IMG/VR virus record: IMGVR_UViG_3300028844_004047
Span: 16,350-80,349 of that record
Length of the DNA stretch: 64,000 bases
Source of the DNA: a virus
Reading direction: 5' to 3' (one strand)
Positions 1 to 64,000 of the stretch are shown piece by piece. The notes under the pieces are model-generated. The model was not told the origin of the DNA, did not search any database, and saw only the letters and a program-made list of their open reading frames with translations. Position 1 is the stretch's first letter. The number at the start of each line of letters is the position of its first letter. A program made the translations under genes and the position numbers.

Positions 1-92
1 ACATTAAAGTTTTGCTAGGTGATAAAGTGGATCTAGAAGTTAGCGTCTATGATATGAATAAAGGACGTATAACTTATAGGCATAAACAGTGA
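1..92 (+). CDS. infA: Translation initiation factor IF-1, C-terminal part (5' truncated by window)
   Basis: Frame from nt 3 reads IKVLLGDKVDLEVSVYDMNKGRITYRHKQ*, matching the IF-1 C-terminus (IRILxGDKVxVExxPYDLxKGRIxYR). Not in the ORF track. Confidence 0.88.
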   Translation, partial: IKVLLGDKVDLEVSVYDMNKGRITYRHKQ

Positions 93-133
93 GGATAATC
101 TTCACTATTCTAAAATAAAAAAAGGAGTCAAAT

Positions 134-367
134 ATGGACATACTTAATAAAATAAAAGGCTGGAGTTCAGCTCTAACAGAAGCAGGTATTAGTTTAATAT
201 CTTTAGCAGTTGTACTTGAAGTACTATTTAATGGACAGAATATTCCATTCTGGCCAAACATCAGTGTAATCGCAAATGTACAAAACATTATTGCTGGATT
301 TTCAGCACAAGGTCTTGTAGGTTTAGTAGCGATTTGGGTGTTATACCACATTTTTACAAGAAAATAA
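134..367 (+). CDS. Small two-TM membrane protein, unknown function
   Basis: AGGAG RBS upstream; two hydrophobic helices. Confidence 0.75.
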   Translation: MDILNKIKGWSSALTEAGISLISLAVVLEVLFNGQNIPFWPNISVIANVQNIIAGFSAQGLVGLVAIWVLYHIFTRK

Positions 368-406
368 TAACGTAATAATTTGGTACAAAAATAAGGAGAC
401 CAAAAC

Positions 407-568
407 ATGACAAATTGGATAAAAAGTAGAGTAAAAGAAAGAACATCGCATTCAGGAGCGGCTTTAATTGCTATTGGTGTAATTGTTCTAATTGCTGGAC
501 CTTTTGCTAAATTGGCGGCATATGCCGCAATCGGTTATGGAGCATGGCAAATCTATAAAAAAGGTTAG
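407..568 (+). CDS. Small membrane protein (53 aa)
   Basis: AAGGAG RBS; MTNWIKSRVKERTSHSGAALIAIGVIVLIAGPFAKLAAYAAIGYGAWQIYKKG; below the ORF-track cutoff. Confidence 0.75.
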   Translation: MTNWIKSRVKERTSHSGAALIAIGVIVLIAGPFAKLAAYAAIGYGAWQIYKKG

Positions 569-571
569 TGA

Positions 572-859
572 ATGCCCAAACTTACAGCCTTACATAAAGG
601 CAAGTCAATTCAAGTAGAATACACAGGCACAGACAATGTAATGATTGCCCTATACGATGATATCGATTGGGGAACTTGCGGAGGATCTTGTGCCTGTGGT
701 TCATGTATATGCACAGTACTTGAAGGAGAAGAATTTTTTAAAGACCCAAGTGAAGAAGAATTAGATATGCTTCACGCAGAAGGAAGACCTAACAGTCGTT
801 TAGGATGTCAACTAGATTTAGATAACGCACCCGATGGGAAAGTAAAAATTAGAATATGA
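572..859 (+). CDS. fdx: [2Fe-2S] ferredoxin (ISC/adrenodoxin type)
   Basis: CGGSCACGSC...EELDML...SRLGCQ cysteine pattern. Confidence 0.9.
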   Translation: MPKLTALHKGKSIQVEYTGTDNVMIALYDDIDWGTCGGSCACGSCICTVLEGEEFFKDPSEEELDMLHAEGRPNSRLGCQLDLDNAPDGKVKIRI

Positions 860-1278
860 AAGTAGAAATAAAAGACTTCAATCGAAGTCCAGATGCAGAA
901 GGCAGTTTTGATTTAAAAATAACTGACCCAAATGTTAATCAAGAAGATATTAAAAAAGAACTTCGCGAAGTACATGATCCAGAAATCAGCATAAATATAT
1001 TTGAACTAGGATTAATTTATCATTGTGATGTTGTAGAAGGTAATTGTACAACAGTTATGACACTTACAAGTCCTTTTTGTCCAGTAGCAGGCGAGATGCC
1101 AATATGGACAGAACAAGCATTGTTAAAAGTGCCTGGTATTAATAAAGTAGATGTACAAATGACATTTGAACCTACATTTAATCCATCACAAATGAGTGAA
1201 ATTGCACAGTTCACATTAAATTTAGGAGATGATAACCACGATGACGAGTATGTTACCAACTATCACAGATTCCGCTAG
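856..1278 (+). CDS. sufT: SufT/DUF59 (MIP18 family) Fe-S assembly protein
   Basis: LREVHDPEISINIFELGLIY and MTLTSPFCPVAGEMP motifs. Confidence 0.9.
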   Translation: MKVEIKDFNRSPDAEGSFDLKITDPNVNQEDIKKELREVHDPEISINIFELGLIYHCDVVEGNCTTVMTLTSPFCPVAGEMPIWTEQALLKVPGINKVDVQMTFEPTFNPSQMSEIAQFTLNLGDDNHDDEYVTNYHRFR

Positions 1279-1579
1279 AAATTACTTAATTAAAACGGCA
1301 GACAAACAAAATGCAACTAATGTATACTTTGGTGTACAAGGTGGCGGTTGTGCAGGTTTTAAATATAAATGGGATTCTATCGAAACGGATAAAATCAATC
1401 CTGAAGATGAAGTTATTAAATTAGATGAAGAAAAAAATCTAATTATTGATAAGTTTAGTTTATTCTATATTATGGGAACAACTATAGATTATAAAGAAAG
1501 TTTTGGAGGTTCCCAAATTGTAATTGAAAACCCCCAAGCAACTAGTTCTTGCGGTTGCGGAGAATCAGTAGCATTTTAA
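1229..1579 (+). CDS. iscA: A-type Fe-S carrier (IscA/SufA/ErpA, HesB family); true start may be 1241 or 1250
   Basis: GGGCAGFKY, GTTIDY, NPQATSSCGCGES motifs. Confidence 0.92.
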   Translation: MITTMTSMLPTITDSARNYLIKTADKQNATNVYFGVQGGGCAGFKYKWDSIETDKINPEDEVIKLDEEKNLIIDKFSLFYIMGTTIDYKESFGGSQIVIENPQATSSCGCGESVAF

Positions 1580-2665
1580 CTACTTTGGTGGATTAATACC
1601 TTTTGGTTCCATCGGTTCCACTGGTTCCACTTCTTGTTTTTCTTCCTTCTTACTTAAAGACTCCCAATCACCTAACTCAAACGTATGAGTTGACACTTCC
1701 CCGGATTCTACATTTTCAACCTTAACTGTGGCCATTTCTCCGTCTAACTTTGTTTTTAAGTATTCGAAGATATCACCATACTCTTTTACCTGGATCCCAT
1801 CAATTTCTAGAATGTAAGATTCGCTTGTCATTCCAGCAATATAGAGATTACTCTCAGGCGAGGCCTTTATTTTTACCCTCTTCATATCAACGTCGAAATC
1901 AACTTCGATGTTTAAAGCAGGTCTTCGTACTTTGCCGTACGAAAGTATTCTGTCGTAAACCCATCTCACATCATCTAAATGAATGCTCATTGCCCAGGCT
2001 TGTGTCTTTGCAGTCGGGTCACGAGATAGAATCATAAGTGTATTGATGCCTATTAAATCACCATGTTCATCGAACAATGGTCCGCCACTATTACCTGGCA
2101 TTATAAGTGCATCTGATTGTATTAGTCTTTGCCACGGTGAAGACACAAATCGTTTTGGATTGCTAACAATACCTTTACTAACACTCCAAATCATACCTTG
2201 CGGATGACCGATAACATAAATGTCTTCTCCAAAGTTAGGATCTTTGCCCCACTTAACAGGATTAAATTTATAATCCTTTGGTAGGTCAATTTTTATTACT
2301 GCAATGTCAGAAAGAATATCAAATCCAACAATAGTTGCATTATATTCTGTCATGGATTCGTCTTCATACATCCATACTGAAATTGTATTACCTTTTTCGA
2401 TAACGTGATAGTTAGTAATAATATGTCCTTCTTTTGACATAATAATACCTGACCCTAAACCAGAGCCCTGCTCCGGTGGAGGTACTGGAATCATGTTACC
2501 TGATGTTTCGTCTATAGTCGGTGTTACGTTTTTAATAGAAACAAAAACAGTTGACTTTAAATTGTTGTCAATATTTTTTAATCCACTAGTAGCAGTATCA
2601 GTAAAACTGAAATATGTGATTATGCTAACGCAGGCGACTAATAGGAATTGTTGAACTCGCATCAT
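1580..2665 (-). CDS. HtrA/DegP-like trypsin serine protease with PDZ-like C-terminus
   Basis: N-terminal signal/TM; GLGSGII, ITNYHV, SDIAVIK, IQSDALIMPGNSGGPL catalytic-triad motifs. Confidence 0.9.
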   Translation of the reverse strand: MMRVQQFLLVACVSIITYFSFTDTATSGLKNIDNNLKSTVFVSIKNVTPTIDETSGNMIPVPPPEQGSGLGSGIIMSKEGHIITNYHVIEKGNTISVWMYEDESMTEYNATIVGFDILSDIAVIKIDLPKDYKFNPVKWGKDPNFGEDIYVIGHPQGMIWSVSKGIVSNPKRFVSSPWQRLIQSDALIMPGNSGGPLFDEHGDLIGINTLMILSRDPTAKTQAWAMSIHLDDVRWVYDRILSYGKVRRPALNIEVDFDVDMKRVKIKASPESNLYIAGMTSESYILEIDGIQVKEYGDIFEYLKTKLDGEMATVKVENVESGEVSTHTFELGDWESLSKKEEKQEVEPVEPMEPKGINPPK

Positions 2666-2903
2666 ATTTTAATGTCCTTTTTCGTAATGCACTATCTTTT
2701 TGTGCAAGTTTATAAACGTCACCACAACAACCGCAGTAGTGATTAACCCATTTATTCAGTCGAGATGTGCTGATGTCCTTTGAACTTCTAAGGAATAAAC
2801 TTGAACAATTATCACACAATAATGCGTAAACTTGCAAACTTCTTTTAGTTGCAAAGCCCTTACGTCGATGCCATTGCTTAATAAATGTATATCCTAAATA
2901 CAT
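2625..2903 (-). CDS. Hypothetical basic Cys-containing (Zn-ribbon-like) protein
   Basis: CDNC...HYCGCC; reverse-strand late promoter GATAAATAC at about 2908-2916 just upstream. Confidence 0.6.
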   Translation of the reverse strand: MYLGYTFIKQWHRRKGFATKRSLQVYALLCDNCSSLFLRSSKDISTSRLNKWVNHYCGCCGDVYKLAQKDSALRKRTLKYDASSTIPISRLR

Positions 2904-2945
2904 ACTAGTATTTATCTTTTTAGCGTTCGGCTATCGTAATTCGTT

Positions 2946-2953
2946 GATAAATA
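2946..2953 (+). promoter_or_regulatory. T4-like late promoter (GATAAATA)
   Basis: Upstream of a structural gene; same (A)TAAATA core precedes many late-type genes (5638, 8050, 10761, 13710, 14645, 25010, 28842, 33545, 34646, 37586, 39243, 39553, 44959, 45816). Confidence 0.7.
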
Positions 2954-2990
2954 ATAGTACGAAATTATTTAATCTGCAGGAGTTATAACA

Positions 2991-3683
2991 ATGGCGAAAC
3001 AAGCAATCAACATTGGAAGTAGTGCAAATGATGGCGCAGGTGATCCTTTAAGAACCGCCTTTACTAAAATTAACGAAAACTTCACTGAAGTCTACACAGA
3101 ATTAGGTGGATCAAGTTTAAGTAATATTAGTATTACAGGCAACACTATTGGAACAGATGATACCAACGGAAATATTACATTAAGTCCGAATGGTACAGGT
3201 GCTATTGTTGTAGATACTTCTAAAAATTTACAATTTACTACACACACTGATAATGCAGTCTTAAAATTTGATGCAAGTGGTAATGTAGTAATAAGTTCAG
3301 TAGTTGATGATGGAACAACAGTTACAATGGGTGACATTGCAATAAATGGAACAACATCTACACTAACAACAACTACAAATGATATTAACCTAGTACCAGG
3401 TGGTGGCGAAGTTAATGTTAGTGGTCACGTTTTAAGTGATACAACAAACACAAAAGATTTAGGCTCTGCGGCAAACGTATGGCGTGGGATCTTTGGAACA
3501 AAATTAACCGCAACAGGTGATAGAATCAATATTACTACAACACATACACCAGCAAGTGCTCAAGGCGCCGCAGGTGATTTAGCAGGTGATGTAGCCATAG
3601 ACGCAAGTTATATCTATTACTGTACTGCGGCACATGATGGCGCAACTGCTATCTGGAAAAAAGTCGCACTAGTGGCATTCTAA
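2991..3683 (+). CDS. Baseplate/tail-fibre virion protein
   Basis: MAKQAINIGSSANDGAGDPLRTAFTKINENFTEVY is the T4 gp9/gp10-type N-terminal motif; G/T/N-rich; C-terminal GDxAG..DASY.Y...DG.TAIW module shared with 8099..8830. Confidence 0.85.
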   Translation: MAKQAINIGSSANDGAGDPLRTAFTKINENFTEVYTELGGSSLSNISITGNTIGTDDTNGNITLSPNGTGAIVVDTSKNLQFTTHTDNAVLKFDASGNVVISSVVDDGTTVTMGDIAINGTTSTLTTTTNDINLVPGGGEVNVSGHVLSDTTNTKDLGSAANVWRGIFGTKLTATGDRINITTTHTPASAQGAAGDLAGDVAIDASYIYYCTAAHDGATAIWKKVALVAF

Positions 3684-3698
3684 GGATAGGAGAACACA

Positions 3699-5619
3699 AT
3701 GGCTGGAACTAAAAGAGTAATTAATATAGGAACAAATGCAGACGACGGTACAGGTGACTTACTTCGTGCGGCGTTTGAAAAAGTAAATCAAAACTTTGAT
3801 GATGTATGGACATATGGTGCAGTTAATAGTAATTTAAATATTACTGCTGATACCATTGCTGGTACAACTGATGTTATCGTGGATCCTGCAGATTCAGGTG
3901 CTTTTAAAGTAGCCGGTGATACCATCATTAATCCAAACAATGGTAATTATAACTTTACTGTTAATACAGATTTAGCCAATGACGTTTTATATGTTAAAGG
4001 TAGTTCGGGTTTTGTTGGTATTAAGAATAATGCTCCAACAGTACCACTTGATGTAACAGGTGATGCTAAAGTTTCAGGTACTGCAACATTAACGACTTTA
4101 AGTGTAACTGGAAATACAACACTAGGTGACAGTAATACAGATACAGTTAATTATGTTGCAAAATCTAGTTCAGACTTCTTACCAGTTAGTACTACACAAA
4201 ATTTAGGTGGTGCTAGTAATCGTTGGGGAAATGTTTATTCAACTAACCTTGATGTAAGTGGAAGTATTAGTGGTACATTTACTGGTAATATGACAAGCAC
4301 ACTAACAGGTGATGTTAATAACACTAACGTAACAAGTGTTAACTTAAACGTAACAGGCCCTAGTAACGTTCAAAACTTAACTGTAACGGGTGATTTAGTT
4401 GTACAGGGTACAACTACTACTCTTGAAACAAACGACGTTTTAGTTAATAATCAAATTACATTTGAAGGTACAACTGCTGACGCACACGAAACAATTTTAA
4501 CAGTTACAGAACCTACACAAGATAACACAATTACTTTTAAAAACGCAACTGGTACAGTAGCATTTAGCATTTTTAACTGATGTTCCAAGTGGTATAAACG
4601 ATTTAAGTGATGTTGATACTTCAACAACTCCTCCAACTAATGGACAAGCATTAGTTTGGAACAATGCTAATTTAGAATGGGAACCAGGCACAGTTGGTGG
4701 TGCTTCAGAAATAAATGATTTAACTGCGGCAGTAACATGGGCAAATATTCCAGATGCAAATGTTCCAGCAAGTGCAGTAACACAACACCAAGCGGCATTG
4801 AGTGTAACAGAATCACAAATTAGTGATTTAGGAACTTACTTAACAAGTGTTCCAGCACAGACGTTTGCTAGTTTAACAGGTAAACCAACTACGATAGCAG
4901 GTTATGGAATTACAGATGCATTTGATGGTGCATACGGATCGTTGACAGGAACTCCAACAATGTATGCTAACTCCGACGTTGATGCCCACTTAAACCAATC
5001 AAATCCAACTAGTGGATACGTTCTTTCTTGGAATGGTTCTGATTATGCTTGGGTGGCAAACAGTAGCGGCGGTGCAACAAGTATCAATACTGCTGGTAAC
5101 ACAGGAACAGGTAGCGTAACTTTTGCAAGTGAAACATTAACTGCAACAGGAACAACAAACCAAATTAATGTTAATGCGGCAGGTTTTGCTTTAAGTTTCA
5201 GTTTAGATGCAGATTTAACTGGGTTAACAACAATTAACACACATACTATTCCAAGTGGTACAGGAACACTAGCATTAACAGGTGATCATCCGCAACATAC
5301 TTTTGTTATTGCCGCTAGTGGATCAACGGATTATACATTTAGTGATGGTGATAATCATTGGTTCCCAACTACAGAGAATGATCCTGTATTATACTTACGC
5401 AGAGGCGAAACTTATATCTTTAATGTAAATGCATTAAGTGGTTCACACCCATTTGAGATTAGGGTAAGTAATGGCGGTAGTGCATACAGTACTGGTGTAA
5501 CGAACAATGGTGCAACAAGTGGAAACGTTACTTTTAAAGTACCTATGTCAGCACCTGCAACATTATACTACCAATGTACTTCACACGCAGGAATGGGCAA
5601 TACGATTAATATAGTATAA
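3699..5619 (+). pseudogene. Tail-fibre protein (about 637 aa) frameshifted by a 7-bp duplication; appears as ORFs 3699..4580 and 4798..5619
   Basis: INIGTNADDGTGDLLRAAFEKVNQNF N-terminus; TAGCATT duplicated at 4558-4564/4565-4571; removing one copy gives ...GTVAFLTDVPSGINDLSDVD... open through to 5619 (C-terminus PATLYYQCTSHAGMGNTINIV). Confidence 0.8.
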
Positions 5620-5637
5620 ATTAGTAGTTGATATTAT

Positions 5638-5645
5638 TATAAATA
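5638..5645 (+). promoter_or_regulatory. T4 consensus late promoter TATAAATA
   Basis: Exact match 22 nt upstream of the ATG at 5668. Confidence 0.75.
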
Positions 5646-5667
5646 CTACTAATAAGAAGGAAATATA

Positions 5668-8043
5668 ATGGCATCACCTGTTTGGTACACTACTGCGAGT
5701 AATCTAGGCGTAATACAAGAAGGTCAATTTTACCAATTTGGCTTAGACGCAAGAGATCCGGCTGGCGGAACAATTGAATATTCAATTGTATCTGGTAAAC
5801 TTCCTGACGGTATCGAACTAGCGAACAATGGGCTATTATTTGGTAACCCAAGAAAAGTAGTACAAGGTGTACCTGTTGAAGTAAACAGAGATGTTACTAG
5901 CAAGTTTTCTATTAGAGCAAAAGATTCCACTGGTATTGTTAATGATAAAACATTTCAGTTAATAGTAACAGGGCAAGATATTCCTACATGGGAAAGCACA
6001 CAGTTTTTAGGAAACTATATCGATTTCCAATATATTAATAAACAAATTTTAGTAAATGATTCGGATACCGAGGATACATTAACATACGAATTGTTAAGTG
6101 GATCATTACCAACCGGAACAGAATTAACAAATGACGGTTATATAAGAGGATTCATACAGCCACAACTAGTTCAAGGTAGTAGCAATGTAGGAAGTTTTGA
6201 CACTTCAGCATTTGATACTGAATTATTTGATTTTGGACAAGGTGTTGGTAGTTATAGTAAAATGCACCACTTTGTTGTTAGAGCAAGTGATGGAAAAGCA
6301 TTCATTGTTAAAGAATTTAGTATATATGTATTTGGTGCTTTTGATTTAAAAGCAGATAATGACACAATTACTGCTGATAAAGATGATTTATTAATTCAAG
6401 CAGACACAAGTAGTCAATACGGTCCAATTATTAGACACGCAGATAGTAATATTGGAACATTCTTACATGACAATATGTTTAGTTTTAAAGTAGATGCTAT
6501 TGATTATAGTGGTGCTGGTATTACTTACAGTATATACGCCGGAGATGCCGCATGGGATCAAGCAGGTTATGATACAGAATTGTTTGATGCTATCGAAGGA
6601 GAAATGCCTGAAGGTTTAACTATTGATCCTAGTACAGGTTGGATACATGGTAAACTTCCTTTCTTAAATCAAGTTATTAAAGAATATTCATTTATTGTAA
6701 AAGCGGCAAGAACAAGTGATCCTGACAACTTTTACGATACACACCAGTTTACAATGAAGTTAATAACTAATAAAGATTTAGATATTACTTGGAACACTCC
6801 TAAAGATTTAGGAATATTACAAACAGGTGCGGCAAGTACTTTATTTGTTAATGCAACAAGTAAAAATAATACTGCTCTTGTATATGAATTACAACCTAAC
6901 AGTAAATTGCCACAAGGATTAAAATTAAATTCAACAGGCGAACTTGAAGGTAGAGCAAGTTTTAAAACATTCCAGTTAGATTCTGGTACAACAAAATTAG
7001 ATGTTGTTCAAAATTCGGCAACAACCACAGTTGACGGAACTTATACATTCTCAATTAAAGCAAGAGACAACACAGGAACATTATTTAACACAAGAACATT
7101 CAGTGTTGTTGTTAAAAACGAGTATAGTGCACCTTACGAAGATTTATATATTGATTTATTACCAAGTCAAGTAGATAGAAATATTTGGAAAGATGTAATA
7201 TACAATAGACAAGATATTCCAGACGAAGATTTATACAGAGCAACAGATATTTACTTTGGTAGACAAGAACATCCTAGAATGTTATTCTTACCAGGATTAC
7301 CTGCAAACACATTGTCTAAATATTTTGAATCAGTTTACAAAAACCACCATGATATAAATTTAAGATTTGGTGATTTTAAATATGCAAAAGCAACTGACAA
7401 CAATAACAATCATATATATGATGTTGTGTATGTTGATATATTAGATAAGTTTGATCCTCCAGCAGGAACAGTATTAAATACTGCTAACTTAGAAATTAAA
7501 TATTCATCTATTAATAATCCAATTACAGTAGATGAATCAGCACATATCGAAAATACTAATTTAAGAGCAAGTGCAAATAATAATAAAGTTTTATATCCAG
7601 CAAGTTTAAGTCGTATGAAAAAACGTGTTGAAGATAAATTAGGTATCCAGGATAGTAGAACACTTCCACGTTGGATGACCAGTGTACAAGATGACGGTAC
7701 TGTATTAGGATTTACAAGTGCTTGTGTGATTGCATACTTAAAACCAGGAGCGGGTAAACGTATTCTTTATTATCTAGATATTAATAAAAATATTAATTTA
7801 AACAAAATTAACTTTACTGTAGATAGATATGTATTAGATGCATACTTCAGTAAAAATTATGATAAAGATAGTACACCAAAAGCATGGTTAGTAGGAGCAG
7901 AAACAACATTTGATTCAACAAACACTAGTTTAGATGGTAAGAATACAAGATTTTTCCCTAATATCGATACTAAACGTACAGATATTACAGATGGTAATAA
8001 TTATATCAAATTCCCAAGGAATGAGATAATTGACTTACCGTAA
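5668..8043 (+). CDS. Large virion/baseplate protein with putative Ig-like repeats
   Basis: Repeated Y..xSG.LP.G..L...G.I.G modules; late promoter; structural context. Confidence 0.8.
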   Translation: MASPVWYTTASNLGVIQEGQFYQFGLDARDPAGGTIEYSIVSGKLPDGIELANNGLLFGNPRKVVQGVPVEVNRDVTSKFSIRAKDSTGIVNDKTFQLIVTGQDIPTWESTQFLGNYIDFQYINKQILVNDSDTEDTLTYELLSGSLPTGTELTNDGYIRGFIQPQLVQGSSNVGSFDTSAFDTELFDFGQGVGSYSKMHHFVVRASDGKAFIVKEFSIYVFGAFDLKADNDTITADKDDLLIQADTSSQYGPIIRHADSNIGTFLHDNMFSFKVDAIDYSGAGITYSIYAGDAAWDQAGYDTELFDAIEGEMPEGLTIDPSTGWIHGKLPFLNQVIKEYSFIVKAARTSDPDNFYDTHQFTMKLITNKDLDITWNTPKDLGILQTGAASTLFVNATSKNNTALVYELQPNSKLPQGLKLNSTGELEGRASFKTFQLDSGTTKLDVVQNSATTTVDGTYTFSIKARDNTGTLFNTRTFSVVVKNEYSAPYEDLYIDLLPSQVDRNIWKDVIYNRQDIPDEDLYRATDIYFGRQEHPRMLFLPGLPANTLSKYFESVYKNHHDINLRFGDFKYAKATDNNNNHIYDVVYVDILDKFDPPAGTVLNTANLEIKYSSINNPITVDESAHIENTNLRASANNNKVLYPASLSRMKKRVEDKLGIQDSRTLPRWMTSVQDDGTVLGFTSACVIAYLKPGAGKRILYYLDINKNINLNKINFTVDRYVLDAYFSKNYDKDSTPKAWLVGAETTFDSTNTSLDGKNTRFFPNIDTKRTDITDGNNYIKFPRNEIIDLP

Positions 8044-8098
8044 ATAAATGATAAATAAATATATTACAATATAAAGTAATACTTGGAGTTAAAGAAAT

Positions 8099-8830
8099 AT
8101 GGCTAGTTCAATTAATACAACTAATATAGACGGTACTTTTCCAGTCGCAGGACAAGATAATAGTTCACAGGGTTTTAGAGATAACTTTACTAACCTAAAG
8201 ACAAACCTTGGATATGCTAAAACTGAGATTGAAGATTTACAAACTAAAGTAGTTTTAAAATCCGCATTAACAGGTACTTCACTTGATAATGATATGGGTG
8301 GAAACACTATCTATAACGTTGAATTAAACAGAGCAGTAACTACTAAAAACTCAATTGGTACTGTAACAGGAACTTTTACTGTTAACTATCAATCAGGTGG
8401 TTACCAAACACTTACAACTAGCGGTGCAGTAACATTAGGCTTTAGTAATTGGCCCGCAACAGGCAAATATGCTGAAGTAGACGTTATGATTAACGTTGCA
8501 GATGTTACACATACTTTAACACTACCAGCGGCTGTATCACATGGCACAGATGGTATCCAAGGATATAGCTCAAATGTTATTACTTTTAGTGCAACAGGAA
8601 ACTACTTGTTGCGTTTCTCTTCAGACGACAATGGTTCTACAATAACAGTTCAACTGTTAAGTGGACCACAGGTTGCAAAAGGTTTAGTATACAGAACAAT
8701 TAGCACAAACACAGGTCAAGCAGGTGATACTGCTGGAATGGTGGCATATGATGCCAGTTACTTGTATGTTGCTATTGCTGACTACGATGGCTCAACTGCA
8801 ATTTGGACAAGAACCGCCCTTTCTTGGTAA
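8099..8830 (+). CDS. Virion structural/tail protein
   Basis: FPVAGQDNSSQGFRDNF N-terminus; C-terminal module shared with 2991..3683; late promoter at 8050. Confidence 0.75.
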   Translation: MASSINTTNIDGTFPVAGQDNSSQGFRDNFTNLKTNLGYAKTEIEDLQTKVVLKSALTGTSLDNDMGGNTIYNVELNRAVTTKNSIGTVTGTFTVNYQSGGYQTLTTSGAVTLGFSNWPATGKYAEVDVMINVADVTHTLTLPAAVSHGTDGIQGYSSNVITFSATGNYLLRFSSDDNGSTITVQLLSGPQVAKGLVYRTISTNTGQAGDTAGMVAYDASYLYVAIADYDGSTAIWTRTALSW

Positions 8831-8849
8831 TATTTTTTACCAATAATAC

Positions 8850-8878
8850 TTGACTTTAACCTTCAATTATATTATAAT
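8850..8878 (+). promoter_or_regulatory. sigma70-type early promoter
   Basis: TTGACT-17nt-TATAAT upstream of prs. Confidence 0.75.
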
Positions 8879-8906
8879 CAGGATATAATATACTTACGGA
8901 GTTTCA

Positions 8907-9872
8907 ATGAAAATCATCGCAGGAAATAGCAACCTAGAACTTGCTAATGCAGTTTCCGAACATTGTTTTACAAATATTGTACCTTCTAATATCTCAACTT
9001 TTGCAGATGGTGAAAGTAGTGTAGAATTTTTAGAAAATGTTCGGGGCGAAGACGTCTTTATTATACAATCAACAAGTACACCAGTTAATGATAACTTAAT
9101 GGAATTAATGGTAATGATTGATGCCGCTAAACGTAGCAGTGCCAAACGTATTACCGCAGTTATTCCTTATTTTGGATATGCACGACAAGATAGAAAAAGT
9201 GCAAGTCGTACACCAATCACTGCCAAACTAGTAGCAAACTTAATTACCAAAGCAGGTGCAGATAGAATCCTTACAATGGATTTACACGCAGGACAGATAC
9301 AGGGCTTCTTTGATATTCCTGTTGATGACTTAACAAGCAGAATTGTATTTGCTAAAGATATTAAACGTAGACTTAATATGTATGGTAACAATCATATAGA
9401 TACAGTGTTTGTAAGTCCGGACGCAGGTGGAACTGTAAGAGCAAGAAAATTTGCAGAAATGTTTAATGGTGATATTGCCATTGTCGACAAACGTAGACCC
9501 AGAGCAGGCGAAAGCGAAGTAATGGGAATTATTGGAGACGTAGAAGGAAAACACGCAATACTAGTAGACGATATTATTGACAGCGGAGGTACATTATGTA
9601 ATGCCGCAAAAGTTATTATGGAACAAGGAGCATTATCTGTAAGGGCATATATTACACACGGTGTTTTAACAAATAGTGCTTGTCAAAAAGTTGAAGACAG
9701 TTGTCTTGAACATTTAATTATTACAGATTCTATTCAAAATCGTTGTCCAGATAACTGTAAGAAAACAATTCAAATATCAACTGGTGCTCTTTTTGGAGAA
9801 GCAATCAGAAGAATAACAAATGAGGAAAGTGTTTCTTCATTATTCAATACCTCATTAATGAAAACGGAGTAA
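8907..9872 (+). CDS. prs: Ribose-phosphate pyrophosphokinase (PRPP synthetase)
   Basis: FADGE, PYFGYARQDRK, MDLHAGQIQGFF, VSPDAGG, ILVDDIIDSGGTL motifs. Confidence 0.97.
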   Translation: MKIIAGNSNLELANAVSEHCFTNIVPSNISTFADGESSVEFLENVRGEDVFIIQSTSTPVNDNLMELMVMIDAAKRSSAKRITAVIPYFGYARQDRKSASRTPITAKLVANLITKAGADRILTMDLHAGQIQGFFDIPVDDLTSRIVFAKDIKRRLNMYGNNHIDTVFVSPDAGGTVRARKFAEMFNGDIAIVDKRRPRAGESEVMGIIGDVEGKHAILVDDIIDSGGTLCNAAKVIMEQGALSVRAYITHGVLTNSACQKVEDSCLEHLIITDSIQNRCPDNCKKTIQISTGALFGEAIRRITNEESVSSLFNTSLMKTE

Positions 9873-9875
9873 TAA

Positions 9876-10283
9876 ATGCAAGTCGATTTGAACAAGTACA
9901 AAGAATTTGTTGAAGAAGTAACAAGTTTAGAATCAAACAAAACTATGGTGTTAAAACATACCATGGAAGAATTGGAAAAAGAAAGTGGTGTTAACATTGC
10001 ACTACTATTAACAGGTGCAATCGGTATTGCAAGTGAAGGAGGCGAATTTGCTGAAATTGTTAAAAAATGTATATTTCAAGGTAAACCACTTGATAATGAA
10101 ACTATCTTTCATGCTAAACGAGAACTTGGCGATATTATGTGGTATTGGATTAATAGTTGCAGGGCACTTGGTTTGGACCCAAATGAAGTAGTAGCAGAAA
10201 ATGTGAATAAACTTAAAGCACGTTATCCAGGTGGAGAGTTTGATGTACACTATTCAGAGAATCGTAAAGAAGGCGACCTTTGA
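9876..10283 (+). CDS. mazG: MazG-like NTP pyrophosphohydrolase
   Basis: GIASEGGEFAEIVKK...RELGDIMWY...NVNKLKARYP. Confidence 0.88.
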   Translation: MQVDLNKYKEFVEEVTSLESNKTMVLKHTMEELEKESGVNIALLLTGAIGIASEGGEFAEIVKKCIFQGKPLDNETIFHAKRELGDIMWYWINSCRALGLDPNEVVAENVNKLKARYPGGEFDVHYSENRKEGDL

Positions 10284-10765
10284 TTGAAAAAATTAAAACA
10301 TGGATAGAAGAATTCGTTTCAACACATAACGAAACTATTGGACACGTTCCATGCCCATTTGCCAAACAGGCAATGTTAACAGATAAAATTAGATACAAGG
10401 AAGTAAACAGAGACAATACAGTTTCTACACTAGAAGACCTTGTAGATAATTGGAATGACAAATATGAAGTTGTAGTTGTTTATGCAAGAACATCAGAAAT
10501 GACACCAATGGAATTAGCCAAACTTGTTGAAGACTTTAATGAGGAGGCTATGAAAAAAGATATTGTAGCACTAGAAGATCATCCTAATGATTTTGAGATG
10601 TTAAATGGTGTTAAGATGAATTTTGGTAGTGCAATACTAATATTAGTTCAAAGATTAAGTAAACTTAATAATGCAAGTAAAATGTTACAAAAACAAGGGT
10701 ATTACGAAAACTGGAAACAAGAAAACTATGATGATGTAGTATCTTGGAGATTCAAAAGCCAATAA
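10280..10765 (+). CDS. DUF1415-like protein
   Basis: WIEEFV...PCPFAKQA...DHP pattern. Confidence 0.55.
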   Translation: MIEKIKTWIEEFVSTHNETIGHVPCPFAKQAMLTDKIRYKEVNRDNTVSTLEDLVDNWNDKYEVVVVYARTSEMTPMELAKLVEDFNEEAMKKDIVALEDHPNDFEMLNGVKMNFGSAILILVQRLSKLNNASKMLQKQGYYENWKQENYDDVVSWRFKSQ

Positions 10766-10792
10766 ATACTACTTTAAGTAGGAGTATTATTA

Positions 10793-11215
10793 ATGGCCAT
10801 ATATGCCCGAGTAGATTTATCTAAATGTAATTACACAACGTTACCAAATTACAAGGTAATCAAGTCTCCTAATATAACAGAATTAAATAAAATTTACACA
10901 AAGTACTGTAGGTATAAAAAGTTTAAGAGTGTAATGCCTATATTTGATAGTGATTATAAAAACAATGATGTAATAGGTTATTACGACAATGACAAACTTG
11001 TTGCATTTAGTATTATCATAATACAAGATAAAGAAAATGTTGAAGCATTACAATTTGCATGGGATTATAAAAATCCTAAACTATTTTTAGGATTAAGAAG
11101 TTTAAGAAATGAATGTGCTATATATAAAGCAAAAGGCTACAAGTATATGTACTTAGGTGAAGCACATTCTTATAAAAAACAGATAGATGGCTTTGAGGTA
11201 TTAGGACCTCTATAA
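10793..11215 (+). CDS. Arginyl/leucyl-tRNA--protein transferase C-terminal-like (ATE_C/Bpt, GNAT fold) protein
   Basis: GYYDNDKLVAFS...QFAWDY...LGLRSLRNECAIYKAKGYKYMYLG...YK resembles the ATE_C signature (L.AV...Y.FYDP..SLG..aiL.eI..a...gl.Y.YLGY....YK). Confidence 0.6.
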   Translation: MAIYARVDLSKCNYTTLPNYKVIKSPNITELNKIYTKYCRYKKFKSVMPIFDSDYKNNDVIGYYDNDKLVAFSIIIIQDKENVEALQFAWDYKNPKLFLGLRSLRNECAIYKAKGYKYMYLGEAHSYKKQIDGFEVLGPL

Positions 11216-11216
11216 T

Positions 11217-12455
11217 ATGACATATAGAATTAATAAGGCAAATGCATACAATGGATGGGATCCTTTAAAACAGGTTGTACTTGGAAATGTATTTGAACCA
11301 GAGTTCTTTGAAGACCTTAAAGACCATAAGTTAAGAGATTTACTACAAAAACTTTTATACGAAACACACGAAGATTTAGACAACATACAAAAAACACTTG
11401 AAGATTTAGGAGTTGATGTAGTACGTTTACACCCTAATTTAACTCAAGCCGCCACGTTGGCAGAAACAACAACACACGGCGTTGGTTATTCTAGTATTAT
11501 GGAATACTATGAAGAACAAAAATCAGCATTTAATGGAATACCTAAGCCTGCATTAATGCCTAGAGATTACTTAATAACAATGGGCGATAAAATATTGTTA
11601 ACACAACAATATCCAGAGTTTCACAAATTTATGACATCAAGCGGACAAAACTTTATTAATCCGGATTGTTTGGATATGAGATTAACAGTTGATCCAAAAA
11701 AAAGAAAATTTAGAGGACCATTAAGACCTAGAAAAGAATATGTTGAATATGATACTACATATAAAGCAGAATGGTTTGATGTAAATATTCCAGAAGGAAC
11801 GTTTTCTAATGATCCTGATTTTATAAGAGCAATGGGTTATACTTGGGGATTTTGGGCACCAACTGTAACTAGAGTTGGCGACACTTTAATATTAGATACT
11901 AAAGATGTTGAAAATTTAGATGATGTAATGATAGAATTGTATCCACAATTTAAACGTACAAATACTGCTAACGGTGGTCACAGTGATGCAACATTTAATT
12001 TACCTAAACCTGGACTTGTTATTTGTGCTTCTTATCTAGATAAAGATACTTTTAAAGAAACTTGCCCGGGCTGGGACGTTTTAAAAATTCGTACAGGTAC
12101 AGAAAAAACTATGGAATCAGAATATGGTAGTTGGCAACAACAAAAGCATCTTACTGATGGTAAATGGTGGACACCTGATGCTAAAGATAATCCAGGATAT
12201 ACAAAGTTTATTGAAGAATGGTTAAACACTTGGACAGGGTATTCAGAAGAAACACAATTCGAAGTTAATATGTTAAGTGTAAATGAAAATACAATTTTAT
12301 CTATGAATTACCAAAAGCAAGTACATGATAAATTAAAAGAACATAAAATTGAGCCTATTTACTGTCGTTTTAGACACAGAAACTTCTGGGATGGTGGTTT
12401 ACACTGCTTAACACTAGATACAGTTCGTGAAGGTGGAATGCAAAGTTACTTTTAA
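11217..12455 (+). CDS. Amidinotransferase (glycine/inosamine-phosphate amidinotransferase family)
   Basis: NAYNGWDPLKQVVLG, MPRD, GHSD, NMLSV, DGGLHCLTLDTVREG catalytic Asp/His/Cys motifs. Confidence 0.85.
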   Translation: MTYRINKANAYNGWDPLKQVVLGNVFEPEFFEDLKDHKLRDLLQKLLYETHEDLDNIQKTLEDLGVDVVRLHPNLTQAATLAETTTHGVGYSSIMEYYEEQKSAFNGIPKPALMPRDYLITMGDKILLTQQYPEFHKFMTSSGQNFINPDCLDMRLTVDPKKRKFRGPLRPRKEYVEYDTTYKAEWFDVNIPEGTFSNDPDFIRAMGYTWGFWAPTVTRVGDTLILDTKDVENLDDVMIELYPQFKRTNTANGGHSDATFNLPKPGLVICASYLDKDTFKETCPGWDVLKIRTGTEKTMESEYGSWQQQKHLTDGKWWTPDAKDNPGYTKFIEEWLNTWTGYSEETQFEVNMLSVNENTILSMNYQKQVHDKLKEHKIEPIYCRFRHRNFWDGGLHCLTLDTVREGGMQSYF

Positions 12456-12472
12456 AAGGAGTAAATACTATT

Positions 12473-12934
12473 ATGGAAGACGTTAGTTTAGCAATCGGAA
12501 GTGACCACAGAGGTATAAAACTTAAAAACTATATATATGATTATGTAGCACCCAATACAGATGAAGAGCCTACAAAATTTAACATTAGTGTGTTAATTGA
12601 CGTAGGAGCATATGATGATAAATCTGTTGATTACCCAGATATTGTAAGTGAAGTAGCAAATAATATGGAGCATCAAACACATGGTATTCTAGTATGTGGT
12701 TCTGGATTTGGTGTAACTATTGCGGCAAATAGATATCCACATATCAGAGCGGCAAATTGTAGAACAGTAAAAGATGTAGTAATGGCTCGAAAACATAACA
12801 ACATAAATGTATTGTGTTTAGGTGCAGACTTTGTTAAAGTTACAGATGCTAAAGACATTGTTAAAGCATTTTTTAATACAAAGTTTGAAGGCGGCAGACA
12901 CGAAAAGAGATTAGGAAAATTGCGAAATGTATGA
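12473..12934 (+). CDS. rpiB: Ribose-5-phosphate isomerase B
   Basis: IGSDHRG, VDYPD, CGSGFG, ARKHNNINVLCLG, FEGGRHEKR. Confidence 0.95.
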   Translation: MEDVSLAIGSDHRGIKLKNYIYDYVAPNTDEEPTKFNISVLIDVGAYDDKSVDYPDIVSEVANNMEHQTHGILVCGSGFGVTIAANRYPHIRAANCRTVKDVVMARKHNNINVLCLGADFVKVTDAKDIVKAFFNTKFEGGRHEKRLGKLRNV

Positions 12935-13160
12935 TCCAAGAGGTGAAGATTTATCTAAAATAAAAGATGATGATTTAGTTGAACGTATTAGTAACTTACA
13001 CAAAAGAATGAAGTTCTTTTATAATACAGGCAATAATCAAGCAATATTACAGTTAAACGTTATGTTGTCTGAAGCAAATGCTGAACAACAACGTAGATGG
13101 GCCAAACAGGGCCAAGCACAGTTAGATAAAAAAGAAAAGAATAATATACTTGACAACTAA
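12927..13160 (+). CDS. Hypothetical coiled-coil protein
   Basis: Overlaps the rpiB stop; phage-like codon usage. Confidence 0.6.
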   Translation: MYDPRGEDLSKIKDDDLVERISNLHKRMKFFYNTGNNQAILQLNVMLSEANAEQQRRWAKQGQAQLDKKEKNNILDN

Positions 13161-13189
13161 CCTTCATATGTTGTATAATATACAATAAT

Positions 13190-13714
13190 ATGGAAAGAAA
13201 TATGCATACTGACGAATACGGCATCGTATATCATAATGAATTAGAGTTATTTGAAGAACTTTATAAGAATCCTAAATTAGACATTAGTAAGTTTAATGTA
13301 ACTGATCCAGAGACTTATAATAAAAGTGCAGATAGACTTTATAGTGATGGGCCAAGATTACACTCGATAGAAAAGCCAAGCATTTCTGTAGAAGATTTTG
13401 ATAAAGAAAATCAAAGTCAATGGAATATGCCAAAAGAATATGAAGAATTTGATATATGCAAATGGTTATTGGAACAATGCAATAATGATGCAGAGTTACA
13501 AAGAGTCGGTGCAGAACTTCTTTTGTATCAAGAAAGAAATTTACTAAATCTATTAAAGTTTTTAAAGTATTTTGTGGAAACTATGAAGAAAAATAACGTA
13601 GTTATGGGACTAGGACGTGGTTCTAGTGTTTCAAGTTTTGTTTTATACAAGATAGGTGTACACAAAGTTAACAGTATGTACTATGATTTAGATGTGGGTG
13701 AATTCCTTAGATAA
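13190..13714 (+). CDS. DNA polymerase III alpha (DnaE)-like fragment
   Basis: R...EL...........FL.....MKKNNVVMGLGRGSSVSSFVLYKIGVHKVNSMYYDL..EFL matches the DnaE GxGRGSAAGSLVAY.LGIT..DP..YDL.FERFL region; promoter TTGACA 13150/TATAAT 13174. Confidence 0.75.
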   Translation: MERNMHTDEYGIVYHNELELFEELYKNPKLDISKFNVTDPETYNKSADRLYSDGPRLHSIEKPSISVEDFDKENQSQWNMPKEYEEFDICKWLLEQCNNDAELQRVGAELLLYQERNLLNLLKFLKYFVETMKKNNVVMGLGRGSSVSSFVLYKIGVHKVNSMYYDLDVGEFLR

Positions 13715-13745
13715 ATAATAGTAGTATATAACTTGGAGAAATATA

Positions 13746-14288
13746 ATGGCAAATAAGACATATAGAACTGCTAATGGTAAGCAAGTTGATATCGAGACAT
13801 TGTCTTTGCAAAATGAAACAATTATTGCAGTAGGCAACATGAGTGTAAATGCTCGTGGAGACCAACTTGGAGAAGGCGGCAAAATTGTTAGGACTAGAGA
13901 AGAGGTTATGAAAGAGCATTATGCAGTAACTAATTCTATTGTTCCAAATGATGACGCTATGCCTAGAGATCCTAATGTGGAGAACATTGAACAACCAGTA
14001 CAGGCACAACAACCTGCACCAGTTCATGAAACTCCGCCGGAACCTACACCAGAAGCAAATAAAATCGTTGAAGATGATCCTGCAGGTCCACTAGATGAAC
14101 CAGTAGCAGAAGGTCAAAATGACGAATGGGTAGAAGATGAAGATGGTAACTTTGTAAGACCAGAAGATGCAAAAGCATCAACTAAAGGTATTGCAGATGC
14201 ACTAGCAACATCTAAGTCAGTGAGTGTTCCTATGGAACAAACACCTAAACAAAAAGCAAGAGCTAAAAAAGGTATTAAGAGAATATAA
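13746..14288 (+). CDS. Hypothetical late protein with acidic Pro-rich middle
   Basis: Late promoter 13710, GGAG RBS; GNMSVNARGDQLG motif. Confidence 0.7.
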   Translation: MANKTYRTANGKQVDIETLSLQNETIIAVGNMSVNARGDQLGEGGKIVRTREEVMKEHYAVTNSIVPNDDAMPRDPNVENIEQPVQAQQPAPVHETPPEPTPEANKIVEDDPAGPLDEPVAEGQNDEWVEDEDGNFVRPEDAKASTKGIADALATSKSVSVPMEQTPKQKARAKKGIKRI

Positions 14289-14653
14289 TGCAAGTAAATC
14301 ATAAACCCTCATACGAAGGAACTTATAAAGCAAATAGTGTAAAAGCATTGCATGATAATGTTCTAGTTAAAGACATGAACTTCGAAGAAAGAGTAACAGC
14401 CGGCGGAATTATCTTACGAAGTGATGATGGCACAAGCGACGGCGTTCGACCACGATGGGCTGAAGTTTATGCAGTCGGTTCAAAACAAGTAGATGTAAAA
14501 CCAGGACAATGGGTTTATGTCGAACATGGTAGATGGACACGTGGCGTACAAATTGAAGATAGCGAAGGAAACACATTTAAACTTCGTAAAGTAGATAAAG
14601 ACTCCATATTACTAGTATCTGATGAGGATCAAAGTGACTTTTCCGATAAATAG
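14288..14653 (+). CDS. groES: Co-chaperonin GroES (gp31-like)
   Basis: ALHDNVLVK, TAGGIIL, AEVYAVG, VKPGQWV. Confidence 0.85.
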   Translation: MQVNHKPSYEGTYKANSVKALHDNVLVKDMNFEERVTAGGIILRSDDGTSDGVRPRWAEVYAVGSKQVDVKPGQWVYVEHGRWTRGVQIEDSEGNTFKLRKVDKDSILLVSDEDQSDFSDK

Positions 14654-14728
14654 TAATGTACAAAATGTACATAATTAAACTATACGCCTCGAGGTAGTAA
14701 TACTGGAAGGATCTTAGGAGAAAATAAA

Positions 14729-14986
14729 ATGGCAATTAGACATATATCTGATTTAGACGACAATAACGCAACAACATTCGCAGACATGACGGCATGGTAT
14801 GCTACACATGGTCCTTGTGGATCAAACAACACTGGTTGTACTTCAATTAACTTTGAATTACACACAGATGGACAAGGTTGTCGTAGAACAATTATATTTG
14901 AAGATGAAACCCAATTTCAGGCTTTCTTCCCAAATAGTGTTGACAAGGCTTTTACTGTAACAAGAATCGAAAAAGTAACTATATAA
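14729..14986 (+). CDS. Hypothetical protein, paralogue of 15001..15273
   Basis: AGGAG RBS; MAIRH..HG..GS..FEL...G.RRT..FED shared with the next ORF. Confidence 0.7.
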   Translation: MAIRHISDLDDNNATTFADMTAWYATHGPCGSNNTGCTSINFELHTDGQGCRRTIIFEDETQFQAFFPNSVDKAFTVTRIEKVTI

Positions 14987-15000
14987 TAGGACCTAGTTAA

Positions 15001-15273
15001 ATGGCTATTAGACACGTTGCAGACATTGTTACGAAAAACGGAAATACATACGAAAATTTAGAAGAGTTTATTCTAGAACACGGCATGGTAGGATCAGGTG
15101 GCCCAAACACAGTTTCGGCTGATTTTGAATTATTACCTGCTAGAAATGGATTTAGAAGAACAGTAGTTTTTGAAGACAAAGCTCGTTATGATGCTTATTT
15201 TCCGATGATTAGTAACGCCGATTCGGCAAAGACTTGGACGTCAACAAAAGTTAGCGAAGAAATCATAGATTAG
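15001..15273 (+). CDS. Hypothetical protein, paralogue of 14729..14986
   Basis: Same motif set as the upstream ORF. Confidence 0.7.
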   Translation: MAIRHVADIVTKNGNTYENLEEFILEHGMVGSGGPNTVSADFELLPARNGFRRTVVFEDKARYDAYFPMISNADSAKTWTSTKVSEEIID

Positions 15274-15276
15274 TTC

Positions 15277-15305
15277 TTGACTTTCAAAACTTAATTGTAT
15301 ATAAT
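15277..15305 (+). promoter_or_regulatory. sigma70-type early promoter
   Basis: TTGACT-17nt-TATAAT. Confidence 0.7.
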
Positions 15306-15333
15306 ATAATTAAATTACTTAAAAAGGTGCTCG

Positions 15334-16251
15334 ATGAAAGAACTATGGACTGAAAAATATAGACCCGCTTCTGTGGGTGATTATGTGTTTCGTGATGAAG
15401 CACAAAAGAAACAAGTTGAATCTTGGGTTTTGTCCGGCGCCATACCGCATCTACTTTTTAGTGGTGCACCTGGCGTTGGCAAAACTACACTAGCAAAGAT
15501 TCTTATTAACGAACTAGGCATCGATCAATATGATGTACTAGAAATAAATGCTAGTAGAGAAAATTCAGTAGACACAATTAGAGACAAAATAACTGGCTTT
15601 GTACAAACAATGCCTTTTGGAGAGTTTAAGATTGTACTACTAGACGAGGCGGACTACATTAGTCCAAATGGTCAGGCGGCATTACGTGGTGTTATGGAAA
15701 CATATGCCAGTACTGCTAGATTTGTTTTAACGTGTAATTATCCAAATAGAGTAATTCCAGCATTACATAGTCGTTGTCAAGGATTTCATATTGAAAAAAT
15801 TGATACAACAGAATTTACGGCAAGGATTGCCAAAATTCTTATTGACGAAAATGTGAAGTTTGAATTAGATGTTTTGGACAGTTACGTTAAAGCCACATAT
15901 CCAGACTTGCGTAAGAGTTTAAACTTATGTCAGATGAATACTGTGGATGGTGAGCTACAAAGCCCGAAGGAAAGTGAAAATACTACTGCTGATTATAAAC
16001 TAGCAATGGTAGACTTGTTTAAAGAAGGTAAAATTCGAGAAGCAAGAAAACTATTAACTAGTCAAGTAAGAGCAGACGAGATGGAAGATTTATTCCGTTG
16101 GATGTATGATAATTTGGAACTTTGGAGTGACACTGACGAAGGACAAGACAAGGCGATTCTAACAATTAGAAATGGTTTAGTTAATCATGCTCTAGTTAGC
16201 GATCCAGAGATCAATCTTTCAGCAACATTGGTTGAACTATCTCAGATTTAA
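15334..16251 (+). CDS. Clamp loader ATPase subunit (T4 gp44/RFC small subunit)
   Basis: LWTEKYRP, GAPGVGKT (Walker A), LEINAS, LLDEAD (Walker B), ALHSRC. Confidence 0.93.
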   Translation: MKELWTEKYRPASVGDYVFRDEAQKKQVESWVLSGAIPHLLFSGAPGVGKTTLAKILINELGIDQYDVLEINASRENSVDTIRDKITGFVQTMPFGEFKIVLLDEADYISPNGQAALRGVMETYASTARFVLTCNYPNRVIPALHSRCQGFHIEKIDTTEFTARIAKILIDENVKFELDVLDSYVKATYPDLRKSLNLCQMNTVDGELQSPKESENTTADYKLAMVDLFKEGKIREARKLLTSQVRADEMEDLFRWMYDNLELWSDTDEGQDKAILTIRNGLVNHALVSDPEINLSATLVELSQI

Positions 16252-16371
16252 TCTAAGACACAACCTGTAAGACATATAACTTGAGGCACCGATAGGTGTC
16301 TTTAGTTGTGATATAGTGATTACAATAAGTGTAATTGCGTTATATTTTTTTATTTAATAAGGATAATAATA

Positions 16372-16977
16372 ATGAAAAAAATATTAATGTTAGTTTCTGT
16401 TTTAACAATGATGGCAACATCGGCGTTTGCAGAAAATTATGATAATGGTACAATTGAACTGGTAGCAGTTACTGACAGTTATGCCATATCAATTAAAACA
16501 CCAGAAACTGGAGCAAACGAATATGGTATTGCAAAAGATTTAGGTGTCGTAAACGGTGAGCTCAAATTCTTTCAAAACGGTAGTGTAAATGATTACCAAT
16601 TGAAAGCATCAAAAGAATTAGTCATGCCAATTGGTGGCGGTGTTGACATTGAGCCCATTGCAGAAACATATGCAGGTGCAGGCTTGGCGTACAAATGGGG
16701 AGATAGTTTAACTAATGAAACTGTTACTGCTTCTCCGTATATTGGCGTACAAAAATCTGTAAGTGTATTAACACCATTTGTTGAAGTAGGTTTTGACTGG
16801 CAATCAACAAGCAATGATGTTTTAGACTTTGATAGGAATAATTCTTATTTAGAGTATGGAACAACATTTACAGTAAGTGAATCTATGCTTTTAAAAGCAT
16901 CTATTGTTGAAGATCGTTCAAAGAGCTTTGACTTAGAAGATAGAGAACTTGCTTTAGGAATAGTTGTTAGTTTCTAA
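16372..16977 (+). CDS. Secreted outer-membrane beta-barrel (porin-like) protein
   Basis: Sec signal peptide (..TSAFA), alternating amphipathic beta strands, C-terminal Phe (LGIVVSF). Confidence 0.65.
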   Translation: MKKILMLVSVLTMMATSAFAENYDNGTIELVAVTDSYAISIKTPETGANEYGIAKDLGVVNGELKFFQNGSVNDYQLKASKELVMPIGGGVDIEPIAETYAGAGLAYKWGDSLTNETVTASPYIGVQKSVSVLTPFVEVGFDWQSTSNDVLDFDRNNSYLEYGTTFTVSESMLLKASIVEDRSKSFDLEDRELALGIVVSF

Positions 16978-16996
16978 CTATAATACAGCCAAAAAG

Positions 16997-17032
16997 AAAC
17001 CCAGTATACAATTAAGTGTACTGGGTTTTTTT
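16997..17032. terminator. Bidirectional intrinsic terminator
   Basis: AAACCCAGTATACA..TGTACTGGGTTTTTTT, flanked by A and T runs, between convergent genes. Confidence 0.85.
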
Positions 17033-17040
17033 ATGAATTA

Positions 17041-17565
17041 TTAATCTTGTGTTTTGTTTTTCTTATCTTCGTTTGCTTTTAACTTACGTTCTAGCTCTTT
17101 AATTTTTTTATCTTTAATATTTTCATCAGCAATATCTTGTTTTTTTCTTAACTCGTCTGATTTCCATACTTGACTACACTTGTCTTTAAGTTCTTTAAAG
17201 TCAAGTCCTAGTTCAAGTCCTTTGTATCTACCACACATTTTCAACAATTCTAATTGCTGTCTTATTGCGGCATTTTCTGTTACAATACCTCTATAACGTT
17301 TTGTACAGGTACTTTGTAATGGGATTCTAAATCTAATACCAATAGTAGCTCTATCATCATCATATCCGTTATTAACGTTTGATCCTGCACCTCTATTAGT
17401 GTTTTGACTATATTCGATATATGGTTCTAATGCGGCGCCACTACAATGTTGATCAGAGTTTAAGTAATCGTTTCTTGCATGAGCAGGGCTAACAAAAAAT
17501 GCAAATAAAGCCAAAGCCGCTAGTAGTAAAAATGTAAATCGTAAGTCCATCCTTGAGCCCTCCAT
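17041..17565 (-). CDS. Hypothetical secreted protein
   Basis: Signal peptide (..SPAHA), Cys pairs, charged C-terminus. Confidence 0.7.
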   Translation of the reverse strand: MEGSRMDLRFTFLLLAALALFAFFVSPAHARNDYLNSDQHCSGAALEPYIEYSQNTNRGAGSNVNNGYDDDRATIGIRFRIPLQSTCTKRYRGIVTENAAIRQQLELLKMCGRYKGLELGLDFKELKDKCSQVWKSDELRKKQDIADENIKDKKIKELERKLKANEDKKNKTQD

Positions 17566-17984
17566 TAGTAACCACCTGTCAGTTCACGTTTTAAATCTTT
17601 AATATCATATGTGAGTTGATTAAGTTCGTCACTTAATTTGTAATAACTTTCTTCTAATGCTCTTAGCTCTGCCGCACTAGCCATTTTGAAGGATCCATCT
17701 CTAAGGGCTTCTGCTTTAATTCTAATTTCAGTAATTCGTGAGAATGTATCTGTCATTTGTATAACAAGTTCTTCACGTGCTTCATTGTATTTTTGTGTTA
17801 AGTTTTTTATCTCTATACCATACTTTTCGTCAACTGATGCAATCCTTTGAGTATGCTCACTTAGAAGTATAGTATGGGCGGCAATAGTGTTGTTTAATGT
17901 GGATACAACATTTATACCTGTGTAAAGAGAACCTATTAGTGCAAGGGCAATAGGGAGCCAAGTAAATACTTTTTTTAATTCCAT
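17565..17984 (-). CDS. Hypothetical TM-anchored coiled-coil protein
   Basis: N-terminal TM, heptad pattern; GAGGA RBS and reverse late promoter GGTAAATAC near 18015. Confidence 0.7.
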   Translation of the reverse strand: MELKKVFTWLPIALALIGSLYTGINVVSTLNNTIAAHTILLSEHTQRIASVDEKYGIEIKNLTQKYNEAREELVIQMTDTFSRITEIRIKAEALRDGSFKMASAAELRALEESYYKLSDELNQLTYDIKDLKRELTGGY

Positions 17985-18055
17985 CGGTTTTCCTCGTTAA
18001 AACTGCCCTTCAGTGTATTTACCAAAAAAAAGCAAAAAAACCCCGTCTTTTTAGG

Positions 18056-18083
18056 TTGACAAATAGGACAGATATGTTAATAT
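18056..18083 (+). promoter_or_regulatory. Early promoter cassette
   Basis: GGTTGACA...TGTTAATAT followed by TATAGTATAAGTTAACAAAAGGA; the same cassette occurs at 22361 and 62433. Confidence 0.7.
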
Positions 18084-18112
18084 ATAGTATAAGTTAACAA
18101 AAGGACTACATT

Positions 18113-18376
18113 ATGAAACGTAATTATAGATCAGCCTACAATGAACTACTAAAGATGCAATGTCCTGTTATTGAGGGCGGCGATAGGGGCGAAGATACGT
18201 TCCGTATTAGTGCAGAACAAAACTGTGAAGATGTCAACGAAACTGTATGGGCAGACTACAACAATATGGGTTTGGGTTTGTTTGGTGTTAACAACAAGAT
18301 TAATGCAGTGTTAGACAAGCATGGATTGTATGCAGAATGGATTAATCCTGGTGTTCTATCAGTACAAGAAGTATAG
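18113..18376 (+). CDS. Hypothetical early protein
   Basis: Own promoter and RBS; LDKHGLYAEWINPG motif. Confidence 0.7.
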   Translation: MKRNYRSAYNELLKMQCPVIEGGDRGEDTFRISAEQNCEDVNETVWADYNNMGLGLFGVNNKINAVLDKHGLYAEWINPGVLSVQEV

Positions 18377-18476
18377 TTAGGTAATTTTTTCGATTGACAC
18401 TTTGAGTAAAGATGCTATTATAGTATTATAAGATAATAAACCTTAGGCTGGATATGCCGCAACAGAGGAATATGAG

Positions 18477-19604
18477 ATGAGTAAACACGCAGATATTGTA
18501 AATGAACAATACAACCATAAAGAGAGTAATTTTGTCTCTTTACAAACCCGTATAACAGAAGCATTTAAACTTGCACCTAAGTTTGAAGCACAACTCGAAG
18601 CAGTTGTAGAAGAATTCAAAAGACGTAACAAAGATAACTGGTCATCATACAGTGACATGGAATTAGTACAAGCAATTCCTGTAGATTTTAGTAAAATACT
18701 AATCGACTCAACAATGCAACGTCCTGTTAATATGCGTCATGTATTAAAAATCCTAAACTATTTTAGTCAAACTATGGTTATGCCTATACAAGTATATAAA
18801 GAAGGTGACAATTATATTGCTTGGGACGGACAACATACTAGTATTGCACTTTATCTTATACTTACAAAAGTATTTGGTGAACGTCAAGTAGGTACAATGA
18901 TTCCTGTTAACATTTATCCAGTTAAGCAAAAATTAGAAATTCGTAGAAACTTTATTCTACTTAATGGTGATGCTAAAGAGAAACTAGATTTTATCGATAC
19001 ATATCGTCAAATGGTTTATGGTGCTATTATTGATAACAGTGATGATCCTATTTGGCAAGACACTGCTAAAATTAATGACTATTTAAAAGAAGCAGGTCTA
19101 TTTGCTACACACGAAAAGTTTGGTGATGATAGAGAGTCTGGTGCATTTACATTGTTGGCTGATACTATTATGACAAAGAAGTTAGAAAAACGTAAAGACG
19201 TTGATGTAACTCGTATGTTTGCAAAGTATTGGGTTTATATTAATGATGAACGTCCTGTACAAGCAAAAGAAGCCAGAATGCTTTATGAATACTTTGATGC
19301 TTGTTTTAAAGATAATGTAAAAGTAGATGACAAATACTTGTTAGACTTTGCATTATTCTGTAAAGAATACTTTGAAGCAAATTGGTCTGAAACAGGATCG
19401 TTTTGGAGTAAAGTAAAACTATCTTATGAAACTTGGTATAAAAAGGCTAACCCAGAAGAATTTGAAGAAAATGGTTTAAAAGGTTTTACTACAGAACCAC
19501 GTTTTGGTGTTCCGTTTTTGATTGCACAACTTAAAAAAAGTACTAAACTTAAAACACCTAAGTACAAACACTTGTATGCAGTTGATGGAAAGGATCTTTG
19601 GTAA
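18477..19604 (+). CDS. ParB/Srx-like (DGQHR/DUF262-related) domain protein
   Basis: ILIDSTMQRP...PIQVY...YIAWDGQHT motif; own promoter TTGACA 18394/TATTAT 18416. Confidence 0.7.
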   Translation: MSKHADIVNEQYNHKESNFVSLQTRITEAFKLAPKFEAQLEAVVEEFKRRNKDNWSSYSDMELVQAIPVDFSKILIDSTMQRPVNMRHVLKILNYFSQTMVMPIQVYKEGDNYIAWDGQHTSIALYLILTKVFGERQVGTMIPVNIYPVKQKLEIRRNFILLNGDAKEKLDFIDTYRQMVYGAIIDNSDDPIWQDTAKINDYLKEAGLFATHEKFGDDRESGAFTLLADTIMTKKLEKRKDVDVTRMFAKYWVYINDERPVQAKEARMLYEYFDACFKDNVKVDDKYLLDFALFCKEYFEANWSETGSFWSKVKLSYETWYKKANPEEFEENGLKGFTTEPRFGVPFLIAQLKKSTKLKTPKYKHLYAVDGKDLW

Positions 19605-20065
19605 TGATTCGTAATCCAGATAAAGATAAGTTTAAAAGTTCGGCAGTATTAACAGAACAACAACTTAAAGCAACCACTTGTATGTTACAAGATTGTGATA
19701 ACAAGTTAAGTATGTATGAAGGTCCTGGTAGTCAAGTACTATGTAGACAACACCAACTTGAGTGTGTTGAATATGGTGGAATGGGAAAACCAGAAAGACC
19801 ACATACATTTTATCGTAACTGGATATGTGATAGTTGTAGTTACGATCCACGTGAAGATGAACTAAGATTTGGTCACGTTGAAAATGAATATGATAAGATT
19901 CGTGCAATGCGAGGAGTGATGCACGGTGATCATATACACTTAAAGTCTAAGGGCGGAACTGATACTAAAGATAATATTAGTACTTTATGTGTATTGTGTC
20001 ATATGGCAAAAACTTATACTCAAAAGGACTATTTGGGTAAAAAGCAGGATAATATGGTAGTTTAA
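19598..20065 (+). CDS. HNH endonuclease with Zn fingers
   Basis: CDSC...GDHIHLKSKGGTDTKDNISTLCVLCHMAKT; start overlaps the upstream stop. Confidence 0.85.
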   Translation: MVMIRNPDKDKFKSSAVLTEQQLKATTCMLQDCDNKLSMYEGPGSQVLCRQHQLECVEYGGMGKPERPHTFYRNWICDSCSYDPREDELRFGHVENEYDKIRAMRGVMHGDHIHLKSKGGTDTKDNISTLCVLCHMAKTYTQKDYLGKKQDNMVV

Positions 20066-20197
20066 TGATATCTTTCTTAAAAAAAATTTATTGCAAAATA
20101 ACACATTCGTTGAAATATAAGGGTTTTTTAAAGGTTGACAGATTAAACATATATGTTATATTAAGTAAAATGATGTTAAATACTAGAGAGCATAGAC

Positions 20198-20692
20198 ATG
20201 AAAGTTATAGTGACAGGTGGGTGCAAAACCCAACGGAAATTTTCAGAAAGTTTGGCACGATTCTGTGCAGACTTATTAATGTCCAAGCGACTTCAGAACT
20301 CAATACATTTAGATATACAACTTGTTCCAAATCTAATGAAAAAGGAAGAGGTATATGGTGATTCGTGTTGGGAAGATAACAATTGGCGACCACGTGAGTT
20401 TACTGTCCGGGCAGATAGCAAACTTCGTATGCGTCGGCTACTTGAAACCATTGCACACGAAATGGTACACGTTAAACAATTCGCTAAAGGCGAAATGGTT
20501 GACCTTGCTCGTGCAGACAAAATTCGCTGGTGTGGTAAAATGTTTGAAGAAAAAGATTCAAACTATTATGACTACCCTTGGGAAATCGAAGCACACGGCA
20601 GAGAATGTGGACTATTTGTACGTTGGGCACAAGCAAAGAAATTGTCTAAAGAAAAATGGGCAAACAACGAAGACTTCAACTTTAAAACTTAA
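20198..20692 (+). CDS. Zn metallopeptidase-like (HExxH) phage protein
   Basis: TIAHEMVHVKQF...YYDYPWEIEAH; promoter TTGACA 20135. Confidence 0.8.
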   Translation: MKVIVTGGCKTQRKFSESLARFCADLLMSKRLQNSIHLDIQLVPNLMKKEEVYGDSCWEDNNWRPREFTVRADSKLRMRRLLETIAHEMVHVKQFAKGEMVDLARADKIRWCGKMFEEKDSNYYDYPWEIEAHGRECGLFVRWAQAKKLSKEKWANNEDFNFKT

Positions 20693-20718
20693 TCAACAAT
20701 ACATAGAAAAGGGCAAAT

Positions 20719-21057
20719 ATGACTAATAATCTTACAGGTAAGATACAATCAATTTACGACTTAACTTCCAATGAAGCGGAGGTACGTGACTTTGGTAAAG
20801 ATATGATGGATCTAGCCTTCATCGAAAAAGATGATGTTAGAGCAAACAAACTTTCAGACTTAGGTTATCGTTTAAGTAGATTTGGTGAATTATGGAGTAT
20901 CAAAGGTAAAGACATTACCGATGAAGAACTGCAATTAATTAATTATGGGCAAAAAGAAATTAATGCTCCTAAAAACAAAAAGAAATTGCAACGTCTAAAA
21001 GATTTACAAAAAGAGAAATTAGAAAAAGCATTTATTCAATCTTCGCCAGTCGAGTAA
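20719..21057 (+). CDS. Hypothetical protein
   Basis: Operon position and codon usage. Confidence 0.6.
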   Translation: MTNNLTGKIQSIYDLTSNEAEVRDFGKDMMDLAFIEKDDVRANKLSDLGYRLSRFGELWSIKGKDITDEELQLINYGQKEINAPKNKKKLQRLKDLQKEKLEKAFIQSSPVE

Positions 21058-21060
21058 GCA

Positions 21061-21207
21061 ATGTATCAAGTTGTTTATATTCCTAAAGTTGAAGACGAGG
21101 TAATCGTCGCAGAATTTGATTCCATAGAAGAAGCAGAATCTCATATGGAATTAATTAAAGTAGAACGCCCTAATGCGTTCCCACATCATTATATAAAGGA
21201 GAAGTAA
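21061..21207 (+). CDS. Small hypothetical protein (48 aa)
   Basis: MYQVVYIPKVEDEVIVAEFDSIEEAESHMELIKVERPNAFPHHYIKEK; fills the gap exactly. Confidence 0.6.
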   Translation: MYQVVYIPKVEDEVIVAEFDSIEEAESHMELIKVERPNAFPHHYIKEK

Positions 21208-21333
21208 ATGAAATATTTTATGATTATTATGGTAGCACTATCTTTAGGTGCTTGTTCTACAGTTGCTGGTGTTGGCAAAGATATCCAAGATGCGGCTGAG
21301 TATACAAAAGAAAAAGTTGGTTCAAAACTGTAG
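21208..21333 (+). CDS. ecnAB: Entericidin EcnA/B-family lipoprotein
   Basis: AAGGAG RBS; MKYFMIIMVALSLGACSTVAGVGKDIQDAA..., lipobox LGAC plus the TVAGVGKDI signature. Confidence 0.85.
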   Translation: MKYFMIIMVALSLGACSTVAGVGKDIQDAAEYTKEKVGSKL

Positions 21334-21340
21334 AAATAGG

Positions 21341-21369
21341 TTGACAAAAGTCGCATAATATGGTATACT
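21341..21369 (+). promoter_or_regulatory. sigma70-type early promoter
   Basis: TTGACA-17nt-TATACT with extended TG. Confidence 0.75.
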
Positions 21370-21399
21370 ATATGTATAGTTAAGAAGAAGGAGAGTTAA

Positions 21400-22119
21400 A
21401 TGTCAAAAGAAGTTTACACGTTTACAAAAGCACTTACAATCGCTTTTACGGCACAACGTTTTAACGATTCGTATCAAAAAGAAACTGTGGTTCCTTATAC
21501 CATTGACGGTAAACTCACAGGCACTCCAACTGTTGCTAATAAACAAATTATGCGATTCCTAGTAAACAATCACGATGGAATGGATCCAAACGTTATTGAC
21601 TTCTTAAATAAAAACGAAAAGAAACTTCGTGTAACTGAAGATGATGAAAAAGATACATCTGAAACTATAGAATGGTTAGAAGGTTTGGCTATGCGAGCCA
21701 TGGCAAGTGACCTTAACGGATTTGAATCTAAATTATATTCAACATTCGAAAAAGATGATATTTCAACATATGACTTTGGAATGATTGCAAGTATACCACA
21801 AACTGTACAACGTGTAGTTAAAAAAGAAACAACAGAAGATTTGATTATGAAATCCTGTACAGGTGACTGGATAGGTAAAGTAGGTGATAAAGTTAATGTT
21901 ACTGCTAAAATGATTTCTGGTGTTTACAGTCGTAACTATTCGAGTTACATTTATGTTGCAATAGCAGATAATAAACTTATTACTTTCTGGAGTCAAAAAG
22001 ACTTTTTGGAAGAAGTTGGTAAAAATGTTAAAATTTATGCCAAAATAAAAAGGACTGACATGAGTCGTTGGTATCCTAGCATTAAAGAAACTCAACTTAA
22101 CTACGTTAAAATAAATTAA
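21400..22119 (+). CDS. Hypothetical early protein, probable C-terminal OB fold
   Basis: WIGKVGDKV...KIYAKIK...ETQLNYVK pattern. Confidence 0.65.
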   Translation: MSKEVYTFTKALTIAFTAQRFNDSYQKETVVPYTIDGKLTGTPTVANKQIMRFLVNNHDGMDPNVIDFLNKNEKKLRVTEDDEKDTSETIEWLEGLAMRAMASDLNGFESKLYSTFEKDDISTYDFGMIASIPQTVQRVVKKETTEDLIMKSCTGDWIGKVGDKVNVTAKMISGVYSRNYSSYIYVAIADNKLITFWSQKDFLEEVGKNVKIYAKIKRTDMSRWYPSIKETQLNYVKIN

Positions 22120-22124
22120 GAGGT

Positions 22125-22195
22125 TTACGGTACGATCTCCTTCTTAACTTACACGAGCCCTGTCATGTTGTACCGTGTGGCAGGGTTCATTTTCT
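22125..22195 (+). other. Structured intergenic RNA (terminator-like hairpin with pseudoknot or alternative pairing)
   Basis: Stem 22155-22167/22176-22188; 22168-22177 also complementary to 22126-22135. Confidence 0.55.
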
Positions 22196-22209
22196 TGAAA
22201 GGAAAATAA

Positions 22210-22377
22210 ATGGCAAGATATCAACGAACAGAAGCAGACACAAAGGCCATTGAAGAATGGTTAGCAAAAGGCAACAAAATTACTGTATGTGAACCTTATG
22301 CAAGAACAGAGGATATCGGCTACATGAGTCGCTGGAAAGGTTCTAAAAAGAAGAAAAAGGTTGACAAATCGACATAA
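22210..22377 (+). CDS. Small protein resembling the SutA RNAP-binding motif (55 aa)
   Basis: AAGGA RBS; ...AIEEWLAKGNKITVC... resembles SutA AMEEFLARGGKVQE; basic tail. Confidence 0.6.
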   Translation: MARYQRTEADTKAIEEWLAKGNKITVCEPYARTEDIGYMSRWKGSKKKKKVDKST

Positions 22378-22419
22378 GGTGCTATTATAAAATAGTAAGT
22401 TAAACAATAAAAGAAGAAG

Positions 22420-23001
22420 ATGAAATTGAAAAAAATTATATTAACAGACGCAGATGGTGTACTCCTTAATTGGGAGTTCGCCTTTAACTGTTGGATGGAA
22501 GAACACGGATTTAAAACTACAAAAGGATACCAGTTCAAATACGATATGGCTGAACGTTATGGTATTCCAAAAGCACAAGTTAAAACACTAATTAGACAGT
22601 TTAATGAAAGTGCTACAATCGGATACTTACCTGCTCTACGTGACGCAGTTCAATATGTTACAAAACTTGCTGACGAAGGTTGGGAGTTTCATTGCATTAC
22701 ATCATTAAGTAATAACAAATATGCAAAAAGGCTAAGACAGAAAAATTTAGACAAGTTGTTCGGAGAAGGAGTCTTTACTAAACTAATTTGTTTAGGTACT
22801 GGAGACGATAAAGATGACACACTTGCACAATACAAAGGATCCAAACTTTGGTGGATTGAAGACAAACCTGTAAACTGCGAAGCAGGATTAAAAGCAGGAC
22901 TTAAACCTATACTTGTAGAACATGGACACAACATGAATGGCGAGTATTCTTACCCAATAGCAAAAGATTGGGAACACATCTATAACATTGTAACAGTCTA
23001 A
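22420..23001 (+). CDS. HAD-superfamily phosphatase/5'-nucleotidase (T4 gp30.2-like)
   Basis: ILTDADGVLLNW, CITSL, WIEDK motifs; promoter TTGACA 22361. Confidence 0.85.
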   Translation: MKLKKIILTDADGVLLNWEFAFNCWMEEHGFKTTKGYQFKYDMAERYGIPKAQVKTLIRQFNESATIGYLPALRDAVQYVTKLADEGWEFHCITSLSNNKYAKRLRQKNLDKLFGEGVFTKLICLGTGDDKDDTLAQYKGSKLWWIEDKPVNCEAGLKAGLKPILVEHGHNMNGEYSYPIAKDWEHIYNIVTV

Positions 23002-23012
23002 GGTTGCAAATC

Positions 23013-23067
23013 ATTTAACAAAACTGTAATCTTTCTTTTGACATTATCAAGTAAATAGTGTTACAAT
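23013..23067 (+). promoter_or_regulatory. Promoter with possible Pho box upstream of the phosphate transporter
   Basis: ATTTAAC-AAAA-CTGTAAT (11-bp period, compare CTGTCAT) just upstream of TTGACA 23038...TACAAT 23062; nested late TAAATA at 23052. Confidence 0.4.
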
Positions 23068-23126
23068 GAAATAATATATAAATCAATAACAAGCAACGTC
23101 GAGCTTGGCCAATATGGAGATATAAA

Positions 23127-24089
23127 ATGGACGCATTAACACTTTGGATGGGTGTAGGTTTTTTACTAGCCGCTTATTCTGTTATCGCAAACGATTCAGT
23201 ACAAACTCTCGGTACATGGATTGCATCAAACAACGAAAAATTTAATTGGAAAACTTTATGGATCGCCGCATCGGCGGTTTTGCTTTGGGCCTTATGGTAC
23301 GGGTGGTATGTCAATGGGGGAGATATATCATACGGACGTCTTAATAGGATACCATGGCAAGAAGTAAAATGGTATCATGCAATGGCACCTGCTTTACTTT
23401 TATTACTAACAAGGATAGGTATTCCTGTTAGTACATCATTTTTAGTATTGTCGGCATTTGCTAGTACATTTGTATTAGAAAAAATGTTAATGAAATCTAT
23501 TATGGGTTATGCAGTCGCGGCAGTGGCGGCTTATGCCATATGGATAGTTATAACTAAATTTATAGATGAAAAACATGACCCTGTAAAAGATGAACACAAA
23601 GTATATTGGCGAGTTGGTCAATGGATAACTACTGGTTTTTTATGGTGGACTTGGTTAAGTCATGACATGGCAAACATTGCCGTATTCCTGCCAAGACAAG
23701 TAAACTTTGAATTAATGGTAATGATAAGCCTTGTGTTTGTTATAGGCTTGTTCTTTATGTTTAGAGAACGTGGAGGAAAAATACAACAAATTGTATTAGA
23801 AAAGCACAATACAAGATATGTAAGAAGTGCAACATTAATTGATTTGTTTTATTGGTTAGTACTTTGGTTCTTTAAAGAACTCAATGATATCCCAATGTCA
23901 ACAACATGGGTATTTGTTGGACTATTATGTGGACGTGAACTTGCAATGGCAACTATGCTAGGCAATGGAAAACTAAAAGTAGTATTTCCTTTAGTTGGCA
24001 AAGACTTTCTTAAGATGATAACAGGATTGTTAGCATCAGTAGGTATTGTTATTACAATTCACTATGTATTAATACCAAACGGATTTTAA
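23127..24089 (+). CDS. PiT/PHO4-related inorganic phosphate transporter-like membrane protein
   Basis: SVIANDSVQTLGT, GIPVSTS, HDMANIA, IPMSTTW: the duplicated PiT-type motifs; about 9 TM helices. Confidence 0.7.
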   Translation: MDALTLWMGVGFLLAAYSVIANDSVQTLGTWIASNNEKFNWKTLWIAASAVLLWALWYGWYVNGGDISYGRLNRIPWQEVKWYHAMAPALLLLLTRIGIPVSTSFLVLSAFASTFVLEKMLMKSIMGYAVAAVAAYAIWIVITKFIDEKHDPVKDEHKVYWRVGQWITTGFLWWTWLSHDMANIAVFLPRQVNFELMVMISLVFVIGLFFMFRERGGKIQQIVLEKHNTRYVRSATLIDLFYWLVLWFFKELNDIPMSTTWVFVGLLCGRELAMATMLGNGKLKVVFPLVGKDFLKMITGLLASVGIVITIHYVLIPNGF

Positions 24090-24095
24090 AGATAG

Positions 24096-24117
24096 TGGGT
24101 GGGTTTCGGCTCACCCA
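24096..24117. terminator. Hairpin terminator between convergent genes
   Basis: TGGGTGGGT-TTCG-GCTCACCCA. Confidence 0.7.
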
Positions 24118-24176
24118 TAATCACCGATACAGTATTCATAGCAGTAGTGTCCGGAACACTACAATATAAAATTTAC

Positions 24177-24902
24177 TTAATCATTATCACCATAAATTGC
24201 TAATACCTCCGTTACTGCTGGATGACGTTCTATGTCCTTATGCGAAAACTGTACACTTTCGATATGATTTGAATCTCTCGTTTGTACAAGTTGCATAAAG
24301 TCTAATAGTCCGTTGTCTTTAACTTTTCGATCAGTCTGTTTAACATCTCCGGTTACAACAATTTTACTTCCTTCGCCGATTCTGGTCAATAGCATCTTCA
24401 TCTGATTTGGCGTTGCATTTTGCATTTCGTCTGCGACGATATATGCATTTTTAAATGTGCGACCTCTCATAAATGCTAGGGGTGATATTTCGATGATTTG
24501 TTCGTCTAGCATCTTGGCTGTTTCTTTAGGAGAGTAATATTCGTGTAAAACATCGAACAATGGACGAGTCCACGGTTCCATTTTTTGGTTGAGATCACCT
24601 GGTAAGAATCCATGTTTTTCATCATCAACACCAACTGCTGGACGAGTACAAACAATCTTGTCAACTAAACCACTTTTATAATGTTTTATAGCAGATAGCA
24701 TAGCAATCATGGTTTTACCCGTTCCTGCTGGTCCTGATGCAAAAACAATATCCTTGTTAGACGTAAGCAATGCATCTACATATGATTCTTGCGTTCGACT
24801 TCTAGGAATGATATTAACTTGTTTTTTTCGTCCATAACTTGCATTATGGTTGTCTTGTGAAATGTACATATATTCTTCTTTTTTGTGTCTACGTTTGCCC
24901 AA
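24177..24902 (-). CDS. phoH: PhoH-family ATPase
   Basis: GPAGTGKT, TRPAV, GFLPGDL..KM.PW..P, PLAFMRGRTF, DEMQN, LTRIG, GDVKQ.D, ERHP; AGGAGG RBS, TTG start. Confidence 0.95.
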   Translation of the reverse strand: MGKRRHKKEEYMYISQDNHNASYGRKKQVNIIPRSRTQESYVDALLTSNKDIVFASGPAGTGKTMIAMLSAIKHYKSGLVDKIVCTRPAVGVDDEKHGFLPGDLNQKMEPWTRPLFDVLHEYYSPKETAKMLDEQIIEISPLAFMRGRTFKNAYIVADEMQNATPNQMKMLLTRIGEGSKIVVTGDVKQTDRKVKDNGLLDFMQLVQTRDSNHIESVQFSHKDIERHPAVTEVLAIYGDND

Positions 24903-25051
24903 TTTGAACCTCCTGAGTTTATAGTTGTATATAAAACATATTATATACTAAAAATATTTAACTCTATAAGACTAGAAATAAGTGAATATAAGTCAGAACC
25001 TTTAAAAAGGATAAATACTTTGAGTAACGACAAACGGTAAGATAGATAATC

Positions 25052-25567
25052 ATGAAATCAAATAATATTGTAACTAACGTTAATAAACTATATCAAGCAG
25101 AAAGTTTTATGACTACATTGGTGGATTTTGAACGTGTTTTAGACAGTGTTCATTTATACGCCTATGACAATTGGGTAAAAGGTGAATTAGTAGAAGGTCC
25201 TAAAGTTGAAAAACATTGGGTAACTTGCACATTCATGTGGCCTCACAAAATGATGCCAGAACCTACAGGAGCAAAAAGACTCCTAGACTACAATATTAAA
25301 GTACGTTACAAAAAAGACATATTAGAAAGTCCTGTATCTATAAAGATGCCAGATGACAAAGAACCGGGTGGAAACTATCCTAAAATGAAAACTGATCCTA
25401 TTTGGTTAGTTGAAATTAGAATGCCTAGAACAATCATGTCTGACATTTATCGTGGTACTATGGAACTAGAAGGCGAAAAAATCGATCTAGATGATATCAA
25501 TTCAGCATACCAACAAGATTTAGATTTTGACGGAGTACAAGATGACAATACAGAAGAAGCAGAATAA
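25052..25567 (+). CDS. Conserved hypothetical late phage protein
   Basis: Late promoter 25010; DFERVLD...NW..GELVEGP...MP.P.GAKRL. Confidence 0.7.
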   Translation: MKSNNIVTNVNKLYQAESFMTTLVDFERVLDSVHLYAYDNWVKGELVEGPKVEKHWVTCTFMWPHKMMPEPTGAKRLLDYNIKVRYKKDILESPVSIKMPDDKEPGGNYPKMKTDPIWLVEIRMPRTIMSDIYRGTMELEGEKIDLDDINSAYQQDLDFDGVQDDNTEEAE

Positions 25568-26105
25568 ATTATTTGAAGGTCTTCGTAAAGGCGACTTATT
25601 TGATATTATTGATAGTAATGTAACTATTGATAGATACAAAAGTAAGATGGGCGAAGATGACCAAGTAGTTGTATTAGGATTTAAAGCACTTCATAAAGAA
25701 GGTGCAAGAGATTTAGTAGAATTTATCGAGTCAGGATATGAGTGGGTATTAGATGCTAATGAAAGTCCTGCTACTGACGAAAAAGGTAAAGTTACTGTAT
25801 TTGTTGAATTCAATCGCAGAACTAGTTCTCCAGCAAAGATTGTAGAATTATTAAATGACTTAAATCATTTAACTGAAAAACAAGACTGGACTTTTTCATA
25901 CTATAAAAATGAATATCCATCACCGGTTACTGAAGAAAACTTAAACGTTATTCCTAAATCTCCTAAAGAGTATAGGGATAGATTAATGCAAGAGCAAGAA
26001 CTCGATAATATGATGATGCAGGCAGGTTTAGATCCAAGTAAGCGATATAAAAAAGCACCAGAAGATAAAGATATATCATTCATAAAGAGCCTTGCCCAAA
26101 ACTAA
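25527..26105 (+). CDS. Hypothetical late phage protein
   Basis: LFEGLR..DL...IDRYKSKMGED; C-terminal FIKSLA motif. Confidence 0.7.
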   Translation: MTEYKMTIQKKQNKLFEGLRKGDLFDIIDSNVTIDRYKSKMGEDDQVVVLGFKALHKEGARDLVEFIESGYEWVLDANESPATDEKGKVTVFVEFNRRTSSPAKIVELLNDLNHLTEKQDWTFSYYKNEYPSPVTEENLNVIPKSPKEYRDRLMQEQELDNMMMQAGLDPSKRYKKAPEDKDISFIKSLAQN

Positions 26106-26116
26106 AAGGCTTAACA

Positions 26117-26626
26117 ATGCAAAAAAATTACGATAAGTGTTTAGAAACTATACTTCATCATGAAGGTGGTTATGTAAATCATCCTAAAGACCCTGGGGGT
26201 GAAACTAACTTGGGAGTTACCAAGAGAGTTTACGAAGAATGGGGCGGTAAAAAAGACATGAAAGACTTATTAGTCGAAGATGTTGCACCAATTTACAAAA
26301 AGAATTATTGGGACAAAATGAAAGGCGACGATCTGCCAAGTGGATTAGACTTATGTGTATTCGACTTTGGTGTTAACGCCGGACCAGGACGTTCTGCAAA
26401 ATATCTACAAACTATGATTGGAACAGTAGCCGATGGAGGCATTGGTCCAAACACACTTAAAAAAGTTGATGAGTATGTTAGTGAACATGGATTAGTAGAT
26501 ACTATTGTAAACTTTCAAAATGCAAGACAAGGTTATTACGAAAGTTTAAGTACATTTTCTACTTTTGGTAGAGGATGGACAAGACGTGTTGACGAAACAA
26601 CCGAATTAGCAAAAAAATTAGTCTAG
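26117..26626 (+). CDS. Endolysin, glycoside hydrolase family 108
   Basis: HEGGYVNHPKDPGGETNLGVT, FDFGVNAG, DGGIGPNT, FGRGWTRR. Confidence 0.93.
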   Translation: MQKNYDKCLETILHHEGGYVNHPKDPGGETNLGVTKRVYEEWGGKKDMKDLLVEDVAPIYKKNYWDKMKGDDLPSGLDLCVFDFGVNAGPGRSAKYLQTMIGTVADGGIGPNTLKKVDEYVSEHGLVDTIVNFQNARQGYYESLSTFSTFGRGWTRRVDETTELAKKLV

Positions 26627-26632
26627 TATATT

Positions 26633-27118
26633 ATGTTTAGTAGTTTAAAAATAGGATTAGTGATACTTATACTTGCAGGAGCAGGTGGGGGATTCTTGTA
26701 TGTAAAGAATCTAAAAGCAGACTTGGCTATGAGTGAAGCAAATAATGTTTTATTAGAGCAAGGTGTTGAAGACCAAAAACAAGCACTGGCTCAAATGAAA
26801 GCAGACTTTGTAGCAATCAATAAAGCCAATGCTGATCTTAATAAACTAGTAGACACATTAAACAAAGAAATAAAAGTATTAGACACTAAATTTAATAAAG
26901 TTAATGGCAAAGGTGACCAGAGAGATTTGGGCGACCTTGCCATTAAGAAATCAAAAGTAATTGAAAGAATAATCAATAAAGGAACTAAAAATGCTCAACG
27001 TTGTTTTGACATAGTAATGGGCAGTCCTTTAACGGAGAAAGAGAAAAATGCGACTAAGAAATCAGAAATCAATTCTGAATGTCCTAGCATTGCTAACCCT
27101 AATTACGTTCCTTACTAG
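26633..27118 (+). CDS. Inner-membrane spanin (Rz-like)
   Basis: N-terminal TM plus periplasmic coiled coil, directly after the endolysin; overlaps a lipoprotein gene. Confidence 0.7.
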   Translation: MFSSLKIGLVILILAGAGGGFLYVKNLKADLAMSEANNVLLEQGVEDQKQALAQMKADFVAINKANADLNKLVDTLNKEIKVLDTKFNKVNGKGDQRDLGDLAIKKSKVIERIINKGTKNAQRCFDIVMGSPLTEKEKNATKKSEINSECPSIANPNYVPY

Positions 27119-27434
27119 TTGTAGTGCGGCAGTTAAGCAGTTAGAGATTTTTAAAGTAGAGGAACCAAGACAACCTCTTAATTTAGAAAAGCCAATGCCA
27201 GCACAACTTAATGAGATCAAATGGATTATCATTAATAGTGAGAATGCTGAAGAAGTATTTGCTAAATTAAAAAAAGCAGAAACTGATGCAGTTATTTTTG
27301 GATTAACAGATGAAGGTTACGAAGCATTATCAATTAACTTTGCTCAAATTAGAGCATATATGATTCAACAAGATAAGATAATTGACGCATATAAAAAGTA
27401 TTACGAAACTGAAGATACTAAAAAAGACAAATAA
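27048..27434 (+). CDS. Outer-membrane spanin (Rz1-like lipoprotein)
   Basis: Lipobox LTSC, Pro-rich segment; overlaps the 3' end of the i-spanin. Confidence 0.7.
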   Translation: MRLRNQKSILNVLALLTLITFLTSCSAAVKQLEIFKVEEPRQPLNLEKPMPAQLNEIKWIIINSENAEEVFAKLKKAETDAVIFGLTDEGYEALSINFAQIRAYMIQQDKIIDAYKKYYETEDTKKDK

Positions 27435-27619
27435 TGACAAGAAAAACTAATACAATGTTGATAGGCTTATTAGGTACAATCCTATTAGGGTTGGCTACAT
27501 GGACTTTAGTAACACTAATAGAACTTCAAATTTTAGTTGGTATGATACAATCCGATTTAGAAAGTGTGGACAAACAATTTGGTCGGGTTTATAATTTTAT
27601 AGATTCAGTAAGAAAATAA
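27434..27619 (+). CDS. Small single-TM protein
   Basis: TAATG coupling; hydrophobic N-terminus. Confidence 0.6.
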   Translation: MTRKTNTMLIGLLGTILLGLATWTLVTLIELQILVGMIQSDLESVDKQFGRVYNFIDSVRK

Positions 27620-27846
27620 TGAAATTTGTATTATTGTCTGCACTTGTAATTCTTATGAGTGGTTGCGGTGTACAATTTAAAGACTGTAAGTTTGATCCTG
27701 GTGCAGATATTACTGTACAAAAGGAAAAAGTAGAGAAGTCAGAAGATGGGACAGAAACTACAGATAAAAAAGATAGTGATATTAGTGTAACAGATGATAC
27801 AACAATACGCATTAATCCTAAAGCAGATTTCAGTTGTCCGTTTTAA
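27619..27846 (+). CDS. Small lipoprotein
   Basis: Lipobox LMSGC; TAATG coupling. Confidence 0.65.
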   Translation: MKFVLLSALVILMSGCGVQFKDCKFDPGADITVQKEKVEKSEDGTETTDKKDSDISVTDDTTIRINPKADFSCPF

Positions 27847-27870
27847 TAAATAAAATAACAAAGGATTAAT

Positions 27871-28125
27871 ATGGAATATATTTCAAACATGATATCAGAG
27901 ATGGCTACTAACCGTCTATGGATATGGACTGCTTTAATTGGTTCATTATTTGGTTTAGCATTTTCAACTTACTTTAAAAGTACAAACATAGGTATTTGGT
28001 TGTATGGTAAGTTTGATAAAACATTAGACTTTTTAGTAAACCGTTGGGGTTGGACATGGTTCAAACAACAACCATCTAGACTAGATAAAATAGAAGCAAG
28101 ATTAGATAAGTTAGAAAAGAAGTAG
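27871..28125 (+). CDS. Small membrane protein
   Basis: AAGGA RBS; one TM helix and a coiled-coil tail. Confidence 0.65.
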   Translation: MEYISNMISEMATNRLWIWTALIGSLFGLAFSTYFKSTNIGIWLYGKFDKTLDFLVNRWGWTWFKQQPSRLDKIEARLDKLEKK

Positions 28126-28833
28126 ATGTTCAATCCTGGAATATTCTCTCCAGATGTACAACAGAAGTACAAGGATCATTTTACTAACAAGGGCTGGCTT
28201 GCAATCGATGATATATTACACGAAGAATATATTACACATCTGTACGAATCTGTACAAAATTTAAATTATGATTATAGAGGTGGAGTTGGCGACTGGTACG
28301 AAGAAGTCCCATATACTCAACCTGCTGAAGGTGAATTATTAAAACAAAAAGTTCAACACTCTATGTTTAATGACGATTTTTCATTTTTTCATAGAATTGC
28401 AAAAGTTAGAAGAGATAGCAAATATACAAATAAACACACAGAAGAATTTGCACAAGAAGTAAACTTGGGTAAAACATTTAAAGAATGGGTACAAAATCTT
28501 ACAGGATTTGATAACCTATATACAACTTACCCTACATTTAGTTTTTACAAGTACGATAACTGGATTACATCACATTATGATCCTACTAGAAAAGTTGCTT
28601 ATTTGTTTTACTTTACAAAAGAATGGAAAACAGAGTATGGCGGGCAACTATGTTTACAAGATGAGCAAGATAAAGTACATACAACAATAGCACCAATTGG
28701 CAACAGATTAGTGCTCTTAGACGTGTCAAAGCCGTCGTATAACAAGCATTTCGTTAGTCCTGTTAGTTTTGTAGCACCTACGCCAAGATATAGTCTCGTA
28801 GGTTGGTATAGTGAAAAACCACCCAAGAATTAG
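28126..28833 (+). CDS. 2OG-Fe(II) oxygenase (prolyl-hydroxylase-like)
   Basis: SHYD..RKVAYLFY..W..EYGGQL...P.GNRLVL...HFVSPV...RYSLVGW. Confidence 0.85.
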   Translation: MFNPGIFSPDVQQKYKDHFTNKGWLAIDDILHEEYITHLYESVQNLNYDYRGGVGDWYEEVPYTQPAEGELLKQKVQHSMFNDDFSFFHRIAKVRRDSKYTNKHTEEFAQEVNLGKTFKEWVQNLTGFDNLYTTYPTFSFYKYDNWITSHYDPTRKVAYLFYFTKEWKTEYGGQLCLQDEQDKVHTTIAPIGNRLVLLDVSKPSYNKHFVSPVSFVAPTPRYSLVGWYSEKPPKN

Positions 28834-28886
28834 TCGAATACGATAAATACCAGTGTAGTTAAGAATACACAAGGAGAATCGTATCT

Positions 28887-29183
28887 ATGTCAGACGTACA
28901 AAAGAAAAAAATCAACATCGAGCTAGAGGTTGATACAAACCAAGTAGATAGTAGCAAGAACCCGTTTCAATGGTTAATTCATTTAGCAAAAGCAGTAGAC
29001 AGTTGGAGAATATTCCCAAGATTATTCTTAACAGTATACATTGTGTTATTATACAAGGTTGTATTATGGTATATGGCTTTAAACGCACCGAGTATGGAAC
29101 AATCAGGTTTAGTATCAATAGTAGTTGGTGCTGGCGCGGCTTGGTTCGGTTTATATACCGGAACTTCCAAAAACAAAAGTTAA
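28887..29183 (+). CDS. Two-TM membrane protein (holin candidate)
   Basis: Late promoter 28842, AAGGAG RBS; DSWRIFPR, two TM helices. Confidence 0.6.
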   Translation: MSDVQKKKINIELEVDTNQVDSSKNPFQWLIHLAKAVDSWRIFPRLFLTVYIVLLYKVVLWYMALNAPSMEQSGLVSIVVGAGAAWFGLYTGTSKNKS

Positions 29184-29226
29184 ATAAAAACTTGCATCTA
29201 CTTCAAAGATGTAGTATAATATAACC

Positions 29227-30033
29227 ATGAGCGACTATTATAACATACTTGGAGTAGACAAAAGTGCCAATGCTGACCAATTAAAGGCGGCATATAAAAA
29301 AGCGAGTATGAAGCATCACCCTGATAGAGGTGGTAGTGAAGACGAATTCAAAAAGATCAACGAAGCATACACAACTCTAAAAGATCCACAAAAAAGACAA
29401 CAGTACGACAACCCAAACCAATTTCAATTTAATACATCTGGGTTTAGTTTTAATAACGAAGATATACCTGATAATGTAGCAGACCTTTTTGCAAGTATGT
29501 TTGGTAGACCAGGAGGTATGCATAAACCTAGAACAAGGGGATCCGATATACGTTTACAAATGCCAATGACACTAGAAGAAATTGCTAGTGGTATAAACAA
29601 AACAATTAGTGTTAACATAGCAGGCAAGGATGAAGTATTAAATATTACTATACCAATGGGTATGCAAAATGGACAACAAGTTAGATACAAAGGAAAAGGT
29701 AATCCTGGTCCTGTTGAAAGAGGAGATTTATATATTGTTGTAAAGCAATTACCTCACAAAGTATTTGAACGTAATAATAACGACATTTATAGTATGCAAG
29801 AAATAAGTGTATGGCAAGCAATGATTGGAGCAGAATATTCGCTAGAAACAGTGAATAATAAAAAGATCAAATATAAGGTAAATCCGGGCAGTCAGCCAGA
29901 AACCCGCATAAAACTAGCCAATCAAGGTATTAATGGCGGACATCACTATGTTATTCTTCATGTTTTGGTGCCAAAAGACTTGACAGAATCGCAAAAACAA
30001 GTTATATTAAGTATTATGAATGGTAAAATATGA
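29227..30033 (+). CDS. dnaJ: DnaJ/CbpA-type co-chaperone
   Basis: DYYNILGV...KHHPDRGG...EAYTTLKDPQKR J-domain plus C-terminal domain; no Zn finger. Confidence 0.92.
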   Translation: MSDYYNILGVDKSANADQLKAAYKKASMKHHPDRGGSEDEFKKINEAYTTLKDPQKRQQYDNPNQFQFNTSGFSFNNEDIPDNVADLFASMFGRPGGMHKPRTRGSDIRLQMPMTLEEIASGINKTISVNIAGKDEVLNITIPMGMQNGQQVRYKGKGNPGPVERGDLYIVVKQLPHKVFERNNNDIYSMQEISVWQAMIGAEYSLETVNNKKIKYKVNPGSQPETRIKLANQGINGGHHYVILHVLVPKDLTESQKQVILSIMNGKI

Positions 30034-30503
30034 AACTAACAGATAACATATTAAACATTATTACACAACCTGTGGTATTTGATACTATGGAAGATAAAAT
30101 AGAGAACGAACGTCTATCTGTAATTATGTTTGGATTCATGCGAGAATCAAATGGTATTGGTTTAGCGGCAAATCAAGTAGGAATAGATACTAGTTTATTT
30201 GTTACATTTACTGAAGGCAAGTATACTGCATTTTTTAATCCAGTATTAATAGAATGGAGTGATAGATTAGTTAAGTTTGATGAAGGGTGTTTAAGTTTCG
30301 AAGGCGAAAGTCTTATTGTAGAAAGACCTGAATGGATTAAACTTGAATGGCAAGATCACAAAGGAAACAAAAGTAAAAAAATATTACATGGAATTAGTGC
30401 TAGAGTATGTTTACACGAATACGACCACTTAAAAGGCATTACATTTCATCAACGAATTAATAACACTAATATAACGGAAGATTTATTATATGTTAAGACC
30501 TAA
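30030..30503 (+). CDS. def: Peptide deformylase
   Basis: GIGLAANQVG, EGCLS, HEYDHLKG motifs. Confidence 0.95.
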   Translation: MKLTDNILNIITQPVVFDTMEDKIENERLSVIMFGFMRESNGIGLAANQVGIDTSLFVTFTEGKYTAFFNPVLIEWSDRLVKFDEGCLSFEGESLIVERPEWIKLEWQDHKGNKSKKILHGISARVCLHEYDHLKGITFHQRINNTNITEDLLYVKT

Positions 30504-32826
30504 TCCAGAAATAGAATTAATTGTAGAAAAGGCTAGTGAGTTTGCCGCCAAATACGGACACAGTTATGTTACTGTTGAACATTTATCACTTGCATTAATT
30601 AACTACAAAAACTTTAGAATTATGCTTGAAGAGTTTGGTGCTGACTTTGACGGACTTAATGATTCATTTGTTAAGTATCTTACTGACAACCAATTTGGTA
30701 AAAAAGCAAAACAAGGCGAAGAAGTTAGACTTCTTAGAACACACGCATTAGAAAGAGTTTTTAATAGAGCATATACTCAAGTACTATTTGGTGGTAGAGA
30801 ACATATGCAAACTATAGATATCTTTTTAAGCATCTATGCAGAAGAAAAAGGCTATTCAATTTACTTGTTTAAAAAGTTTGGTGTTAATAAAAAAGATTTA
30901 GTAGAATTCTTTAACGAAACATATGTACATGATAATCCATACAGTGGAGAACTAGGCAGAGAAGACGCTGAACGTACACTAACAGAGTATTGTACAGATT
31001 TAAACAAACTAGCAGAAAAAGGTGAAGTTGATCCTGTAATAGGTAGACAACATGAAATTGATGAACTATGTCAGATACTAGGTAAAAGAAACAAAAGTAA
31101 TGTATTACTAGTTGGTGATCCTGGTGTTGGTAAAACTGCTATTGCGGAAGGACTAGCAGGTAAAATTGTTGCTGGCGAAGTTCCACAATATTTAAAAGAA
31201 GCAACAATTTATAGTTTAGATATTGGTGGTCTAGTTGCTGGTTCTAAATATAGAGGCGAGTTCGAAGAAAAAATTAAAGATGTATTTGAAAGTTTACAAG
31301 CAAAGCCTGGTAGCATTGTGTTTATTGATGAAGCACATACAATGAGAGGTGCAGGTGCTACAAGTGGTAGTGGTCCTGATTTTGCACAAATGGTTAAGCC
31401 TTATATTACTAGAGGACTAAGAGTTATTGCAAGTACAACTTGGGAAGAATACAACACAAGTTTTGAAAAAGATAGAGCATTGATGAGAAGGTTTTATAGA
31501 CTTACTATTGATGAGCCAACTCCAGCAGTTGCAAAAGATATTTTAGTTGGACTTAAAAAATATTTTGAAGAATACCATACTGCTAAAATTACAAAAAATG
31601 CCATCGAATCGGCAGTTGATTTAAGTGTAAGATATCAAACAGACAAGAGATTGCCTGATAAAGCAATTGACTTAATTGATAGTGCTTGTGCTAAACAAAG
31701 ACTATTAAACAGAAGTAATTTTACAATTAACAAGCCAAACATACTAGAAGAATTAAGTAAAGCAGTTAAGATTCCTGTTGATCAATTAGGTAGTGCTAGT
31801 AGTGGTGTTAAAGTAGAAGAGAATTTAGAAACAATTGAAGGTAAAATTAAAACAGGATTGTATGGACAAGACAAAGCAGTTGATACAATTATGGATAGAG
31901 TTACAGTAACAAGAGCAGGACTTAAATCACATAGTAAACCTGTTGGAAGTTATTTGCTAGTAGGACCTACAGGTACTGGTAAAACAGAACTTGCTAAACT
32001 ATTAAGCGAAAACTTACATATGAAACTTCTACGTTTTGATATGGGAGAGTATCAAGAGAAACACACAGTTGCAAGACTGATTGGTGCACCTCCAGGATAT
32101 GTAGGATACGAAGATGGTAACTTGGGTGGAGGTTTACTTGTAAGTCAAGTAGAGAAAGATCCTAATGCCATTATATTGTTTGACGAGATTGAAAAAGCAC
32201 ACCCAGATGTAACAAACGTATTGTTAAGTTTAATGGACGAAGGATTTGTTACAAGTACAAATGGTAAAAAAGCAGATGCTAGAAACTGTATTGTATTAAT
32301 GACAAGTAACTTAGGTGCAAAAGAATCTGAGAAAAGAGGCATTGGGTTTGGTGCTAGTGAAGAAAATGCAGAAGCAAGTACTGAAGAAGTTAAAAAGTTT
32401 TTTGCTCCTGAATTTAGAAACAGATTAGATGGTACTATTAAGTTTAATAAACTTGATAAGAGTATTATGCGTAAAATTGTTATTAAGTTTATTGATGAAA
32501 TAAATGAACTAATGATTGAAAAAGGTTTACATATTACTATTAGCGAAAGTGCAGTAGAAGAACTTGCTAAAAAAGGATACGAACCTAGTATGGGTGCAAG
32601 ACCTTTAAAACGTGTAATTGAAAATGAAATTAAGATACCATTGTCTAAGTCTATTATTAGAGACAAGCCAATTGCAGGAACTAATATTATATTAAAATAC
32701 GAAGATGATAAGTTTACTTTTGAATACAAACCAGAAGAAGTTATTGTCGACAAGTTAGCACATAATCCTGGTGTTGACGAAGATGGCTTAATAGTTTTAG
32801 ACCAATTCAAACCAAAAGTACAATAG
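30490..32826 (+). CDS. clpA: ClpA-type AAA+ unfoldase
   Basis: Clp N-domain, two Walker sets ([14 protein letters not shown]; [17 protein letters not shown]), [13 protein letters not shown] ClpP-docking loop, no ClpB middle domain. Confidence 0.92.
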
Positions 32827-32853
32827 ACATATTTCATTAAGATAAGTATTAGT

Positions 32854-33549
32854 ATGACTAGTACTAGTGAAAGATTATTCTATAATCAGTATCAATACCG
32901 CATTAGGTTTATGTTAAGACGAGGCGGATCGTTGCTACGAAGTATCTATCGATATAAAGATGTAAATCATATACTATCTACACTCGATGATTTTAGAAAT
33001 AGAGAACTTGAGTACAAAAATACTTCTAAAGGTTTTCATTCAAATGGAGACAGTCTTTGGACTTTAGATAATAAAGAAGTTGAAGACTTATTATCTTTGT
33101 TTGTGTATAGAGAAAATTTTGATAATCTAGGCAAAGTTAGAGTTGAATGTCCTAATGTAGACTTTTATTCTAATAATGAAGATTATATAAAACGTGCTGA
33201 AGATATTGGTATAGAAAATTTAGAAATTACTAGGAGTCTTACTGAAGAGCCTAATACTATTATTACTGAAAAACTACCATACGGCGTATACAATTTAAAG
33301 TGTATGACAAAATATTGTTGGGTAGCAGATGATGTTGTAGTAGCATTACTAAATTATCAAGACTCTGGGGAAATTAAGTTTCCATGGACTTGGGAAACAA
33401 GAAGAATGTATACAAATCACAACAATGTATATAGACAAGAAAAACCCTTGCCAGAGTACATTTATGCTTTAAACGAAGATAGCCTTACTATGCTTGGCTT
33501 AATAGCAGGTAACGTAATTAATACAATATACTCTTACAAGATAGCATAA
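32854..33549 (+). CDS. Hypothetical protein
   Basis: 231-aa ORF; GATAAGTA late-like element upstream. Confidence 0.65.
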   Translation: MTSTSERLFYNQYQYRIRFMLRRGGSLLRSIYRYKDVNHILSTLDDFRNRELEYKNTSKGFHSNGDSLWTLDNKEVEDLLSLFVYRENFDNLGKVRVECPNVDFYSNNEDYIKRAEDIGIENLEITRSLTEEPNTIITEKLPYGVYNLKCMTKYCWVADDVVVALLNYQDSGEIKFPWTWETRRMYTNHNNVYRQEKPLPEYIYALNEDSLTMLGLIAGNVINTIYSYKIA

Positions 33550-33574
33550 ATAGTTACATAATTAGGAATATAAC

Positions 33575-33937
33575 ATGACAACAACATTAATCACAACTAC
33601 AACACATGGTGCCGCAAATGGTAATTATGATGGATCAGCAACTTCATTTTTTAGTGAAAAGAGTGCAGGTGATGGTTATTACGGATATACAGATGGTGTA
33701 CACACTGTTGCAGGATTTCCAAATGCATTTGTTGGAACTATTACATTCCAAGGAACGTTAGCACAAGATCCAGCATCAACTGATTGGTTTGATATTCCAG
33801 GTATCACAATTGGTAATGGTGCAACTACAGTCAGCGATGCAGTAACAGGTAACTTCACAGGTAACTTTGTTTGGATTAGAGCTAAAGTAGAAAACTTCAC
33901 AGCCGGAACAATTACAAAAGTACAATTCAATTATTAA
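33575..33937 (+). CDS. Small beta-rich virion protein
   Basis: Late promoter 33545; GDGYYG..DG.HT, QGTLA..P...DWFDI, NFTGNFVWIRA. Confidence 0.7.
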   Translation: MTTTLITTTTHGAANGNYDGSATSFFSEKSAGDGYYGYTDGVHTVAGFPNAFVGTITFQGTLAQDPASTDWFDIPGITIGNGATTVSDAVTGNFTGNFVWIRAKVENFTAGTITKVQFNY

Positions 33938-33946
33938 GGGTTTCAA

Positions 33947-34639
33947 TTGTCTAAAGAACACAAGTTTAATGAAACAGAGATTTCATTAATTAAAAACAGC
34001 CACGTTAGTTTCATGGTTCCGTGTTACGGAGGTGCTGTCTTTGAAAATTTCTTTGTTAGTTTTAGTAGACACATTATCAATATGAATGGAAACGGTTTAA
34101 GATTTTCATTAGAAACTATTGCTAACGAAAGTTTAGTTACTAGAGCAAGAAACAATCTTGTTGCAAAGGGAATGGCAAATCCTACTGCAACACATCTAAT
34201 GTTTATTGATGCTGATATTGGATTTGAAACATTAGATGTTTATAAATTAATAGCCTCTGATAAAGATGTTATAGGTGGCTTATACCCTAAAAAGAATTAC
34301 CCAGTACAATATGTAATTAATACTATACCAGGCGAAGAACAACAAGAATCAGGCATACAAGAAGTACACGATATTGGTACTGGCTTTTTATTAATAAAAA
34401 GACACGTTATAGAAATGATGTTTCAACGTTATACAGATTTAAAGTATAAAAATTCTTTGAATCTGGATACTAAATTTGAGCCATTTATGTATGCCCTATT
34501 TGATACTTGGCTATTACCCGATGGCAACTATTTAAGTGAAGACTACACATTCTGTAAACGTTGGAAAGATATGGGTGGTAAGATATTTGCACACAATGAC
34601 GTTAGATTAAGGCATTCGGGTTACCATACGTTCCGTTAG
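33947..34639 (+). CDS. Glycosyltransferase (GT-A/GT2-like)
   Basis: PCYGG, ESLVTRARN, HLMFIDADI (DxD), GTGFLLIKR, YLSEDYTFC. Confidence 0.85.
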   Translation: MSKEHKFNETEISLIKNSHVSFMVPCYGGAVFENFFVSFSRHIINMNGNGLRFSLETIANESLVTRARNNLVAKGMANPTATHLMFIDADIGFETLDVYKLIASDKDVIGGLYPKKNYPVQYVINTIPGEEQQESGIQEVHDIGTGFLLIKRHVIEMMFQRYTDLKYKNSLNLDTKFEPFMYALFDTWLLPDGNYLSEDYTFCKRWKDMGGKIFAHNDVRLRHSGYHTFR

Positions 34640-34671
34640 CATTCACATAAATACACTATATAGGAGCAAGT

Positions 34672-35922
34672 ATGAATCATTTAGTAGTTTATCCAGGTAG
34701 ATTTCATCCTTTTCATAAGGGCCATGCTAGTGTATATAATGCATTAGTAAAGAAATTCGGTGCGGATAAAGTATTCATATCAACAAGTGATAAAGTTGTT
34801 CCACCTAAAAGTCCTTTCTCATTCGAAGAAAAGAAAAAGATGATGATGCTTACAGGTGTTCCTGAAAGTGCTATTATTCAAACTAAAAATCCATACCAAG
34901 CACAAGAACTTGTTTCAAAGTATGATCCTGCAGATACTATATTAATGTTTGCAGTGAGTGAAAAGGATATGGCTGAAGATCCACGTTTTACATTCCAACC
35001 TAAAAAAGATGGTAGCCCTAGTTACTTTCAAAAAGCAGGTAAGGATATGCAGTCATTAGATAAGCATGGATATATTGTTGCAGTACCTACTTTAAGTTTT
35101 AAAGTATTAGGTAAGCCAATGAAAAGTGCAACAGAATTTAGAAGTAATTTTGCAAAAGCAGATACTGACACACAAGAGAAAATGATTACAGATTTATTTG
35201 GAAAATATGATCCTAGTGTACACGAATTAATGACAGCCAAAATTACAGAAATGGCAGATTTGTATAACAAGTATCCTGTTTATAAAAAAGTTCCAGAAGC
35301 CGCAGGTGTTGGTATTGTTACAAAACAAAACGCAACTAAAGATAGCCCTGTAGGCAGTGAATATGACAACGTAAAGAAATTAAAATTAAGTAGTAAAAGT
35401 AAAAAGCCGTACATCTCTAGAATGATGGAAGTAACAAAAGCAATAAAAGAGTTAAAAGAAGCAAAGGCGCTAACAGTTCAGGATTCCATGAAGATCAATA
35501 GTAAACTAGAACAGTTGAAAGCAGTAGTTCAAATACATAACAACACAAAGATTGTTGAAAGCCTGTATGCATTAGACAAAGAAGACATTATGAACAGTGA
35601 AGTATTAGTTCAAGGTGTTGGACGTTATAGCATTAAGTCATTAATGGCAAATGTTCATAGCAAGTTACAAGACTTGTCCGATGAAGCAGGTAAAAATGAA
35701 CCAACTAATTTTAAAAATATCAAAAGTAAACTAGACAGCGGAATATTGCAATTAATGGTTAAGTCGTTGGAAGATGCTTTTAATCAAATCGAAAATACTA
35801 GACGTGCAGGTGGTAAAGCCAGTCAAGGTATTCCTAAAAATGTTTTTGATAGTTTTGAAACAGATTTAAGGGAATCATGGCAAAAAAGAAAATTGACGAA
35901 AAACAATACTGGACAAAATTAA
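34672..35922 (+). CDS. Cytidylyltransferase-like (HIGH) nucleotidyltransferase with modular C-terminal extension
   Basis: YPGRFHPFHKGH, SPFSFEEK, SATEFR; late promoter 34646. Confidence 0.8.
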   Translation: MNHLVVYPGRFHPFHKGHASVYNALVKKFGADKVFISTSDKVVPPKSPFSFEEKKKMMMLTGVPESAIIQTKNPYQAQELVSKYDPADTILMFAVSEKDMAEDPRFTFQPKKDGSPSYFQKAGKDMQSLDKHGYIVAVPTLSFKVLGKPMKSATEFRSNFAKADTDTQEKMITDLFGKYDPSVHELMTAKITEMADLYNKYPVYKKVPEAAGVGIVTKQNATKDSPVGSEYDNVKKLKLSSKSKKPYISRMMEVTKAIKELKEAKALTVQDSMKINSKLEQLKAVVQIHNNTKIVESLYALDKEDIMNSEVLVQGVGRYSIKSLMANVHSKLQDLSDEAGKNEPTNFKNIKSKLDSGILQLMVKSLEDAFNQIENTRRAGGKASQGIPKNVFDSFETDLRESWQKRKLTKNNTGQN

Positions 35923-36173
35923 AAAAGAAGTCGCCTAAATACCCAGACTTTACTTGTCCTAGTGTAGACGATATACTAGAACGTATTGCAAAAGTTCAAA
36001 GTAAACAAAAATTATCACAGTGGCAACACAAATTGATAATAAAGAGAATGGAAGAGTTAAGAACAGACAATGAACAGTTGAGAGAAAGTGGCAGATACTG
36101 GCACGAAACTTGTAAAACAACAGTTGAAGATATGTTTGACCTTAACAAAGAAAGTAAATGGAAGAAAAAATAA
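35877..36173 (+). CDS. Hypothetical basic coiled-coil protein
   Basis: PDFTCPSVD...MEELRTDNEQLRESG.YW. Confidence 0.65.
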   Translation: MAKKKIDEKQYWTKLKKKSPKYPDFTCPSVDDILERIAKVQSKQKLSQWQHKLIIKRMEELRTDNEQLRESGRYWHETCKTTVEDMFDLNKESKWKKK

Positions 36174-37594
36174 TGTCTTATTCGTGGTTAAAAGAATATT
36201 CAAATGACAGTGTACCTGTTACACAAGGTGACTTGAATAAACTTGAAGACTATGCTGACAAGTTATTTTCTAAAGTTGGTGTAGACGTAGAGTTTACTAG
36301 ACACTTTCTTGATAGAGTAAATGATACTCGTAACCAAAAACAAATTAATGTTGCAGAACTTATTAGAATCTTTAAGCAAGAGTACAAGTACTACGGCAAA
36401 AAGATTGCACAACTAGGTCCAGATGCAGAAGCAGTAATGAAAGATATGAGAACAGATGTTAACATACCATTTGCTTTACGTTGGGATAGTGCTAATAACG
36501 AACTAGATCTCATTGCTAAAACTGTGATGCGTAAGAAAGATTTTAAAACTAGTAATCCTGAATTTGCAGTAGAAGAATTTAGTTGGACTGAAGCAGAAGA
36601 AGATAACACTAAAGAATGGCAAAAGATGTATGGCGATTATGCAGAGACAAACATCTTTGAAGACTTGGCACCCGAGTCTGAATTATATGTAGATATGGAC
36701 GGCGTACTTGCAGACTTTTTTGGCGAGTGGGCTAAACTAATGGGTGTGGACAGTTGGCGTAATATTAAAGACATTGATTCAGCATTAAACAAAATTAAAC
36801 AACAGCCTAACTTTTGGATTAACTTACCAATGACAAGTAATGCTTTACAACTATTAAGTGCCATTAAAGCATATAAAGGCAAATATAATATATTAAGTGC
36901 TCCATTAGCCGGCGATAAAAATAGTGTCCCACAAAAGAAAGAATGGATTAAAAAGAATTTAAGTTCTTTCCCACCACAAAAAATTATTATAGATCCTAAC
37001 AAATCTAAATATGCTAAACAACCAGACGGAACACCAAACGGTTTAATTGATGACTATGGTGATAATATTCGTAAATGGGAACAAGCAGGCGGTATTGCTA
37101 TTAAACATAATAACAAAAACATAGATAGAACTATATCTAAATTGGATTCAGAAATTAACGAAGATCCATTCCATGATATTAGTAGATTTATTAACAGAAT
37201 AACTTCACCAAAATCATACAAATATGCAGTAGAATTGTTACATAAAATTCTACAACGTAAAGAACAAGAAGATGGTAAACTAAAACATAGTTTAGGTTAC
37301 TATGCTCAATCAGTAGCAAATACTATTAAAGGTGCTGATTGGCGTAATATAGTAAAATTATATATTAAGCAGTATGGCGATGAAGCCGTTTTACAAGACG
37401 ACGTGATAAAAGAAAACGGTATAATTACAGATCAAAATACTACTGATGATGTTAAACCGGGAGAAACACAACGACAAGCATTAAAATTTGGAAATAAGAT
37501 AGATAAAAAAGGTAGTCCGCCGTTACTACACACATCAGCGGCGAAAAACAGTGACCCTAACACATTAAGCAACTTAGGTATAGGGAATAAATAA
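36173..37594 (+). CDS. Multidomain protein: N-terminal FTRHFLDR domain plus HAD 5'(3')-deoxyribonucleotidase (track start 36158)
   Basis: VEFTRHFLDRVND...AKTVMRKKDF; LYVDMDGVLADF, ILSAP, K.EWI, LIDD...N..KW..AGG. Confidence 0.8.
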   Translation: MSYSWLKEYSNDSVPVTQGDLNKLEDYADKLFSKVGVDVEFTRHFLDRVNDTRNQKQINVAELIRIFKQEYKYYGKKIAQLGPDAEAVMKDMRTDVNIPFALRWDSANNELDLIAKTVMRKKDFKTSNPEFAVEEFSWTEAEEDNTKEWQKMYGDYAETNIFEDLAPESELYVDMDGVLADFFGEWAKLMGVDSWRNIKDIDSALNKIKQQPNFWINLPMTSNALQLLSAIKAYKGKYNILSAPLAGDKNSVPQKKEWIKKNLSSFPPQKIIIDPNKSKYAKQPDGTPNGLIDDYGDNIRKWEQAGGIAIKHNNKNIDRTISKLDSEINEDPFHDISRFINRITSPKSYKYAVELLHKILQRKEQEDGKLKHSLGYYAQSVANTIKGADWRNIVKLYIKQYGDEAVLQDDVIKENGIITDQNTTDDVKPGETQRQALKFGNKIDKKGSPPLLHTSAAKNSDPNTLSNLGIGNK

Positions 37595-37613
37595 TAAGAC
37601 AAGGAGACTTGTT

Positions 37614-37919
37614 ATGGATTATCAAGATAGAGTACAATGGATCGTCGAGGAACTAGATAGTTTATTAGAAGATTTTACAGGAAAAGAAAAACCTGGAAGT
37701 CGCCCAGGCAGTTTAAAACGCAAAGCGGCACAGTACTTAGGCAAAGGTGCTGGCGATAAGTTAAGTAAAACAGATTTAAAAAACCTTAGAGCTAAAGCAA
37801 ATCATTTAAAAAAAAGTTCTAAGAAAAGTGAGAGAGACAGAGGCAACCAATTAGCAAAGCAAGTTAATTTTGCATATAACTTTAAGGTAGCCGAAGATAA
37901 AAACAATGAGATTATTTGA
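37614..37919 (+). CDS. Small basic late protein
   Basis: Late promoter 37586, AAGGAG RBS. Confidence 0.7.
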   Translation: MDYQDRVQWIVEELDSLLEDFTGKEKPGSRPGSLKRKAAQYLGKGAGDKLSKTDLKNLRAKANHLKKSSKKSERDRGNQLAKQVNFAYNFKVAEDKNNEII

Positions 37920-38094
37920 ATTAGAACAAAAAGCATTAACGGAAGAACAGTTTGACGAAGCGGCTGGTAAAAAGGACGCTTGTTATCATAAAGTTAAATC
38001 ACGTTATAAAGTTTGGCCCAGTGCCTATGCCAGCGGTGCACTAGTTAAGTGTAGAAAAGTTGGTGCGGCTAATTGGGGTAAAAGTAAAAAGTAA
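37906..38094 (+). CDS. Small basic protein (KDACYHKVKSRYKVWPSAYASGALVKCRK type)
   Basis: Motif seen in marine T4-like phages; coupled to neighbouring genes. Confidence 0.75.
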   Translation: MRLFELEQKALTEEQFDEAAGKKDACYHKVKSRYKVWPSAYASGALVKCRKVGAANWGKSKK

Positions 38095-38396
38095 TGAGAG
38101 CATCTGAATTTATCAGTGAAGACCTAAGAGCATGGTTCGGCAAAGGCAAGAAGGGCGGAGCCGGAGGTGGTGGTTGGGATCGCTATAATACTAAAGGCGA
38201 ACGTATTGGTAAATGCGGAGATAGAAGCAAAGGTGAAGGCAAACCTAAATGCTTGTCTAAATCACGTGCGGCTAGTTTAAGAGCCAAGGGCGGTAAAAAA
38301 GCAATCGCGGCGGCTGTTAATAAAAAACGCAGAGATGATCCAAAAAAGAATCGCAAAGGCAAAGCGAAAAACGTTTCTAATAAAGTTAAAAAATAG
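38094..38396 (+). CDS. Small basic protein (EDLRAWF..GW..CG..KPKC type)
   Basis: TAATG coupling; very Lys/Arg-rich. Confidence 0.75.
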   Translation: MRASEFISEDLRAWFGKGKKGGAGGGGWDRYNTKGERIGKCGDRSKGEGKPKCLSKSRAASLRAKGGKKAIAAAVNKKRRDDPKKNRKGKAKNVSNKVKK

Positions 38397-38453
38397 TTCT
38401 TGACTTTATGATCAAAATTATGTATTATACAAGCATAAGGAAAACAATCAAAC

Positions 38454-39239
38454 ATGGCGCATAAAGACGACAAATATACCAAAGACGGTAAAAAGATCGA
38501 CTGGATAAAAAACAGACCTTCAGCACCTAATTACTATAAACATAGATTCATTAATGATGGTGTTACTGCATGGCAAATGCCTGACCCATCACAAGAAGAT
38601 ATTATGTGTGAGTTACAATTACAAGCCATTGGCGACTTTGCTCCTTTAGATATTACAATAGATGAAAGTTTATTTAGAAAAGAATTAAAACAATACGAAG
38701 ATAAATGGGTACCTTACTTAAGACGTGAAGGGGTTACTAATGATAGAGAAGGATTATTGTTAGTAGGTGCTGAAGGAGATTCAGTAGGAGATAGTTTAAG
38801 TATGCCTGAAGTTAGAAAACGTTTAGGCGAAATACCAGGTAAACGTCTTTTAGAAACAGATTTATGTTACCCAACAGAAGCATTTCATAATTTAACTGCC
38901 TTATACCCAATAACAAAATACTTTGATAAGTTAGGCAGATCCATGCTAGTAAAATTAAACAAAGGCGGTTGGTTCCCACCACATAGAGATACACCACAAT
39001 TAAGCAGAGATTGTTTTAGAGTGGTAGGCTTCTTAAGTAGAAGTTGTGGGCATGGTGGATTTATGTGGGAACATGATTATAGACCTGTACAAATAGAACC
39101 TATGCGTTGTTATTATGCAGATACAAGAAAAACTCATAGAACCGCGGCATTTGATTCCGATATTATTCATTTAGTAATTAACGTTCCTAAAACTTGGGAA
39201 AACGTATTAAAATTATTAAGTATCACCGAACATCATTAA
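38454..39239 (+). CDS. Asp/Asn beta-hydroxylase-like 2OG-Fe(II) oxygenase
   Basis: LVKLNKGGWFPPHRD...YYADTRKTH...IHLVINV; promoter TTGACT 38400. Confidence 0.7.
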   Translation: MAHKDDKYTKDGKKIDWIKNRPSAPNYYKHRFINDGVTAWQMPDPSQEDIMCELQLQAIGDFAPLDITIDESLFRKELKQYEDKWVPYLRREGVTNDREGLLLVGAEGDSVGDSLSMPEVRKRLGEIPGKRLLETDLCYPTEAFHNLTALYPITKYFDKLGRSMLVKLNKGGWFPPHRDTPQLSRDCFRVVGFLSRSCGHGGFMWEHDYRPVQIEPMRCYYADTRKTHRTAAFDSDIIHLVINVPKTWENVLKLLSITEHH

Positions 39240-39255
39240 TTACATAAATACTAGT

Positions 39256-39483
39256 ATGAAAATTTGGGAAATAACATCAATAGACGACAGTGTAACCGAA
39301 GACGCAACACCGGGTGCTACAGATAGTGGTGCAATGGCTGGAGCGGCTGTGGCATTTCCATTGTTTGGCGATCCTAAAAAGGCTCGTAAAGCAGTAGATC
39401 CATACGGATATACAACGCCTAAGGGTAAAAAGAAGACTAAATTCCCACCATACACTAAAAAAGTTAAATCAATATTCGCATAA
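39256..39483 (+). CDS. Small late protein
   Basis: Late promoter 39243; MKIWEI...TEDATPGAT.SG. Confidence 0.7.
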   Translation: MKIWEITSIDDSVTEDATPGATDSGAMAGAAVAFPLFGDPKKARKAVDPYGYTTPKGKKKTKFPPYTKKVKSIFA

Positions 39484-39589
39484 TCCACTGTTTAAGTATA
39501 GTGTATTAATGTCTATTGGTGTTAATATAAGATAGTTTATTTGTTCATAAAGAATAAATACAACATAGTACAAAGAAATTGGAGTTATT

Positions 39590-39934
39590 ATGAGAGCAAA
39601 ACACTTTAAAAAGAAAATTAATGAAGATGTGTCCTCTGACGCCAAATTAATGGAATTAGACCACGAAGTAAACATGGCAAAAAGCGATTTGTATAAAATC
39701 GCCAAGTATGCTATTGAACTTCATAAAATCTTACAAAATGTATCCGAAGAACAAGGCCTTGAAGGCTGGGTACAGGCAAAAATTACAAAATCGGCAGATT
39801 ATATGAGTAGTGTTAAACACCACTTAGAATACAAGGAACCAGGTGATGATGTTCAAATCGTTGCGGTACCTGCCGAACAACCTCAGGCTGAGATGCCAGC
39901 AATTCAACCACAAGAGTCAATCAAGGAAGAGTAA
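39590..39934 (+). CDS. Hypothetical late protein
   Basis: Late promoter 39553; DHEVNMAKSDLY...LEGWVQAKITKSADY. Confidence 0.75.
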   Translation: MRAKHFKKKINEDVSSDAKLMELDHEVNMAKSDLYKIAKYAIELHKILQNVSEEQGLEGWVQAKITKSADYMSSVKHHLEYKEPGDDVQIVAVPAEQPQAEMPAIQPQESIKEE

Positions 39935-39935
39935 T

Positions 39936-40679
39936 ATGTCAGAAGATTTTGCAACACTAGTATCTAAACTTAATGAAATGTCAGAAGATAATTATCAAAA
40001 AGAAGAAGAAGTAACAAAAGAAGTTGTTACTGAATCTGCAAATGATATGCGTGGCATATTAGACAAGTTTAATACAGTTACAGAATCTAACATATTAGCA
40101 CAAAAAGGCAATGTCAAAATGGTAATGACTGAAAGTCATACAGACCATTTTAACGTTGATGTTATGATCGATGATGATGTTGTTGCTAGTGGTCAATATG
40201 ACAGACTAGATAATGCATATACAATCGATAGCGATGACTTTACTAGTGCTGACGAAGTATTAGAAGCATTCGCACAAACGGCACATGAAGAAGGCAAAGA
40301 GTTTAAAGAATCAGAAGTTGTAGCAGAAGCAACACCTGATGAAGCCTATGTTCATAATATGTTTGAAAAAGCATCAGCAATGATTAATTCATTGGAAAAA
40401 GTATTTAGACAAGATGGTTTAATGATGAAGAAGATTGATGCTATTGGTGGTGACACTAGTTGTTGCAATCGTATAGCAGAAGCTCTGTCAGATGCATATG
40501 AATCATTAGAAGATGGTCACTATGATGCAATGGCACATATTCATAACGAAAGTAAATTAAAAGCAGAACTAGAGGCGGCTTTAAATGAAGAGCCTGTAGA
40601 AGAAGAAAAGAAAAACTGCGGTTGCGGACAAGATCCGTGTGTAACATACGGTGAGGAAAAAAGCAATGAAAGTGAATGA
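39936..40679 (+). CDS. Acidic late protein (track start 39843; likely start 39936)
   Basis: AAGGA RBS before ATG 39936; many xTE/xNE sites; NCGCGQDPCVTYG module. Confidence 0.7.
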   Translation: MSEDFATLVSKLNEMSEDNYQKEEEVTKEVVTESANDMRGILDKFNTVTESNILAQKGNVKMVMTESHTDHFNVDVMIDDDVVASGQYDRLDNAYTIDSDDFTSADEVLEAFAQTAHEEGKEFKESEVVAEATPDEAYVHNMFEKASAMINSLEKVFRQDGLMMKKIDAIGGDTSCCNRIAEALSDAYESLEDGHYDAMAHIHNESKLKAELEAALNEEPVEEEKKNCGCGQDPCVTYGEEKSNESE

Positions 40680-43426
40680 TATCAATTCTAATAAATTAGA
40701 ATCTCGTAAATTTTATAGTGAAGAAGAACTAGCAGAATTATTTGGTATAGGTAAAAAAGAAACACCTGTTAAACAAAGTGATGCTTTTAAAGTTTTACAA
40801 AATATTGAAATGAGAAAATCAGGAACACATCCTGTAAAATTCAGTGATGGTTACACAGTTGATATTGATCCAATAATTGCAAAAAAAATTAATGCCTGGG
40901 TAGCAAAAAGAGATAAGAAAGATCAAGCAGGTGCAGAAGGTTTAGTACGCAGTTGGGAAGGCTTTCAAAAGATTGCTAAAGTATTAGGTATACAAGATAA
41001 ACTTCCAGTTCCAAGAACTGTTGAAGATACCAATGAATCAGAAAAGCGTTGGAAACAAACTAGTATGTCTCCAGCAGAAGCAGAAAAAGAATACGGTAAA
41101 GAAAACGTAAAAGTTAAAAAAGGTGCATTGCGTAATGGCGATGACATGGTAGAAGTATTTGTTGAAGATACAAACGAAGAATTAAATGCTATTTTATCAT
41201 TAGCAGGTATTAGCACAATGACACCAGTACAGGCGATTGTTGCAGAATCTAAAGAAGAAGTAACAGAAATGAACAAGTATGGTATTTCGGCTGTACATAA
41301 AGGCGGAAAGTTTTATGCATTTAGACATGGTAAAATGGTCGGTGGACCTTTTGATACTATGCAAGAGTTACAAGACTTCCAACTAAAAAGTATTGAAAAC
41401 GAATCATATGATATGACACCAGGTGGTCAAGTTGAGTATGAATTTACAAAAGCAGATTTCCTTGCTAACGAAGATGAGAATATGCATACTGAAAATGCAA
41501 TGGAACTTGTAGCAAAGTTTGGTACTGAAGAAGAAATTAAACGCATGGAAATGATTATGACTGCACACAATACACGTGGTCACATTGAGCCTGCTGAACA
41601 AGAAGAACGTGATAGTTATGTTAGAAAATACTATCCAATGTTAGAAGATACTGTAGAAGAAGTAGCAAGTCCAGAAGAACAAGCACAGCCAAGCAGTGTT
41701 GCTATGGACACATTAAGATTGATTGTTACTAACAAACAAAATATGCCAGTTAAGTTTGCAGATGGTCAAATGAAAGTTGACTTATATACTGCAAGTGCTA
41801 TTACACAAGTATATGATAAAGTTAACGACGCTAATAAACAAAAGATGCTTAATATGTTAGGTACTAAAGAAGGTATGGTTAAATTAACTAACCTTGTGTT
41901 TGGTATGCTAAACAAAAAAGAAAGCATTGGTGAAGGACTAGAACAAGATTTAGTTGATATGTACAAAGGCGATGGCGAAGCAGGTCTTGCCGATTATATT
42001 ATCACACACTTAGGTGTAGATGAAAAACAATTTGAAAAAGAATTTGAAAAAGCCGGAAATGCAATGAAGTTTATTAAAAACTTCGTAGCAAAACAAAATG
42101 AAGGTAAGAGTCCACATAAAAAAGGTACTGCAAAGTATAAGAAGCATATGGCGGCAATGCACGCCGAAAGTTTAGAAATTTCCGAAGATGCATACAATCG
42201 TATTGAAGCATTTAGAGATAGCAGATTACAAGAACTATCATCTACAGAATCAGATGAGGTTAAAGGAATATTAGAAGACTTTGAAAAAGACGAAGTTAAA
42301 ATAATATTAGACAAACATGATGTTAAAAGTATAGACGATATAGAACTTGGTTCTGAAGTTTATGAAGAATTATTTGCATATTATATGGATTCAGGTGAAA
42401 TGCCATACGGTGTAATGAAAGCCAGAACTGGTATGCCAGATGAATGGATTGCAGATAGATTAGACGATTTAGGTCTTTTAGAGCAAAACATTGAAAGCAA
42501 TAACGTATTTAATAATTTACAAGATGTAAAAAGAACAAGTGAAGGTGAAGAGAACATGGCACAAGCAAAGGCTATGAGAGGTTCACAGTTTACAGATAAA
42601 CAAATTAAAATGGCATTTGGTATTTTAAACGATCCAAAGTTTAAAGGTGGTAACTATAGTGGAGCAGTTGAAGTTATTAACAAAGTTGCACCAGGTTTAG
42701 CAGATCATCCATCAGTAGAGTGAATGCTGTGATGCTCCATTAGACAATTATCAAAACGAATTAGGTATTTGTAGTGATTGTGGAGAACACGCCGGTGCTC
42801 ATAATGTTGATGAATCAGTTGATATCAATACAGGAAAACCAGTACCTAAAACTAATTTTATGGGCGTTAATGTAAGAAGTAAAGAAGATAGAATTAGAGA
42901 TAAAGAAACACAAATTGCACTAGCAAAACGTAACGCACCTAAAAGTGGATTGAAAGCAAAAGATGTTCCACAGTTAGAAAAAGAACTTGCTGATCTTAAA
43001 AATGAAGGGTATGCAAGATTACCTGATATGCCTGAGAAGTATGTAGCAAGAGATGGACTAGAAGGTCCTATTATGACACGTTCAGGTAAAGTTGTTTACT
43101 ACGATAACGTAGAAGGCAAATACTATGATCCAGACACAGATATGTATTTGACATACGATGAATGGAAAGCATATGATTTCATAGGCTGGCAATTACCAAT
43201 TAAACAAGAAGACGAAGTTATGGAAGAAAAATTAACTGTAACAATGGCAGACATGAAGTTAAACACTAAAGCATATCAAAATCTTTTAAAAGGCGACGAA
43301 AAGTATATTGCTGATAAAGAATTGATGAAACACATTTTAGCAAATGGCGGTAGAGAAAAATTAGCCGCAAGTTGCAATTATGAAAGTGCTGAATTAGACC
43401 GTTTAAAGCATCTGTCAGGATTGTAA
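40666..43426 (+). pseudogene. Large acidic modular late protein broken at about 42718-42723 (ORFs 40651..42723 and 42860..43426)
   Basis: First ORF stops at ..LADHPSVE*; a second frame opening at about 42719 (SECCDAPLDNYQNELGICSDCGEH...) runs without a stop into 42860..43426. Confidence 0.6.
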
Positions 43427-43430
43427 TAGA

Positions 43431-43625
43431 ATGTCCTTTAAGGACACAAACTACGCCGCCTTAGATTATTGTCAAAATTGCGGACATGGATCACATTGCG
43501 GAGGTTCTTTATGGAAAGAAGTAATAGACTATCCGTCCGAACAACCAAAAGAATACAGACAAATAGAAGTTTGTAAACATTGTAGATGTAAAAAATGCTT
43601 AACGAACGACAACAAAGTATCTTAA
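43431..43625 (+). CDS. Small Zn-finger-like protein
   Basis: CQNCGHGSHCG...VCKHCRCKKC. Confidence 0.7.
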   Translation: MSFKDTNYAALDYCQNCGHGSHCGGSLWKEVIDYPSEQPKEYRQIEVCKHCRCKKCLTNDNKVS

Positions 43626-44253
43626 ACAAAACTTCTCCTACACTCATCATTAAAAATTTTATATCTGAACCAGAACAGATACACTTACTAAACATACACA
43701 AAGATAGACCAGATTCTGAAAAAGTATTTAAGAATACAGGTCCTATTGCTAGTAAGTTACCACATAAAGACGACGGACACTTCCAAAATATAATGAGTAG
43801 AGTTGAAGACGTACTTCGTACAAAAGTAAAACCATTCGGTGGTAATTACTTCACTGTACGACATCCACATATACTACACAATGATGTACCACACGACCAT
43901 AATATTATACCTGGTAAGTGTATAGTATTACCATTGGAAAAAGTATATACAAAATATCAATTTCCTATGTTAGATGACGCACAGTTTTATATCTTTGATC
44001 AAATGTATTTTGATCGTCCAGTTAAACATATGAAGATGTTTATAACTTACATGAAGACAATAGACTACCTGACACAAAAACAGGACATATGAAAGATGAG
44101 TGGCTAGAAGGATTTAGTGTTGAATCTGCTTGTAATTGGGTACCAGGTGATGCTATTATATTTGATTGTGCTAGACTACATTGTGCTAGTAACTTTATGG
44201 ATAATGGTATAGAAGAAAAAACCGGATTAAGTATCTTTACGGAGTATGCATAA
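43595..44253 (+). pseudogene. 2OG-Fe(II)-oxygenase-like gene with a frame break near 44026
   Basis: N-half has P.ILHND; the -1 frame 44026..44253 encodes ..WLEGFSVE...WVPGDAIIFDCARLHCASNF...KTGLSIFT and its TAA overlaps the next ATG. Confidence 0.65.
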
Positions 44254-44963
44254 TGATATTCACGTTTGGAGATAGTTGGACTGCAAAATGGCAAAGTTAT
44301 AAACCATGGCCCGCACTATTAGATAAACCAAGTAAAAACTTCGCCGCGGCTGGTTCTAGTAATAAACAAATACTTGACCAAGTATGCGAAGCAAGTTTAG
44401 ATTATCCAGACGAAGACGTAGAAGCAATTATAGTTGCATTTACAAGTATCAATAGAATGACTGTTAATATTAGTGTTAACAGTGAATTGTGTATATCAGA
44501 CCATCCAGATCCTTGGTATGCAGATGTACAACAAAGAGTATTTGATGATGGAGTAACATTAAAAAATGTTATGGAATATTCATTATACAACTTTCACGCA
44601 ATTGAATGCGTGGCAAAACAAACTTGGGATTGTGACGTGTATTTTATACCTGTCTTTGAAGATGACGATTATTGGAGGAAACAAGAACCTTTTTTACAAT
44701 ACAGCCTAATAAACTTATTGCACTTTGAAGAAAAGCAAAAGTATTTCATGTATAACTGTCCTGTGTATGAATTAGGGTATATGCAAGATCCTAATGAACT
44801 TGGACAAGCATGGTTAGATAAGAACTGTGATAGTAATTGGCGTAAAGCACACTTTGAAAGAAGTGATTATACTTTAAATAGTAACTTATTTGACAATACA
44901 CAACACCCTAATCAACGAGGACACGAGATACTAGCAAATTATTTTAATAAAGTTTTGAGCTAA
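44253..44963 (+). CDS. SGNH/GDSL hydrolase-like protein
   Basis: FTFGDSWT, NFAAAGSSN, HPNQRGHEILA. Confidence 0.75.
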   Translation: MIFTFGDSWTAKWQSYKPWPALLDKPSKNFAAAGSSNKQILDQVCEASLDYPDEDVEAIIVAFTSINRMTVNISVNSELCISDHPDPWYADVQQRVFDDGVTLKNVMEYSLYNFHAIECVAKQTWDCDVYFIPVFEDDDYWRKQEPFLQYSLINLLHFEEKQKYFMYNCPVYELGYMQDPNELGQAWLDKNCDSNWRKAHFERSDYTLNSNLFDNTQHPNQRGHEILANYFNKVLS

Positions 44964-44971
44964 ATACTAAT

Positions 44972-45547
44972 ATGAAATACAAAGATATATTACCAGTCAA
45001 CGAAGGTGTACAATATCACCAAACAAATAAGATCCCGCTTCACGAATCAATTTTTCGTTTAGGCAGTGACGAATACTTTCAAATGTTTAGAGATGCAAGG
45101 AAACTATATGCAGAAGGTAAGTTAAAAGACTTACATCCATATGATGAAGAAATACTTCGCGATACATTGCTTGGAGAGTGGGAACAGTTAAGAGTAGGTA
45201 ATGTGCCTTTGGATATGATTATCAGCGAAGAGAATCATCAAGCATTCTTAGAAGCAGAGTATCAAGGCAAAAAAGTAAGTTTAAATAAACCTAAACGTGG
45301 TGGCAGTAAAAAGTTTTATGTGTATACAAAAAACAAAAAAGGCAATGTTATTAAAGTATCCTTTGGTGCCGACAGCGGTGGCGGAAAATTAGCAGTTAAG
45401 TTAAGAGATCCAAAAGCAAGAAAAGCCTTTGCAGATAGACATAATTGTGATCAAAAGAACGACAAAACTAAAGCAGGTTATTGGAGTTGCCGTTTACCAC
45501 GTTATGCAAAAAGTTTAGGATTAAGTGGTGGCGGAACTTGGTGGTAA
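44972..45547 (+). CDS. Late protein with basic C-terminal domain
   Basis: Late promoter 44959; EAEYQGKKVSLNKP..KKFYVY..VSFG...RKAF..RHNC..K.KAGYWSC. Confidence 0.75.
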   Translation: MKYKDILPVNEGVQYHQTNKIPLHESIFRLGSDEYFQMFRDARKLYAEGKLKDLHPYDEEILRDTLLGEWEQLRVGNVPLDMIISEENHQAFLEAEYQGKKVSLNKPKRGGSKKFYVYTKNKKGNVIKVSFGADSGGGKLAVKLRDPKARKAFADRHNCDQKNDKTKAGYWSCRLPRYAKSLGLSGGGTWW

Positions 45548-45815
45548 TGCTTTTCCTTTTGTAGAGGAAAACCTTTCAAAAAATAGACGAATTAGAATGT
45601 TCCCAGAAACTGTTTGGGAAGAAGATTTAGTGTGGCACAGAGATGCTGAAGACCGTACTATTAAAGTTATTAGTAGCAATGGTTGGAAATTGCAAATGGA
45701 CAATGAACTGCCTAAGGACTTAATAATAGGCGAATCGCATTTTATTCCTAAAAAAGAGTATCATAGGGTAATCAAAGGCGAAGGTGAATTGATTGTAGAA
45801 ATAGTATCTGATTAA
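45525..45815 (+). CDS. Small cupin-like protein
   Basis: LVWHRDAEDR..GWKLQMDNELP..IPKKEYHRVIKG. Confidence 0.65.
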   Translation: MVAELGGNAFPFVEENLSKNRRIRMFPETVWEEDLVWHRDAEDRTIKVISSNGWKLQMDNELPKDLIIGESHFIPKKEYHRVIKGEGELIVEIVSD

Positions 45816-45845
45816 GATAAATAGTTTATATTATAGGAATACACA

Positions 45846-46910
45846 ATGAGAGCAAGACAGTTTTTAAAAGAATATACAGATTTAAGTACTGCTAAAGCAG
45901 AAATACTTAAAAGTATCAATGCCATTGACCCGGACACAAAAGATGAAGATGCCCGTGCAAAAGCAGAAAAAGTATTAGATAAGATTTACACTGTTCTTAA
46001 TAAAAACTCAGTGCTAGACAGATTCACATCAGTACTACCATCCATACTTAAAGATGAATACAACGATACGCAGATAATGAAAATTGCCGGTGAAATTGCG
46101 AAGGCGCCATTATCCTATGCTGAAAAAATGAAGTTCACAGAAAATCTAGCAAGTAATAAAGTAATCAATGCCAAAGTATTAGTAACACCAGGTACATATA
46201 CTATTGATAAATTATGTTATGATAGTTCACTTAACAAAGAAGTATTTTTACATTTAAGAAGTTACGGTGTTGGACAACAAATGAAAGGTCCAATGGAACA
46301 CGCATTGGCAATTTTAAGTTCAGGTATTAGTATTAAAGGTAAAGGTGATGTTACAGTAGGTACTACTCCTGTAGAAGTTAAAGCGGCAATTGGTGAGAAA
46401 AAAGGTTCAGGCGGTGGACGTTTTGGTGAAGCCGGTGAAGTTCCAGGTAGAGAGGCTATGATTGCCATCATACAATCATACGAATGGTTAGCAGGTCCTG
46501 TTAATGAATACCTAGAAGGACAAGCAAGTCTAAACGTTGAGAATTTTACAAAAATTGTTAATGCCACAGGTGCAGAACCGAGTGAACGTAAAAAACTTGG
46601 TGATGAGATATTTGGCAAAATCTTCCCAGGCAAGTCAGGACAAATTGTTTCAGTATTCCAAAATAAAAACGCAGACCCCAATGAAGTTAGAAAAGCATAT
46701 ATCAAAGCAAACTTTGATTGGTACAAAGATTCAGACATGGGCGGTGCTTGGCAAGTACTAGTAGGAATTAGTATGGCAGATAACTCCGTGGGAGTTATGA
46801 AGGATTCTAGCGATTTCGATAAAGTTGCTACTGCTAAAAAGAACCCAGCAATCATTACCACTGGTAAACCAATGGAAATGTTATTCCAATTTAATCCAAA
46901 ATTATCATAA
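45846..46910 (+). CDS. Late protein with putative PD-(D/E)XK nuclease-like domain
   Basis: KGPMEHALAILS...KGDVTVGTTPVEVKA...GGR; late promoter 45816. Confidence 0.55.
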   Translation: MRARQFLKEYTDLSTAKAEILKSINAIDPDTKDEDARAKAEKVLDKIYTVLNKNSVLDRFTSVLPSILKDEYNDTQIMKIAGEIAKAPLSYAEKMKFTENLASNKVINAKVLVTPGTYTIDKLCYDSSLNKEVFLHLRSYGVGQQMKGPMEHALAILSSGISIKGKGDVTVGTTPVEVKAAIGEKKGSGGGRFGEAGEVPGREAMIAIIQSYEWLAGPVNEYLEGQASLNVENFTKIVNATGAEPSERKKLGDEIFGKIFPGKSGQIVSVFQNKNADPNEVRKAYIKANFDWYKDSDMGGAWQVLVGISMADNSVGVMKDSSDFDKVATAKKNPAIITTGKPMEMLFQFNPKLS

Positions 46911-46917
46911 TTATAGG

Positions 46918-46946
46918 TTGACAACCAGTCAACAATATTGTATTAT
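46918..46946 (+). promoter_or_regulatory. sigma70-type early promoter
   Basis: TTGACA-17nt-TATTAT. Confidence 0.7.
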
Positions 46947-46989
46947 AGTAACAATATATCAATAATATCCAACGGATAAAGGAGTTCAA

Positions 46990-47268
46990 ATGAGTGCAGA
47001 TAAAGTATTCAATCCTGAAGAAAAAGCAAAATTGACTCAGGTAATTAATGAAGGCATTAGTGTAATGCAAGAAGTTGAAGATCTAAACGAAGGTCTTTCG
47101 GATACTGTTAAAGCGATTGCAGAAGAAATGCAAATCAAACCAGCAGTATTAAAAAAAGCAATCAGAACAGCCCACAAAGGAAACTTTCAAGAGAATGCAG
47201 ATGACTATGGTAGCATGGAGAATATCCTTGCAACAGTAGGAAAAATTGGCACCACTGGATCTAACTAG
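46990..47268 (+). CDS. dsDNA-binding protein (T4 DsbA/GapR-like)
   Basis: EVEDLNEGLSDTVKAIAEEMQIKPAVLKKAIR helical pattern. Confidence 0.65.
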   Translation: MSADKVFNPEEKAKLTQVINEGISVMQEVEDLNEGLSDTVKAIAEEMQIKPAVLKKAIRTAHKGNFQENADDYGSMENILATVGKIGTTGSN

Positions 47269-47549
47269 TGGAAAAGATTAAAGCATTTTGGGTAAATTCA
47301 TACAAAAGCGATAAAACGGCTTTTGGATTTGAATTAGTAAGTTTTGTGTTTACAGTTGGCGCAAGTTTAACTTTGGCTTTTAATGCCAGAGATCCTAATA
47401 TGCTAATTGTATATCCTGGATTTTTCGTTGGATCATTAACACAATGTTATGCAAGTGTTCGCAGAGGAGCGGCTTGGGTAACAGTATTAACATTCTACTT
47501 TAGTTGTGTAAACGTATTTGGATACGGTATCGCGGCAGGGTGGTGGTAA
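47268..47549 (+). CDS. Small three-TM membrane protein
   Basis: Hydrophobic; GTG start coupled to the upstream stop. Confidence 0.7.
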   Translation: MEKIKAFWVNSYKSDKTAFGFELVSFVFTVGASLTLAFNARDPNMLIVYPGFFVGSLTQCYASVRRGAAWVTVLTFYFSCVNVFGYGIAAGWW

Positions 47550-47565
47550 CAAATAGAGGACATTT

Positions 47566-48108
47566 ATGAAAGAAGGATTTAGAATCCCTTTAACTAAATT
47601 TAAAGTCAGACAAGGTGATGTTGTTTTAGAACAAGGTTGTAGTTTTGATGAAGGTGAATGGATTGAAACAACTACAGACGATTACTTTAAAGATAAACGT
47701 GTAGTATTGTTTAGTTTACCTGGAGCATTTACTCCAACGTGTACTAGTACACAGTTACCAAGTTTTGAAGAAAACTACGAAGACATTAAGAAAATGGGCA
47801 TCGATGAAATTTATTGTTGTTCAGTAAATGATACATTTGTAATGAATGCTTGGGCAGAAGTACTAGGTATTAAAAATGTAAAAGTTATTCCAGACGGTAG
47901 TGGAAACTTTACACGTTTTATGGGTATGCTTATTGGCAAAAACCATAGAGGGTTTGGAAACAGAAGTTGGCGTTATATGGCTATCATCAACGACGGAGTT
48001 GTTGAAAAATGGTGGCAAGAGCCCGGTATTAACAATGATGGAACAGATGATGATCCATATATTGAAACAACACCAGAGAACGCAATAGAATATCTTAAGG
48101 CACAATAA
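47566..48108 (+). CDS. Peroxiredoxin (Prx5/AhpC-TSA family)
   Basis: FSLPGAFTPTCTS.QLP, SVNDTFVMNAW, PDGSGNFT, RSWRY. Confidence 0.93.
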   Translation: MKEGFRIPLTKFKVRQGDVVLEQGCSFDEGEWIETTTDDYFKDKRVVLFSLPGAFTPTCTSTQLPSFEENYEDIKKMGIDEIYCCSVNDTFVMNAWAEVLGIKNVKVIPDGSGNFTRFMGMLIGKNHRGFGNRSWRYMAIINDGVVEKWWQEPGINNDGTDDDPYIETTPENAIEYLKAQ

Positions 48109-48112
48109 TTGT

Positions 48113-48134
48113 ATAGGGGTAAAAACACCCCTAT
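48113..48134 (+). terminator. Hairpin after peroxiredoxin
   Basis: ATAGGGGT-AAAAAC-ACCCCTAT; no U-run. Confidence 0.5.
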
Positions 48135-48148
48135 CACTCAGGCATATT

Positions 48149-48325
48149 ATGGCAGAATATTATAAGGCAGAAGTAACAAGAGGCACACAAAAAGCAACAA
48201 TTTATTTGTATGAAGAAACATATCCAAAAATAATGGAAACGGTTGACATTTTATACAAAGATGCTAAAATGGATGCAGTTGTACTAGAAATGGTAGATAA
48301 AAATGAATACGACAGAAACCGCTAA
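48149..48325 (+). CDS. Small hypothetical protein (58 aa)
   Basis: MAEYYKAEVTRGTQKATIYLYEE...; fills the intergenic gap. Confidence 0.5.
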   Translation: MAEYYKAEVTRGTQKATIYLYEETYPKIMETVDILYKDAKMDAVVLEMVDKNEYDRNR

Positions 48326-48548
48326 ACCACATCAGTGGATAGCATGGACCGGAACTGCAATATTATTAATTGCGGCTACAATGGCAAGTTTTAATTTATA
48401 TCCATGGTACAGTTATGCATTTACACTAGCAAATGCAATTTGGGTACTAGTAGGTATACTATGGAAAGAAAAGAGTTTAATTGTATTAAACGCAGGACTT
48501 ACTGTAATATATATCGTAGGCATAATTGAAAATTTCATCGCTCAATAG
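48303..48548 (+). CDS. Small three-TM membrane protein (DUF6552-like)
   Basis: W.GT.ILL.AA..ASFNLYP...W..VG.LWKEKSLIVLN. Confidence 0.7.
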   Translation: MNTTETAKPHQWIAWTGTAILLIAATMASFNLYPWYSYAFTLANAIWVLVGILWKEKSLIVLNAGLTVIYIVGIIENFIAQ

Positions 48549-48593
48549 AGCAAGTAACAAGGCTAGGTTGGCCATAACAACTAGGAAAAATAT

Positions 48594-51254
48594 ATGTACG
48601 TTGACGCACTCTTTGACAGAGACAAAGACTTAATTCAAATAGTCGAAAGAAACAAACACGGTAAACGAGAGTATCGTGATTATCCCGCAAAATATGTATT
48701 CTATTATGATGATCCGAAAGGTAAACATAAAAGTATTCACGGCAATCCTGTAAGTAGGATACAATGTCGTTCGATAAAAGATTTCCGTAGAGAAATTAAA
48801 CTAGTTGGACAAAAGCGACTTTATGAAAGCGACTTTAATCCAGTATTCCGTATATTAGAAGAAAACTATCTAGGACAAGATGCACCTAAACTGCACACTT
48901 GCTTTTTTGATATTGAGGTTGACTTCGATAAGGAAAGAGGTTTCTCTCCACCTGATGATCCATTTAATCCTGTAACTGCAATTAGTTTATATTTGCAATG
49001 GACAGATCAACTTATTACGTTGGCTGTTCCACCTAAAGGAATGGACAAAGAAGAAAGCCAAAAGATATGTGACAAGTATGAAAACTGTTTTTTCTTTGAA
49101 GAAGAATCGCAGTTACTTGACACGTTCTTAACACTGATTGATGATGCAGATATTTTATCTGGTTGGAACAGTGAGGGTTATGATATTCCCTATCTTGTAA
49201 ATAGAGTTAAACGTGTATTAAGTAAAGATGATACAAGACGTTTTTGTTTATGGGGTGCATATCCTAAGCCAAGAACATTTGAACGTTTTGGTGCAGAGAC
49301 ACTAACGTTTGACACTATTGGTAGAGTACATATGGATTATATGCAACTTTATCGTAAGTATACATATCATGAAATGCATAGTTACTCTTTAGATGCTATT
49401 GGTGAATATGAATTAGATGAACGTAAAGTTCAATACACAGGCACACTGGATCAATTATACAACAATGACTTTGAAAAGTTTATTGACTATTCAAGACAGG
49501 ATACTGCACTACTAGATAAACTAGATAAGAAACTAAAGTTTATGGAGTTAAGTAGTGAACTTGCTCATGCAAACACAGTGTTACTACAAACAACAATGGG
49601 TGCAGTAGCAGTTACAGAACAAGCAATTATTAATGAAGCACATGAACGTGGACTAGTTGTGCCAAGTCGTAAAAGTAGAGATGAACTTGGTAACACACAG
49701 GCGGCAGGTGCTTATGTGGCATATCCTAAAAAAGGACTACATGACTGGATTGGTAGTATTGATATCAACTCTTTGTATCCTTCGGCTATTAGAGCCCTTA
49801 ATATGGGAAATGAAACTATTGTAGGGCAATTACGTCCAGACTATACAAACACACACGTTAAAGATAGTATGGCGGCTAAAAAGTCGTTTGCAGATTCTTG
49901 GGAAGGTATGTTTGGTAGTATTGAATATGAACTAGTTATGGCACAAGATATTGATAAAGAGATTGTACTTGAATGGGAAAACGGATCTCATGATGTATTA
50001 ACTGGTAAAGAAATATACAAGATGATCTTCTTAGAAGGTAAACCATGGATGTTAAGTGCAAACGGTACAATATTTAATTCAGAAGTTGAAGGTGTTGTTC
50101 CTGGACTATTAGCAAGATGGTATAGAGAAAGACAAGACATACAAAAAGTAAAAGCAGGTGCAAGTACTCCAGAAGAGAAAGCATTCTGGGATAAACGACA
50201 GTTGGTTAAAAAGATTAACTTGAACAGTTTGTATGGTGCTATTCTTAATCCTGGTTGTAGATTCTTTGATAAACGTATTGGACAAAGTACAACACTATGT
50301 GGCAGAGCGATTGCAAAACACATGGATGCATATGTTAATGAATGTTTAACAGGTGAATATGATCACAGAGGTAAAACTATTATATATGGTGACACTGACT
50401 CTGCTTATTTTAGTGCTTGGCCCGTGCTTAAAGATAAAGTTGAAAAGGGTGAACTAGAATGGAATAAAGATGTTGCTATTAAATTGTATGATCAAATTGC
50501 AGATCAAGTCAATGTCAGTTTTCCAGAGTTTATGAAAAAGGCTTTTAATTGTCCAAGAGATAATGGACAGATTATTGTTGGTGGCAGAGAAATGGTTGCC
50601 ACTAAAGGATTGTTTATTACAAAGAAAAGATATGCAGTTCTAATCTATGACATGGAAGGTTACAGAACAGATACAGGAGATAGTCCGGGTAAAATTAAAG
50701 CAATGGGACTTGACCTTAAACGTTCGGATACACCTAAGATTGTACAAGACTTTTTAAGTGATATTTTACAAGGTGTACTTACTGGACTTGGTAGAGATGA
50801 AACACTTGAAAAAGTGAAATTATTTAAAGAAGAATTTATGTTACGCCCGGGTTGGGAAAAAGGAAGTCCTAGACGTGCAAATAATATGACAAAATTTCAA
50901 GCCTTGGAAGAAAGACTTGGAAGAGCAAATATGCCAGGACACGTTAGAGCAAGTATGAACTGGAATAGATTGCGTAAAATGAACAGTGATAGATATAGTG
51001 CTGAAATTAAAGATGGTGCTAAAGTTATTGTTTGTAAACTAAAAGCAAACCCGTTAGGGTATACAAGTGTCGCTTATCCAACAGATGAACCACACTTACC
51101 TCAATGGTTTAAAGACTTACCGTTTGATGATGGTGCTATGGAAAGTACTGTTATTGATAGTAAAATTAACAACTTGTTAGACGTATTGGAATGGAATCTA
51201 ACGTTAGATTCTAATACTACAACAAAATTTAACGATTTATTTAGTTTTGAGTAG
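48594..51254 (+). CDS. polB: Family B DNA polymerase (T4 gp43-like)
   Basis: Exo FFDIEV, GWNSEGYDIPY, YSRQD; pol SIDINSLYPS, KKINLNSLYG, YGDTDS, KKRYA. Confidence 0.97.
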   Translation: MYVDALFDRDKDLIQIVERNKHGKREYRDYPAKYVFYYDDPKGKHKSIHGNPVSRIQCRSIKDFRREIKLVGQKRLYESDFNPVFRILEENYLGQDAPKLHTCFFDIEVDFDKERGFSPPDDPFNPVTAISLYLQWTDQLITLAVPPKGMDKEESQKICDKYENCFFFEEESQLLDTFLTLIDDADILSGWNSEGYDIPYLVNRVKRVLSKDDTRRFCLWGAYPKPRTFERFGAETLTFDTIGRVHMDYMQLYRKYTYHEMHSYSLDAIGEYELDERKVQYTGTLDQLYNNDFEKFIDYSRQDTALLDKLDKKLKFMELSSELAHANTVLLQTTMGAVAVTEQAIINEAHERGLVVPSRKSRDELGNTQAAGAYVAYPKKGLHDWIGSIDINSLYPSAIRALNMGNETIVGQLRPDYTNTHVKDSMAAKKSFADSWEGMFGSIEYELVMAQDIDKEIVLEWENGSHDVLTGKEIYKMIFLEGKPWMLSANGTIFNSEVEGVVPGLLARWYRERQDIQKVKAGASTPEEKAFWDKRQLVKKINLNSLYGAILNPGCRFFDKRIGQSTTLCGRAIAKHMDAYVNECLTGEYDHRGKTIIYGDTDSAYFSAWPVLKDKVEKGELEWNKDVAIKLYDQIADQVNVSFPEFMKKAFNCPRDNGQIIVGGREMVATKGLFITKKRYAVLIYDMEGYRTDTGDSPGKIKAMGLDLKRSDTPKIVQDFLSDILQGVLTGLGRDETLEKVKLFKEEFMLRPGWEKGSPRRANNMTKFQALEERLGRANMPGHVRASMNWNRLRKMNSDRYSAEIKDGAKVIVCKLKANPLGYTSVAYPTDEPHLPQWFKDLPFDDGAMESTVIDSKINNLLDVLEWNLTLDSNTTTKFNDLFSFE

Positions 51255-51261
51255 AAAGTAC

Positions 51262-51290
51262 TTGACTTTGAACCTAAATACTAATATAAT
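51262..51290 (+). promoter_or_regulatory. Composite early+late promoter
   Basis: TTGACT-17nt-TATAAT with CCTAAATA nested in the spacer. Confidence 0.7.
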
Positions 51291-51318
51291 TGTAATATTA
51301 ACTGATGGAGAATAATCT

Positions 51319-52050
51319 ATGAAAGACTATCTAAATGACATTGTTCAGCATACACACAGTTTAGGCTTTATCGATTTGATTAAAGTAAACGGTACTGACG
51401 CTGAAACAAATATCGAAGGACTTGCAGATGACAGAAGTGTCATTGTACAAGCAAAATTCAAACAACCTTATGCAGAGTTCATGGGTACGTTTGGTATGCC
51501 TAATCTAAACAAACTAGCAATCTTACTTGGTATTCAAGAATATAAAGAAGATGCTAAAATTACGATTAGTAAACAAGAACGTAATGGAGTAGAAGTTCCA
51601 GTTGGACTATACTTTGAAAACGTTAGAGGTGACTTTAAAAACGACTATCGCTTTATGACAAGTGAAGTTATTAACGATAAACTTAAAACTGTTAAGTTTA
51701 AAGGCGTTAATTGGAACGTTGAGATCAAGCCAAGTGTTGCGGCGGTACAACGTTTAAAAATGCAGGCACAAGTACACAGTGAAGAAACAACTTTTATTGC
51801 TAAAACAGAAGATGGCAACTTGAAGTTTTACTTTGGTGATCATAGTACTCATGCTGGTAACTTTGTATTCCAACCAGATATTACTGGTACATTGAAACAT
51901 GGTTGGCAGTGGCCCATTAATCAAGTAATTAGTATTCTAAGTCTTCCAGGTGAAGTTACTATGCGATTCTCAGATGAGGGTGCTAGTATGATTTCTGTAG
52001 ACAGTGGAATGGTTGCTTACGATTATATCCTTCCAGCACAATCTAAATAA
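51319..52050 (+). CDS. DNA polymerase sliding clamp (gp45/PCNA-like)
   Basis: 243 aa, directly after polB; alpha/beta repeat ending ..SDEGASMISVD...YDYILPA. Confidence 0.75.
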   Translation: MKDYLNDIVQHTHSLGFIDLIKVNGTDAETNIEGLADDRSVIVQAKFKQPYAEFMGTFGMPNLNKLAILLGIQEYKEDAKITISKQERNGVEVPVGLYFENVRGDFKNDYRFMTSEVINDKLKTVKFKGVNWNVEIKPSVAAVQRLKMQAQVHSEETTFIAKTEDGNLKFYFGDHSTHAGNFVFQPDITGTLKHGWQWPINQVISILSLPGEVTMRFSDEGASMISVDSGMVAYDYILPAQSK

Positions 52051-52062
52051 GAGGATCAGTTA

Positions 52063-53529
52063 ATGAAGACTGACTTAACTAAAGAACAGAATGACTATGC
52101 AGTCTTTTTGCCGGCATTAAGTACATTCTATGCACTATTTGTAGGTAGGCAACGTAGGCACGAATATATTGATTATAATCGTGTTCCTAGTTTCTTGCAA
52201 CATGGCGTAGAAAGTATTAACTGGTTGGCACCGGAAGGTATATGGAAATATAAATGGAGTCTACACTCGGCGGGTCATGCCAGTTTAGATTTACAAAAGG
52301 ATATGTATCGTGAAGATATGTATCGTGTTCGTGATAAAAACACTAGTTGGTTACTAGGGGACTCAGGTGGTTTCCAAATTGGTAAAGGTAAGTGGGAAGG
52401 CGACTGGCGTAAAGACAGTGGTTGTCCACAAGCACAGAAAAAACGAGACGGTGTTTTAAAATGGATGGACAAGTTCATGGACTACGGAATGATTTTAGAT
52501 ATTCCGGCTTGGGTAAGTCGTTCCCCAGAAGGTGCGGCGGCAAGTAAGATTAGTTCATATCAAGAAGCAGTAGAAGGCACACAACAAAATAACGAATATT
52601 TCATTAAAAACAGAAACGGTAATTGTAAGTTCTTAAATGTATTACAAGGTGAGAACTTCCAACAAGCCGATGACTGGTATAATCAAATGAAACATTTCAG
52701 TGATCCTAAATTATATCCAGATGCACACTTTAATGGTTGGGCAATGGGTGGTCAAAATATGTGTGACTTACACCTAGCACTAAAACGTGTAGTAGAACTT
52801 CGCTTTGATGGTTTACTTGAGAAAGGCAAACAAGATGTTATGCACTTCTTAGGTACAAGTAAACTTGAATGGGCATTGGTACTAACGGCTATACAACGTG
52901 GTATTAGAAAAAATCATAATGAGAATTTTACTGTAACTTTTGATTGTGCAAGTCCTTTCTTATGTACTGCTAATGGTCAGATTTATACTGGACATAGAAC
53001 TGTACAAGATGAAAAGTGGAGTTACTTGATGTCTAGTGCACCAGATGATAAAGCATATAGTACTGATACAAGACCTTATGATGATTTAGCAACAGATTTC
53101 TTTACTAAACAAGGAATGAATTGGATGCCTACTCCTATTACAAAAGGACTAAAAGTAAATGACGTTTGTATTTACAGTCCAACAGATGTTAATAGAATGG
53201 GTGTGTCTACTAAAACTAGTTGGGATAGTTTTGCATATGCACTTATGATGAATCATAATGTTTATACACATATTAATAGTGTACAAGAAGCAAATAGACA
53301 ATATGACTCAGGCAATTATCCTAATATGCTTATTAATGATACATTTGATAAACAAGAAGTTAAAGATGTTATTGCTAGAGTATTTGAAATTGATAATAAA
53401 GATCAAGCATTAGCATTAATTGACGAGCATACAAAATTATGGATGAAAGTAGTTGGTACACGTGGAGCAGTTGGTAAAAAAACTATTAACAGTTCTGCAC
53501 AATTTAACAATTTATTCAGTGAGAATTAA
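52063..53529 (+). CDS. TGT-fold base-exchange enzyme (DpdA/queuine tRNA-ribosyltransferase-like)
   Basis: GDSGGFQIG, MILDIP, NVLQG, GWAMGG, MHFLGTS, TFDCASP, HN: the ordered TGT catalytic motifs; no CxCxxC Zn site seen. Confidence 0.85.
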   Translation: MKTDLTKEQNDYAVFLPALSTFYALFVGRQRRHEYIDYNRVPSFLQHGVESINWLAPEGIWKYKWSLHSAGHASLDLQKDMYREDMYRVRDKNTSWLLGDSGGFQIGKGKWEGDWRKDSGCPQAQKKRDGVLKWMDKFMDYGMILDIPAWVSRSPEGAAASKISSYQEAVEGTQQNNEYFIKNRNGNCKFLNVLQGENFQQADDWYNQMKHFSDPKLYPDAHFNGWAMGGQNMCDLHLALKRVVELRFDGLLEKGKQDVMHFLGTSKLEWALVLTAIQRGIRKNHNENFTVTFDCASPFLCTANGQIYTGHRTVQDEKWSYLMSSAPDDKAYSTDTRPYDDLATDFFTKQGMNWMPTPITKGLKVNDVCIYSPTDVNRMGVSTKTSWDSFAYALMMNHNVYTHINSVQEANRQYDSGNYPNMLINDTFDKQEVKDVIARVFEIDNKDQALALIDEHTKLWMKVVGTRGAVGKKTINSSAQFNNLFSEN

Positions 53530-54405
53530 ATGAGAAGTCTTGTAGTAGGAATGGGTATTGGTCAACTTTACAAAAAGGTACTTACAGAAATGGGTATTGA
53601 AGTTGTAACAGTTGATCCTAAGAGACCAGCACACTATAAAACTATTCATGAAGTTCCAATTGATATGTATGATACTATACATATCTGTACACCAAATGAA
53701 ACCCACGAAGACATAGCAAGGTTCCTTGCTCCGTGGTGTCATTTGCTTTTTATAGAAAAGCCTGGACTTGCTACTTCCAAAGCATGGGCAGATTTGCATT
53801 ACGACTTTCCAGAGTGTAGAATATCTATGGTTAAAAATAATCAATATAGACACAACATCGATGAACTTACTAACATGGCAAGAACAAGCAGAAATGTAGA
53901 TATCAATTGGTGTAACAAAAACAGAGTACCTAACCCAGGCACATGGTTCACAACTAAAGAATTAGCATACGGTGGTGTAAGTAGAGATCTACTTCCTCAT
54001 TTGTTAAGTTTGTATCAAGTGTTCAATTCCGATTACGACGAAACACCTCCATCAGATAAGATAGCAAAGACTAATTGGAAATTAAAAGAACTACTTGATA
54101 CAGACTACGGCACAGTTGATCCTAATGGAATGTATGATGTTGACGACGAAGCAGGTATGACATACAAAGCAAAGTTTTGTAATTACAACCTACTCGCTAA
54201 TTGGAAAACAGATTTATATGATGATGTTGGTTTAAACTTTGAGATATTAGGTAACGTAGAACGTGTAGAGTTAGGCTTATGTCCTGAAGATGCTTATAAA
54301 AGAATGATTGACACAGGGCTGAAAAACCTGCATAATGATACATATTGGGAAGATCAATTTAAAAAAGATATGTGGATACACGAACAAATGGAAGAACTAT
54401 GTTAG
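53530..54405 (+). CDS. Gfo/Idh/MocA-family NAD(P) oxidoreductase
   Basis: VVGMGIG, ICTPNETH, FIEKPG, GGVSRDLLPH. Confidence 0.85.
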   Translation: MRSLVVGMGIGQLYKKVLTEMGIEVVTVDPKRPAHYKTIHEVPIDMYDTIHICTPNETHEDIARFLAPWCHLLFIEKPGLATSKAWADLHYDFPECRISMVKNNQYRHNIDELTNMARTSRNVDINWCNKNRVPNPGTWFTTKELAYGGVSRDLLPHLLSLYQVFNSDYDETPPSDKIAKTNWKLKELLDTDYGTVDPNGMYDVDDEAGMTYKAKFCNYNLLANWKTDLYDDVGLNFEILGNVERVELGLCPEDAYKRMIDTGLKNLHNDTYWEDQFKKDMWIHEQMEELC

Positions 54406-55379
54406 TAAAACTATTACAAACAACAGGCAATGGAAAATTCGAAGAGATAGAATGGGAAAAGCCTAATATAGGTTTTGAAGAAATTGAAGTTAAGGCTTTG
54501 ATGACAGGCGTTTGTCGTAGTGATATTGATATGATGAATGGCAACTTTGGTCCATTACCTTTGCATATGCAAGGACATGAAGGACTAGGACAAGTTACAA
54601 AGATTGGTAAAGGTATTACTGATATTAAAGTTGGCGACTTTGTTGCAACAAGAGGTGAACCTGCATATGCAGATTATTACAACTGTAGGAAAGATGAATA
54701 TGTACAAGTACCTGACGCTGATCCTAAATACATTATAGAACCTGTGGCTTGTGGTGTTAACATTGTTACAAGTAATATGGAGAAATTAAATTGGAGTAGT
54801 AGCATTGCAAAAATCCAAGGTAAAAGACAACGTATATTAATTATTGGCAGTGGGTTTTTAGCAACAGTAGTATACACAAAATTAAAATTAATGCGTTTAG
54901 CAGATGATGTAGATGTATTAGGTTCGCACAATAGAAAGTTTTGGGAAGATAGACTTATAGATAAACCACGTGGACAATATGATATTGTAATCGATTTAAA
55001 AGATGATAGCACACTTGTATTTGATGGTGATATTATTAACGAAAATGCTTTGGTTATTTTGGCGGCAGAGAAAAAAGGAATTACTACAACCTTTGGAAAC
55101 TTATTATGGAAAAATGCAAGTATGCAATTTCCTAGTCCTAGAAACCCAAACTTCCATAGTGCTATGTTAGATGCAGTTTCAATGATAAACACAGGAACAT
55201 TAAACATAGATAACTTTTGGACAAAAGGTTACAGTAGAGATACTGAATGGCAACAAGCATTTGAAGATGGCAACAATAGACCTGAAGGATATAGCAGAGG
55301 GTATATTGTTTGGGAAAAGCATATGTTTAAAATATATGAAGATAAACGTGCAAAGAAAATTATAGAGGGATCTGCATGA
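54399..55379 (+). CDS. Zn-dependent medium-chain (sugar/alcohol) dehydrogenase (track start 54372)
   Basis: GVCRSD, GHEGLGQV..IG....IKVGD.V, IEPVAC, IIGSGFL. Confidence 0.88.
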   Translation: MLVKLLQTTGNGKFEEIEWEKPNIGFEEIEVKALMTGVCRSDIDMMNGNFGPLPLHMQGHEGLGQVTKIGKGITDIKVGDFVATRGEPAYADYYNCRKDEYVQVPDADPKYIIEPVACGVNIVTSNMEKLNWSSSIAKIQGKRQRILIIGSGFLATVVYTKLKLMRLADDVDVLGSHNRKFWEDRLIDKPRGQYDIVIDLKDDSTLVFDGDIINENALVILAAEKKGITTTFGNLLWKNASMQFPSPRNPNFHSAMLDAVSMINTGTLNIDNFWTKGYSRDTEWQQAFEDGNNRPEGYSRGYIVWEKHMFKIYEDKRAKKIIEGSA

Positions 55380-55930
55380 AACAAATGATGAGAACATATT
55401 CCACACTAGATGGTAAAACTATTAAAACTGATAAAGCAAAGTTCTTTATGAATAAAGAAGTTGAAAAAACTCCTATGTATGGTAAACAAACTTTGTTTGT
55501 ATGTGGTATACAAGATTTACAAAAGACTTTGGATCATGCAAAAAACAACAACTTATATCATATCTATTTAGGAACTGGTACAACATTTACTCCTAAAGAA
55601 TTAAGTGATTGGGATAAGTGGGACAACTATATTAAAGGATTATTAGATGCTCATATGTGGGTAACGTTAGACTTTGATATGATGGAATATGGTGCTGATG
55701 TTTTAGATTCGGGCTGGACTGAAAGCAGAAGATTTATTCCAATGATGAGTTTAAAACTTGGTTATTGGAAACAATGGAATATGAACAGCCACAATGCAAC
55801 AGTAAAATTTGACGATGTAGACTTTAACAAGACAAATCCAGGTGTATGGTGTATGCCATTAGATGATGCTATACAATCTCAATTCTTTTCGGATTGGGAC
55901 AAGTACACAGGTGATACATTCATCGAATAA
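55376..55930 (+). CDS. Conserved hypothetical protein within the deazaguanine locus
   Basis: EVEKTP.YG.QTLFV, HIYLG, WVTLDFD, KFDD.DF..TNPGVW. Confidence 0.7.
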   Translation: MKQMMRTYSTLDGKTIKTDKAKFFMNKEVEKTPMYGKQTLFVCGIQDLQKTLDHAKNNNLYHIYLGTGTTFTPKELSDWDKWDNYIKGLLDAHMWVTLDFDMMEYGADVLDSGWTESRRFIPMMSLKLGYWKQWNMNSHNATVKFDDVDFNKTNPGVWCMPLDDAIQSQFFSDWDKYTGDTFIE

Positions 55931-55948
55931 ACCTTAGGAGGAAATACA

Positions 55949-56116
55949 ATGACAACCGACGAATTAAGAAAACAACATAAAATTCTTAAAAAACAAGTTG
56001 ATGAGGCAGAGAAACTTCGAAATGGAGACCGAGGGTGGACAAGTAAAGAAGATTTAATTGCTTTAAAGAAAGAAAAACTAAAAATAAAAGAAGCAATTAG
56101 TAAAAGTAAATCTTGA
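55949..56116 (+). CDS. DUF465/YdcH-like small coiled-coil protein
   Basis: AGGAGG RBS; LRKQHKIL...LKKEKLKIKEAI. Confidence 0.75.
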   Translation: MTTDELRKQHKILKKQVDEAEKLRNGDRGWTSKEDLIALKKEKLKIKEAISKSKS

Positions 56117-56173
56117 CTTTAATAAGGTTTTTATGTATACTATTAACAATAACAACTGTAAAGGTCTATATGA

Positions 56174-56635
56174 ATGGGACAATACTATAATAATATGTTA
56201 AGCGATATGAGAGCGGCGGCTATAAAAGACGCAACAGAAAAGCAATTAAACAATTCAAGCAAAATGATTTGGGTTACATTTAGAAAAGAAGGTATTCATA
56301 AATACCCGGCGGCTTTAGATGATCCTAAACTAGCAACGGGCGATGAATATGATGTAAGTTTCTTAGGTTATCCTCATAGACACATATTCCATTTTAAAGT
56401 ATGGATTGAAATATTCCATGATGATAGAGATATTGAATTTATACAATTCAAACGTTGGTTGGAAAAGTTATACAGTGAGAAGACACTGGAACTTGATTAT
56501 AAATCGTGTGAGATGATGTCAGATGATTTATTCAAAAAGATTAGTGAACGCTACCCCGAACGTTCAGTAAGAATAGAAGTAAGTGAAGATGGGGAAAACG
56601 GCTCAGACATTAGTTATGATTACAAAAGGATATAA
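56174..56635 (+). CDS. queD: QueD-like/6-pyruvoyl-tetrahydropterin synthase (T-fold)
   Basis: EGIHKYP...GYPHRHIFHFKV...DRDIEFIQFK...SCEM...VSEDGENG (HxH, xE, E pattern of QueD/PTPS). Confidence 0.75.
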   Translation: MGQYYNNMLSDMRAAAIKDATEKQLNNSSKMIWVTFRKEGIHKYPAALDDPKLATGDEYDVSFLGYPHRHIFHFKVWIEIFHDDRDIEFIQFKRWLEKLYSEKTLELDYKSCEMMSDDLFKKISERYPERSVRIEVSEDGENGSDISYDYKRI

Positions 56636-56640
56636 CGAAA

Positions 56641-56847
56641 ATGAAAGCTCAAGTGGAGCAAATTTTTGATCAACTCGATCAGTACAAGCAGTTTTGCGTC
56701 GAGAATGGATACCCATTCAACGAAGCAGATTTGGGACGAAACAATAGCCCATACGGTCATATGCTTAAAAGCATTGCAAACAAGCGAAGACCATATAATC
56801 AATGGATTAGAGATGGGAAAGCAATGAGAAGAGGATTTAAAAAGTAG
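56641..56847 (+). CDS. Hypothetical protein
   Basis: IFDQLD.Y..FC...GY.FNEADL. Confidence 0.65.
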   Translation: MKAQVEQIFDQLDQYKQFCVENGYPFNEADLGRNNSPYGHMLKSIANKRRPYNQWIRDGKAMRRGFKK

Positions 56848-57363
56848 ATGTATAGAGTGACAGCCTATTTTAAAAATCACAAAGTCACACAAAAATTTTA
56901 TAATTTGTATGATGCAATAGATTTTAGAGATAGTGCAGATGCTAACTATCCCATACAAGTAAAATTTGAGAAAGTAAAAGACATGAGAGAATGGATCTAT
57001 AATTGTTGGAATGTAATAATGGATCATAATAAGAATCCGTTAAGTGCAATTCCCGACTTACAAGTAAGACACATGGTTATGCAGATACTTGCATTTATGT
57101 GGTCAACTATATTTGCCATTATGATTTTAGATAGTATCTATGCATTTATGTACAGTGCTATTGGACACGTTATTTTTGTAGCAGGTGTAGTAGTTACCGT
57201 AGCAACATTTAAACAAGCAGAACGTAGTCCACACAGTTTTAATTGGATGAACGGTTACCATTCACATGGTAGAGGTCGTAACTATGTGATATGGAGAGAT
57301 AAGCATGGCAATCCACACAAACAACCACTACCAGATAACGACCCTGGTGGAGAACACGAGTAA
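56848..57363 (+). CDS. Membrane protein
   Basis: NPLSAIPDLQVRHMVMQILAFMWS, two TM helices, PGGEHE tail. Confidence 0.7.
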   Translation: MYRVTAYFKNHKVTQKFYNLYDAIDFRDSADANYPIQVKFEKVKDMREWIYNCWNVIMDHNKNPLSAIPDLQVRHMVMQILAFMWSTIFAIMILDSIYAFMYSAIGHVIFVAGVVVTVATFKQAERSPHSFNWMNGYHSHGRGRNYVIWRDKHGNPHKQPLPDNDPGGEHE

Positions 57364-57365
57364 AA

Positions 57366-58460
57366 ATGAAAACAATATACATAGTAGACTTGGAGCCTGT
57401 CGAAACAAGATATACGGCTCAATGGAAAAAACACTTACCTGAACAAATGTCTAGGTACTTAGGTACTGAAGAATATAATGTAAAAGTTATTAGTGGCGGA
57501 GATGTTCCACAAACTACTACTCCAGGTGCATTTTTAAACTTTGCTGGTACAAACAGTTACAAGAGTCAACAAATGTTAGAGATTGCTAATCTTGTAGCAA
57601 GTGGTGAAGTTAAAGATGGTGATTACTTTCTATATACAGATGCATGGAATCCTACTGTTATACAATTAAAGTATATGGCAGAACTATTAAACATCAATAT
57701 TAAGATTGGTGGTATGTGGCACGCCGGTAGTTATGATCCAGCAGATTTCTTAGGTAGAATCATTGGTGCTAAACCTTGGGTACGTTATGCAGAAGCAAGT
57801 ATGTTCGAATGTTATGATCATAATTACTTTGCTACACGTTTCCATGTAGATTTATTTGCACAAAGTTTCTTAAATGATACAAAAGATATTGATCAAAATT
57901 TAGAATCAGGTAAGATGCATATTGTAGGTTGGCCCATGGAGTATCTTAAAGATACATTGAAGCCATTCGAAGGTGCAAAGAAAGAAAACATTATATTGTT
58001 TCCGCATAGAGTAGCACCTGAGAAGAACCCAGAGATCTTTGCTAAATTAAAAGAACTGTTACCAGACTATGAGTTTATTGTATGTCAAGACAAGCAGTTA
58101 AGCAAAGACGAATACCATGAACTACTAGGTAAAGCAAAGATTGTGTTTAGTGCTAACTTGCAAGAAACATTAGGTATCAGTGCTTACGAAGGTTGTTTGG
58201 TAGATACATTACCATTAGTACCTAATAGATTAAGTTACTTTGAAATGTATCCAGATGAATTTAAATATGCAAGTGCTTTAACAGTAACACTAAAAGGATT
58301 TGAAAAGAGTCCTACAGAGGTAGTAGACAAAGTTAAAGATATGGTTGACAACTATGACAAGTATGTTGATACTAACAATATGCTAAAAGATAGATTAAAA
58401 GATTTCTTTGATGGTACAAAACTATACGAAACTATTAAGGAAAGCGTCGATGGAGTTTAA
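57366..58460 (+). CDS. Glycosyltransferase (GT-B, GT4-like)
   Basis: WHAGSYD, FPHRVAPEKNP, SANLQETLGISAYEG (ExxxxxxxE), PNRLSY.E. Confidence 0.85.
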   Translation: MKTIYIVDLEPVETRYTAQWKKHLPEQMSRYLGTEEYNVKVISGGDVPQTTTPGAFLNFAGTNSYKSQQMLEIANLVASGEVKDGDYFLYTDAWNPTVIQLKYMAELLNINIKIGGMWHAGSYDPADFLGRIIGAKPWVRYAEASMFECYDHNYFATRFHVDLFAQSFLNDTKDIDQNLESGKMHIVGWPMEYLKDTLKPFEGAKKENIILFPHRVAPEKNPEIFAKLKELLPDYEFIVCQDKQLSKDEYHELLGKAKIVFSANLQETLGISAYEGCLVDTLPLVPNRLSYFEMYPDEFKYASALTVTLKGFEKSPTEVVDKVKDMVDNYDKYVDTNNMLKDRLKDFFDGTKLYETIKESVDGV

Positions 58461-58791
58461 AGATATTCCATGGAAAGATGTTTTACTTGATGCAAAAGGT
58501 TTTGTAGTATTTAAAGATGGTTACCCAGTTACAGAAGGACATATTCTTTTTGTACCAAAAGTAGCAGATTGGCAACACATGGTTAAGTGTATGGAGTCTG
58601 CTTATAAATGGGGATACGATTGGGTAGACAGAGGTTACTGTGATAGTTTTAACATTGGACAAAATGTTGGAAAAGAAGCAGGGCAAACTGTCATGTATCC
58701 GCATATACATTTGATTCCACGTCGCAAAGGTGATATGGATGATCCAAGGGGTGGTGTTAGACACGTTATCCCAGATAAAGCAAAATATTAA
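58450..58791 (+). CDS. HIT-family nucleotide hydrolase (track start 58408)
   Basis: DGYPVTEGHILFVP, NIGQNVGKEAGQTV.YPHIHLIPR. Confidence 0.92.
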   Translation: MEFKDIPWKDVLLDAKGFVVFKDGYPVTEGHILFVPKVADWQHMVKCMESAYKWGYDWVDRGYCDSFNIGQNVGKEAGQTVMYPHIHLIPRRKGDMDDPRGGVRHVIPDKAKY

Positions 58792-58802
58792 GAAAGGAAC
58801 TT

Positions 58803-59006
58803 ATGTTGAAAGAAGTAATGATTAATGCGGCAAAGAAACACGCAGAAGCAGAAATTGATCTTCACAAGGCTAATATTGAAGTCTATATGCAACAGGTTGT
58901 AGGGATTGGTGAACACAGTGATATCATCGAAACCATCCAGAAAGAATTGGATAAAATGGCTACTGCACATGATAGACTTGAAATGTTAAACAAATATTTT
59001 GATTGA
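58803..59006 (+). CDS. Small hypothetical phage protein
   Basis: AAGGA RBS; H.ANIEVY...VGIGEHSDI.E.I.KEL. Confidence 0.75.
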   Translation: MLKEVMINAAKKHAEAEIDLHKANIEVYMQQVVGIGEHSDIIETIQKELDKMATAHDRLEMLNKYFD

Positions 59007-59075
59007 CATTTGCCTAAATAAGACTGTAAAATATAAAAATAAACACGTCTCGCCGTGTATAACTAGGAGAAAAAA

Positions 59076-59762
59076 ATGAGTATAAGTGAAGAAATTAAAA
59101 ATCGTATCCAGGCTGATGGCTCTCGCTATTGGGCTGGAGACAATATTAGCAAGTATTTAGAAGAAGGTGATAAGCAAAAACTTATCGATGAACTTACACC
59201 TAAGTTTGAAGCAGTGCTAGACAGTTTGGTAATTGATAGAAACAATGATCCAAATAGTATGGACACTGGCAAACGTCTTGCTAAAATGTACATCAATGAA
59301 CTAATGGCAGGGCGTTACGAAGAAATGCCTAATGCAACTGCATTTCCCAATCATATTGAAAATGGTTATAAAGGTATGCTGGTAGTACGAAGTGAACTTA
59401 AAAGTGTTTGTTCGCATCATCACCAACCAGTAAGTGGAGTGGCATATATTGGAATCATTGCGGCAGAACATTTAATTGGTTTGTCTAAGTATACTAGGAT
59501 TGCACAATGGTGTGCAAGACGTGGTACATTACAAGAAGAACTTAATAATGTTATTGCTGATGAGATTCAAAAAGCAACTGGTAGTCCTAATGTAGGTGTA
59601 TACATTCAAGCAACACATGGTTGTTGTGAGAATAGAGGAATTATGGCACATAGTTCTTTAACACAGACAACTGTATTACGTGGTGCTTTTAATGAAGACA
59701 TGGGCACTAAAAAAGAGTTTATGGATAATATTAAACTACAACAGGAATTCGCTCCTAGATAG
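59076..59762 (+). CDS. folE: GTP cyclohydrolase I
   Basis: DTGKRLAKMY, SVCSHHHQP, IGLSKYTR, RRGTLQE, ATHGCCENRG. Confidence 0.95.
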   Translation: MSISEEIKNRIQADGSRYWAGDNISKYLEEGDKQKLIDELTPKFEAVLDSLVIDRNNDPNSMDTGKRLAKMYINELMAGRYEEMPNATAFPNHIENGYKGMLVVRSELKSVCSHHHQPVSGVAYIGIIAAEHLIGLSKYTRIAQWCARRGTLQEELNNVIADEIQKATGSPNVGVYIQATHGCCENRGIMAHSSLTQTTVLRGAFNEDMGTKKEFMDNIKLQQEFAPR

Positions 59763-59773
59763 GATTTTGAATA

Positions 59774-60085
59774 ATGTATAGACCACTACCAGACGGAATA
59801 ACTATTAAATCATCTGATGTGCAAGGCTTAGGATTATTTGCAACAAAAGATTTTGAAGCAGATATGGTACTAGGTATTGTCCATGTAATGAATAAGAACT
59901 TTCCACATGGTAGTATTCGAACTGCCTTAGGTGCTTTTTATAATCACTCAGAAGATCCAAATTGTAAAAATGTAAAAGGCTTTTGGCACCAAATACCAGT
60001 ATGTTACTTAATAACTACAAAGCCAATCAAAGCAGGTGATGAGTTAACTGCCAAATACACACTATATAAGGACTTTAATGATTAA
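59774..60085 (+). CDS. SET-domain protein (Lys methyltransferase-like)
   Basis: GLGLFATKD, FYNHSEDPNC, IKAGDELTAKY. Confidence 0.88.
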   Translation: MYRPLPDGITIKSSDVQGLGLFATKDFEADMVLGIVHVMNKNFPHGSIRTALGAFYNHSEDPNCKNVKGFWHQIPVCYLITTKPIKAGDELTAKYTLYKDFND

Positions 60086-60239
60086 AACAACAAAAACATC
60101 AAAAGATGATACAATGCACATTTATTCAGACGGATCTGTATTAATGGAAAAAGATCACCGTTGGTTACAAAATCATATGAAAAAGCAAAGACAAGTTAGA
60201 AAAACACTATCTAAGAAAAGAAAACCAATAAAGAAATAA
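60078..60239 (+). CDS. Small basic hypothetical protein (53 aa)
   Basis: AAGGA RBS; overlaps the SET gene stop. Confidence 0.45.
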   Translation: MIKTTKTSKDDTMHIYSDGSVLMEKDHRWLQNHMKKQRQVRKTLSKKRKPIKK

Positions 60240-60323
60240 TGGAATTATTAGGATTATTATTTGTAGGAGTTCCTGTTAGTGTGATTGCTATGTATTTTAT
60301 ATTCAAATTTATTAACATAACAG

Positions 60324-60647
60324 ATGAAGAGAATGACGATAGAACCAATAAAAGAAAAACTAGACGATAAAATTAAACAACTTAATTCTACAAGAGTCTT
60401 TAAGAAAGTAACACCTAAAGGAGATCTATCTTGGTATATTAAGTGGGCGGCTAGTTTCTTTATTCTTGTTGCCGTTGCGGCTAGAAGTGCCGGAACAGTA
60501 CCAGCAATAGATTTATGGTTTAGTCTAGTTGGCACAATAGGATGGTTTTGGGTTGGTATGCTTTGGCATGATAGAGCCTTAACTATGTTAAATGCTACAC
60601 TTACTACAATATTATTAATCGGTTTATTTACATATTACGGAGGTTAA
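60324..60647 (+). CDS. Small membrane protein (DUF6552-like)
   Basis: WYIKWAAS...GW.WVG.LWHDRAL..LN; related to 48303..48548. Confidence 0.7.
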   Translation: MKRMTIEPIKEKLDDKIKQLNSTRVFKKVTPKGDLSWYIKWAASFFILVAVAARSAGTVPAIDLWFSLVGTIGWFWVGMLWHDRALTMLNATLTTILLIGLFTYYGG

Positions 60648-60656
60648 ATATCATCT

Positions 60657-60881
60657 ATGCCAATACCAGAAAGAGTTTATGTTCCTAGTGAACAACCAGA
60701 ATCCCCAAAAGGGATAGTACCAGCCAGCAAAGATCCAGGCAAGGGCCATTTTTATGTCAGTTTGGTCAAAAGTGTTTTAAGAATAGGCGCAGGAGGATCA
60801 CTCCTCTATGGAAACCTGTTGTTGGCTGGTGCACTTTTTATTGTTGCCGAATTACTTGGCATCTTAGAAGAAATAGTATAG
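60657..60881 (+). CDS. Small membrane protein
   Basis: GGAGG RBS; HFYVSLVKS.LRI...AELLGILEEIV. Confidence 0.7.
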   Translation: MPIPERVYVPSEQPESPKGIVPASKDPGKGHFYVSLVKSVLRIGAGGSLLYGNLLLAGALFIVAELLGILEEIV

Positions 60882-60888
60882 AGGATAT

Positions 60889-61377
60889 ATGTTGAAAGAT
60901 TATCAAGGAAAGGTAGATAACTTCTTTAGGTGGATTAAAGGAACCGAACTAGTTGAACTACATGATATTGACGTAACAGAAGATCCTGTAAGACCAAATT
61001 TAGATTTAAATTTTAGAACTACTTATGGTCGAAAGATATATGGATTGAAATACGAAGATACTATTGAAGGTATCGTTTGTGTGGCGTTTACTAATGAAGT
61101 ACCAGTTACTGAAAAGGAATTGGAACTAATGAGTAAGACTGCCGAATTAGAAAACAATCCTACAATAGCAATAGCCTACACAGTATGGTCTCGCAAGAGA
61201 GGTGCTGGTAGAGAAATTATATTCAAATTAAAAGAATATATAGAAAAAGATTTGTTACACATTAAACGTGTAGTAACATTGAGTCCATTGACACCAATGG
61301 CAACACATTTTCATATTAAAAATGGTGCTAAATTAATGACCATTAATTCAACAACACAAAATTTTGAATACAAATAA
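60889..61377 (+). CDS. GNAT-fold protein
   Basis: EDPVRP...AIAYTVWS.KRGAGR.II...VTLSP.T.MA..FH.KNGA. Confidence 0.6.
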   Translation: MLKDYQGKVDNFFRWIKGTELVELHDIDVTEDPVRPNLDLNFRTTYGRKIYGLKYEDTIEGIVCVAFTNEVPVTEKELELMSKTAELENNPTIAIAYTVWSRKRGAGREIIFKLKEYIEKDLLHIKRVVTLSPLTPMATHFHIKNGAKLMTINSTTQNFEYK

Positions 61378-61418
61378 TATGATTAACTATAACATAACAT
61401 ACACCACGGAGGAAACTT

Positions 61419-62027
61419 ATGTTTAATTTTAAGAACGTAGATAAAACTATGCTTATGAAACTTGTAGCACTGCACGTTATTGTGATTACAGTATCAAATG
61501 CATTAGTGGCAATACCAGTAGAAATATTTGGTGTTAAATTAACCTGGGCGGCATTTACTTTCCCATTAGTTGTTATTGCAACAGACTTAACAGTTAGATT
61601 GTTAGGTAAAGAGATTGCAAGGTCAACTATCGCGGCGGCATATCCATTAGCAATTATTGGATCTATCGCAGTTGTATTGGCAGAAGGTGCACCTGGATCA
61701 GTTGCATTAAGAATTGGTTTTGCAAGTGCTACAGCATATGCAATTGGTACAATGCTTGACGTTTATGTATTCCAATACATTAGAGAAGCATTTAAAAACA
61801 ATTGGTGGTTAGCACCAGCAGTATCAACTGTTGCGGCAAACATTATTGATACTTACACATTCTTTGCAGTTGCGTTTAATAACAGTGCTGATGAATATAT
61901 GGCGGCAAACTGGATTGAAATTGCAGGTTCTCAAACTGTACTTAAAATCGCAGTAGGTTTGTTAGTATTCTTACCAGCATATGGTATTTTACTAAACCAA
62001 CTACAAAAGAAGTACAAGTTAAAATAA
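61419..62027 (+). CDS. yhhQ: Queuosine-precursor (preQ0/preQ1) transporter, YhhQ/QPTR family
   Basis: SNALV..P, TWAAFTFP....TDLTVR.LG...AR, RIGFASATAY, LDVYVF, WWLAP..ST...N.IDT..FF..AF, FLPAYG; GGAGG RBS. Confidence 0.92.
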   Translation: MFNFKNVDKTMLMKLVALHVIVITVSNALVAIPVEIFGVKLTWAAFTFPLVVIATDLTVRLLGKEIARSTIAAAYPLAIIGSIAVVLAEGAPGSVALRIGFASATAYAIGTMLDVYVFQYIREAFKNNWWLAPAVSTVAANIIDTYTFFAVAFNNSADEYMAANWIEIAGSQTVLKIAVGLLVFLPAYGILLNQLQKKYKLK

Positions 62028-62054
62028 CTTAACAGTTATCGGTAACTTGAAATT

Positions 62055-62083
62055 AAAAGCGAGGCTTCGGTCTCGCTTTTTTT
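62055..62083 (+). terminator. Intrinsic terminator closing the polB-yhhQ region
   Basis: AAAAGCGAGGC-TTCG-GTCTCGCTTTTTTT. Confidence 0.92.
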
Positions 62084-62150
62084 ATGGGCCTAGGTTGACA
62101 ATATGAATAATTCCTGTATAATATAACATTAGAACAACATAAAGGAACAT

Positions 62151-62378
62151 ATGCTAGAAAGTTTAAAAACAAGTTTTATGGTTAGATCTCGTCCTAATAC
62201 TAGATTAAAGACTTTTAATATAGATTATGTTAGGGCAATTAGTAAAGAAGGTGCTATTAAAGACATTAATAATACAATATTAGCAAGAGGTCACACTATT
62301 ATTGACGTTTTAGAGCCGGGAGAAGAAGCCTACGGGCTTTCAAAGAAGGATATTCAAGCACTTTTTAGGGCAAAATAA
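62151..62378 (+). CDS. Hypothetical early protein
   Basis: Promoter TTGACA 62095/TATAAT 62117, AAGGA RBS. Confidence 0.65.
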   Translation: MLESLKTSFMVRSRPNTRLKTFNIDYVRAISKEGAIKDINNTILARGHTIIDVLEPGEEAYGLSKKDIQALFRAK

Positions 62379-62393
62379 TAAAAAAAGATTAAA

Positions 62394-62485
62394 GACCCTT
62401 GATTTATAAGGGTTTTTTTATGGGTAAAGTGGTTGACAGATTGACAAAAGGTGCTATTATAATAGTATAAGTTAAACAAAAGGAG
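62394..62485 (+). promoter_or_regulatory. Stem-loop plus early promoter cassette
   Basis: ACCCTT-GATTTAT-AAGGGT-TTTTTT hairpin, then GGTTGACA-16nt-TATTAT-AATAGTATAAGTTAAACAAAAGGAG. Confidence 0.7.
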
Positions 62486-62689
62486 ATGTATAAAACAATG
62501 AAAATAGCAATACAAACAGTAGCAGTATTTTTAATCTTTATGGGCCTAATGGCTATTGCAGGATCAGGTGGTGATTGTGATGGTAAATGTGGTGCTGGTA
62601 ATACTATTAGTGAAATGCTTATGATTATGTTTATTGGTATTTCAATGATGAGTACAGGTGGTTTTATTTTAATCAAAGGAGACAAATAA
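62486..62689 (+). CDS. Small two-TM early protein
   Basis: AIAGSGGDCDGKC between two TM helices. Confidence 0.65.
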   Translation: MYKTMKIAIQTVAVFLIFMGLMAIAGSGGDCDGKCGAGNTISEMLMIMFIGISMMSTGGFILIKGDK

Positions 62690-62690
62690 T

Positions 62691-62948
62691 ATGAACGTTC
62701 AAATGAAAAAAGACATCATGGGTATGTCATTAGCAGAACTTAATGCTTTAACAAATTTCGTTAATGAAGTTAAGGTTATTAATGCAAAATCAACACTGGA
62801 AGTTGGTATGAAAGTTAACATTGTACAAAAGACTAAGAAGACTCCAGGTACTATTACAAAAGTTAATCAAAAGAAATGTTTGGTTAAAATTGATGGTGCT
62901 ATTGGTACAATTTACACAGTTCCAATGCAAATGTTAGAGGCGGCTTAA
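62691..62948 (+). CDS. Small early protein, SH3/KOW-like
   Basis: LEVGMKV...GTITKVNQKKCLVK...YTVPMQML. Confidence 0.7.
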   Translation: MNVQMKKDIMGMSLAELNALTNFVNEVKVINAKSTLEVGMKVNIVQKTKKTPGTITKVNQKKCLVKIDGAIGTIYTVPMQMLEAA

Positions 62949-63118
62949 TGAAGAAAACATTTAAATGTACAGTGTGTAGTACCAAGTTTACACACAATAA
63001 GTCAGAAACACTAGTTGGTAAACTAGGTATTATTCCTGTAAACCTTTGCAAGAAGCATTTCAAGGCAGTCATGAAGCACGACGAACTATTGCTAAATGAC
63101 CACAGGAAGATGGCGTAA
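62948..63118 (+). CDS. Small Zn-ribbon-like protein (56 aa)
   Basis: FKCTVC...LCKKH; TAATG coupling at both ends. Confidence 0.6.
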   Translation: MKKTFKCTVCSTKFTHNKSETLVGKLGIIPVNLCKKHFKAVMKHDELLLNDHRKMA

Positions 63119-63327
63119 TGCAGGATGTAACTAAAGCCACAATGGAAGATTTAAGGGGAGAGTTAAACGACCTTAAATTAGGCTTAGGTGGAATTGGCAC
63201 AAAAGATATAATGTATATGCATGATATTGAAGATGAGATCGACTGGAGAATTGAGAACGGTTATGCTGATCTTACTCCAGAAGAGATTGAAGAAGAATTA
63301 GCAGAGAAGGAAGAAGTAAATGCTTAA
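63118..63327 (+). CDS. Small acidic protein
   Basis: TAATG coupling. Confidence 0.6.
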   Translation: MQDVTKATMEDLRGELNDLKLGLGGIGTKDIMYMHDIEDEIDWRIENGYADLTPEEIEEELAEKEEVNA

Positions 63328-63414
63328 CCAAGTTGTTTCATTCTTTTGGAAGGTTGTGTTTACAACATTCATCGTTTGGTTTATATTTTTTATGATTGGT
63401 TTAGGAGTAAGTTA

Positions 63415-64000
63415 ATGAATAAAAAGACAGCAGTTTTAGGAATGGTTAGTATGTTGGCTCTTACCGCTTGTGGCGGTGGAGGCGGAGGCGGGCCTGTGAA
63501 AATTACAACTCCAGTTCCAACTCCAGAACATCTTGGTACTATTGATTTTGGTTCATTAGCATCAAATAACGGAATACTTGCTAAAATCGTTAACGTTTCT
63601 AAAGATGGTGTAGCAAATGCTCAGGAAGTTGTTGGTATTTTTGAAGAAATTAATCAATTAGAAAAAGAAGTAGATACTACAGATTTTCATAAATTCCAAG
63701 TTACTATCGACGAAAGAACAATGACTTTAGATAAAGCATGGAATATGATACTAGGCTATAAAAAAGTTTATTACGATGGTAAAGAAGATTTTTGGCAAGG
63801 TATTGTAGAATCTAAAACTTTTGACGATGAAAAATCTAACTATATAGATTTAAAAGCCTTTGCACAAAATAATGATAAGATAGATTTTGAGAAAGTTGGT
63901 AACGGTGAAAAGTCAATCGATGATGTTAAAAAAGATATTGTTCCGATTGTAGAAGAACCAATTGTAGAAGAACCTGTTGAGGAAGAACCAATAGTTGAAG
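63415..64000 (+). CDS. Lipoprotein, 3' truncated by window
   Basis: AGGAG RBS; MNKKTAVLGMVSMLALTAC-GGGGGGG lipobox plus Gly linker; open to the window end with VEEP repeats. Confidence 0.75.
   Translation, partial: MNKKTAVLGMVSMLALTACGGGGGGGPVKITTPVPTPEHLGTIDFGSLASNNGILAKIVNVSKDGVANAQEVVGIFEEINQLEKEVDTTDFHKFQVTIDERTMTLDKAWNMILGYKKVYYDGKEDFWQGIVESKTFDDEKSNYIDLKAFAQNNDKIDFEKVGNGEKSIDDVKKDIVPIVEEPIVEEPVEEEPIVE

Follow-up and report, generated by a model that had tools for sequence, protein, structure and literature searches.

Absence of GCWGC and flank-dependent loss of other short palindromes in a genome fragment of an uncultured, abundant giant marine phage

The word GCWGC is absent from the window, the whole 64,000-nucleotide stretch of DNA analysed here, which belongs to an uncultured giant phage that is abundant in the sea. 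Neither GCAGC nor GCTGC, which together form one double-stranded word, was found on either strand (0 and 0), and the count was also zero across the full 80,349-bp contig. At least seven words in total are purged (GCWGC, AGCT, RCATGY, GCGC, CGCG, GGCC and TACGTA, with GATC showing a weaker effect), and for six four-letter palindromes the purge is confined to sites without a 5′-GR-3′ step across their edge, a rule which is new here.

Absence of GCWGC and recoding of alanine pairs

A sequence-only reading of the window had claimed that GCWGC is missing while well over a hundred GCAG and GCTG tetramers are present, and that the avoided site is GCWGC and not GCNGC. The counts agree on each point, with 281 GCAG and 88 GCTG tetramers and 81 occurrences of GCSGC in the window, where dinucleotide shuffles predict approximately 50 GCWGC matches with both strands counted. 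That reading had proposed codon-preserving shuffles as a check. For the 80-kb contig, synonymous-codon shuffles built on 137 crude ORF calls gave expectations of 62.5 ± 4.1 (shuffled within genes) and 68.5 ± 4.2 (global pool), with a lowest count of 50 over 300 shuffles against the observed 0. The same shuffles predict 24–34 occurrences of GCSGC against 86 observed, an overall enrichment of 2.5–3.6-fold. GCWGC was the most depleted of all 5-mers. In a 306.7-kb relative (G001), codon-preserving shuffles gave an expectation of 302 against a count of 0, and the word was likewise absent from seven independent assemblies (L001–L007). An assembly artefact is unlikely to be the cause, since the zero is repeated in these independent assemblies and since runs from approximately nine marine or seawater studies, a number which excludes the study that may be the source of the window, contain half or more of the words sampled from a 4.9-kb part of it. 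The habitat indicated by the sequencing runs is marine only.

The depletion acts at the level of DNA, as both strands have zero counts and all three coding frames are empty. GCA and GCT represent 82% of the alanine codons (GCA 888, GCT 354, GCC 166, GCG 104), but none of the 76 Ala-Ala pairs has either as its first codon, with GCG (54) and GCC (22) being used instead; the two further reading frames able to spell GCWGC are also empty. The proposal that DNA-level avoidance forces Ala-Ala into GCS-GCN is thereby supported, and the examples that had been quoted near positions 512, 38306, 52534, 56213 and 61633 read as claimed. These include GCG-GCA and GCC-GCA at 512–529 (+ strand) and Ala-Ala-Ala written as GCG-GCG-GC at 38307–38314 (+ strand), with similar cases near the last three positions. 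The purge is reached mostly through synonymous recoding, with Ala-Ala written as GCS-GCN. As a practical warning, it should be noted that purged words shape codon usage, amino-acid pair frequencies and assays of resistance to a given enzyme in such phages.

Other purged words and the flank rule

The earlier reading had named GCWGC alone; most of the other purges depend on the flanking base. Also absent from the window are HAGCTD, RCATGY, HGCGCD and TACGTA, for which the 80-kb contig has 0 occurrences against 130, 37, 20 and 14–16 expected, respectively. In G001, observed/expected ratios with 0, 1 and 2 boundary GR steps were 0.00, 0.55 and 1.77 for AGCT, 0.00, 0.49 and 0.95 for GCGC, 0.00, 0.23 and 1.20 for CGCG, 0.01, 1.07 and 0.58 for CATG and 0.55, 1.25 and 1.03 for GATC, with GGCC rising from 0.16 to 1.18 (binomial P of 5e-7 to 6e-71). 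HAGCTD was found 0 times against 546 expected, with all 123 surviving AGCT sites being of the GAGCT type. The intermediate values of the one-sided sites could partly reflect their distance of one mutation from a lethal site. The flank picture was the same in the 80-kb contig (P = 9e-15 for AGCT), and no flank effect was seen in six non-purged palindromes. Within the window, 17 of 17 surviving AGCT sites have a G before or a C after them: the site at 8567–8570 and those at 169, 14261, 15180, 15953, 16559, 16924, 17093, 17347, 17665, 23102, 28921, 33880, 37790, 40481, 44958 and 56646, for all of which the flanks were listed.

The edge rule breaks down for GCWGC itself, on which a flanking G has no effect (GGCWGC 0 against 34 expected, GCWGCC 0 against 48). 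A G preceding a site that begins with C also brings no relief, with GCATGY found once against 60 expected. GATC and GGCC are depleted despite the GR steps that they contain, whereas a GR step just outside does prevent depletion, a difference which calls for enzyme-specific assumptions. The rule is symmetric between strands, and as a G-purine step is a pyrimidine-C step on the opposite strand, the statistics do not tell on which of the two bases the shield sits.

Among contigs with the same core genes, the purged sets are nested and mosaic. Of the relatives sharing the module described below, some have lost GCWGC alone (with GCGC added in G004) and others AGCT alone; one purges CATG as a whole, another just its RCATGY form, and there are also relatives without any purge; G002 and G003 avoid none of GCWGC, AGCT and CATG. 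Such a mosaic is the outcome expected from varying host restriction repertoires. The flank rule is present in three lineages having different purged words. Observed against expected CGCG in G002 was 0/28, 3/63 and 18/35 with rising numbers of boundary GR steps, and GGCC follows the rule there too; GCGC in G004 was 0/23 without and 10/22 with a boundary GR step; and L129 and L130 have no HAGCTD and 7–10 surviving AGCT sites. L035 and L038 also purge AGCT, with survivors showing no preference for a flanking G.

A candidate guanine-modification module

The sequence-only reading had the phage carrying a deazaguanine (guanine-replacement) module, and a TGT-fold enzyme, FolE and a preQ0/preQ1 transporter bear this out. 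Directly following polB and a 243-aa ORF (which had been read as a clamp) lies a gene for a 488-aa TGT-superfamily (DpdA-like) protein (52063–53529, + strand), a candidate on motifs and fold for guanine exchange on DNA. Its DSGGFQ and FDCASPF motifs are invariant in 26 homologues, and their Asp residues may be the equivalents of D102 and D280 of the Zymomonas mobilis enzyme. The AlphaFold2 model (pLDDT 88.8) is consistent with a TGT (β/α)8-barrel fold, as the top 50 Foldseek hits in the PDB were all Z. mobilis tRNA-guanine transglycosylase (probability 1.00, E of about 1e-7, TM 0.36–0.55). The predicted TGT assignment rests on this fold similarity (TM 0.36–0.55) and the two short motifs; no match was found to Pfam (including PF01702), NCBIfam, curated DpdA or PHROG profiles at E up to 1, nor to PDB sequences or profiles. 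More than 7,700 homologues were detected, and the TGT-like gene is present in 13 phage records.

Downstream on the same strand lie ORFs for a weakly supported Gfo/Idh/MocA-like oxidoreductase (53530–54405; GFO_IDH_MocA below its cut-off) and a Zn alcohol-dehydrogenase-like protein (54372–55379; ADH_N, E = 3e-11), homologues of which adjoin each other in Pseudomonas phage PA5oct. These are followed by a glycosyltransferase-like gene (57366–58460, + strand; Glycos_transf_1, weak, E = 2.5e-4, below cut-off), which is found in nearly every related locus with a long enough downstream flank and whose PA5oct homologue (44% identity) directly adjoins the TGT-like gene. FolE, a GTP cyclohydrolase I (59076–59762, + strand; PF01227, E = 2.4e-38; phrog_2197), and a YhhQ-type preQ0/preQ1 (queuosine precursor) transporter (61419–62027, + strand; NF008406, E = 5e-57; TIGR00697, E = 2e-32; PF02592) are encoded within 10 kb of the TGT-like gene. 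GTP cyclohydrolase I performs the first step towards preQ0. FolE is also present in PA5oct, and G001 has QueC-like, QueD and radical-SAM genes. The TGT-like, glycosyltransferase-like and FolE genes recur across 50 related loci, given a flank long enough to include them, as well as in PA5oct, and all three lineages showing the flank rule carry them. Profiles of the C5 and N4/N6 families detected no canonical DNA methyltransferase in G000 or G001.

Characterised DpdA enzymes are context-specific, with that of phage CAjan acting at GA plus GGC and that of phage iggy at GA only (PMC7544227, PMC10484667). The enzyme of the window resembles these in being a TGT-superfamily protein beside preQ0-pathway genes, in a proposed context (G followed by A or G) that overlaps theirs, and in giving apparent protection from restriction enzymes that is partial and enzyme-dependent. 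It differs from them as a far-diverged clade of 488-aa proteins lacking a Pfam TGT match, in its coupling to glycosyltransferase-like and dehydrogenase-like genes, in a context deduced from site survival alone and in protection apparently conferred by a G lying beyond the recognition site. Among the only cultured groups with this TGT-like clade is that of the jumbo phage PA5oct (Wroclawvirus; 34% identity), which has the gene order of the window (polB, small ORF, TGT-like, glycosyltransferase-like). PA5oct DNA resists EcoRI, BmrI, XbaI and BsaI, from which its authors deduced a modified G in GA and/or GG (PMC12191111).

Possible origin of the purges

It is considered probable that sequence-specific nucleases in the host population drive the purges, with a context-limited modification of G shielding some sites and with GCWGC, to which flanks bring no relief, being fully purged. 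The phage would repeatedly meet a DNA-cutting enzyme targeting GCWGC, and selection would remove the word. GCWGC is the specificity of TseI/ApeKI and GCAGC that of BbvI, and the double-stranded target that they have in common matches the purged word exactly, with GCSGC spared. The cutter would most likely be a TseI/ApeKI-type or BbvI-type restriction system of the marine host population; avoidance does not distinguish the two types, since a GCAGC site reads GCTGC on its other strand. In PMC8919816, methylation of GCWGC is recorded for only one marine genome bin, of a Chloroflexi, which is a lead to the host and not a link. The GCWGC purge would then be one of several stacked purges, the set of which varies among related phages. 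At 5′-GR-3′ steps, the module may exchange G for a 7-deazaguanine derivative that could be bulky, such that sites with a GR step at the edge (GAGCT, GGCGC, GGGCC, GGATC, CATGR, YCGCGR) would be shielded and survive and those lacking it would be purged. As no G of GCWGC precedes a purine and a flanking G brings no relief, deletion of the word would be the sole escape, which would make its purge absolute. One explanation in the sequence-only reading, a host restriction nuclease not stopped by the modification, fits on this point, as no G of the word precedes a purine, the context for which the flank counts indicate shielding; that the host encodes it is the part that we infer. More tentatively, and with the odds somewhat against it, the pattern of surviving words could be a readout, from sequence only, of the GR target context of a new and very abundant marine clade of DNA guanine transglycosylases, whose product would probably be a sugar-bearing 7-deazaguanine that shields sites even from the adjoining outside base pair, while words that never contain or abut GR, such as GCWGC, must be deleted.

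The same reading had also proposed self-avoidance of a phage-encoded nuclease used in the destruction of host DNA. In such a case, unguarded site-specific nucleases of the phage would be made safe by absent or shielded targets. Two candidates are indeed encoded: a 375-aa protein of no known family with an overlapping HNH endonuclease (18477–20065, + strand; HNH at 19598–20065, PF01844, E = 1.6e-7), and a 354-aa protein (45846–46910, + strand) with a PD-(D/E)XK-like motif E...GD...EVK (invariant E151, D168, E177 and K179) and weak structural leads to HinP1I, HhaI and MspI (Z 2.7–3.3; feature score 0.80). The lack of methyltransferase matches in G000 and G001 would also agree with self-avoidance. 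However, G002 encodes the 375-aa/HNH pair and G003 the 375-aa protein, yet neither record avoids GCWGC, AGCT or CATG. Homologues of the 354-aa protein (47–60% identity) were found in many phage contigs where GCWGC, AGCT, CATG and GCGC, indeed all purged words, have normal counts. The presence of neither candidate tracks the purge across relatives, and neither is supported as its cause. No credible match to the Bsp6I or HinP1I family, the two restriction-enzyme families searched, was found in G000 (22% complete) or G001, and at least seven unrelated words would require several nucleases. Self-avoidance is thus considered unlikely, and slightly more weight, while still little, is given to host-driven purges with a shield other than 7-deazaguanine, such as a C modified at pyrimidine-C steps or another mark, with the TGT module serving something else. 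The strand symmetry of the flank rule and the lack of protection by GR steps within GATC and GGCC would suit such a shield; against it are the lack of C5 or N4/N6 methyltransferase family matches in G000 and G001, the module in every lineage with the rule, a rule that covers GA steps (GAGCT, CATGA) and not GG/CC alone, and the modified G in GA/GG reported for PA5oct with the same module (PMC12191111).

It is rather improbable, a little more so than self-avoidance, that no shield exists and that host enzymes disfavour sites with a G before or a C after, or read longer sequences. RCATGY is the specificity of NspI, and neither it nor GCWGC, the TseI/ApeKI specificity, needs a modification to be explained. 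No enzyme is known to read HAGCTD, HGCGCD or HGGCCD, however, and the same edge rule would be needed independently for enzymes targeting AGCT, GCGC, GGCC, GATC and CGCG, as well as in each of three phage lineages that differ in their purged words, while the AGCT survivors of L035 and L038 have no G-flank preference. An origin without nuclease selection, by decay through methyl-C deamination or by a codon-pair or translation effect, would account for the visibly altered codon choice but is largely refuted and has hardly any probability left. GCWGC is zero in all three reading frames, its depletion survives shuffles that preserve the protein sequence and codon usage of each gene, and the purge is missing from close relatives having the same genes. 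The lost GCWGC is offset by GCSGC (2.5–3.1-fold), a central transversion, and not by the C-to-T products GTAGC/GCTAC (only 0.8–0.9).

Avoidance of restriction sites is in itself textbook knowledge, and avoidance of short palindromes in virulent dsDNA phages is reportedly documented in classical work by Sharp, Karlin and Rocha and in a 2018 survey by Rusinov et al. As in that work, recognition-type words are depleted here regardless of frame by synonymous recoding, and the depletion is lineage-specific among relatives and affects several words at once. In contrast to it, the avoidance here is absolute over 300 kb, and that of six words is conditional on the adjoining base. Avoidance that is absolute over hundreds of kilobases meshes here with partial DNA modification, and it seems that the phage modifies what it can and deletes what it cannot. 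If host-driven purging with shielding by a modified G is correct, word counts in metagenomes could alone reveal that an uncultured phage modifies its DNA, without culture or chemistry, and would also give the sequence context of the modification and the restriction specificities of the hosts. The phage family has thousands of homologues and is abundant in seawater, and PA5oct offers a cultured stand-in for the prediction. Unlike the phage of the window, PA5oct has virtually no site purge, and its flank effects are no more than faint; as there is no purge it cannot confirm the flank rule. GTGCAC is rare in PA5oct, with 2 occurrences against 23 expected.

Absence of GCWGC and selection on the DNA

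The window corresponds to positions 16350–80349 of G000, a single virus contig of 80,349 bp with a GC content of 34% and a CheckV completeness of 22%. The polB of this contig shows 42–49% identity to its counterparts in Phosso, Atu_ph07 and Vibrio 2.275.O, all of them giant phages, and the contig is colinear with G001, an IMG/VR relative of 306,714 bp (87% complete), at protein identities of 76–94%. A megablast search of 12 kb against cultured phages gave no matches, and sequencing runs in which 50% or more of the words sampled from a 4.9-kb stretch of the window were present came from approximately nine marine or seawater studies, a count that excludes the study which is possibly the source of the DNA.

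The sequence-only reading held that GCWGC is missing from the window and that Ala-Ala pairs are written around it, and exact counting bore this out. GCAGC and GCTGC were each found 0 times in the 64 kb, versus 281 occurrences of GCAG, 88 of GCTG and 81 of GCSGC, and no GCWGC was present in the whole 80,349 bp. Expectations were derived by shuffling synonymous codons in 137 ORFs of G000 (crude calls, 92% coding), which gave 62.5 ± 4.1 copies when shuffled within genes and 68.5 ± 4.2 with a global codon pool, the lowest count among 300 shuffles being 50. In G001 the count was 0 against 302 expected. The avoided word is GCWGC and not GCNGC, with GCSGC observed 86 times versus 24–34 expected. None of the 76 Ala-Ala pairs has GCA or GCT as its first codon (GCG in 54, GCC in 22), with these two making up 82% of all Ala codons; the sequence examples cited for such pairs read as claimed, and the remaining two frames able to spell GCWGC were empty as well. 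The place of the lost GCWGC is taken by GCSGC, enriched 2.5–3.1-fold, and not by C-to-T products, which argues for selection at the DNA level rather than decay by deamination. The loss of GCWGC is thus the result of selection acting on DNA.

Edge rule and purged words among the relatives

In an unbiased scan of six-letter IUPAC patterns in G000, HAGCTD (0 versus 130 expected) ranked above GCWGC. All 25 surviving AGCT sites of this contig have a G immediately 5′ or a C immediately 3′, and in G001 the survivors were of the GAGCT type for AGCT (123 of 123) and of the GGCGC type for GCGC (61 of 61). G001 also showed near-complete loss of RCATGY (1 versus 167 expected), with its remaining CATG sites close to expectation, and of TACGTA (0 versus 81). 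A Poisson-ranked motif scan of G001 was swamped by mild A/T-tract effects and a ratio filter was therefore used instead.

Sites were binned by whether they carry 0, 1 or 2 edge GR steps, meaning a G before a purine-initial site or a purine after a G-terminal site on either strand, and observed/expected ratios were computed per class. For G001 these ratios, at 0, 1 and 2 steps respectively, were 0.00, 0.55 and 1.77 for AGCT; 0.00, 0.49 and 0.95 for GCGC; 0.00, 0.23 and 1.20 for CGCG; 0.01, 1.07 and 0.58 for CATG; and 0.55, 1.25 and 1.03 for GATC, while GGCC gave 0.16 and 1.18 at 0 and 1 steps with too few sites in the two-step class. P-values in G001 ranged from 5e-7 to 6e-71, and G000 presented the same picture. 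The trend was absent for ACGT, GTAC, CCGG, CTAG, AATT and ATAT. A G preceding a C-initial site gives no relief (GCATGY, 1 versus 60 expected), so it is the purine following the G that matters. GCWGC falls outside this rule in G001, with GGCWGC at 0 versus 34 expected and GCWGCC at 0 versus 48.

A requirement of GGC for CATG survival, as in phage CAjan, was ruled out by RCATGG ratios of 1.06–1.10 with the following bases pooled; YCATGR, despite its two edge GR steps, reached just 0.58–0.73 of expectation in G000 and G001. YACGTA was likewise rejected as a purged word: on the plus strand of G000 CACGTA was found 0 times versus 13 expected, with four copies of its reverse complement TACGTG, but G001 holds 18 and 16 copies respectively, leaving TACGTA as the only shared purge of the set. 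The CACGTA gap in G000 is either a recent purge in its lineage or chance. Further depletions in G001 (observed/expected) were noted for TGGCCA (9/51), GCTAGC (0/19), CATCCC (7/49) and six-letter words containing ACGCG (ACGCGA 0/26, ACGCGT 0/12.5), and GGATG/CATCC stood at 0.45–0.57 of expectation in both G000 and G001.

Fifty loci with a common polB, TGT-like, glycosyltransferase-like and FolE neighbourhood were compared, and the purged word sets varied among them. The nearest group has purged all of GCWGC, AGCT, RCATGY, GCGC, CGCG, GGCC and TACGTA, with GATC weaker. A group at 62% identity has purged GCWGC, and its longer member G004 also GCGC. AGCT alone is purged in L035 and L038, with survivors showing no flank preference, every CATG in L041 and RCATGY alone in L021, while L008 and L009 have purged none of the listed words. 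In L129 and L130 HAGCTD was absent, with 7–10 AGCT survivors. Two longer relatives were given the same codon-shuffle treatment. G002, with a TGT-like protein of 73% identity, is unpurged for GCWGC, AGCT and CATG; its CGCG sites at 0, 1 and 2 edge steps were 0/28, 3/63 and 18/35 (observed/expected), and its GGCC ratio was 0.35 versus 0.84 by edge class. G004 (62% identity) showed GCWGC at 0 versus 66 expected and GCGC at 0/23 and 10/22 by edge class. The edge rule is a property of the phage family; the purged words are not. Under identical treatment the Pseudomonas jumbo phage PA5oct (MK797984.1) showed no purge and faint effects only, and therefore the pattern is not created by the method; being without purges, PA5oct is ruled out as a positive test of the rule and is usable only as a negative control. 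Its genome holds 524 HAGCTD sites and 158 AGCT sites flanked by G. It should also be noted that AATT was mildly low (0.76–0.83) in G000, G001, G002 and G004 regardless of flank, and 0.95 in PA5oct.

A conserved module with a transglycosylase fold

Directly after polB and a 243-aa ORF, which the sequence-only reading took for a clamp, lies a 488-aa ORF (52063–53529) for a TGT-like protein. It had no sequence match in Pfam, NCBIfam, PHROG or PDB, and a PDB profile search with its alignment also gave nothing. The motifs DSGGFQ and FDCASPF are invariant in that alignment (26 members), and with a structure model of pLDDT 88.8 the top 50 Foldseek matches were all tRNA-guanine transglycosylases. More than 7,700 homologues were found, part of them from Tara ocean sources, and 13 phage records carry the gene, the only cultured carriers being PA5oct-like phages, Phosso and Vibrio 2.275.O. 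The order polB, 243-aa ORF, TGT-like gene, o55376, o56174, glycosyltransferase-like gene, (HIT) and FolE is kept in the 50 marine contigs (L001–L050), down to 50% identity and judged wherever the flank reaches, with two dehydrogenase-like genes in some lineages only. In PA5oct the glycosyltransferase-like gene immediately adjoins the TGT-like gene.

Less than 10 kb separates the TGT-like gene from FolE and from the gene for a preQ0/preQ1 transporter of the YhhQ type, and G001 has additional genes for a QueC-like protein, QueD and many radical-SAM proteins. The latter comprise 12 ORFs of 337–506 aa (loci L052–L067; see L069–L076), most of them at the two ends of the record (approximately 1.6–17.4 kb and 291–304 kb), and the one at 107 kb, near the QueC-like gene, is a possible QueE. 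No match to C5, N4/N6 or Dam-type methyltransferases (PF00145, PF01555, PF02086) was detected in G000 or G001. For PA5oct, which has QueE-like and PTPS-like genes, its authors infer modified G in GA and/or GG (PMC12191111). DpdA is known to be context-specific, acting at GA and GGC in CAjan and at GA only in iggy, and some enzymes still cut sites holding the modified G in these phages (PMC7544227, PMC10484667). In PA5oct the ApaLI site GTGCAC occurs twice versus approximately 23 expected, so its published ApaLI resistance may reflect absent sites and not a modified base; GGCC there is at about half of expectation.

Nucleases and the origin of the purges

It had also been proposed from the sequence that the phage avoids the site of its own nuclease, encoded at 18477–20065 or 45846–46910. 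The HNH domain of the former (19598–20065) is real, and its 375-aa partner has no family assigned. The 354-aa protein of the latter keeps an E...GD...EVK motif with E151, D168, E177 and K179 invariant (PD-(D/E)XK-like; alignment A2). Its model (pLDDT 89) gave no Foldseek matches at E ≤ 0.001, and a wide structure search returned only Z-scores below 4, the best leads being HinP1I, HhaI and MspI at a weak 2.7–3.3; a clear structural relative of this family was not found. No credible match to the Bsp6I and HinP1I families (PF09504, PF11463) was seen in G000 or G001. Self-avoidance of these genes is unsupported, as both candidates occur in phage DNA unpurged for GCWGC: the pair with HNH recurs in G002, and G003, another relative, has the 375-aa protein, neither record being purged for GCWGC or AGCT, and homologues of the 354-aa protein (47–60% identity) lie on contigs with normal GCWGC, AGCT, CATG and GCGC counts. 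A contribution from other, unrecognised nucleases is conceivable.

Most likely, the purges are driven by nucleases of the host population that vary between host lineages, and a modification of G at GR steps, for which the TGT-like module is the candidate, would shield sites having such a step at their edge; we infer both the host origin and the chemistry. GCWGC, with no shieldable G and no gain from a flanking G, would then be erased completely. Given the strand symmetry, the shield may instead, though less probably, reside in marked C residues of pyrimidine-C steps. The reading of a GR shield is weakened by the inner GR steps of GATC and GGCC, which are unprotective whereas those just outside the site protect, and the one-sided ratios of about 0.5 may partly represent sites one mutation from a lethal state.

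Avoidance of restriction sites in phages has long been known. Among the papers searched, none tied it to deazaguanine context. The present analysis adds a quantified edge rule, of GR and not of GG/CC alone, that recurs on differing words in three lineages and is associated with one conserved TGT-fold module, whose cultured stand-in has a reported GA/GG modification.

The window also encodes a phage DnaJ (29227–30033) and a full-length two-ring ATPase of ClpA/ClpB type (30490–32826), together spanning 29227–32826, and ClpA-like homologues are present in PA5oct-like and further giant phages.

Follow-up and report, generated by a model that had tools for sequence, protein, structure and literature searches.

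A putative DpdL-type 7-deazaguanine module with a glycosyltransferase beside the replication genes of an uncultured marine giant phage

Known systems and organization of the locus

The closest known system to the locus analyzed here is the DpdL/DpdA3 route of Cellulophaga phage phiST to 2'-deoxy-7-deazaguanosine (dDG), through which dDG replacement in that phage is complete (PMC10516641). DpdL is a QueD paralog defined by the motif LxxxHRHxF, which replaces the CxxxHGH of QueD; its role as a decarboxylase of 7-carboxy-7-deazaguanine (CDG) is a proposal, a heterologous test of which failed (PMC10516641). No dDG was detected when dpdA and dpdL of the Acidovorax phage ACP17 were placed in E. coli (2023 paper, PMC10516641). 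The virion DNA of the Pseudomonas jumbo phage PA5oct (Wroclawvirus) resists cleavage at G-containing restriction sites and elicits a response from a modified-G sensor (PMC12191111). Published DpdA3 and DpdA4 have no match to Pfam PF01702, and HHpred was needed to find them. Sugars on DNA are familiar from the glucosyl-hydroxymethylcytosine of T4 and similar cases, in which a phage GT-B enzyme decorates a non-canonical base and restriction is evaded. These T4-type sugars sit on pyrimidine hydroxyls, whereas the candidate base considered here is a purine analog.

The window, a stretch of 64,000 nucleotides, comes from an uncultured marine giant phage and lies in an 80-kb contig that represents about 22% of the genome. 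The initial annotation described a gene run directly 3' to polB and the clamp, all on one strand and closed by a strong terminator. ORF positions agree with this placement, and every ORF it named was found on the + strand at the same or close coordinates. The features are as follows.

48594..51254, + strand: family B DNA polymerase, PolB (Pfam DNA_pol_B, 110 bits)
51319..52050, + strand: sliding-clamp-like protein, assigned from position and conservation
52063..53529, + strand: predicted DpdA-like TGT-fold base-exchange enzyme (AF2 fold, motifs, homology)
53530..54405, + strand: Gfo/Idh/MocA oxidoreductase, Gfo (family-profile match to DgpA)
54399..55379, + strand: Zn-dependent MDR dehydrogenase (ADH_N, 43.8 bits; cut-off 23.5)
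55376..55930, + strand: conserved protein u184 (71-75 of 80 loci)
56174..56635, + strand: DpdL, QueD paralog and proposed CDG decarboxylase (LxxxHRHxF motif, hhalign to phiST DpdL)
56641..57363, + strand: two small ORFs of 68 aa and 171 aa, the latter with a hydrophobic stretch
57366..58460, + strand: GT-B/GT4-type glycosyltransferase, GT (AF2 fold, EX7E motif)
58450..58791, + strand: HIT-family protein (Pfam HIT, 39.6 bits)
58803..59006, + strand: small ORF of 67 aa, conserved between HIT and FolE in 36-37 loci
59076..59762, + strand: FolE, GTP cyclohydrolase I (Pfam, 131.8 bits; PHROG 2197)
61419..62027, + strand: YhhQ/Vut_1 queuosine-precursor transporter (PF02592, 88.1 bits; cut-off 27.2)
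62055..62083, + strand: intrinsic terminator (-15.4 kcal/mol hairpin, z -3.2, with U7 after it)

The closest phage relatives of the polymerase are those of Phosso, Atu_ph07 and Vibrio 2.275.O. The clamp-like ORF had no match in a Pfam search; in 81 loci a homolog separates PolB from the DpdA-like gene, and in Phosso the syntenic gene carries a sliding-clamp annotation. The two small ORFs 3' to DpdL show little conservation (homologs in 4-8 and in 6 loci), and a Pfam search with the 171-aa ORF gave no match. The HIT ORF has its true start at ATG 58450, contains the sequence PHIHLIP and has homologs in 35-36 of 80 loci. For YhhQ, with homologs in 7-8 of 80 loci, the TIGR00697 score of 112.7 bits exceeded the cut-off (50.95), and NF008406 gave E 5e-57 and 192.9 bits, under its equivalog cut-off of 252. 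Family-model scores uphold the identities first given to HIT, FolE and YhhQ. The terminator hairpin, at 62055-62080 and overlooked by a simple terminator scan, does end the gene run, and a sigma-70-like promoter (12/12) is found downstream of it at 62095-62122.

A DpdA-like enzyme and DpdL next to the replication genes

Sequence searches of Pfam, PHROG, NCBIfam and PDB with the TGT-like protein gave no matches, and PF01702 matched neither this protein nor the contig even at E 10. Its AF2 model (pLDDT 92.5) was informative: the best 50 Foldseek matches were all tRNA-guanine transglycosylases (E about 6e-7), and in structural comparison (VIA) about 300 residues aligned with these enzymes at Z 18-19. 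Residues D100, S101, G103 and D294 are invariant across 42 diverse homologs, and D100 and D294 align with the catalytic motifs TDSGGFQ and MFDCV of E. coli Tgt. The predicted protein therefore shares with bacterial Tgt the TIM barrel and the aligned DSGGFQ and FDC motifs with the Asp nucleophile, in agreement with the TGT fold and catalytic motifs originally noted. It differs from Tgt in the lack of a PF01702 match, in its replisome context and in a tail resembling a clamp-binding peptide. It also differs in the zinc site of tRNA TGTs, CxCxxC...H; no Cys occurs in the invariant or near-invariant columns of the 42 homologs. The disordered tail, AQFNNLFSEN (QFNNLF), resembles the PolB C-terminus, TKFNDLFSFE, and in about half of the relatives an acidic tail stands in place of QFxNLF. 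Since the tail mimics the presumed clamp-binding tail of PolB, DNA is favored as the target; synteny with the replisome genes and the modified G of PA5oct DNA are further, indirect indications of exchange in DNA.

The neighbors of this gene in other genomes point the same way as its fold. By hhalign, the family profile matched a gene of ACP17 (96.3%) and one of BUDD (95.8%), both of which adjoin GT, DpdL and QueE genes; homologs in Vibrio 2.275.O adjoin QueF, Vut_1, QueC, Gat, FolE and QueD. The similarity to phiST DpdA3 (CGPG_00065) is weak, at 83.7% and E 8e-6 over just 82 columns, and tblastn with the window protein found no match in phiST or in Campylobacter phages. Of all the module members, the DpdA-like enzyme shows the highest conservation. 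Fold, motifs and deazaguanine-gene neighbors in independent lineages thus support the initial reading of this gene as a predicted DpdA-type enzyme within a 7-deazaguanine module.

The ORF first described as QueD-like proved not to be a canonical QueD. It lacks the catalytic Cys of QueD/PTPS, its motif residues L64, H68, R69, H70 and F72 show complete or near-complete conservation, and hhalign with phiST DpdL gave 99.1% (E 8e-19), which together place it in the DpdL family; tblastn identity is 57% to the ACP17 protein and 30% to that of phiST. Because this gene is DpdL, the closest system is that of phiST, and the base pathway would correspond to the known phiST-type route from CDG to 7-deazaguanine. 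This replaces the non-canonical or purely salvage route that had been considered. FolE, a DpdL with LxxxHRHxF and a divergent TGT-fold transglycosylase overlooked by Pfam are common to both phages, and in both the modification genes adjoin replicative polymerase genes; QueE and QueD are found in relatives of the window. The transglycosylases differ in length (488 aa here, 259 aa in phiST), and phiST lacks the GT4 glycosyltransferase, u184, HIT, Gfo/MDR and YhhQ.

The absence of QueE, QueC and QueF from the window was confirmed. A search for these genes elsewhere, as had been suggested, located a partial QueC-like ORF at contig positions 11853-12440, upstream of the window; QueE, QueF and canonical QueD were not found in the window or the 80-kb contig. 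PTPS and radical-SAM profiles gave no matches in the contig, nor did the QueE of relatives. In the closest relatives QueE lies about 3 kb past YhhQ, so the QueE of this phage is probably located beyond the contig end.

A conserved glycosyltransferase and an accessory dehydrogenase cassette

The GT model (pLDDT 85.4) aligned over its full length with retaining GT-B enzymes (290-330 residues, Z 20-24.6; Foldseek E 2e-9). Its EX7E motif (E267...E275) does not vary among 20 homologs, nor do R215 and K220, the basic residues expected to contact the nucleotide-sugar phosphates, and the Pfam Glycos_transf_1 score of 21.1 bits is below the gathering cut-off of 26.4. The GT-B identity first given was upheld. 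Its top structural relatives mostly use small-molecule acceptors; tetrahydrobiopterin glucosyltransferases are among the matches (Z 20.7) and are not the top ones.

Co-occurrence of GT with the TGT-like gene, proposed at the outset as a check, was seen in many lineages of phages and also in bacteria. GT was found in 60-68 of the 80 related viral loci and adjoins DpdL in PA5oct-like, ACP17, Phosso, BUDD/X1 and BUCT-ZZ01 phages, in at least six cultured lineages; the phages in which it adjoins either DpdL or the DpdA-like gene infect alpha-, beta- and gamma-proteobacteria as well as cyanobacteria. A contiguous trio of transporter (Vut_1), GT and TGT-like gene occurs in 16 of 17 long alphaproteobacterial loci with otherwise varying neighbors. 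These trios lack DpdL and a replisome context, and the absence of DpdL implies that the GT acceptor need not be 7-deazaguanine. By its distribution, the predicted GT is a core member of the module and no add-on.

The oxidoreductase gene begins one base past the TGT-like stop, and the MDR gene, with its true start at ATG 54399, overlaps the Gfo stop by 7 nt, both as first described. The Gfo sequence alone scored under its Pfam cut-off (19.3 vs 24), whereas its family profile matched more than 40 Gfo/Idh/MocA structures. The best was DgpA (E 5.9e-14), a glycoside 3-oxidase that oxidizes C3 of the glycoside sugar; the N-terminal G7 and G11 are invariant. The MDR profile matched 185 MDR entries in PDB, including alcohol and threonine dehydrogenases, with C48, H69 and E70 invariant. 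For u184 no family or PDB match was found. Gfo and MDR occur in 13-14 of 80 loci, always as a pair, with at least four gains or losses, and by this distribution are an accessory, patchily spread cassette. Among 50,697 phage records, full-length homologs of Gfo, MDR and u184 were restricted to PA5oct-like phages, which have them as three contiguous genes; in PA5oct itself u184 is directly 3' to Gfo and MDR. The initial argument for a sugar combined the two dehydrogenases with the GT; the GT part holds, and the dehydrogenases are not central to it. Judged by these counts, the conserved extras are GT and u184 rather than the dehydrogenases.

PA5oct shares the order PolB-clamp-DpdA-like gene with the window and has homologs of the DpdA-like enzyme (34% identity), GT (44%), DpdL (57%), Gfo (29%), MDR (41%) and u184 (37%); it also encodes QueE, near its DpdA-like gene, FolE and QueD. 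Its Gfo-MDR-u184 trio lies 26 kb away from its DpdA-like, GT and DpdL genes, its module also includes a gene resembling purine PRTs and a truncated epimerase-like ORF, and YhhQ was not seen in this phage. The ACP17 operon, QueD-FolE-x-DpdA-GT-DpdL-QueE, has the DpdA-GT-DpdL core in common with the window (GT identity 38%). This compact operon, in a 156-kb phage, is without Gfo/MDR, u184, HIT and YhhQ.

Proposed pathway and competing explanations

The explanation that we favor, with middling confidence, is a replisome-linked, DpdL-type 7-deazaguanine DNA-modification module equipped with a GT4 enzyme, likely for a hexose, and with sugar remodeling by Gfo/MDR. From the folds, motifs, homologies and gene linkages described above we infer its chemical steps, DNA target and sugar. 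FolE, acting with QueD and QueE from genes in other parts of the genome, would produce CDG, which DpdL would probably convert to 7-deazaguanine; YhhQ could alternatively import ready-made precursors. The DpdA-like enzyme, probably tethered at the fork through its PolB-like clamp-binding tail, would insert the deazapurine into phage DNA in exchange for guanine. The GT4 enzyme would act in the same pathway, most likely adding a hexose to the deazapurine before or after insertion, and in this phage Gfo/MDR and u184 would most likely remodel the sugar through a keto intermediate. Deazaguanine modification of the DNA of this phage is likely; attachment of a sugar to the base is plausible, at somewhat lower confidence than the module as a whole.

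Two observations count against a sugar on the base and also favor a rather unlikely account in which only a known modification, dDG or dCDG, is made: 7-deazaguanine lacks any obvious O or N acceptor that guanine does not also have, and phiST reaches complete replacement by dDG (PMC10516641) with no match to the GT in its genome. GT, u184, HIT and Gfo/MDR would then have some other substrate, such as a metabolite, a protein or a glycan of the host envelope, in keeping with the frequent use of small molecules or lipids by GT4 enzymes, and their linkage would reflect shared early or middle expression. However, shared timing alone is insufficient to explain why GT adjoins DpdL or the DpdA-like gene in phages of such different hosts and is contiguous with the TGT-like gene in nearly all of the bacterial loci, amid differing neighbors.

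Two further readings would place the product elsewhere than on a DNA base. A glycosylated pterin, made as in cyanobacterial tetrahydrobiopterin glucoside synthesis, is quite improbable. FolE, a PTPS-fold protein and dehydrogenases are indeed what a pterin glycoside pathway needs, and all these enzyme types, with two dehydrogenases, are present beside a GT that structurally matches tetrahydrobiopterin glucosyltransferases. However, those are not its best matches, the T-fold protein lacks the QueD/PTPS catalytic Cys, the dehydrogenases are absent from most loci, the DpdA-like enzyme is the most conserved component, and the module of relatives includes QueE, by which the pathway is committed to deazapurines. 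Eukaryotic enzymes glycosylate queuosine, and by analogy the TGT-fold enzyme might modify phage or host tRNA with a salvaged or new deazaguanine that the GT then decorates. The fold matches with tRNA enzymes, the queuosine-precursor salvage transporter and the bacterial trios outside a replisome context are consistent with such a role, which is nevertheless very improbable, given a phage gene set between the clamp and further replication genes, a PolB-like tail, a tRNA-TGT zinc site that is not conserved, no QueA, QueG or QueH seen in the locus, and modified G in PA5oct DNA itself.

No description of a glycosylated deazaguanine in phage DNA was found in the searchable literature, in accord with the initial annotation, which was aware of none. 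Returning to the favored DNA-modification module, we tentatively suggest, as a possibility still somewhat doubtful, that these phages, and cultured carriers including PA5oct, ACP17 and Phosso, have glycosylated 7-deazaguanine in their DNA. It would be installed at the replication fork by a clamp-riding DpdA-like enzyme and a dedicated GT4, with sugar editing by Gfo/MDR/u184 in some lineages, and the alphaproteobacterial trio would do likewise from salvaged precursors. If true, this would be the first sugar-bearing purine analog known in any genome.

Organization and conservation of the locus

The window covers bases 16350-80349 of an IMG/VR viral contig of 80,349 bp. The contig was estimated by CheckV to be about 22% complete, which implies a jumbo phage genome of roughly 350 kb. 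The nearest relatives of its PolB are those of Sinorhizobium phage Phosso, Agrobacterium phage Atu_ph07 and Vibrio phage 2.275.O (42-49% identity). All of the ORFs named in the initial annotation were found, on the + strand. The oxidoreductase gene (Gfo) starts at the base immediately after the stop of the DpdA-like, TGT-fold gene, the ATG of the Zn dehydrogenase gene (MDR) at 54399 lies within the final Gfo codons, the conserved ORF u184 overlaps MDR by 4 nt, and the HIT gene starts (ATG 58450) within the 3' end of the glycosyltransferase (GT) gene. The strong terminator proposed for the end of this block was borne out as a hairpin of -15.4 kcal/mol (z -3.2) with U7 behind it; directly after it lies a perfect match (12/12) to the sigma-70 consensus promoter, TTGACA-16-TATAAT, from which the next early unit is probably transcribed. 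FolE, HIT, ADH_N and Vut_1 exceeded their Pfam cut-offs, and identification of the transporter as YhhQ held, with the TIGR00697 cut-off exceeded. A SET-domain ORF (PF00856, 45 bits) between FolE and a DUF6552 gene is shared with one related locus only.

Gene neighbourhoods were taken from IMG/VR, GenBank phage and GTDB contigs. Across 80 related IMG/VR loci the order PolB-clamp-DpdA-like-u184-DpdL-GT-(HIT-u67)-FolE-(PRT)-(QueE) is conserved, where PRT is a purine-phosphoribosyltransferase-like gene.

Features of the locus in window coordinates, and number of the 80 related loci holding each gene; many of these loci are truncated, so the counts are minima
52063-53529 (+): DpdA-like enzyme of TGT fold
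53530-54405 (+): Gfo/Idh/MocA oxidoreductase, Gfo; 13-14 loci
54399-55379 (+): Zn dehydrogenase, MDR; 12-13 loci
55376-55930 (+): conserved ORF u184; 71-75 loci
56174-56635 (+): DpdL; 68-71 loci
57366-58460 (+): GT-B/GT4 glycosyltransferase, GT; 60-68 loci
from 58450 (+): HIT; 35-36 loci
(+): FolE; 42-47 loci
59774-60085: SET-domain ORF
(+): YhhQ; 7-8 loci
62055-62080: terminator hairpin
62095-62122: sigma-70 consensus promoter
not in window: PRT; 48 loci

The DpdA-like enzyme and its target

Sequence searches with the TGT-like protein, a 42-member profile included, gave no match in Pfam, PHROGs, NCBIfam or PDB. At 90% identity its family resolves into more than 7,700 clusters, many from marine metagenomes, and at 50% identity into 945. 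An AF2 model from a diverse alignment (pLDDT 92.5) gave tRNA-guanine transglycosylases as all of its best 50 Foldseek matches, and VIA aligned about 300 residues with bacterial, archaeal and eukaryotic TGTs (Z 18-19). Residues D100, S101 and G103 (DSGGFQ) and D294 (FDCASP) are invariant in the family, and these motifs correspond in the alignment to those that hold the general base and the nucleophile in E. coli Tgt. Thus the fold and catalytic motifs of the initial annotation stand, save for the zinc site, whose cysteines are not conserved. The counterpart enzymes of ACP17 and BUDD match the family profile at 96%, and similarity to phiST DpdA3 is weak. The 447-aa ORF upstream of DpdL in phage BUCT-ZZ01 has no detectable relation to the family.

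Transfer RNA, the substrate named by the structural matches, was considered as the target of this enzyme; we favour DNA on three lines of evidence. The DpdA-like gene follows PolB and the sliding clamp in the 80 IMG/VR loci, in Pseudomonas jumbo phage PA5oct and in Vibrio phage 2.275.O. Its disordered C-terminus, AQFNNLFSEN (53470-53529), is nearly identical to the end of PolB, TKFNDLFSFE (51195-51254), which we take to be the position of a T4-type clamp-binding peptide. Relatives of the enzyme fall into two tail classes, with QFxNLF in about half and an acidic LDETKLEDLEDEQL type in the rest. Finally, virion DNA of PA5oct is resistant to enzymes with G in GA/GG contexts but susceptible to a modified-G sensor, the base being unassigned (PMC12191111). 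Deazaguanine genes accompany the DpdA-like homologue in PA5oct (QueE, FolE, QueD) and lie beside it in Vibrio 2.275.O (QueF, Vut_1, QueC, Gat, FolE, QueD).

Base synthesis, the glycosyltransferase and accessory genes

The gene at 56174-56635, initially called QueD-like, is a QueD paralogue but not a canonical QueD: the contig has no PF01242 match, hhalign against phage QueD gave 0.1%, and PTPS was touched by only one of 22 family members (E 0.18). It carries LxxxHRHxF, the signature given for DpdL, a proposed decarboxylase of 7-carboxy-7-deazaguanine (CDG), by Cui, Hutinet et al. (PMC10516641). It scored 99.1% against phiST DpdL, shares 57% identity with ACP17 DpdL, and is thus identified as DpdL, which makes the base pathway the known phiST type. 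FolE, QueD and QueE would yield CDG, which DpdL would convert to 7-deazaguanine.

Canonical QueD and QueE are absent from the contig, as is PRT; QueE and PRT were sought with Pfam and by tblastn with relatives' proteins. A QueE homologue, related also to QueE of PA5oct and ACP17, follows FolE in 30/80 related loci. The nearest relatives have the order FolE-YhhQ-x-PRT-x-x-x-QueE; here the contig ends 2 kb past YhhQ. A canonical PTPS lies elsewhere in one longer relative of four searched, and in PA5oct. The PRT-like gene is also found within the module in PA5oct (L001:15946-16380) and BUCT-ZZ01 (L104:2093-2554), a further viral example being L008:17221-17775; its product could recycle guanine freed by base exchange or make a deazapurine nucleotide.

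Three genes on the same contig precede the window (L094:11853-13754): a partial PP-loop ORF of QueC type that matches PF06508 in its C-terminal part only (E 1.4e-9), then a weak cupin/hydroxylase-like ORF, then a SAM methyltransferase. They may form a second base-tailoring unit or be unrelated. A related jumbo phage (L043, a 256,558-bp IMG/VR contig) has at least 20 radical-SAM ORFs within roughly 45 kb (~140-187 kb), an island unusually large for a phage, with a weak QueC-like ORF adjoining one of them.

Structural alignment matched the whole of the GT model (pLDDT 85) to retaining GT-B enzymes such as sucrose-phosphate synthase, BshA and MshA (Z 20-24.6), and EX7E is invariant in the family. 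As for the TGT-like protein, PDB sequence searches with the GT and u184 proteins gave no match. No glycosyltransferase is mentioned in the 2023 paper describing DpdL (PMC10516641). The proposed co-occurrence of GT and TGT was found in 60-68 of the 80 viral loci and extends to bacteria. Among cultured phages, DpdL is the immediate neighbour of GT in PA5oct-like phages, Phosso, ACP17 and BUCT-ZZ01, and 1-3 kb separate the two genes in BUDD/X1 and BCSR5. GT homologues of 40-48% identity were found in GTDB genomes at 17 long alphaproteobacterial loci (Rhizobiales, Rhodobacterales; L114-L130), in 16 of which Vut_1, GT and a TGT-like gene form a contiguous trio with otherwise varying neighbours; Shimia ponticola and Ochrobactrum are examples of carriers. 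Near these trios there are no deazaguanine synthesis genes, DpdL included. Taken together, the phage and bacterial linkages tie GT more tightly to the base-exchange enzyme than to any biosynthetic gene. One bacterial trio adjoins an ABC-3C CTD6 gene.

Association of the two dehydrogenases with the TGT, also proposed initially, is confined to the few loci tabulated, but their pairing held: Gfo and MDR always occur together, at a single site. On a quick tree of the DpdA-like family the pair was gained or lost at least four times. PA5oct has a contiguous Gfo-MDR-u184 trio, EST35_0362 to EST35_0364, 26 kb away from its DpdA-like, GT and DpdL genes, of which GT is EST35_0317 and DpdL EST35_0318. 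Among 50,697 phage records full-length homologues of all three were found only in PA5oct-like phages. Of the proteins with solved structures, DgpA is the best relative of Gfo; DgpA oxidises glycosides at C3 of their sugar. MDR retains its catalytic zinc ligands. Pfam scans of 24 u184 members gave no consistent family, and in the protein atlas the only leads, all below threshold with scores of at most 0.87, were to TIM-barrel glycosidase-like families. A 'glycosylase' at the equivalent position in Phosso has no detectable relation to u184. Between DpdL and QueE, PA5oct has a short ORF, EST35_0320 (L001:15416-15934), whose NAD-dependent epimerase/dehydratase domain is limited to its N-terminal part, another sugar-nucleotide-type enzyme within its module.

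A candidate glycosylated deazaguanine

We propose that the DpdA-like enzyme inserts a DpdL-type deazaguanine into DNA at the replication fork and that GT acts in the same pathway, most likely attaching a sugar to the deazapurine. Gfo, MDR and u184 would remodel this sugar in some lineages, and YhhQ would contribute precursor salvage. That the locus directs deazaguanine DNA modification is likely, and GT probably belongs to the pathway; that the base in the DNA finally bears the sugar is a tentative suggestion, somewhat doubtful at present.

The main objections to the mechanism are that phiST makes 2'-deoxy-7-deazaguanosine (dDG) without this GT, that an acceptor atom is not obvious in 7-deazaguanine, and that the bacterial trios lack DpdL. 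We considered that the phages make only the known base, as phiST does, with GT unrelated to it; the persistent linkage of GT to the base-exchange enzyme argues against this. The genes might also make a pterin glycoside, given that tetrahydrobiopterin glucosyltransferases are among the GT fold matches, but we consider this unlikely.

Phage DNA is known to contain eight 7-deazaguanine derivatives. To our knowledge all eight lack a sugar, and the glycosylated bases known from DNA are all pyrimidines; literature searches, in agreement with the initial annotation, found no glycosylated deazaguanine in phage DNA. From a conserved GT locked to a base-swapping enzyme we therefore predict a DNA base of a new class. 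The prediction is open to direct test in cultured phages, and the same genes occur in Pseudomonas phages of relevance to therapy, in which the modified G is unassigned. Such a base, if true, would explain why DpdL and DpdA failed to yield dDG in E. coli, where the 2023 attempt did not include GT, and would bear on restriction evasion, on type IV and END-nuclease sensing, and on the sequencing and assembly of marine jumbo phage DNA.
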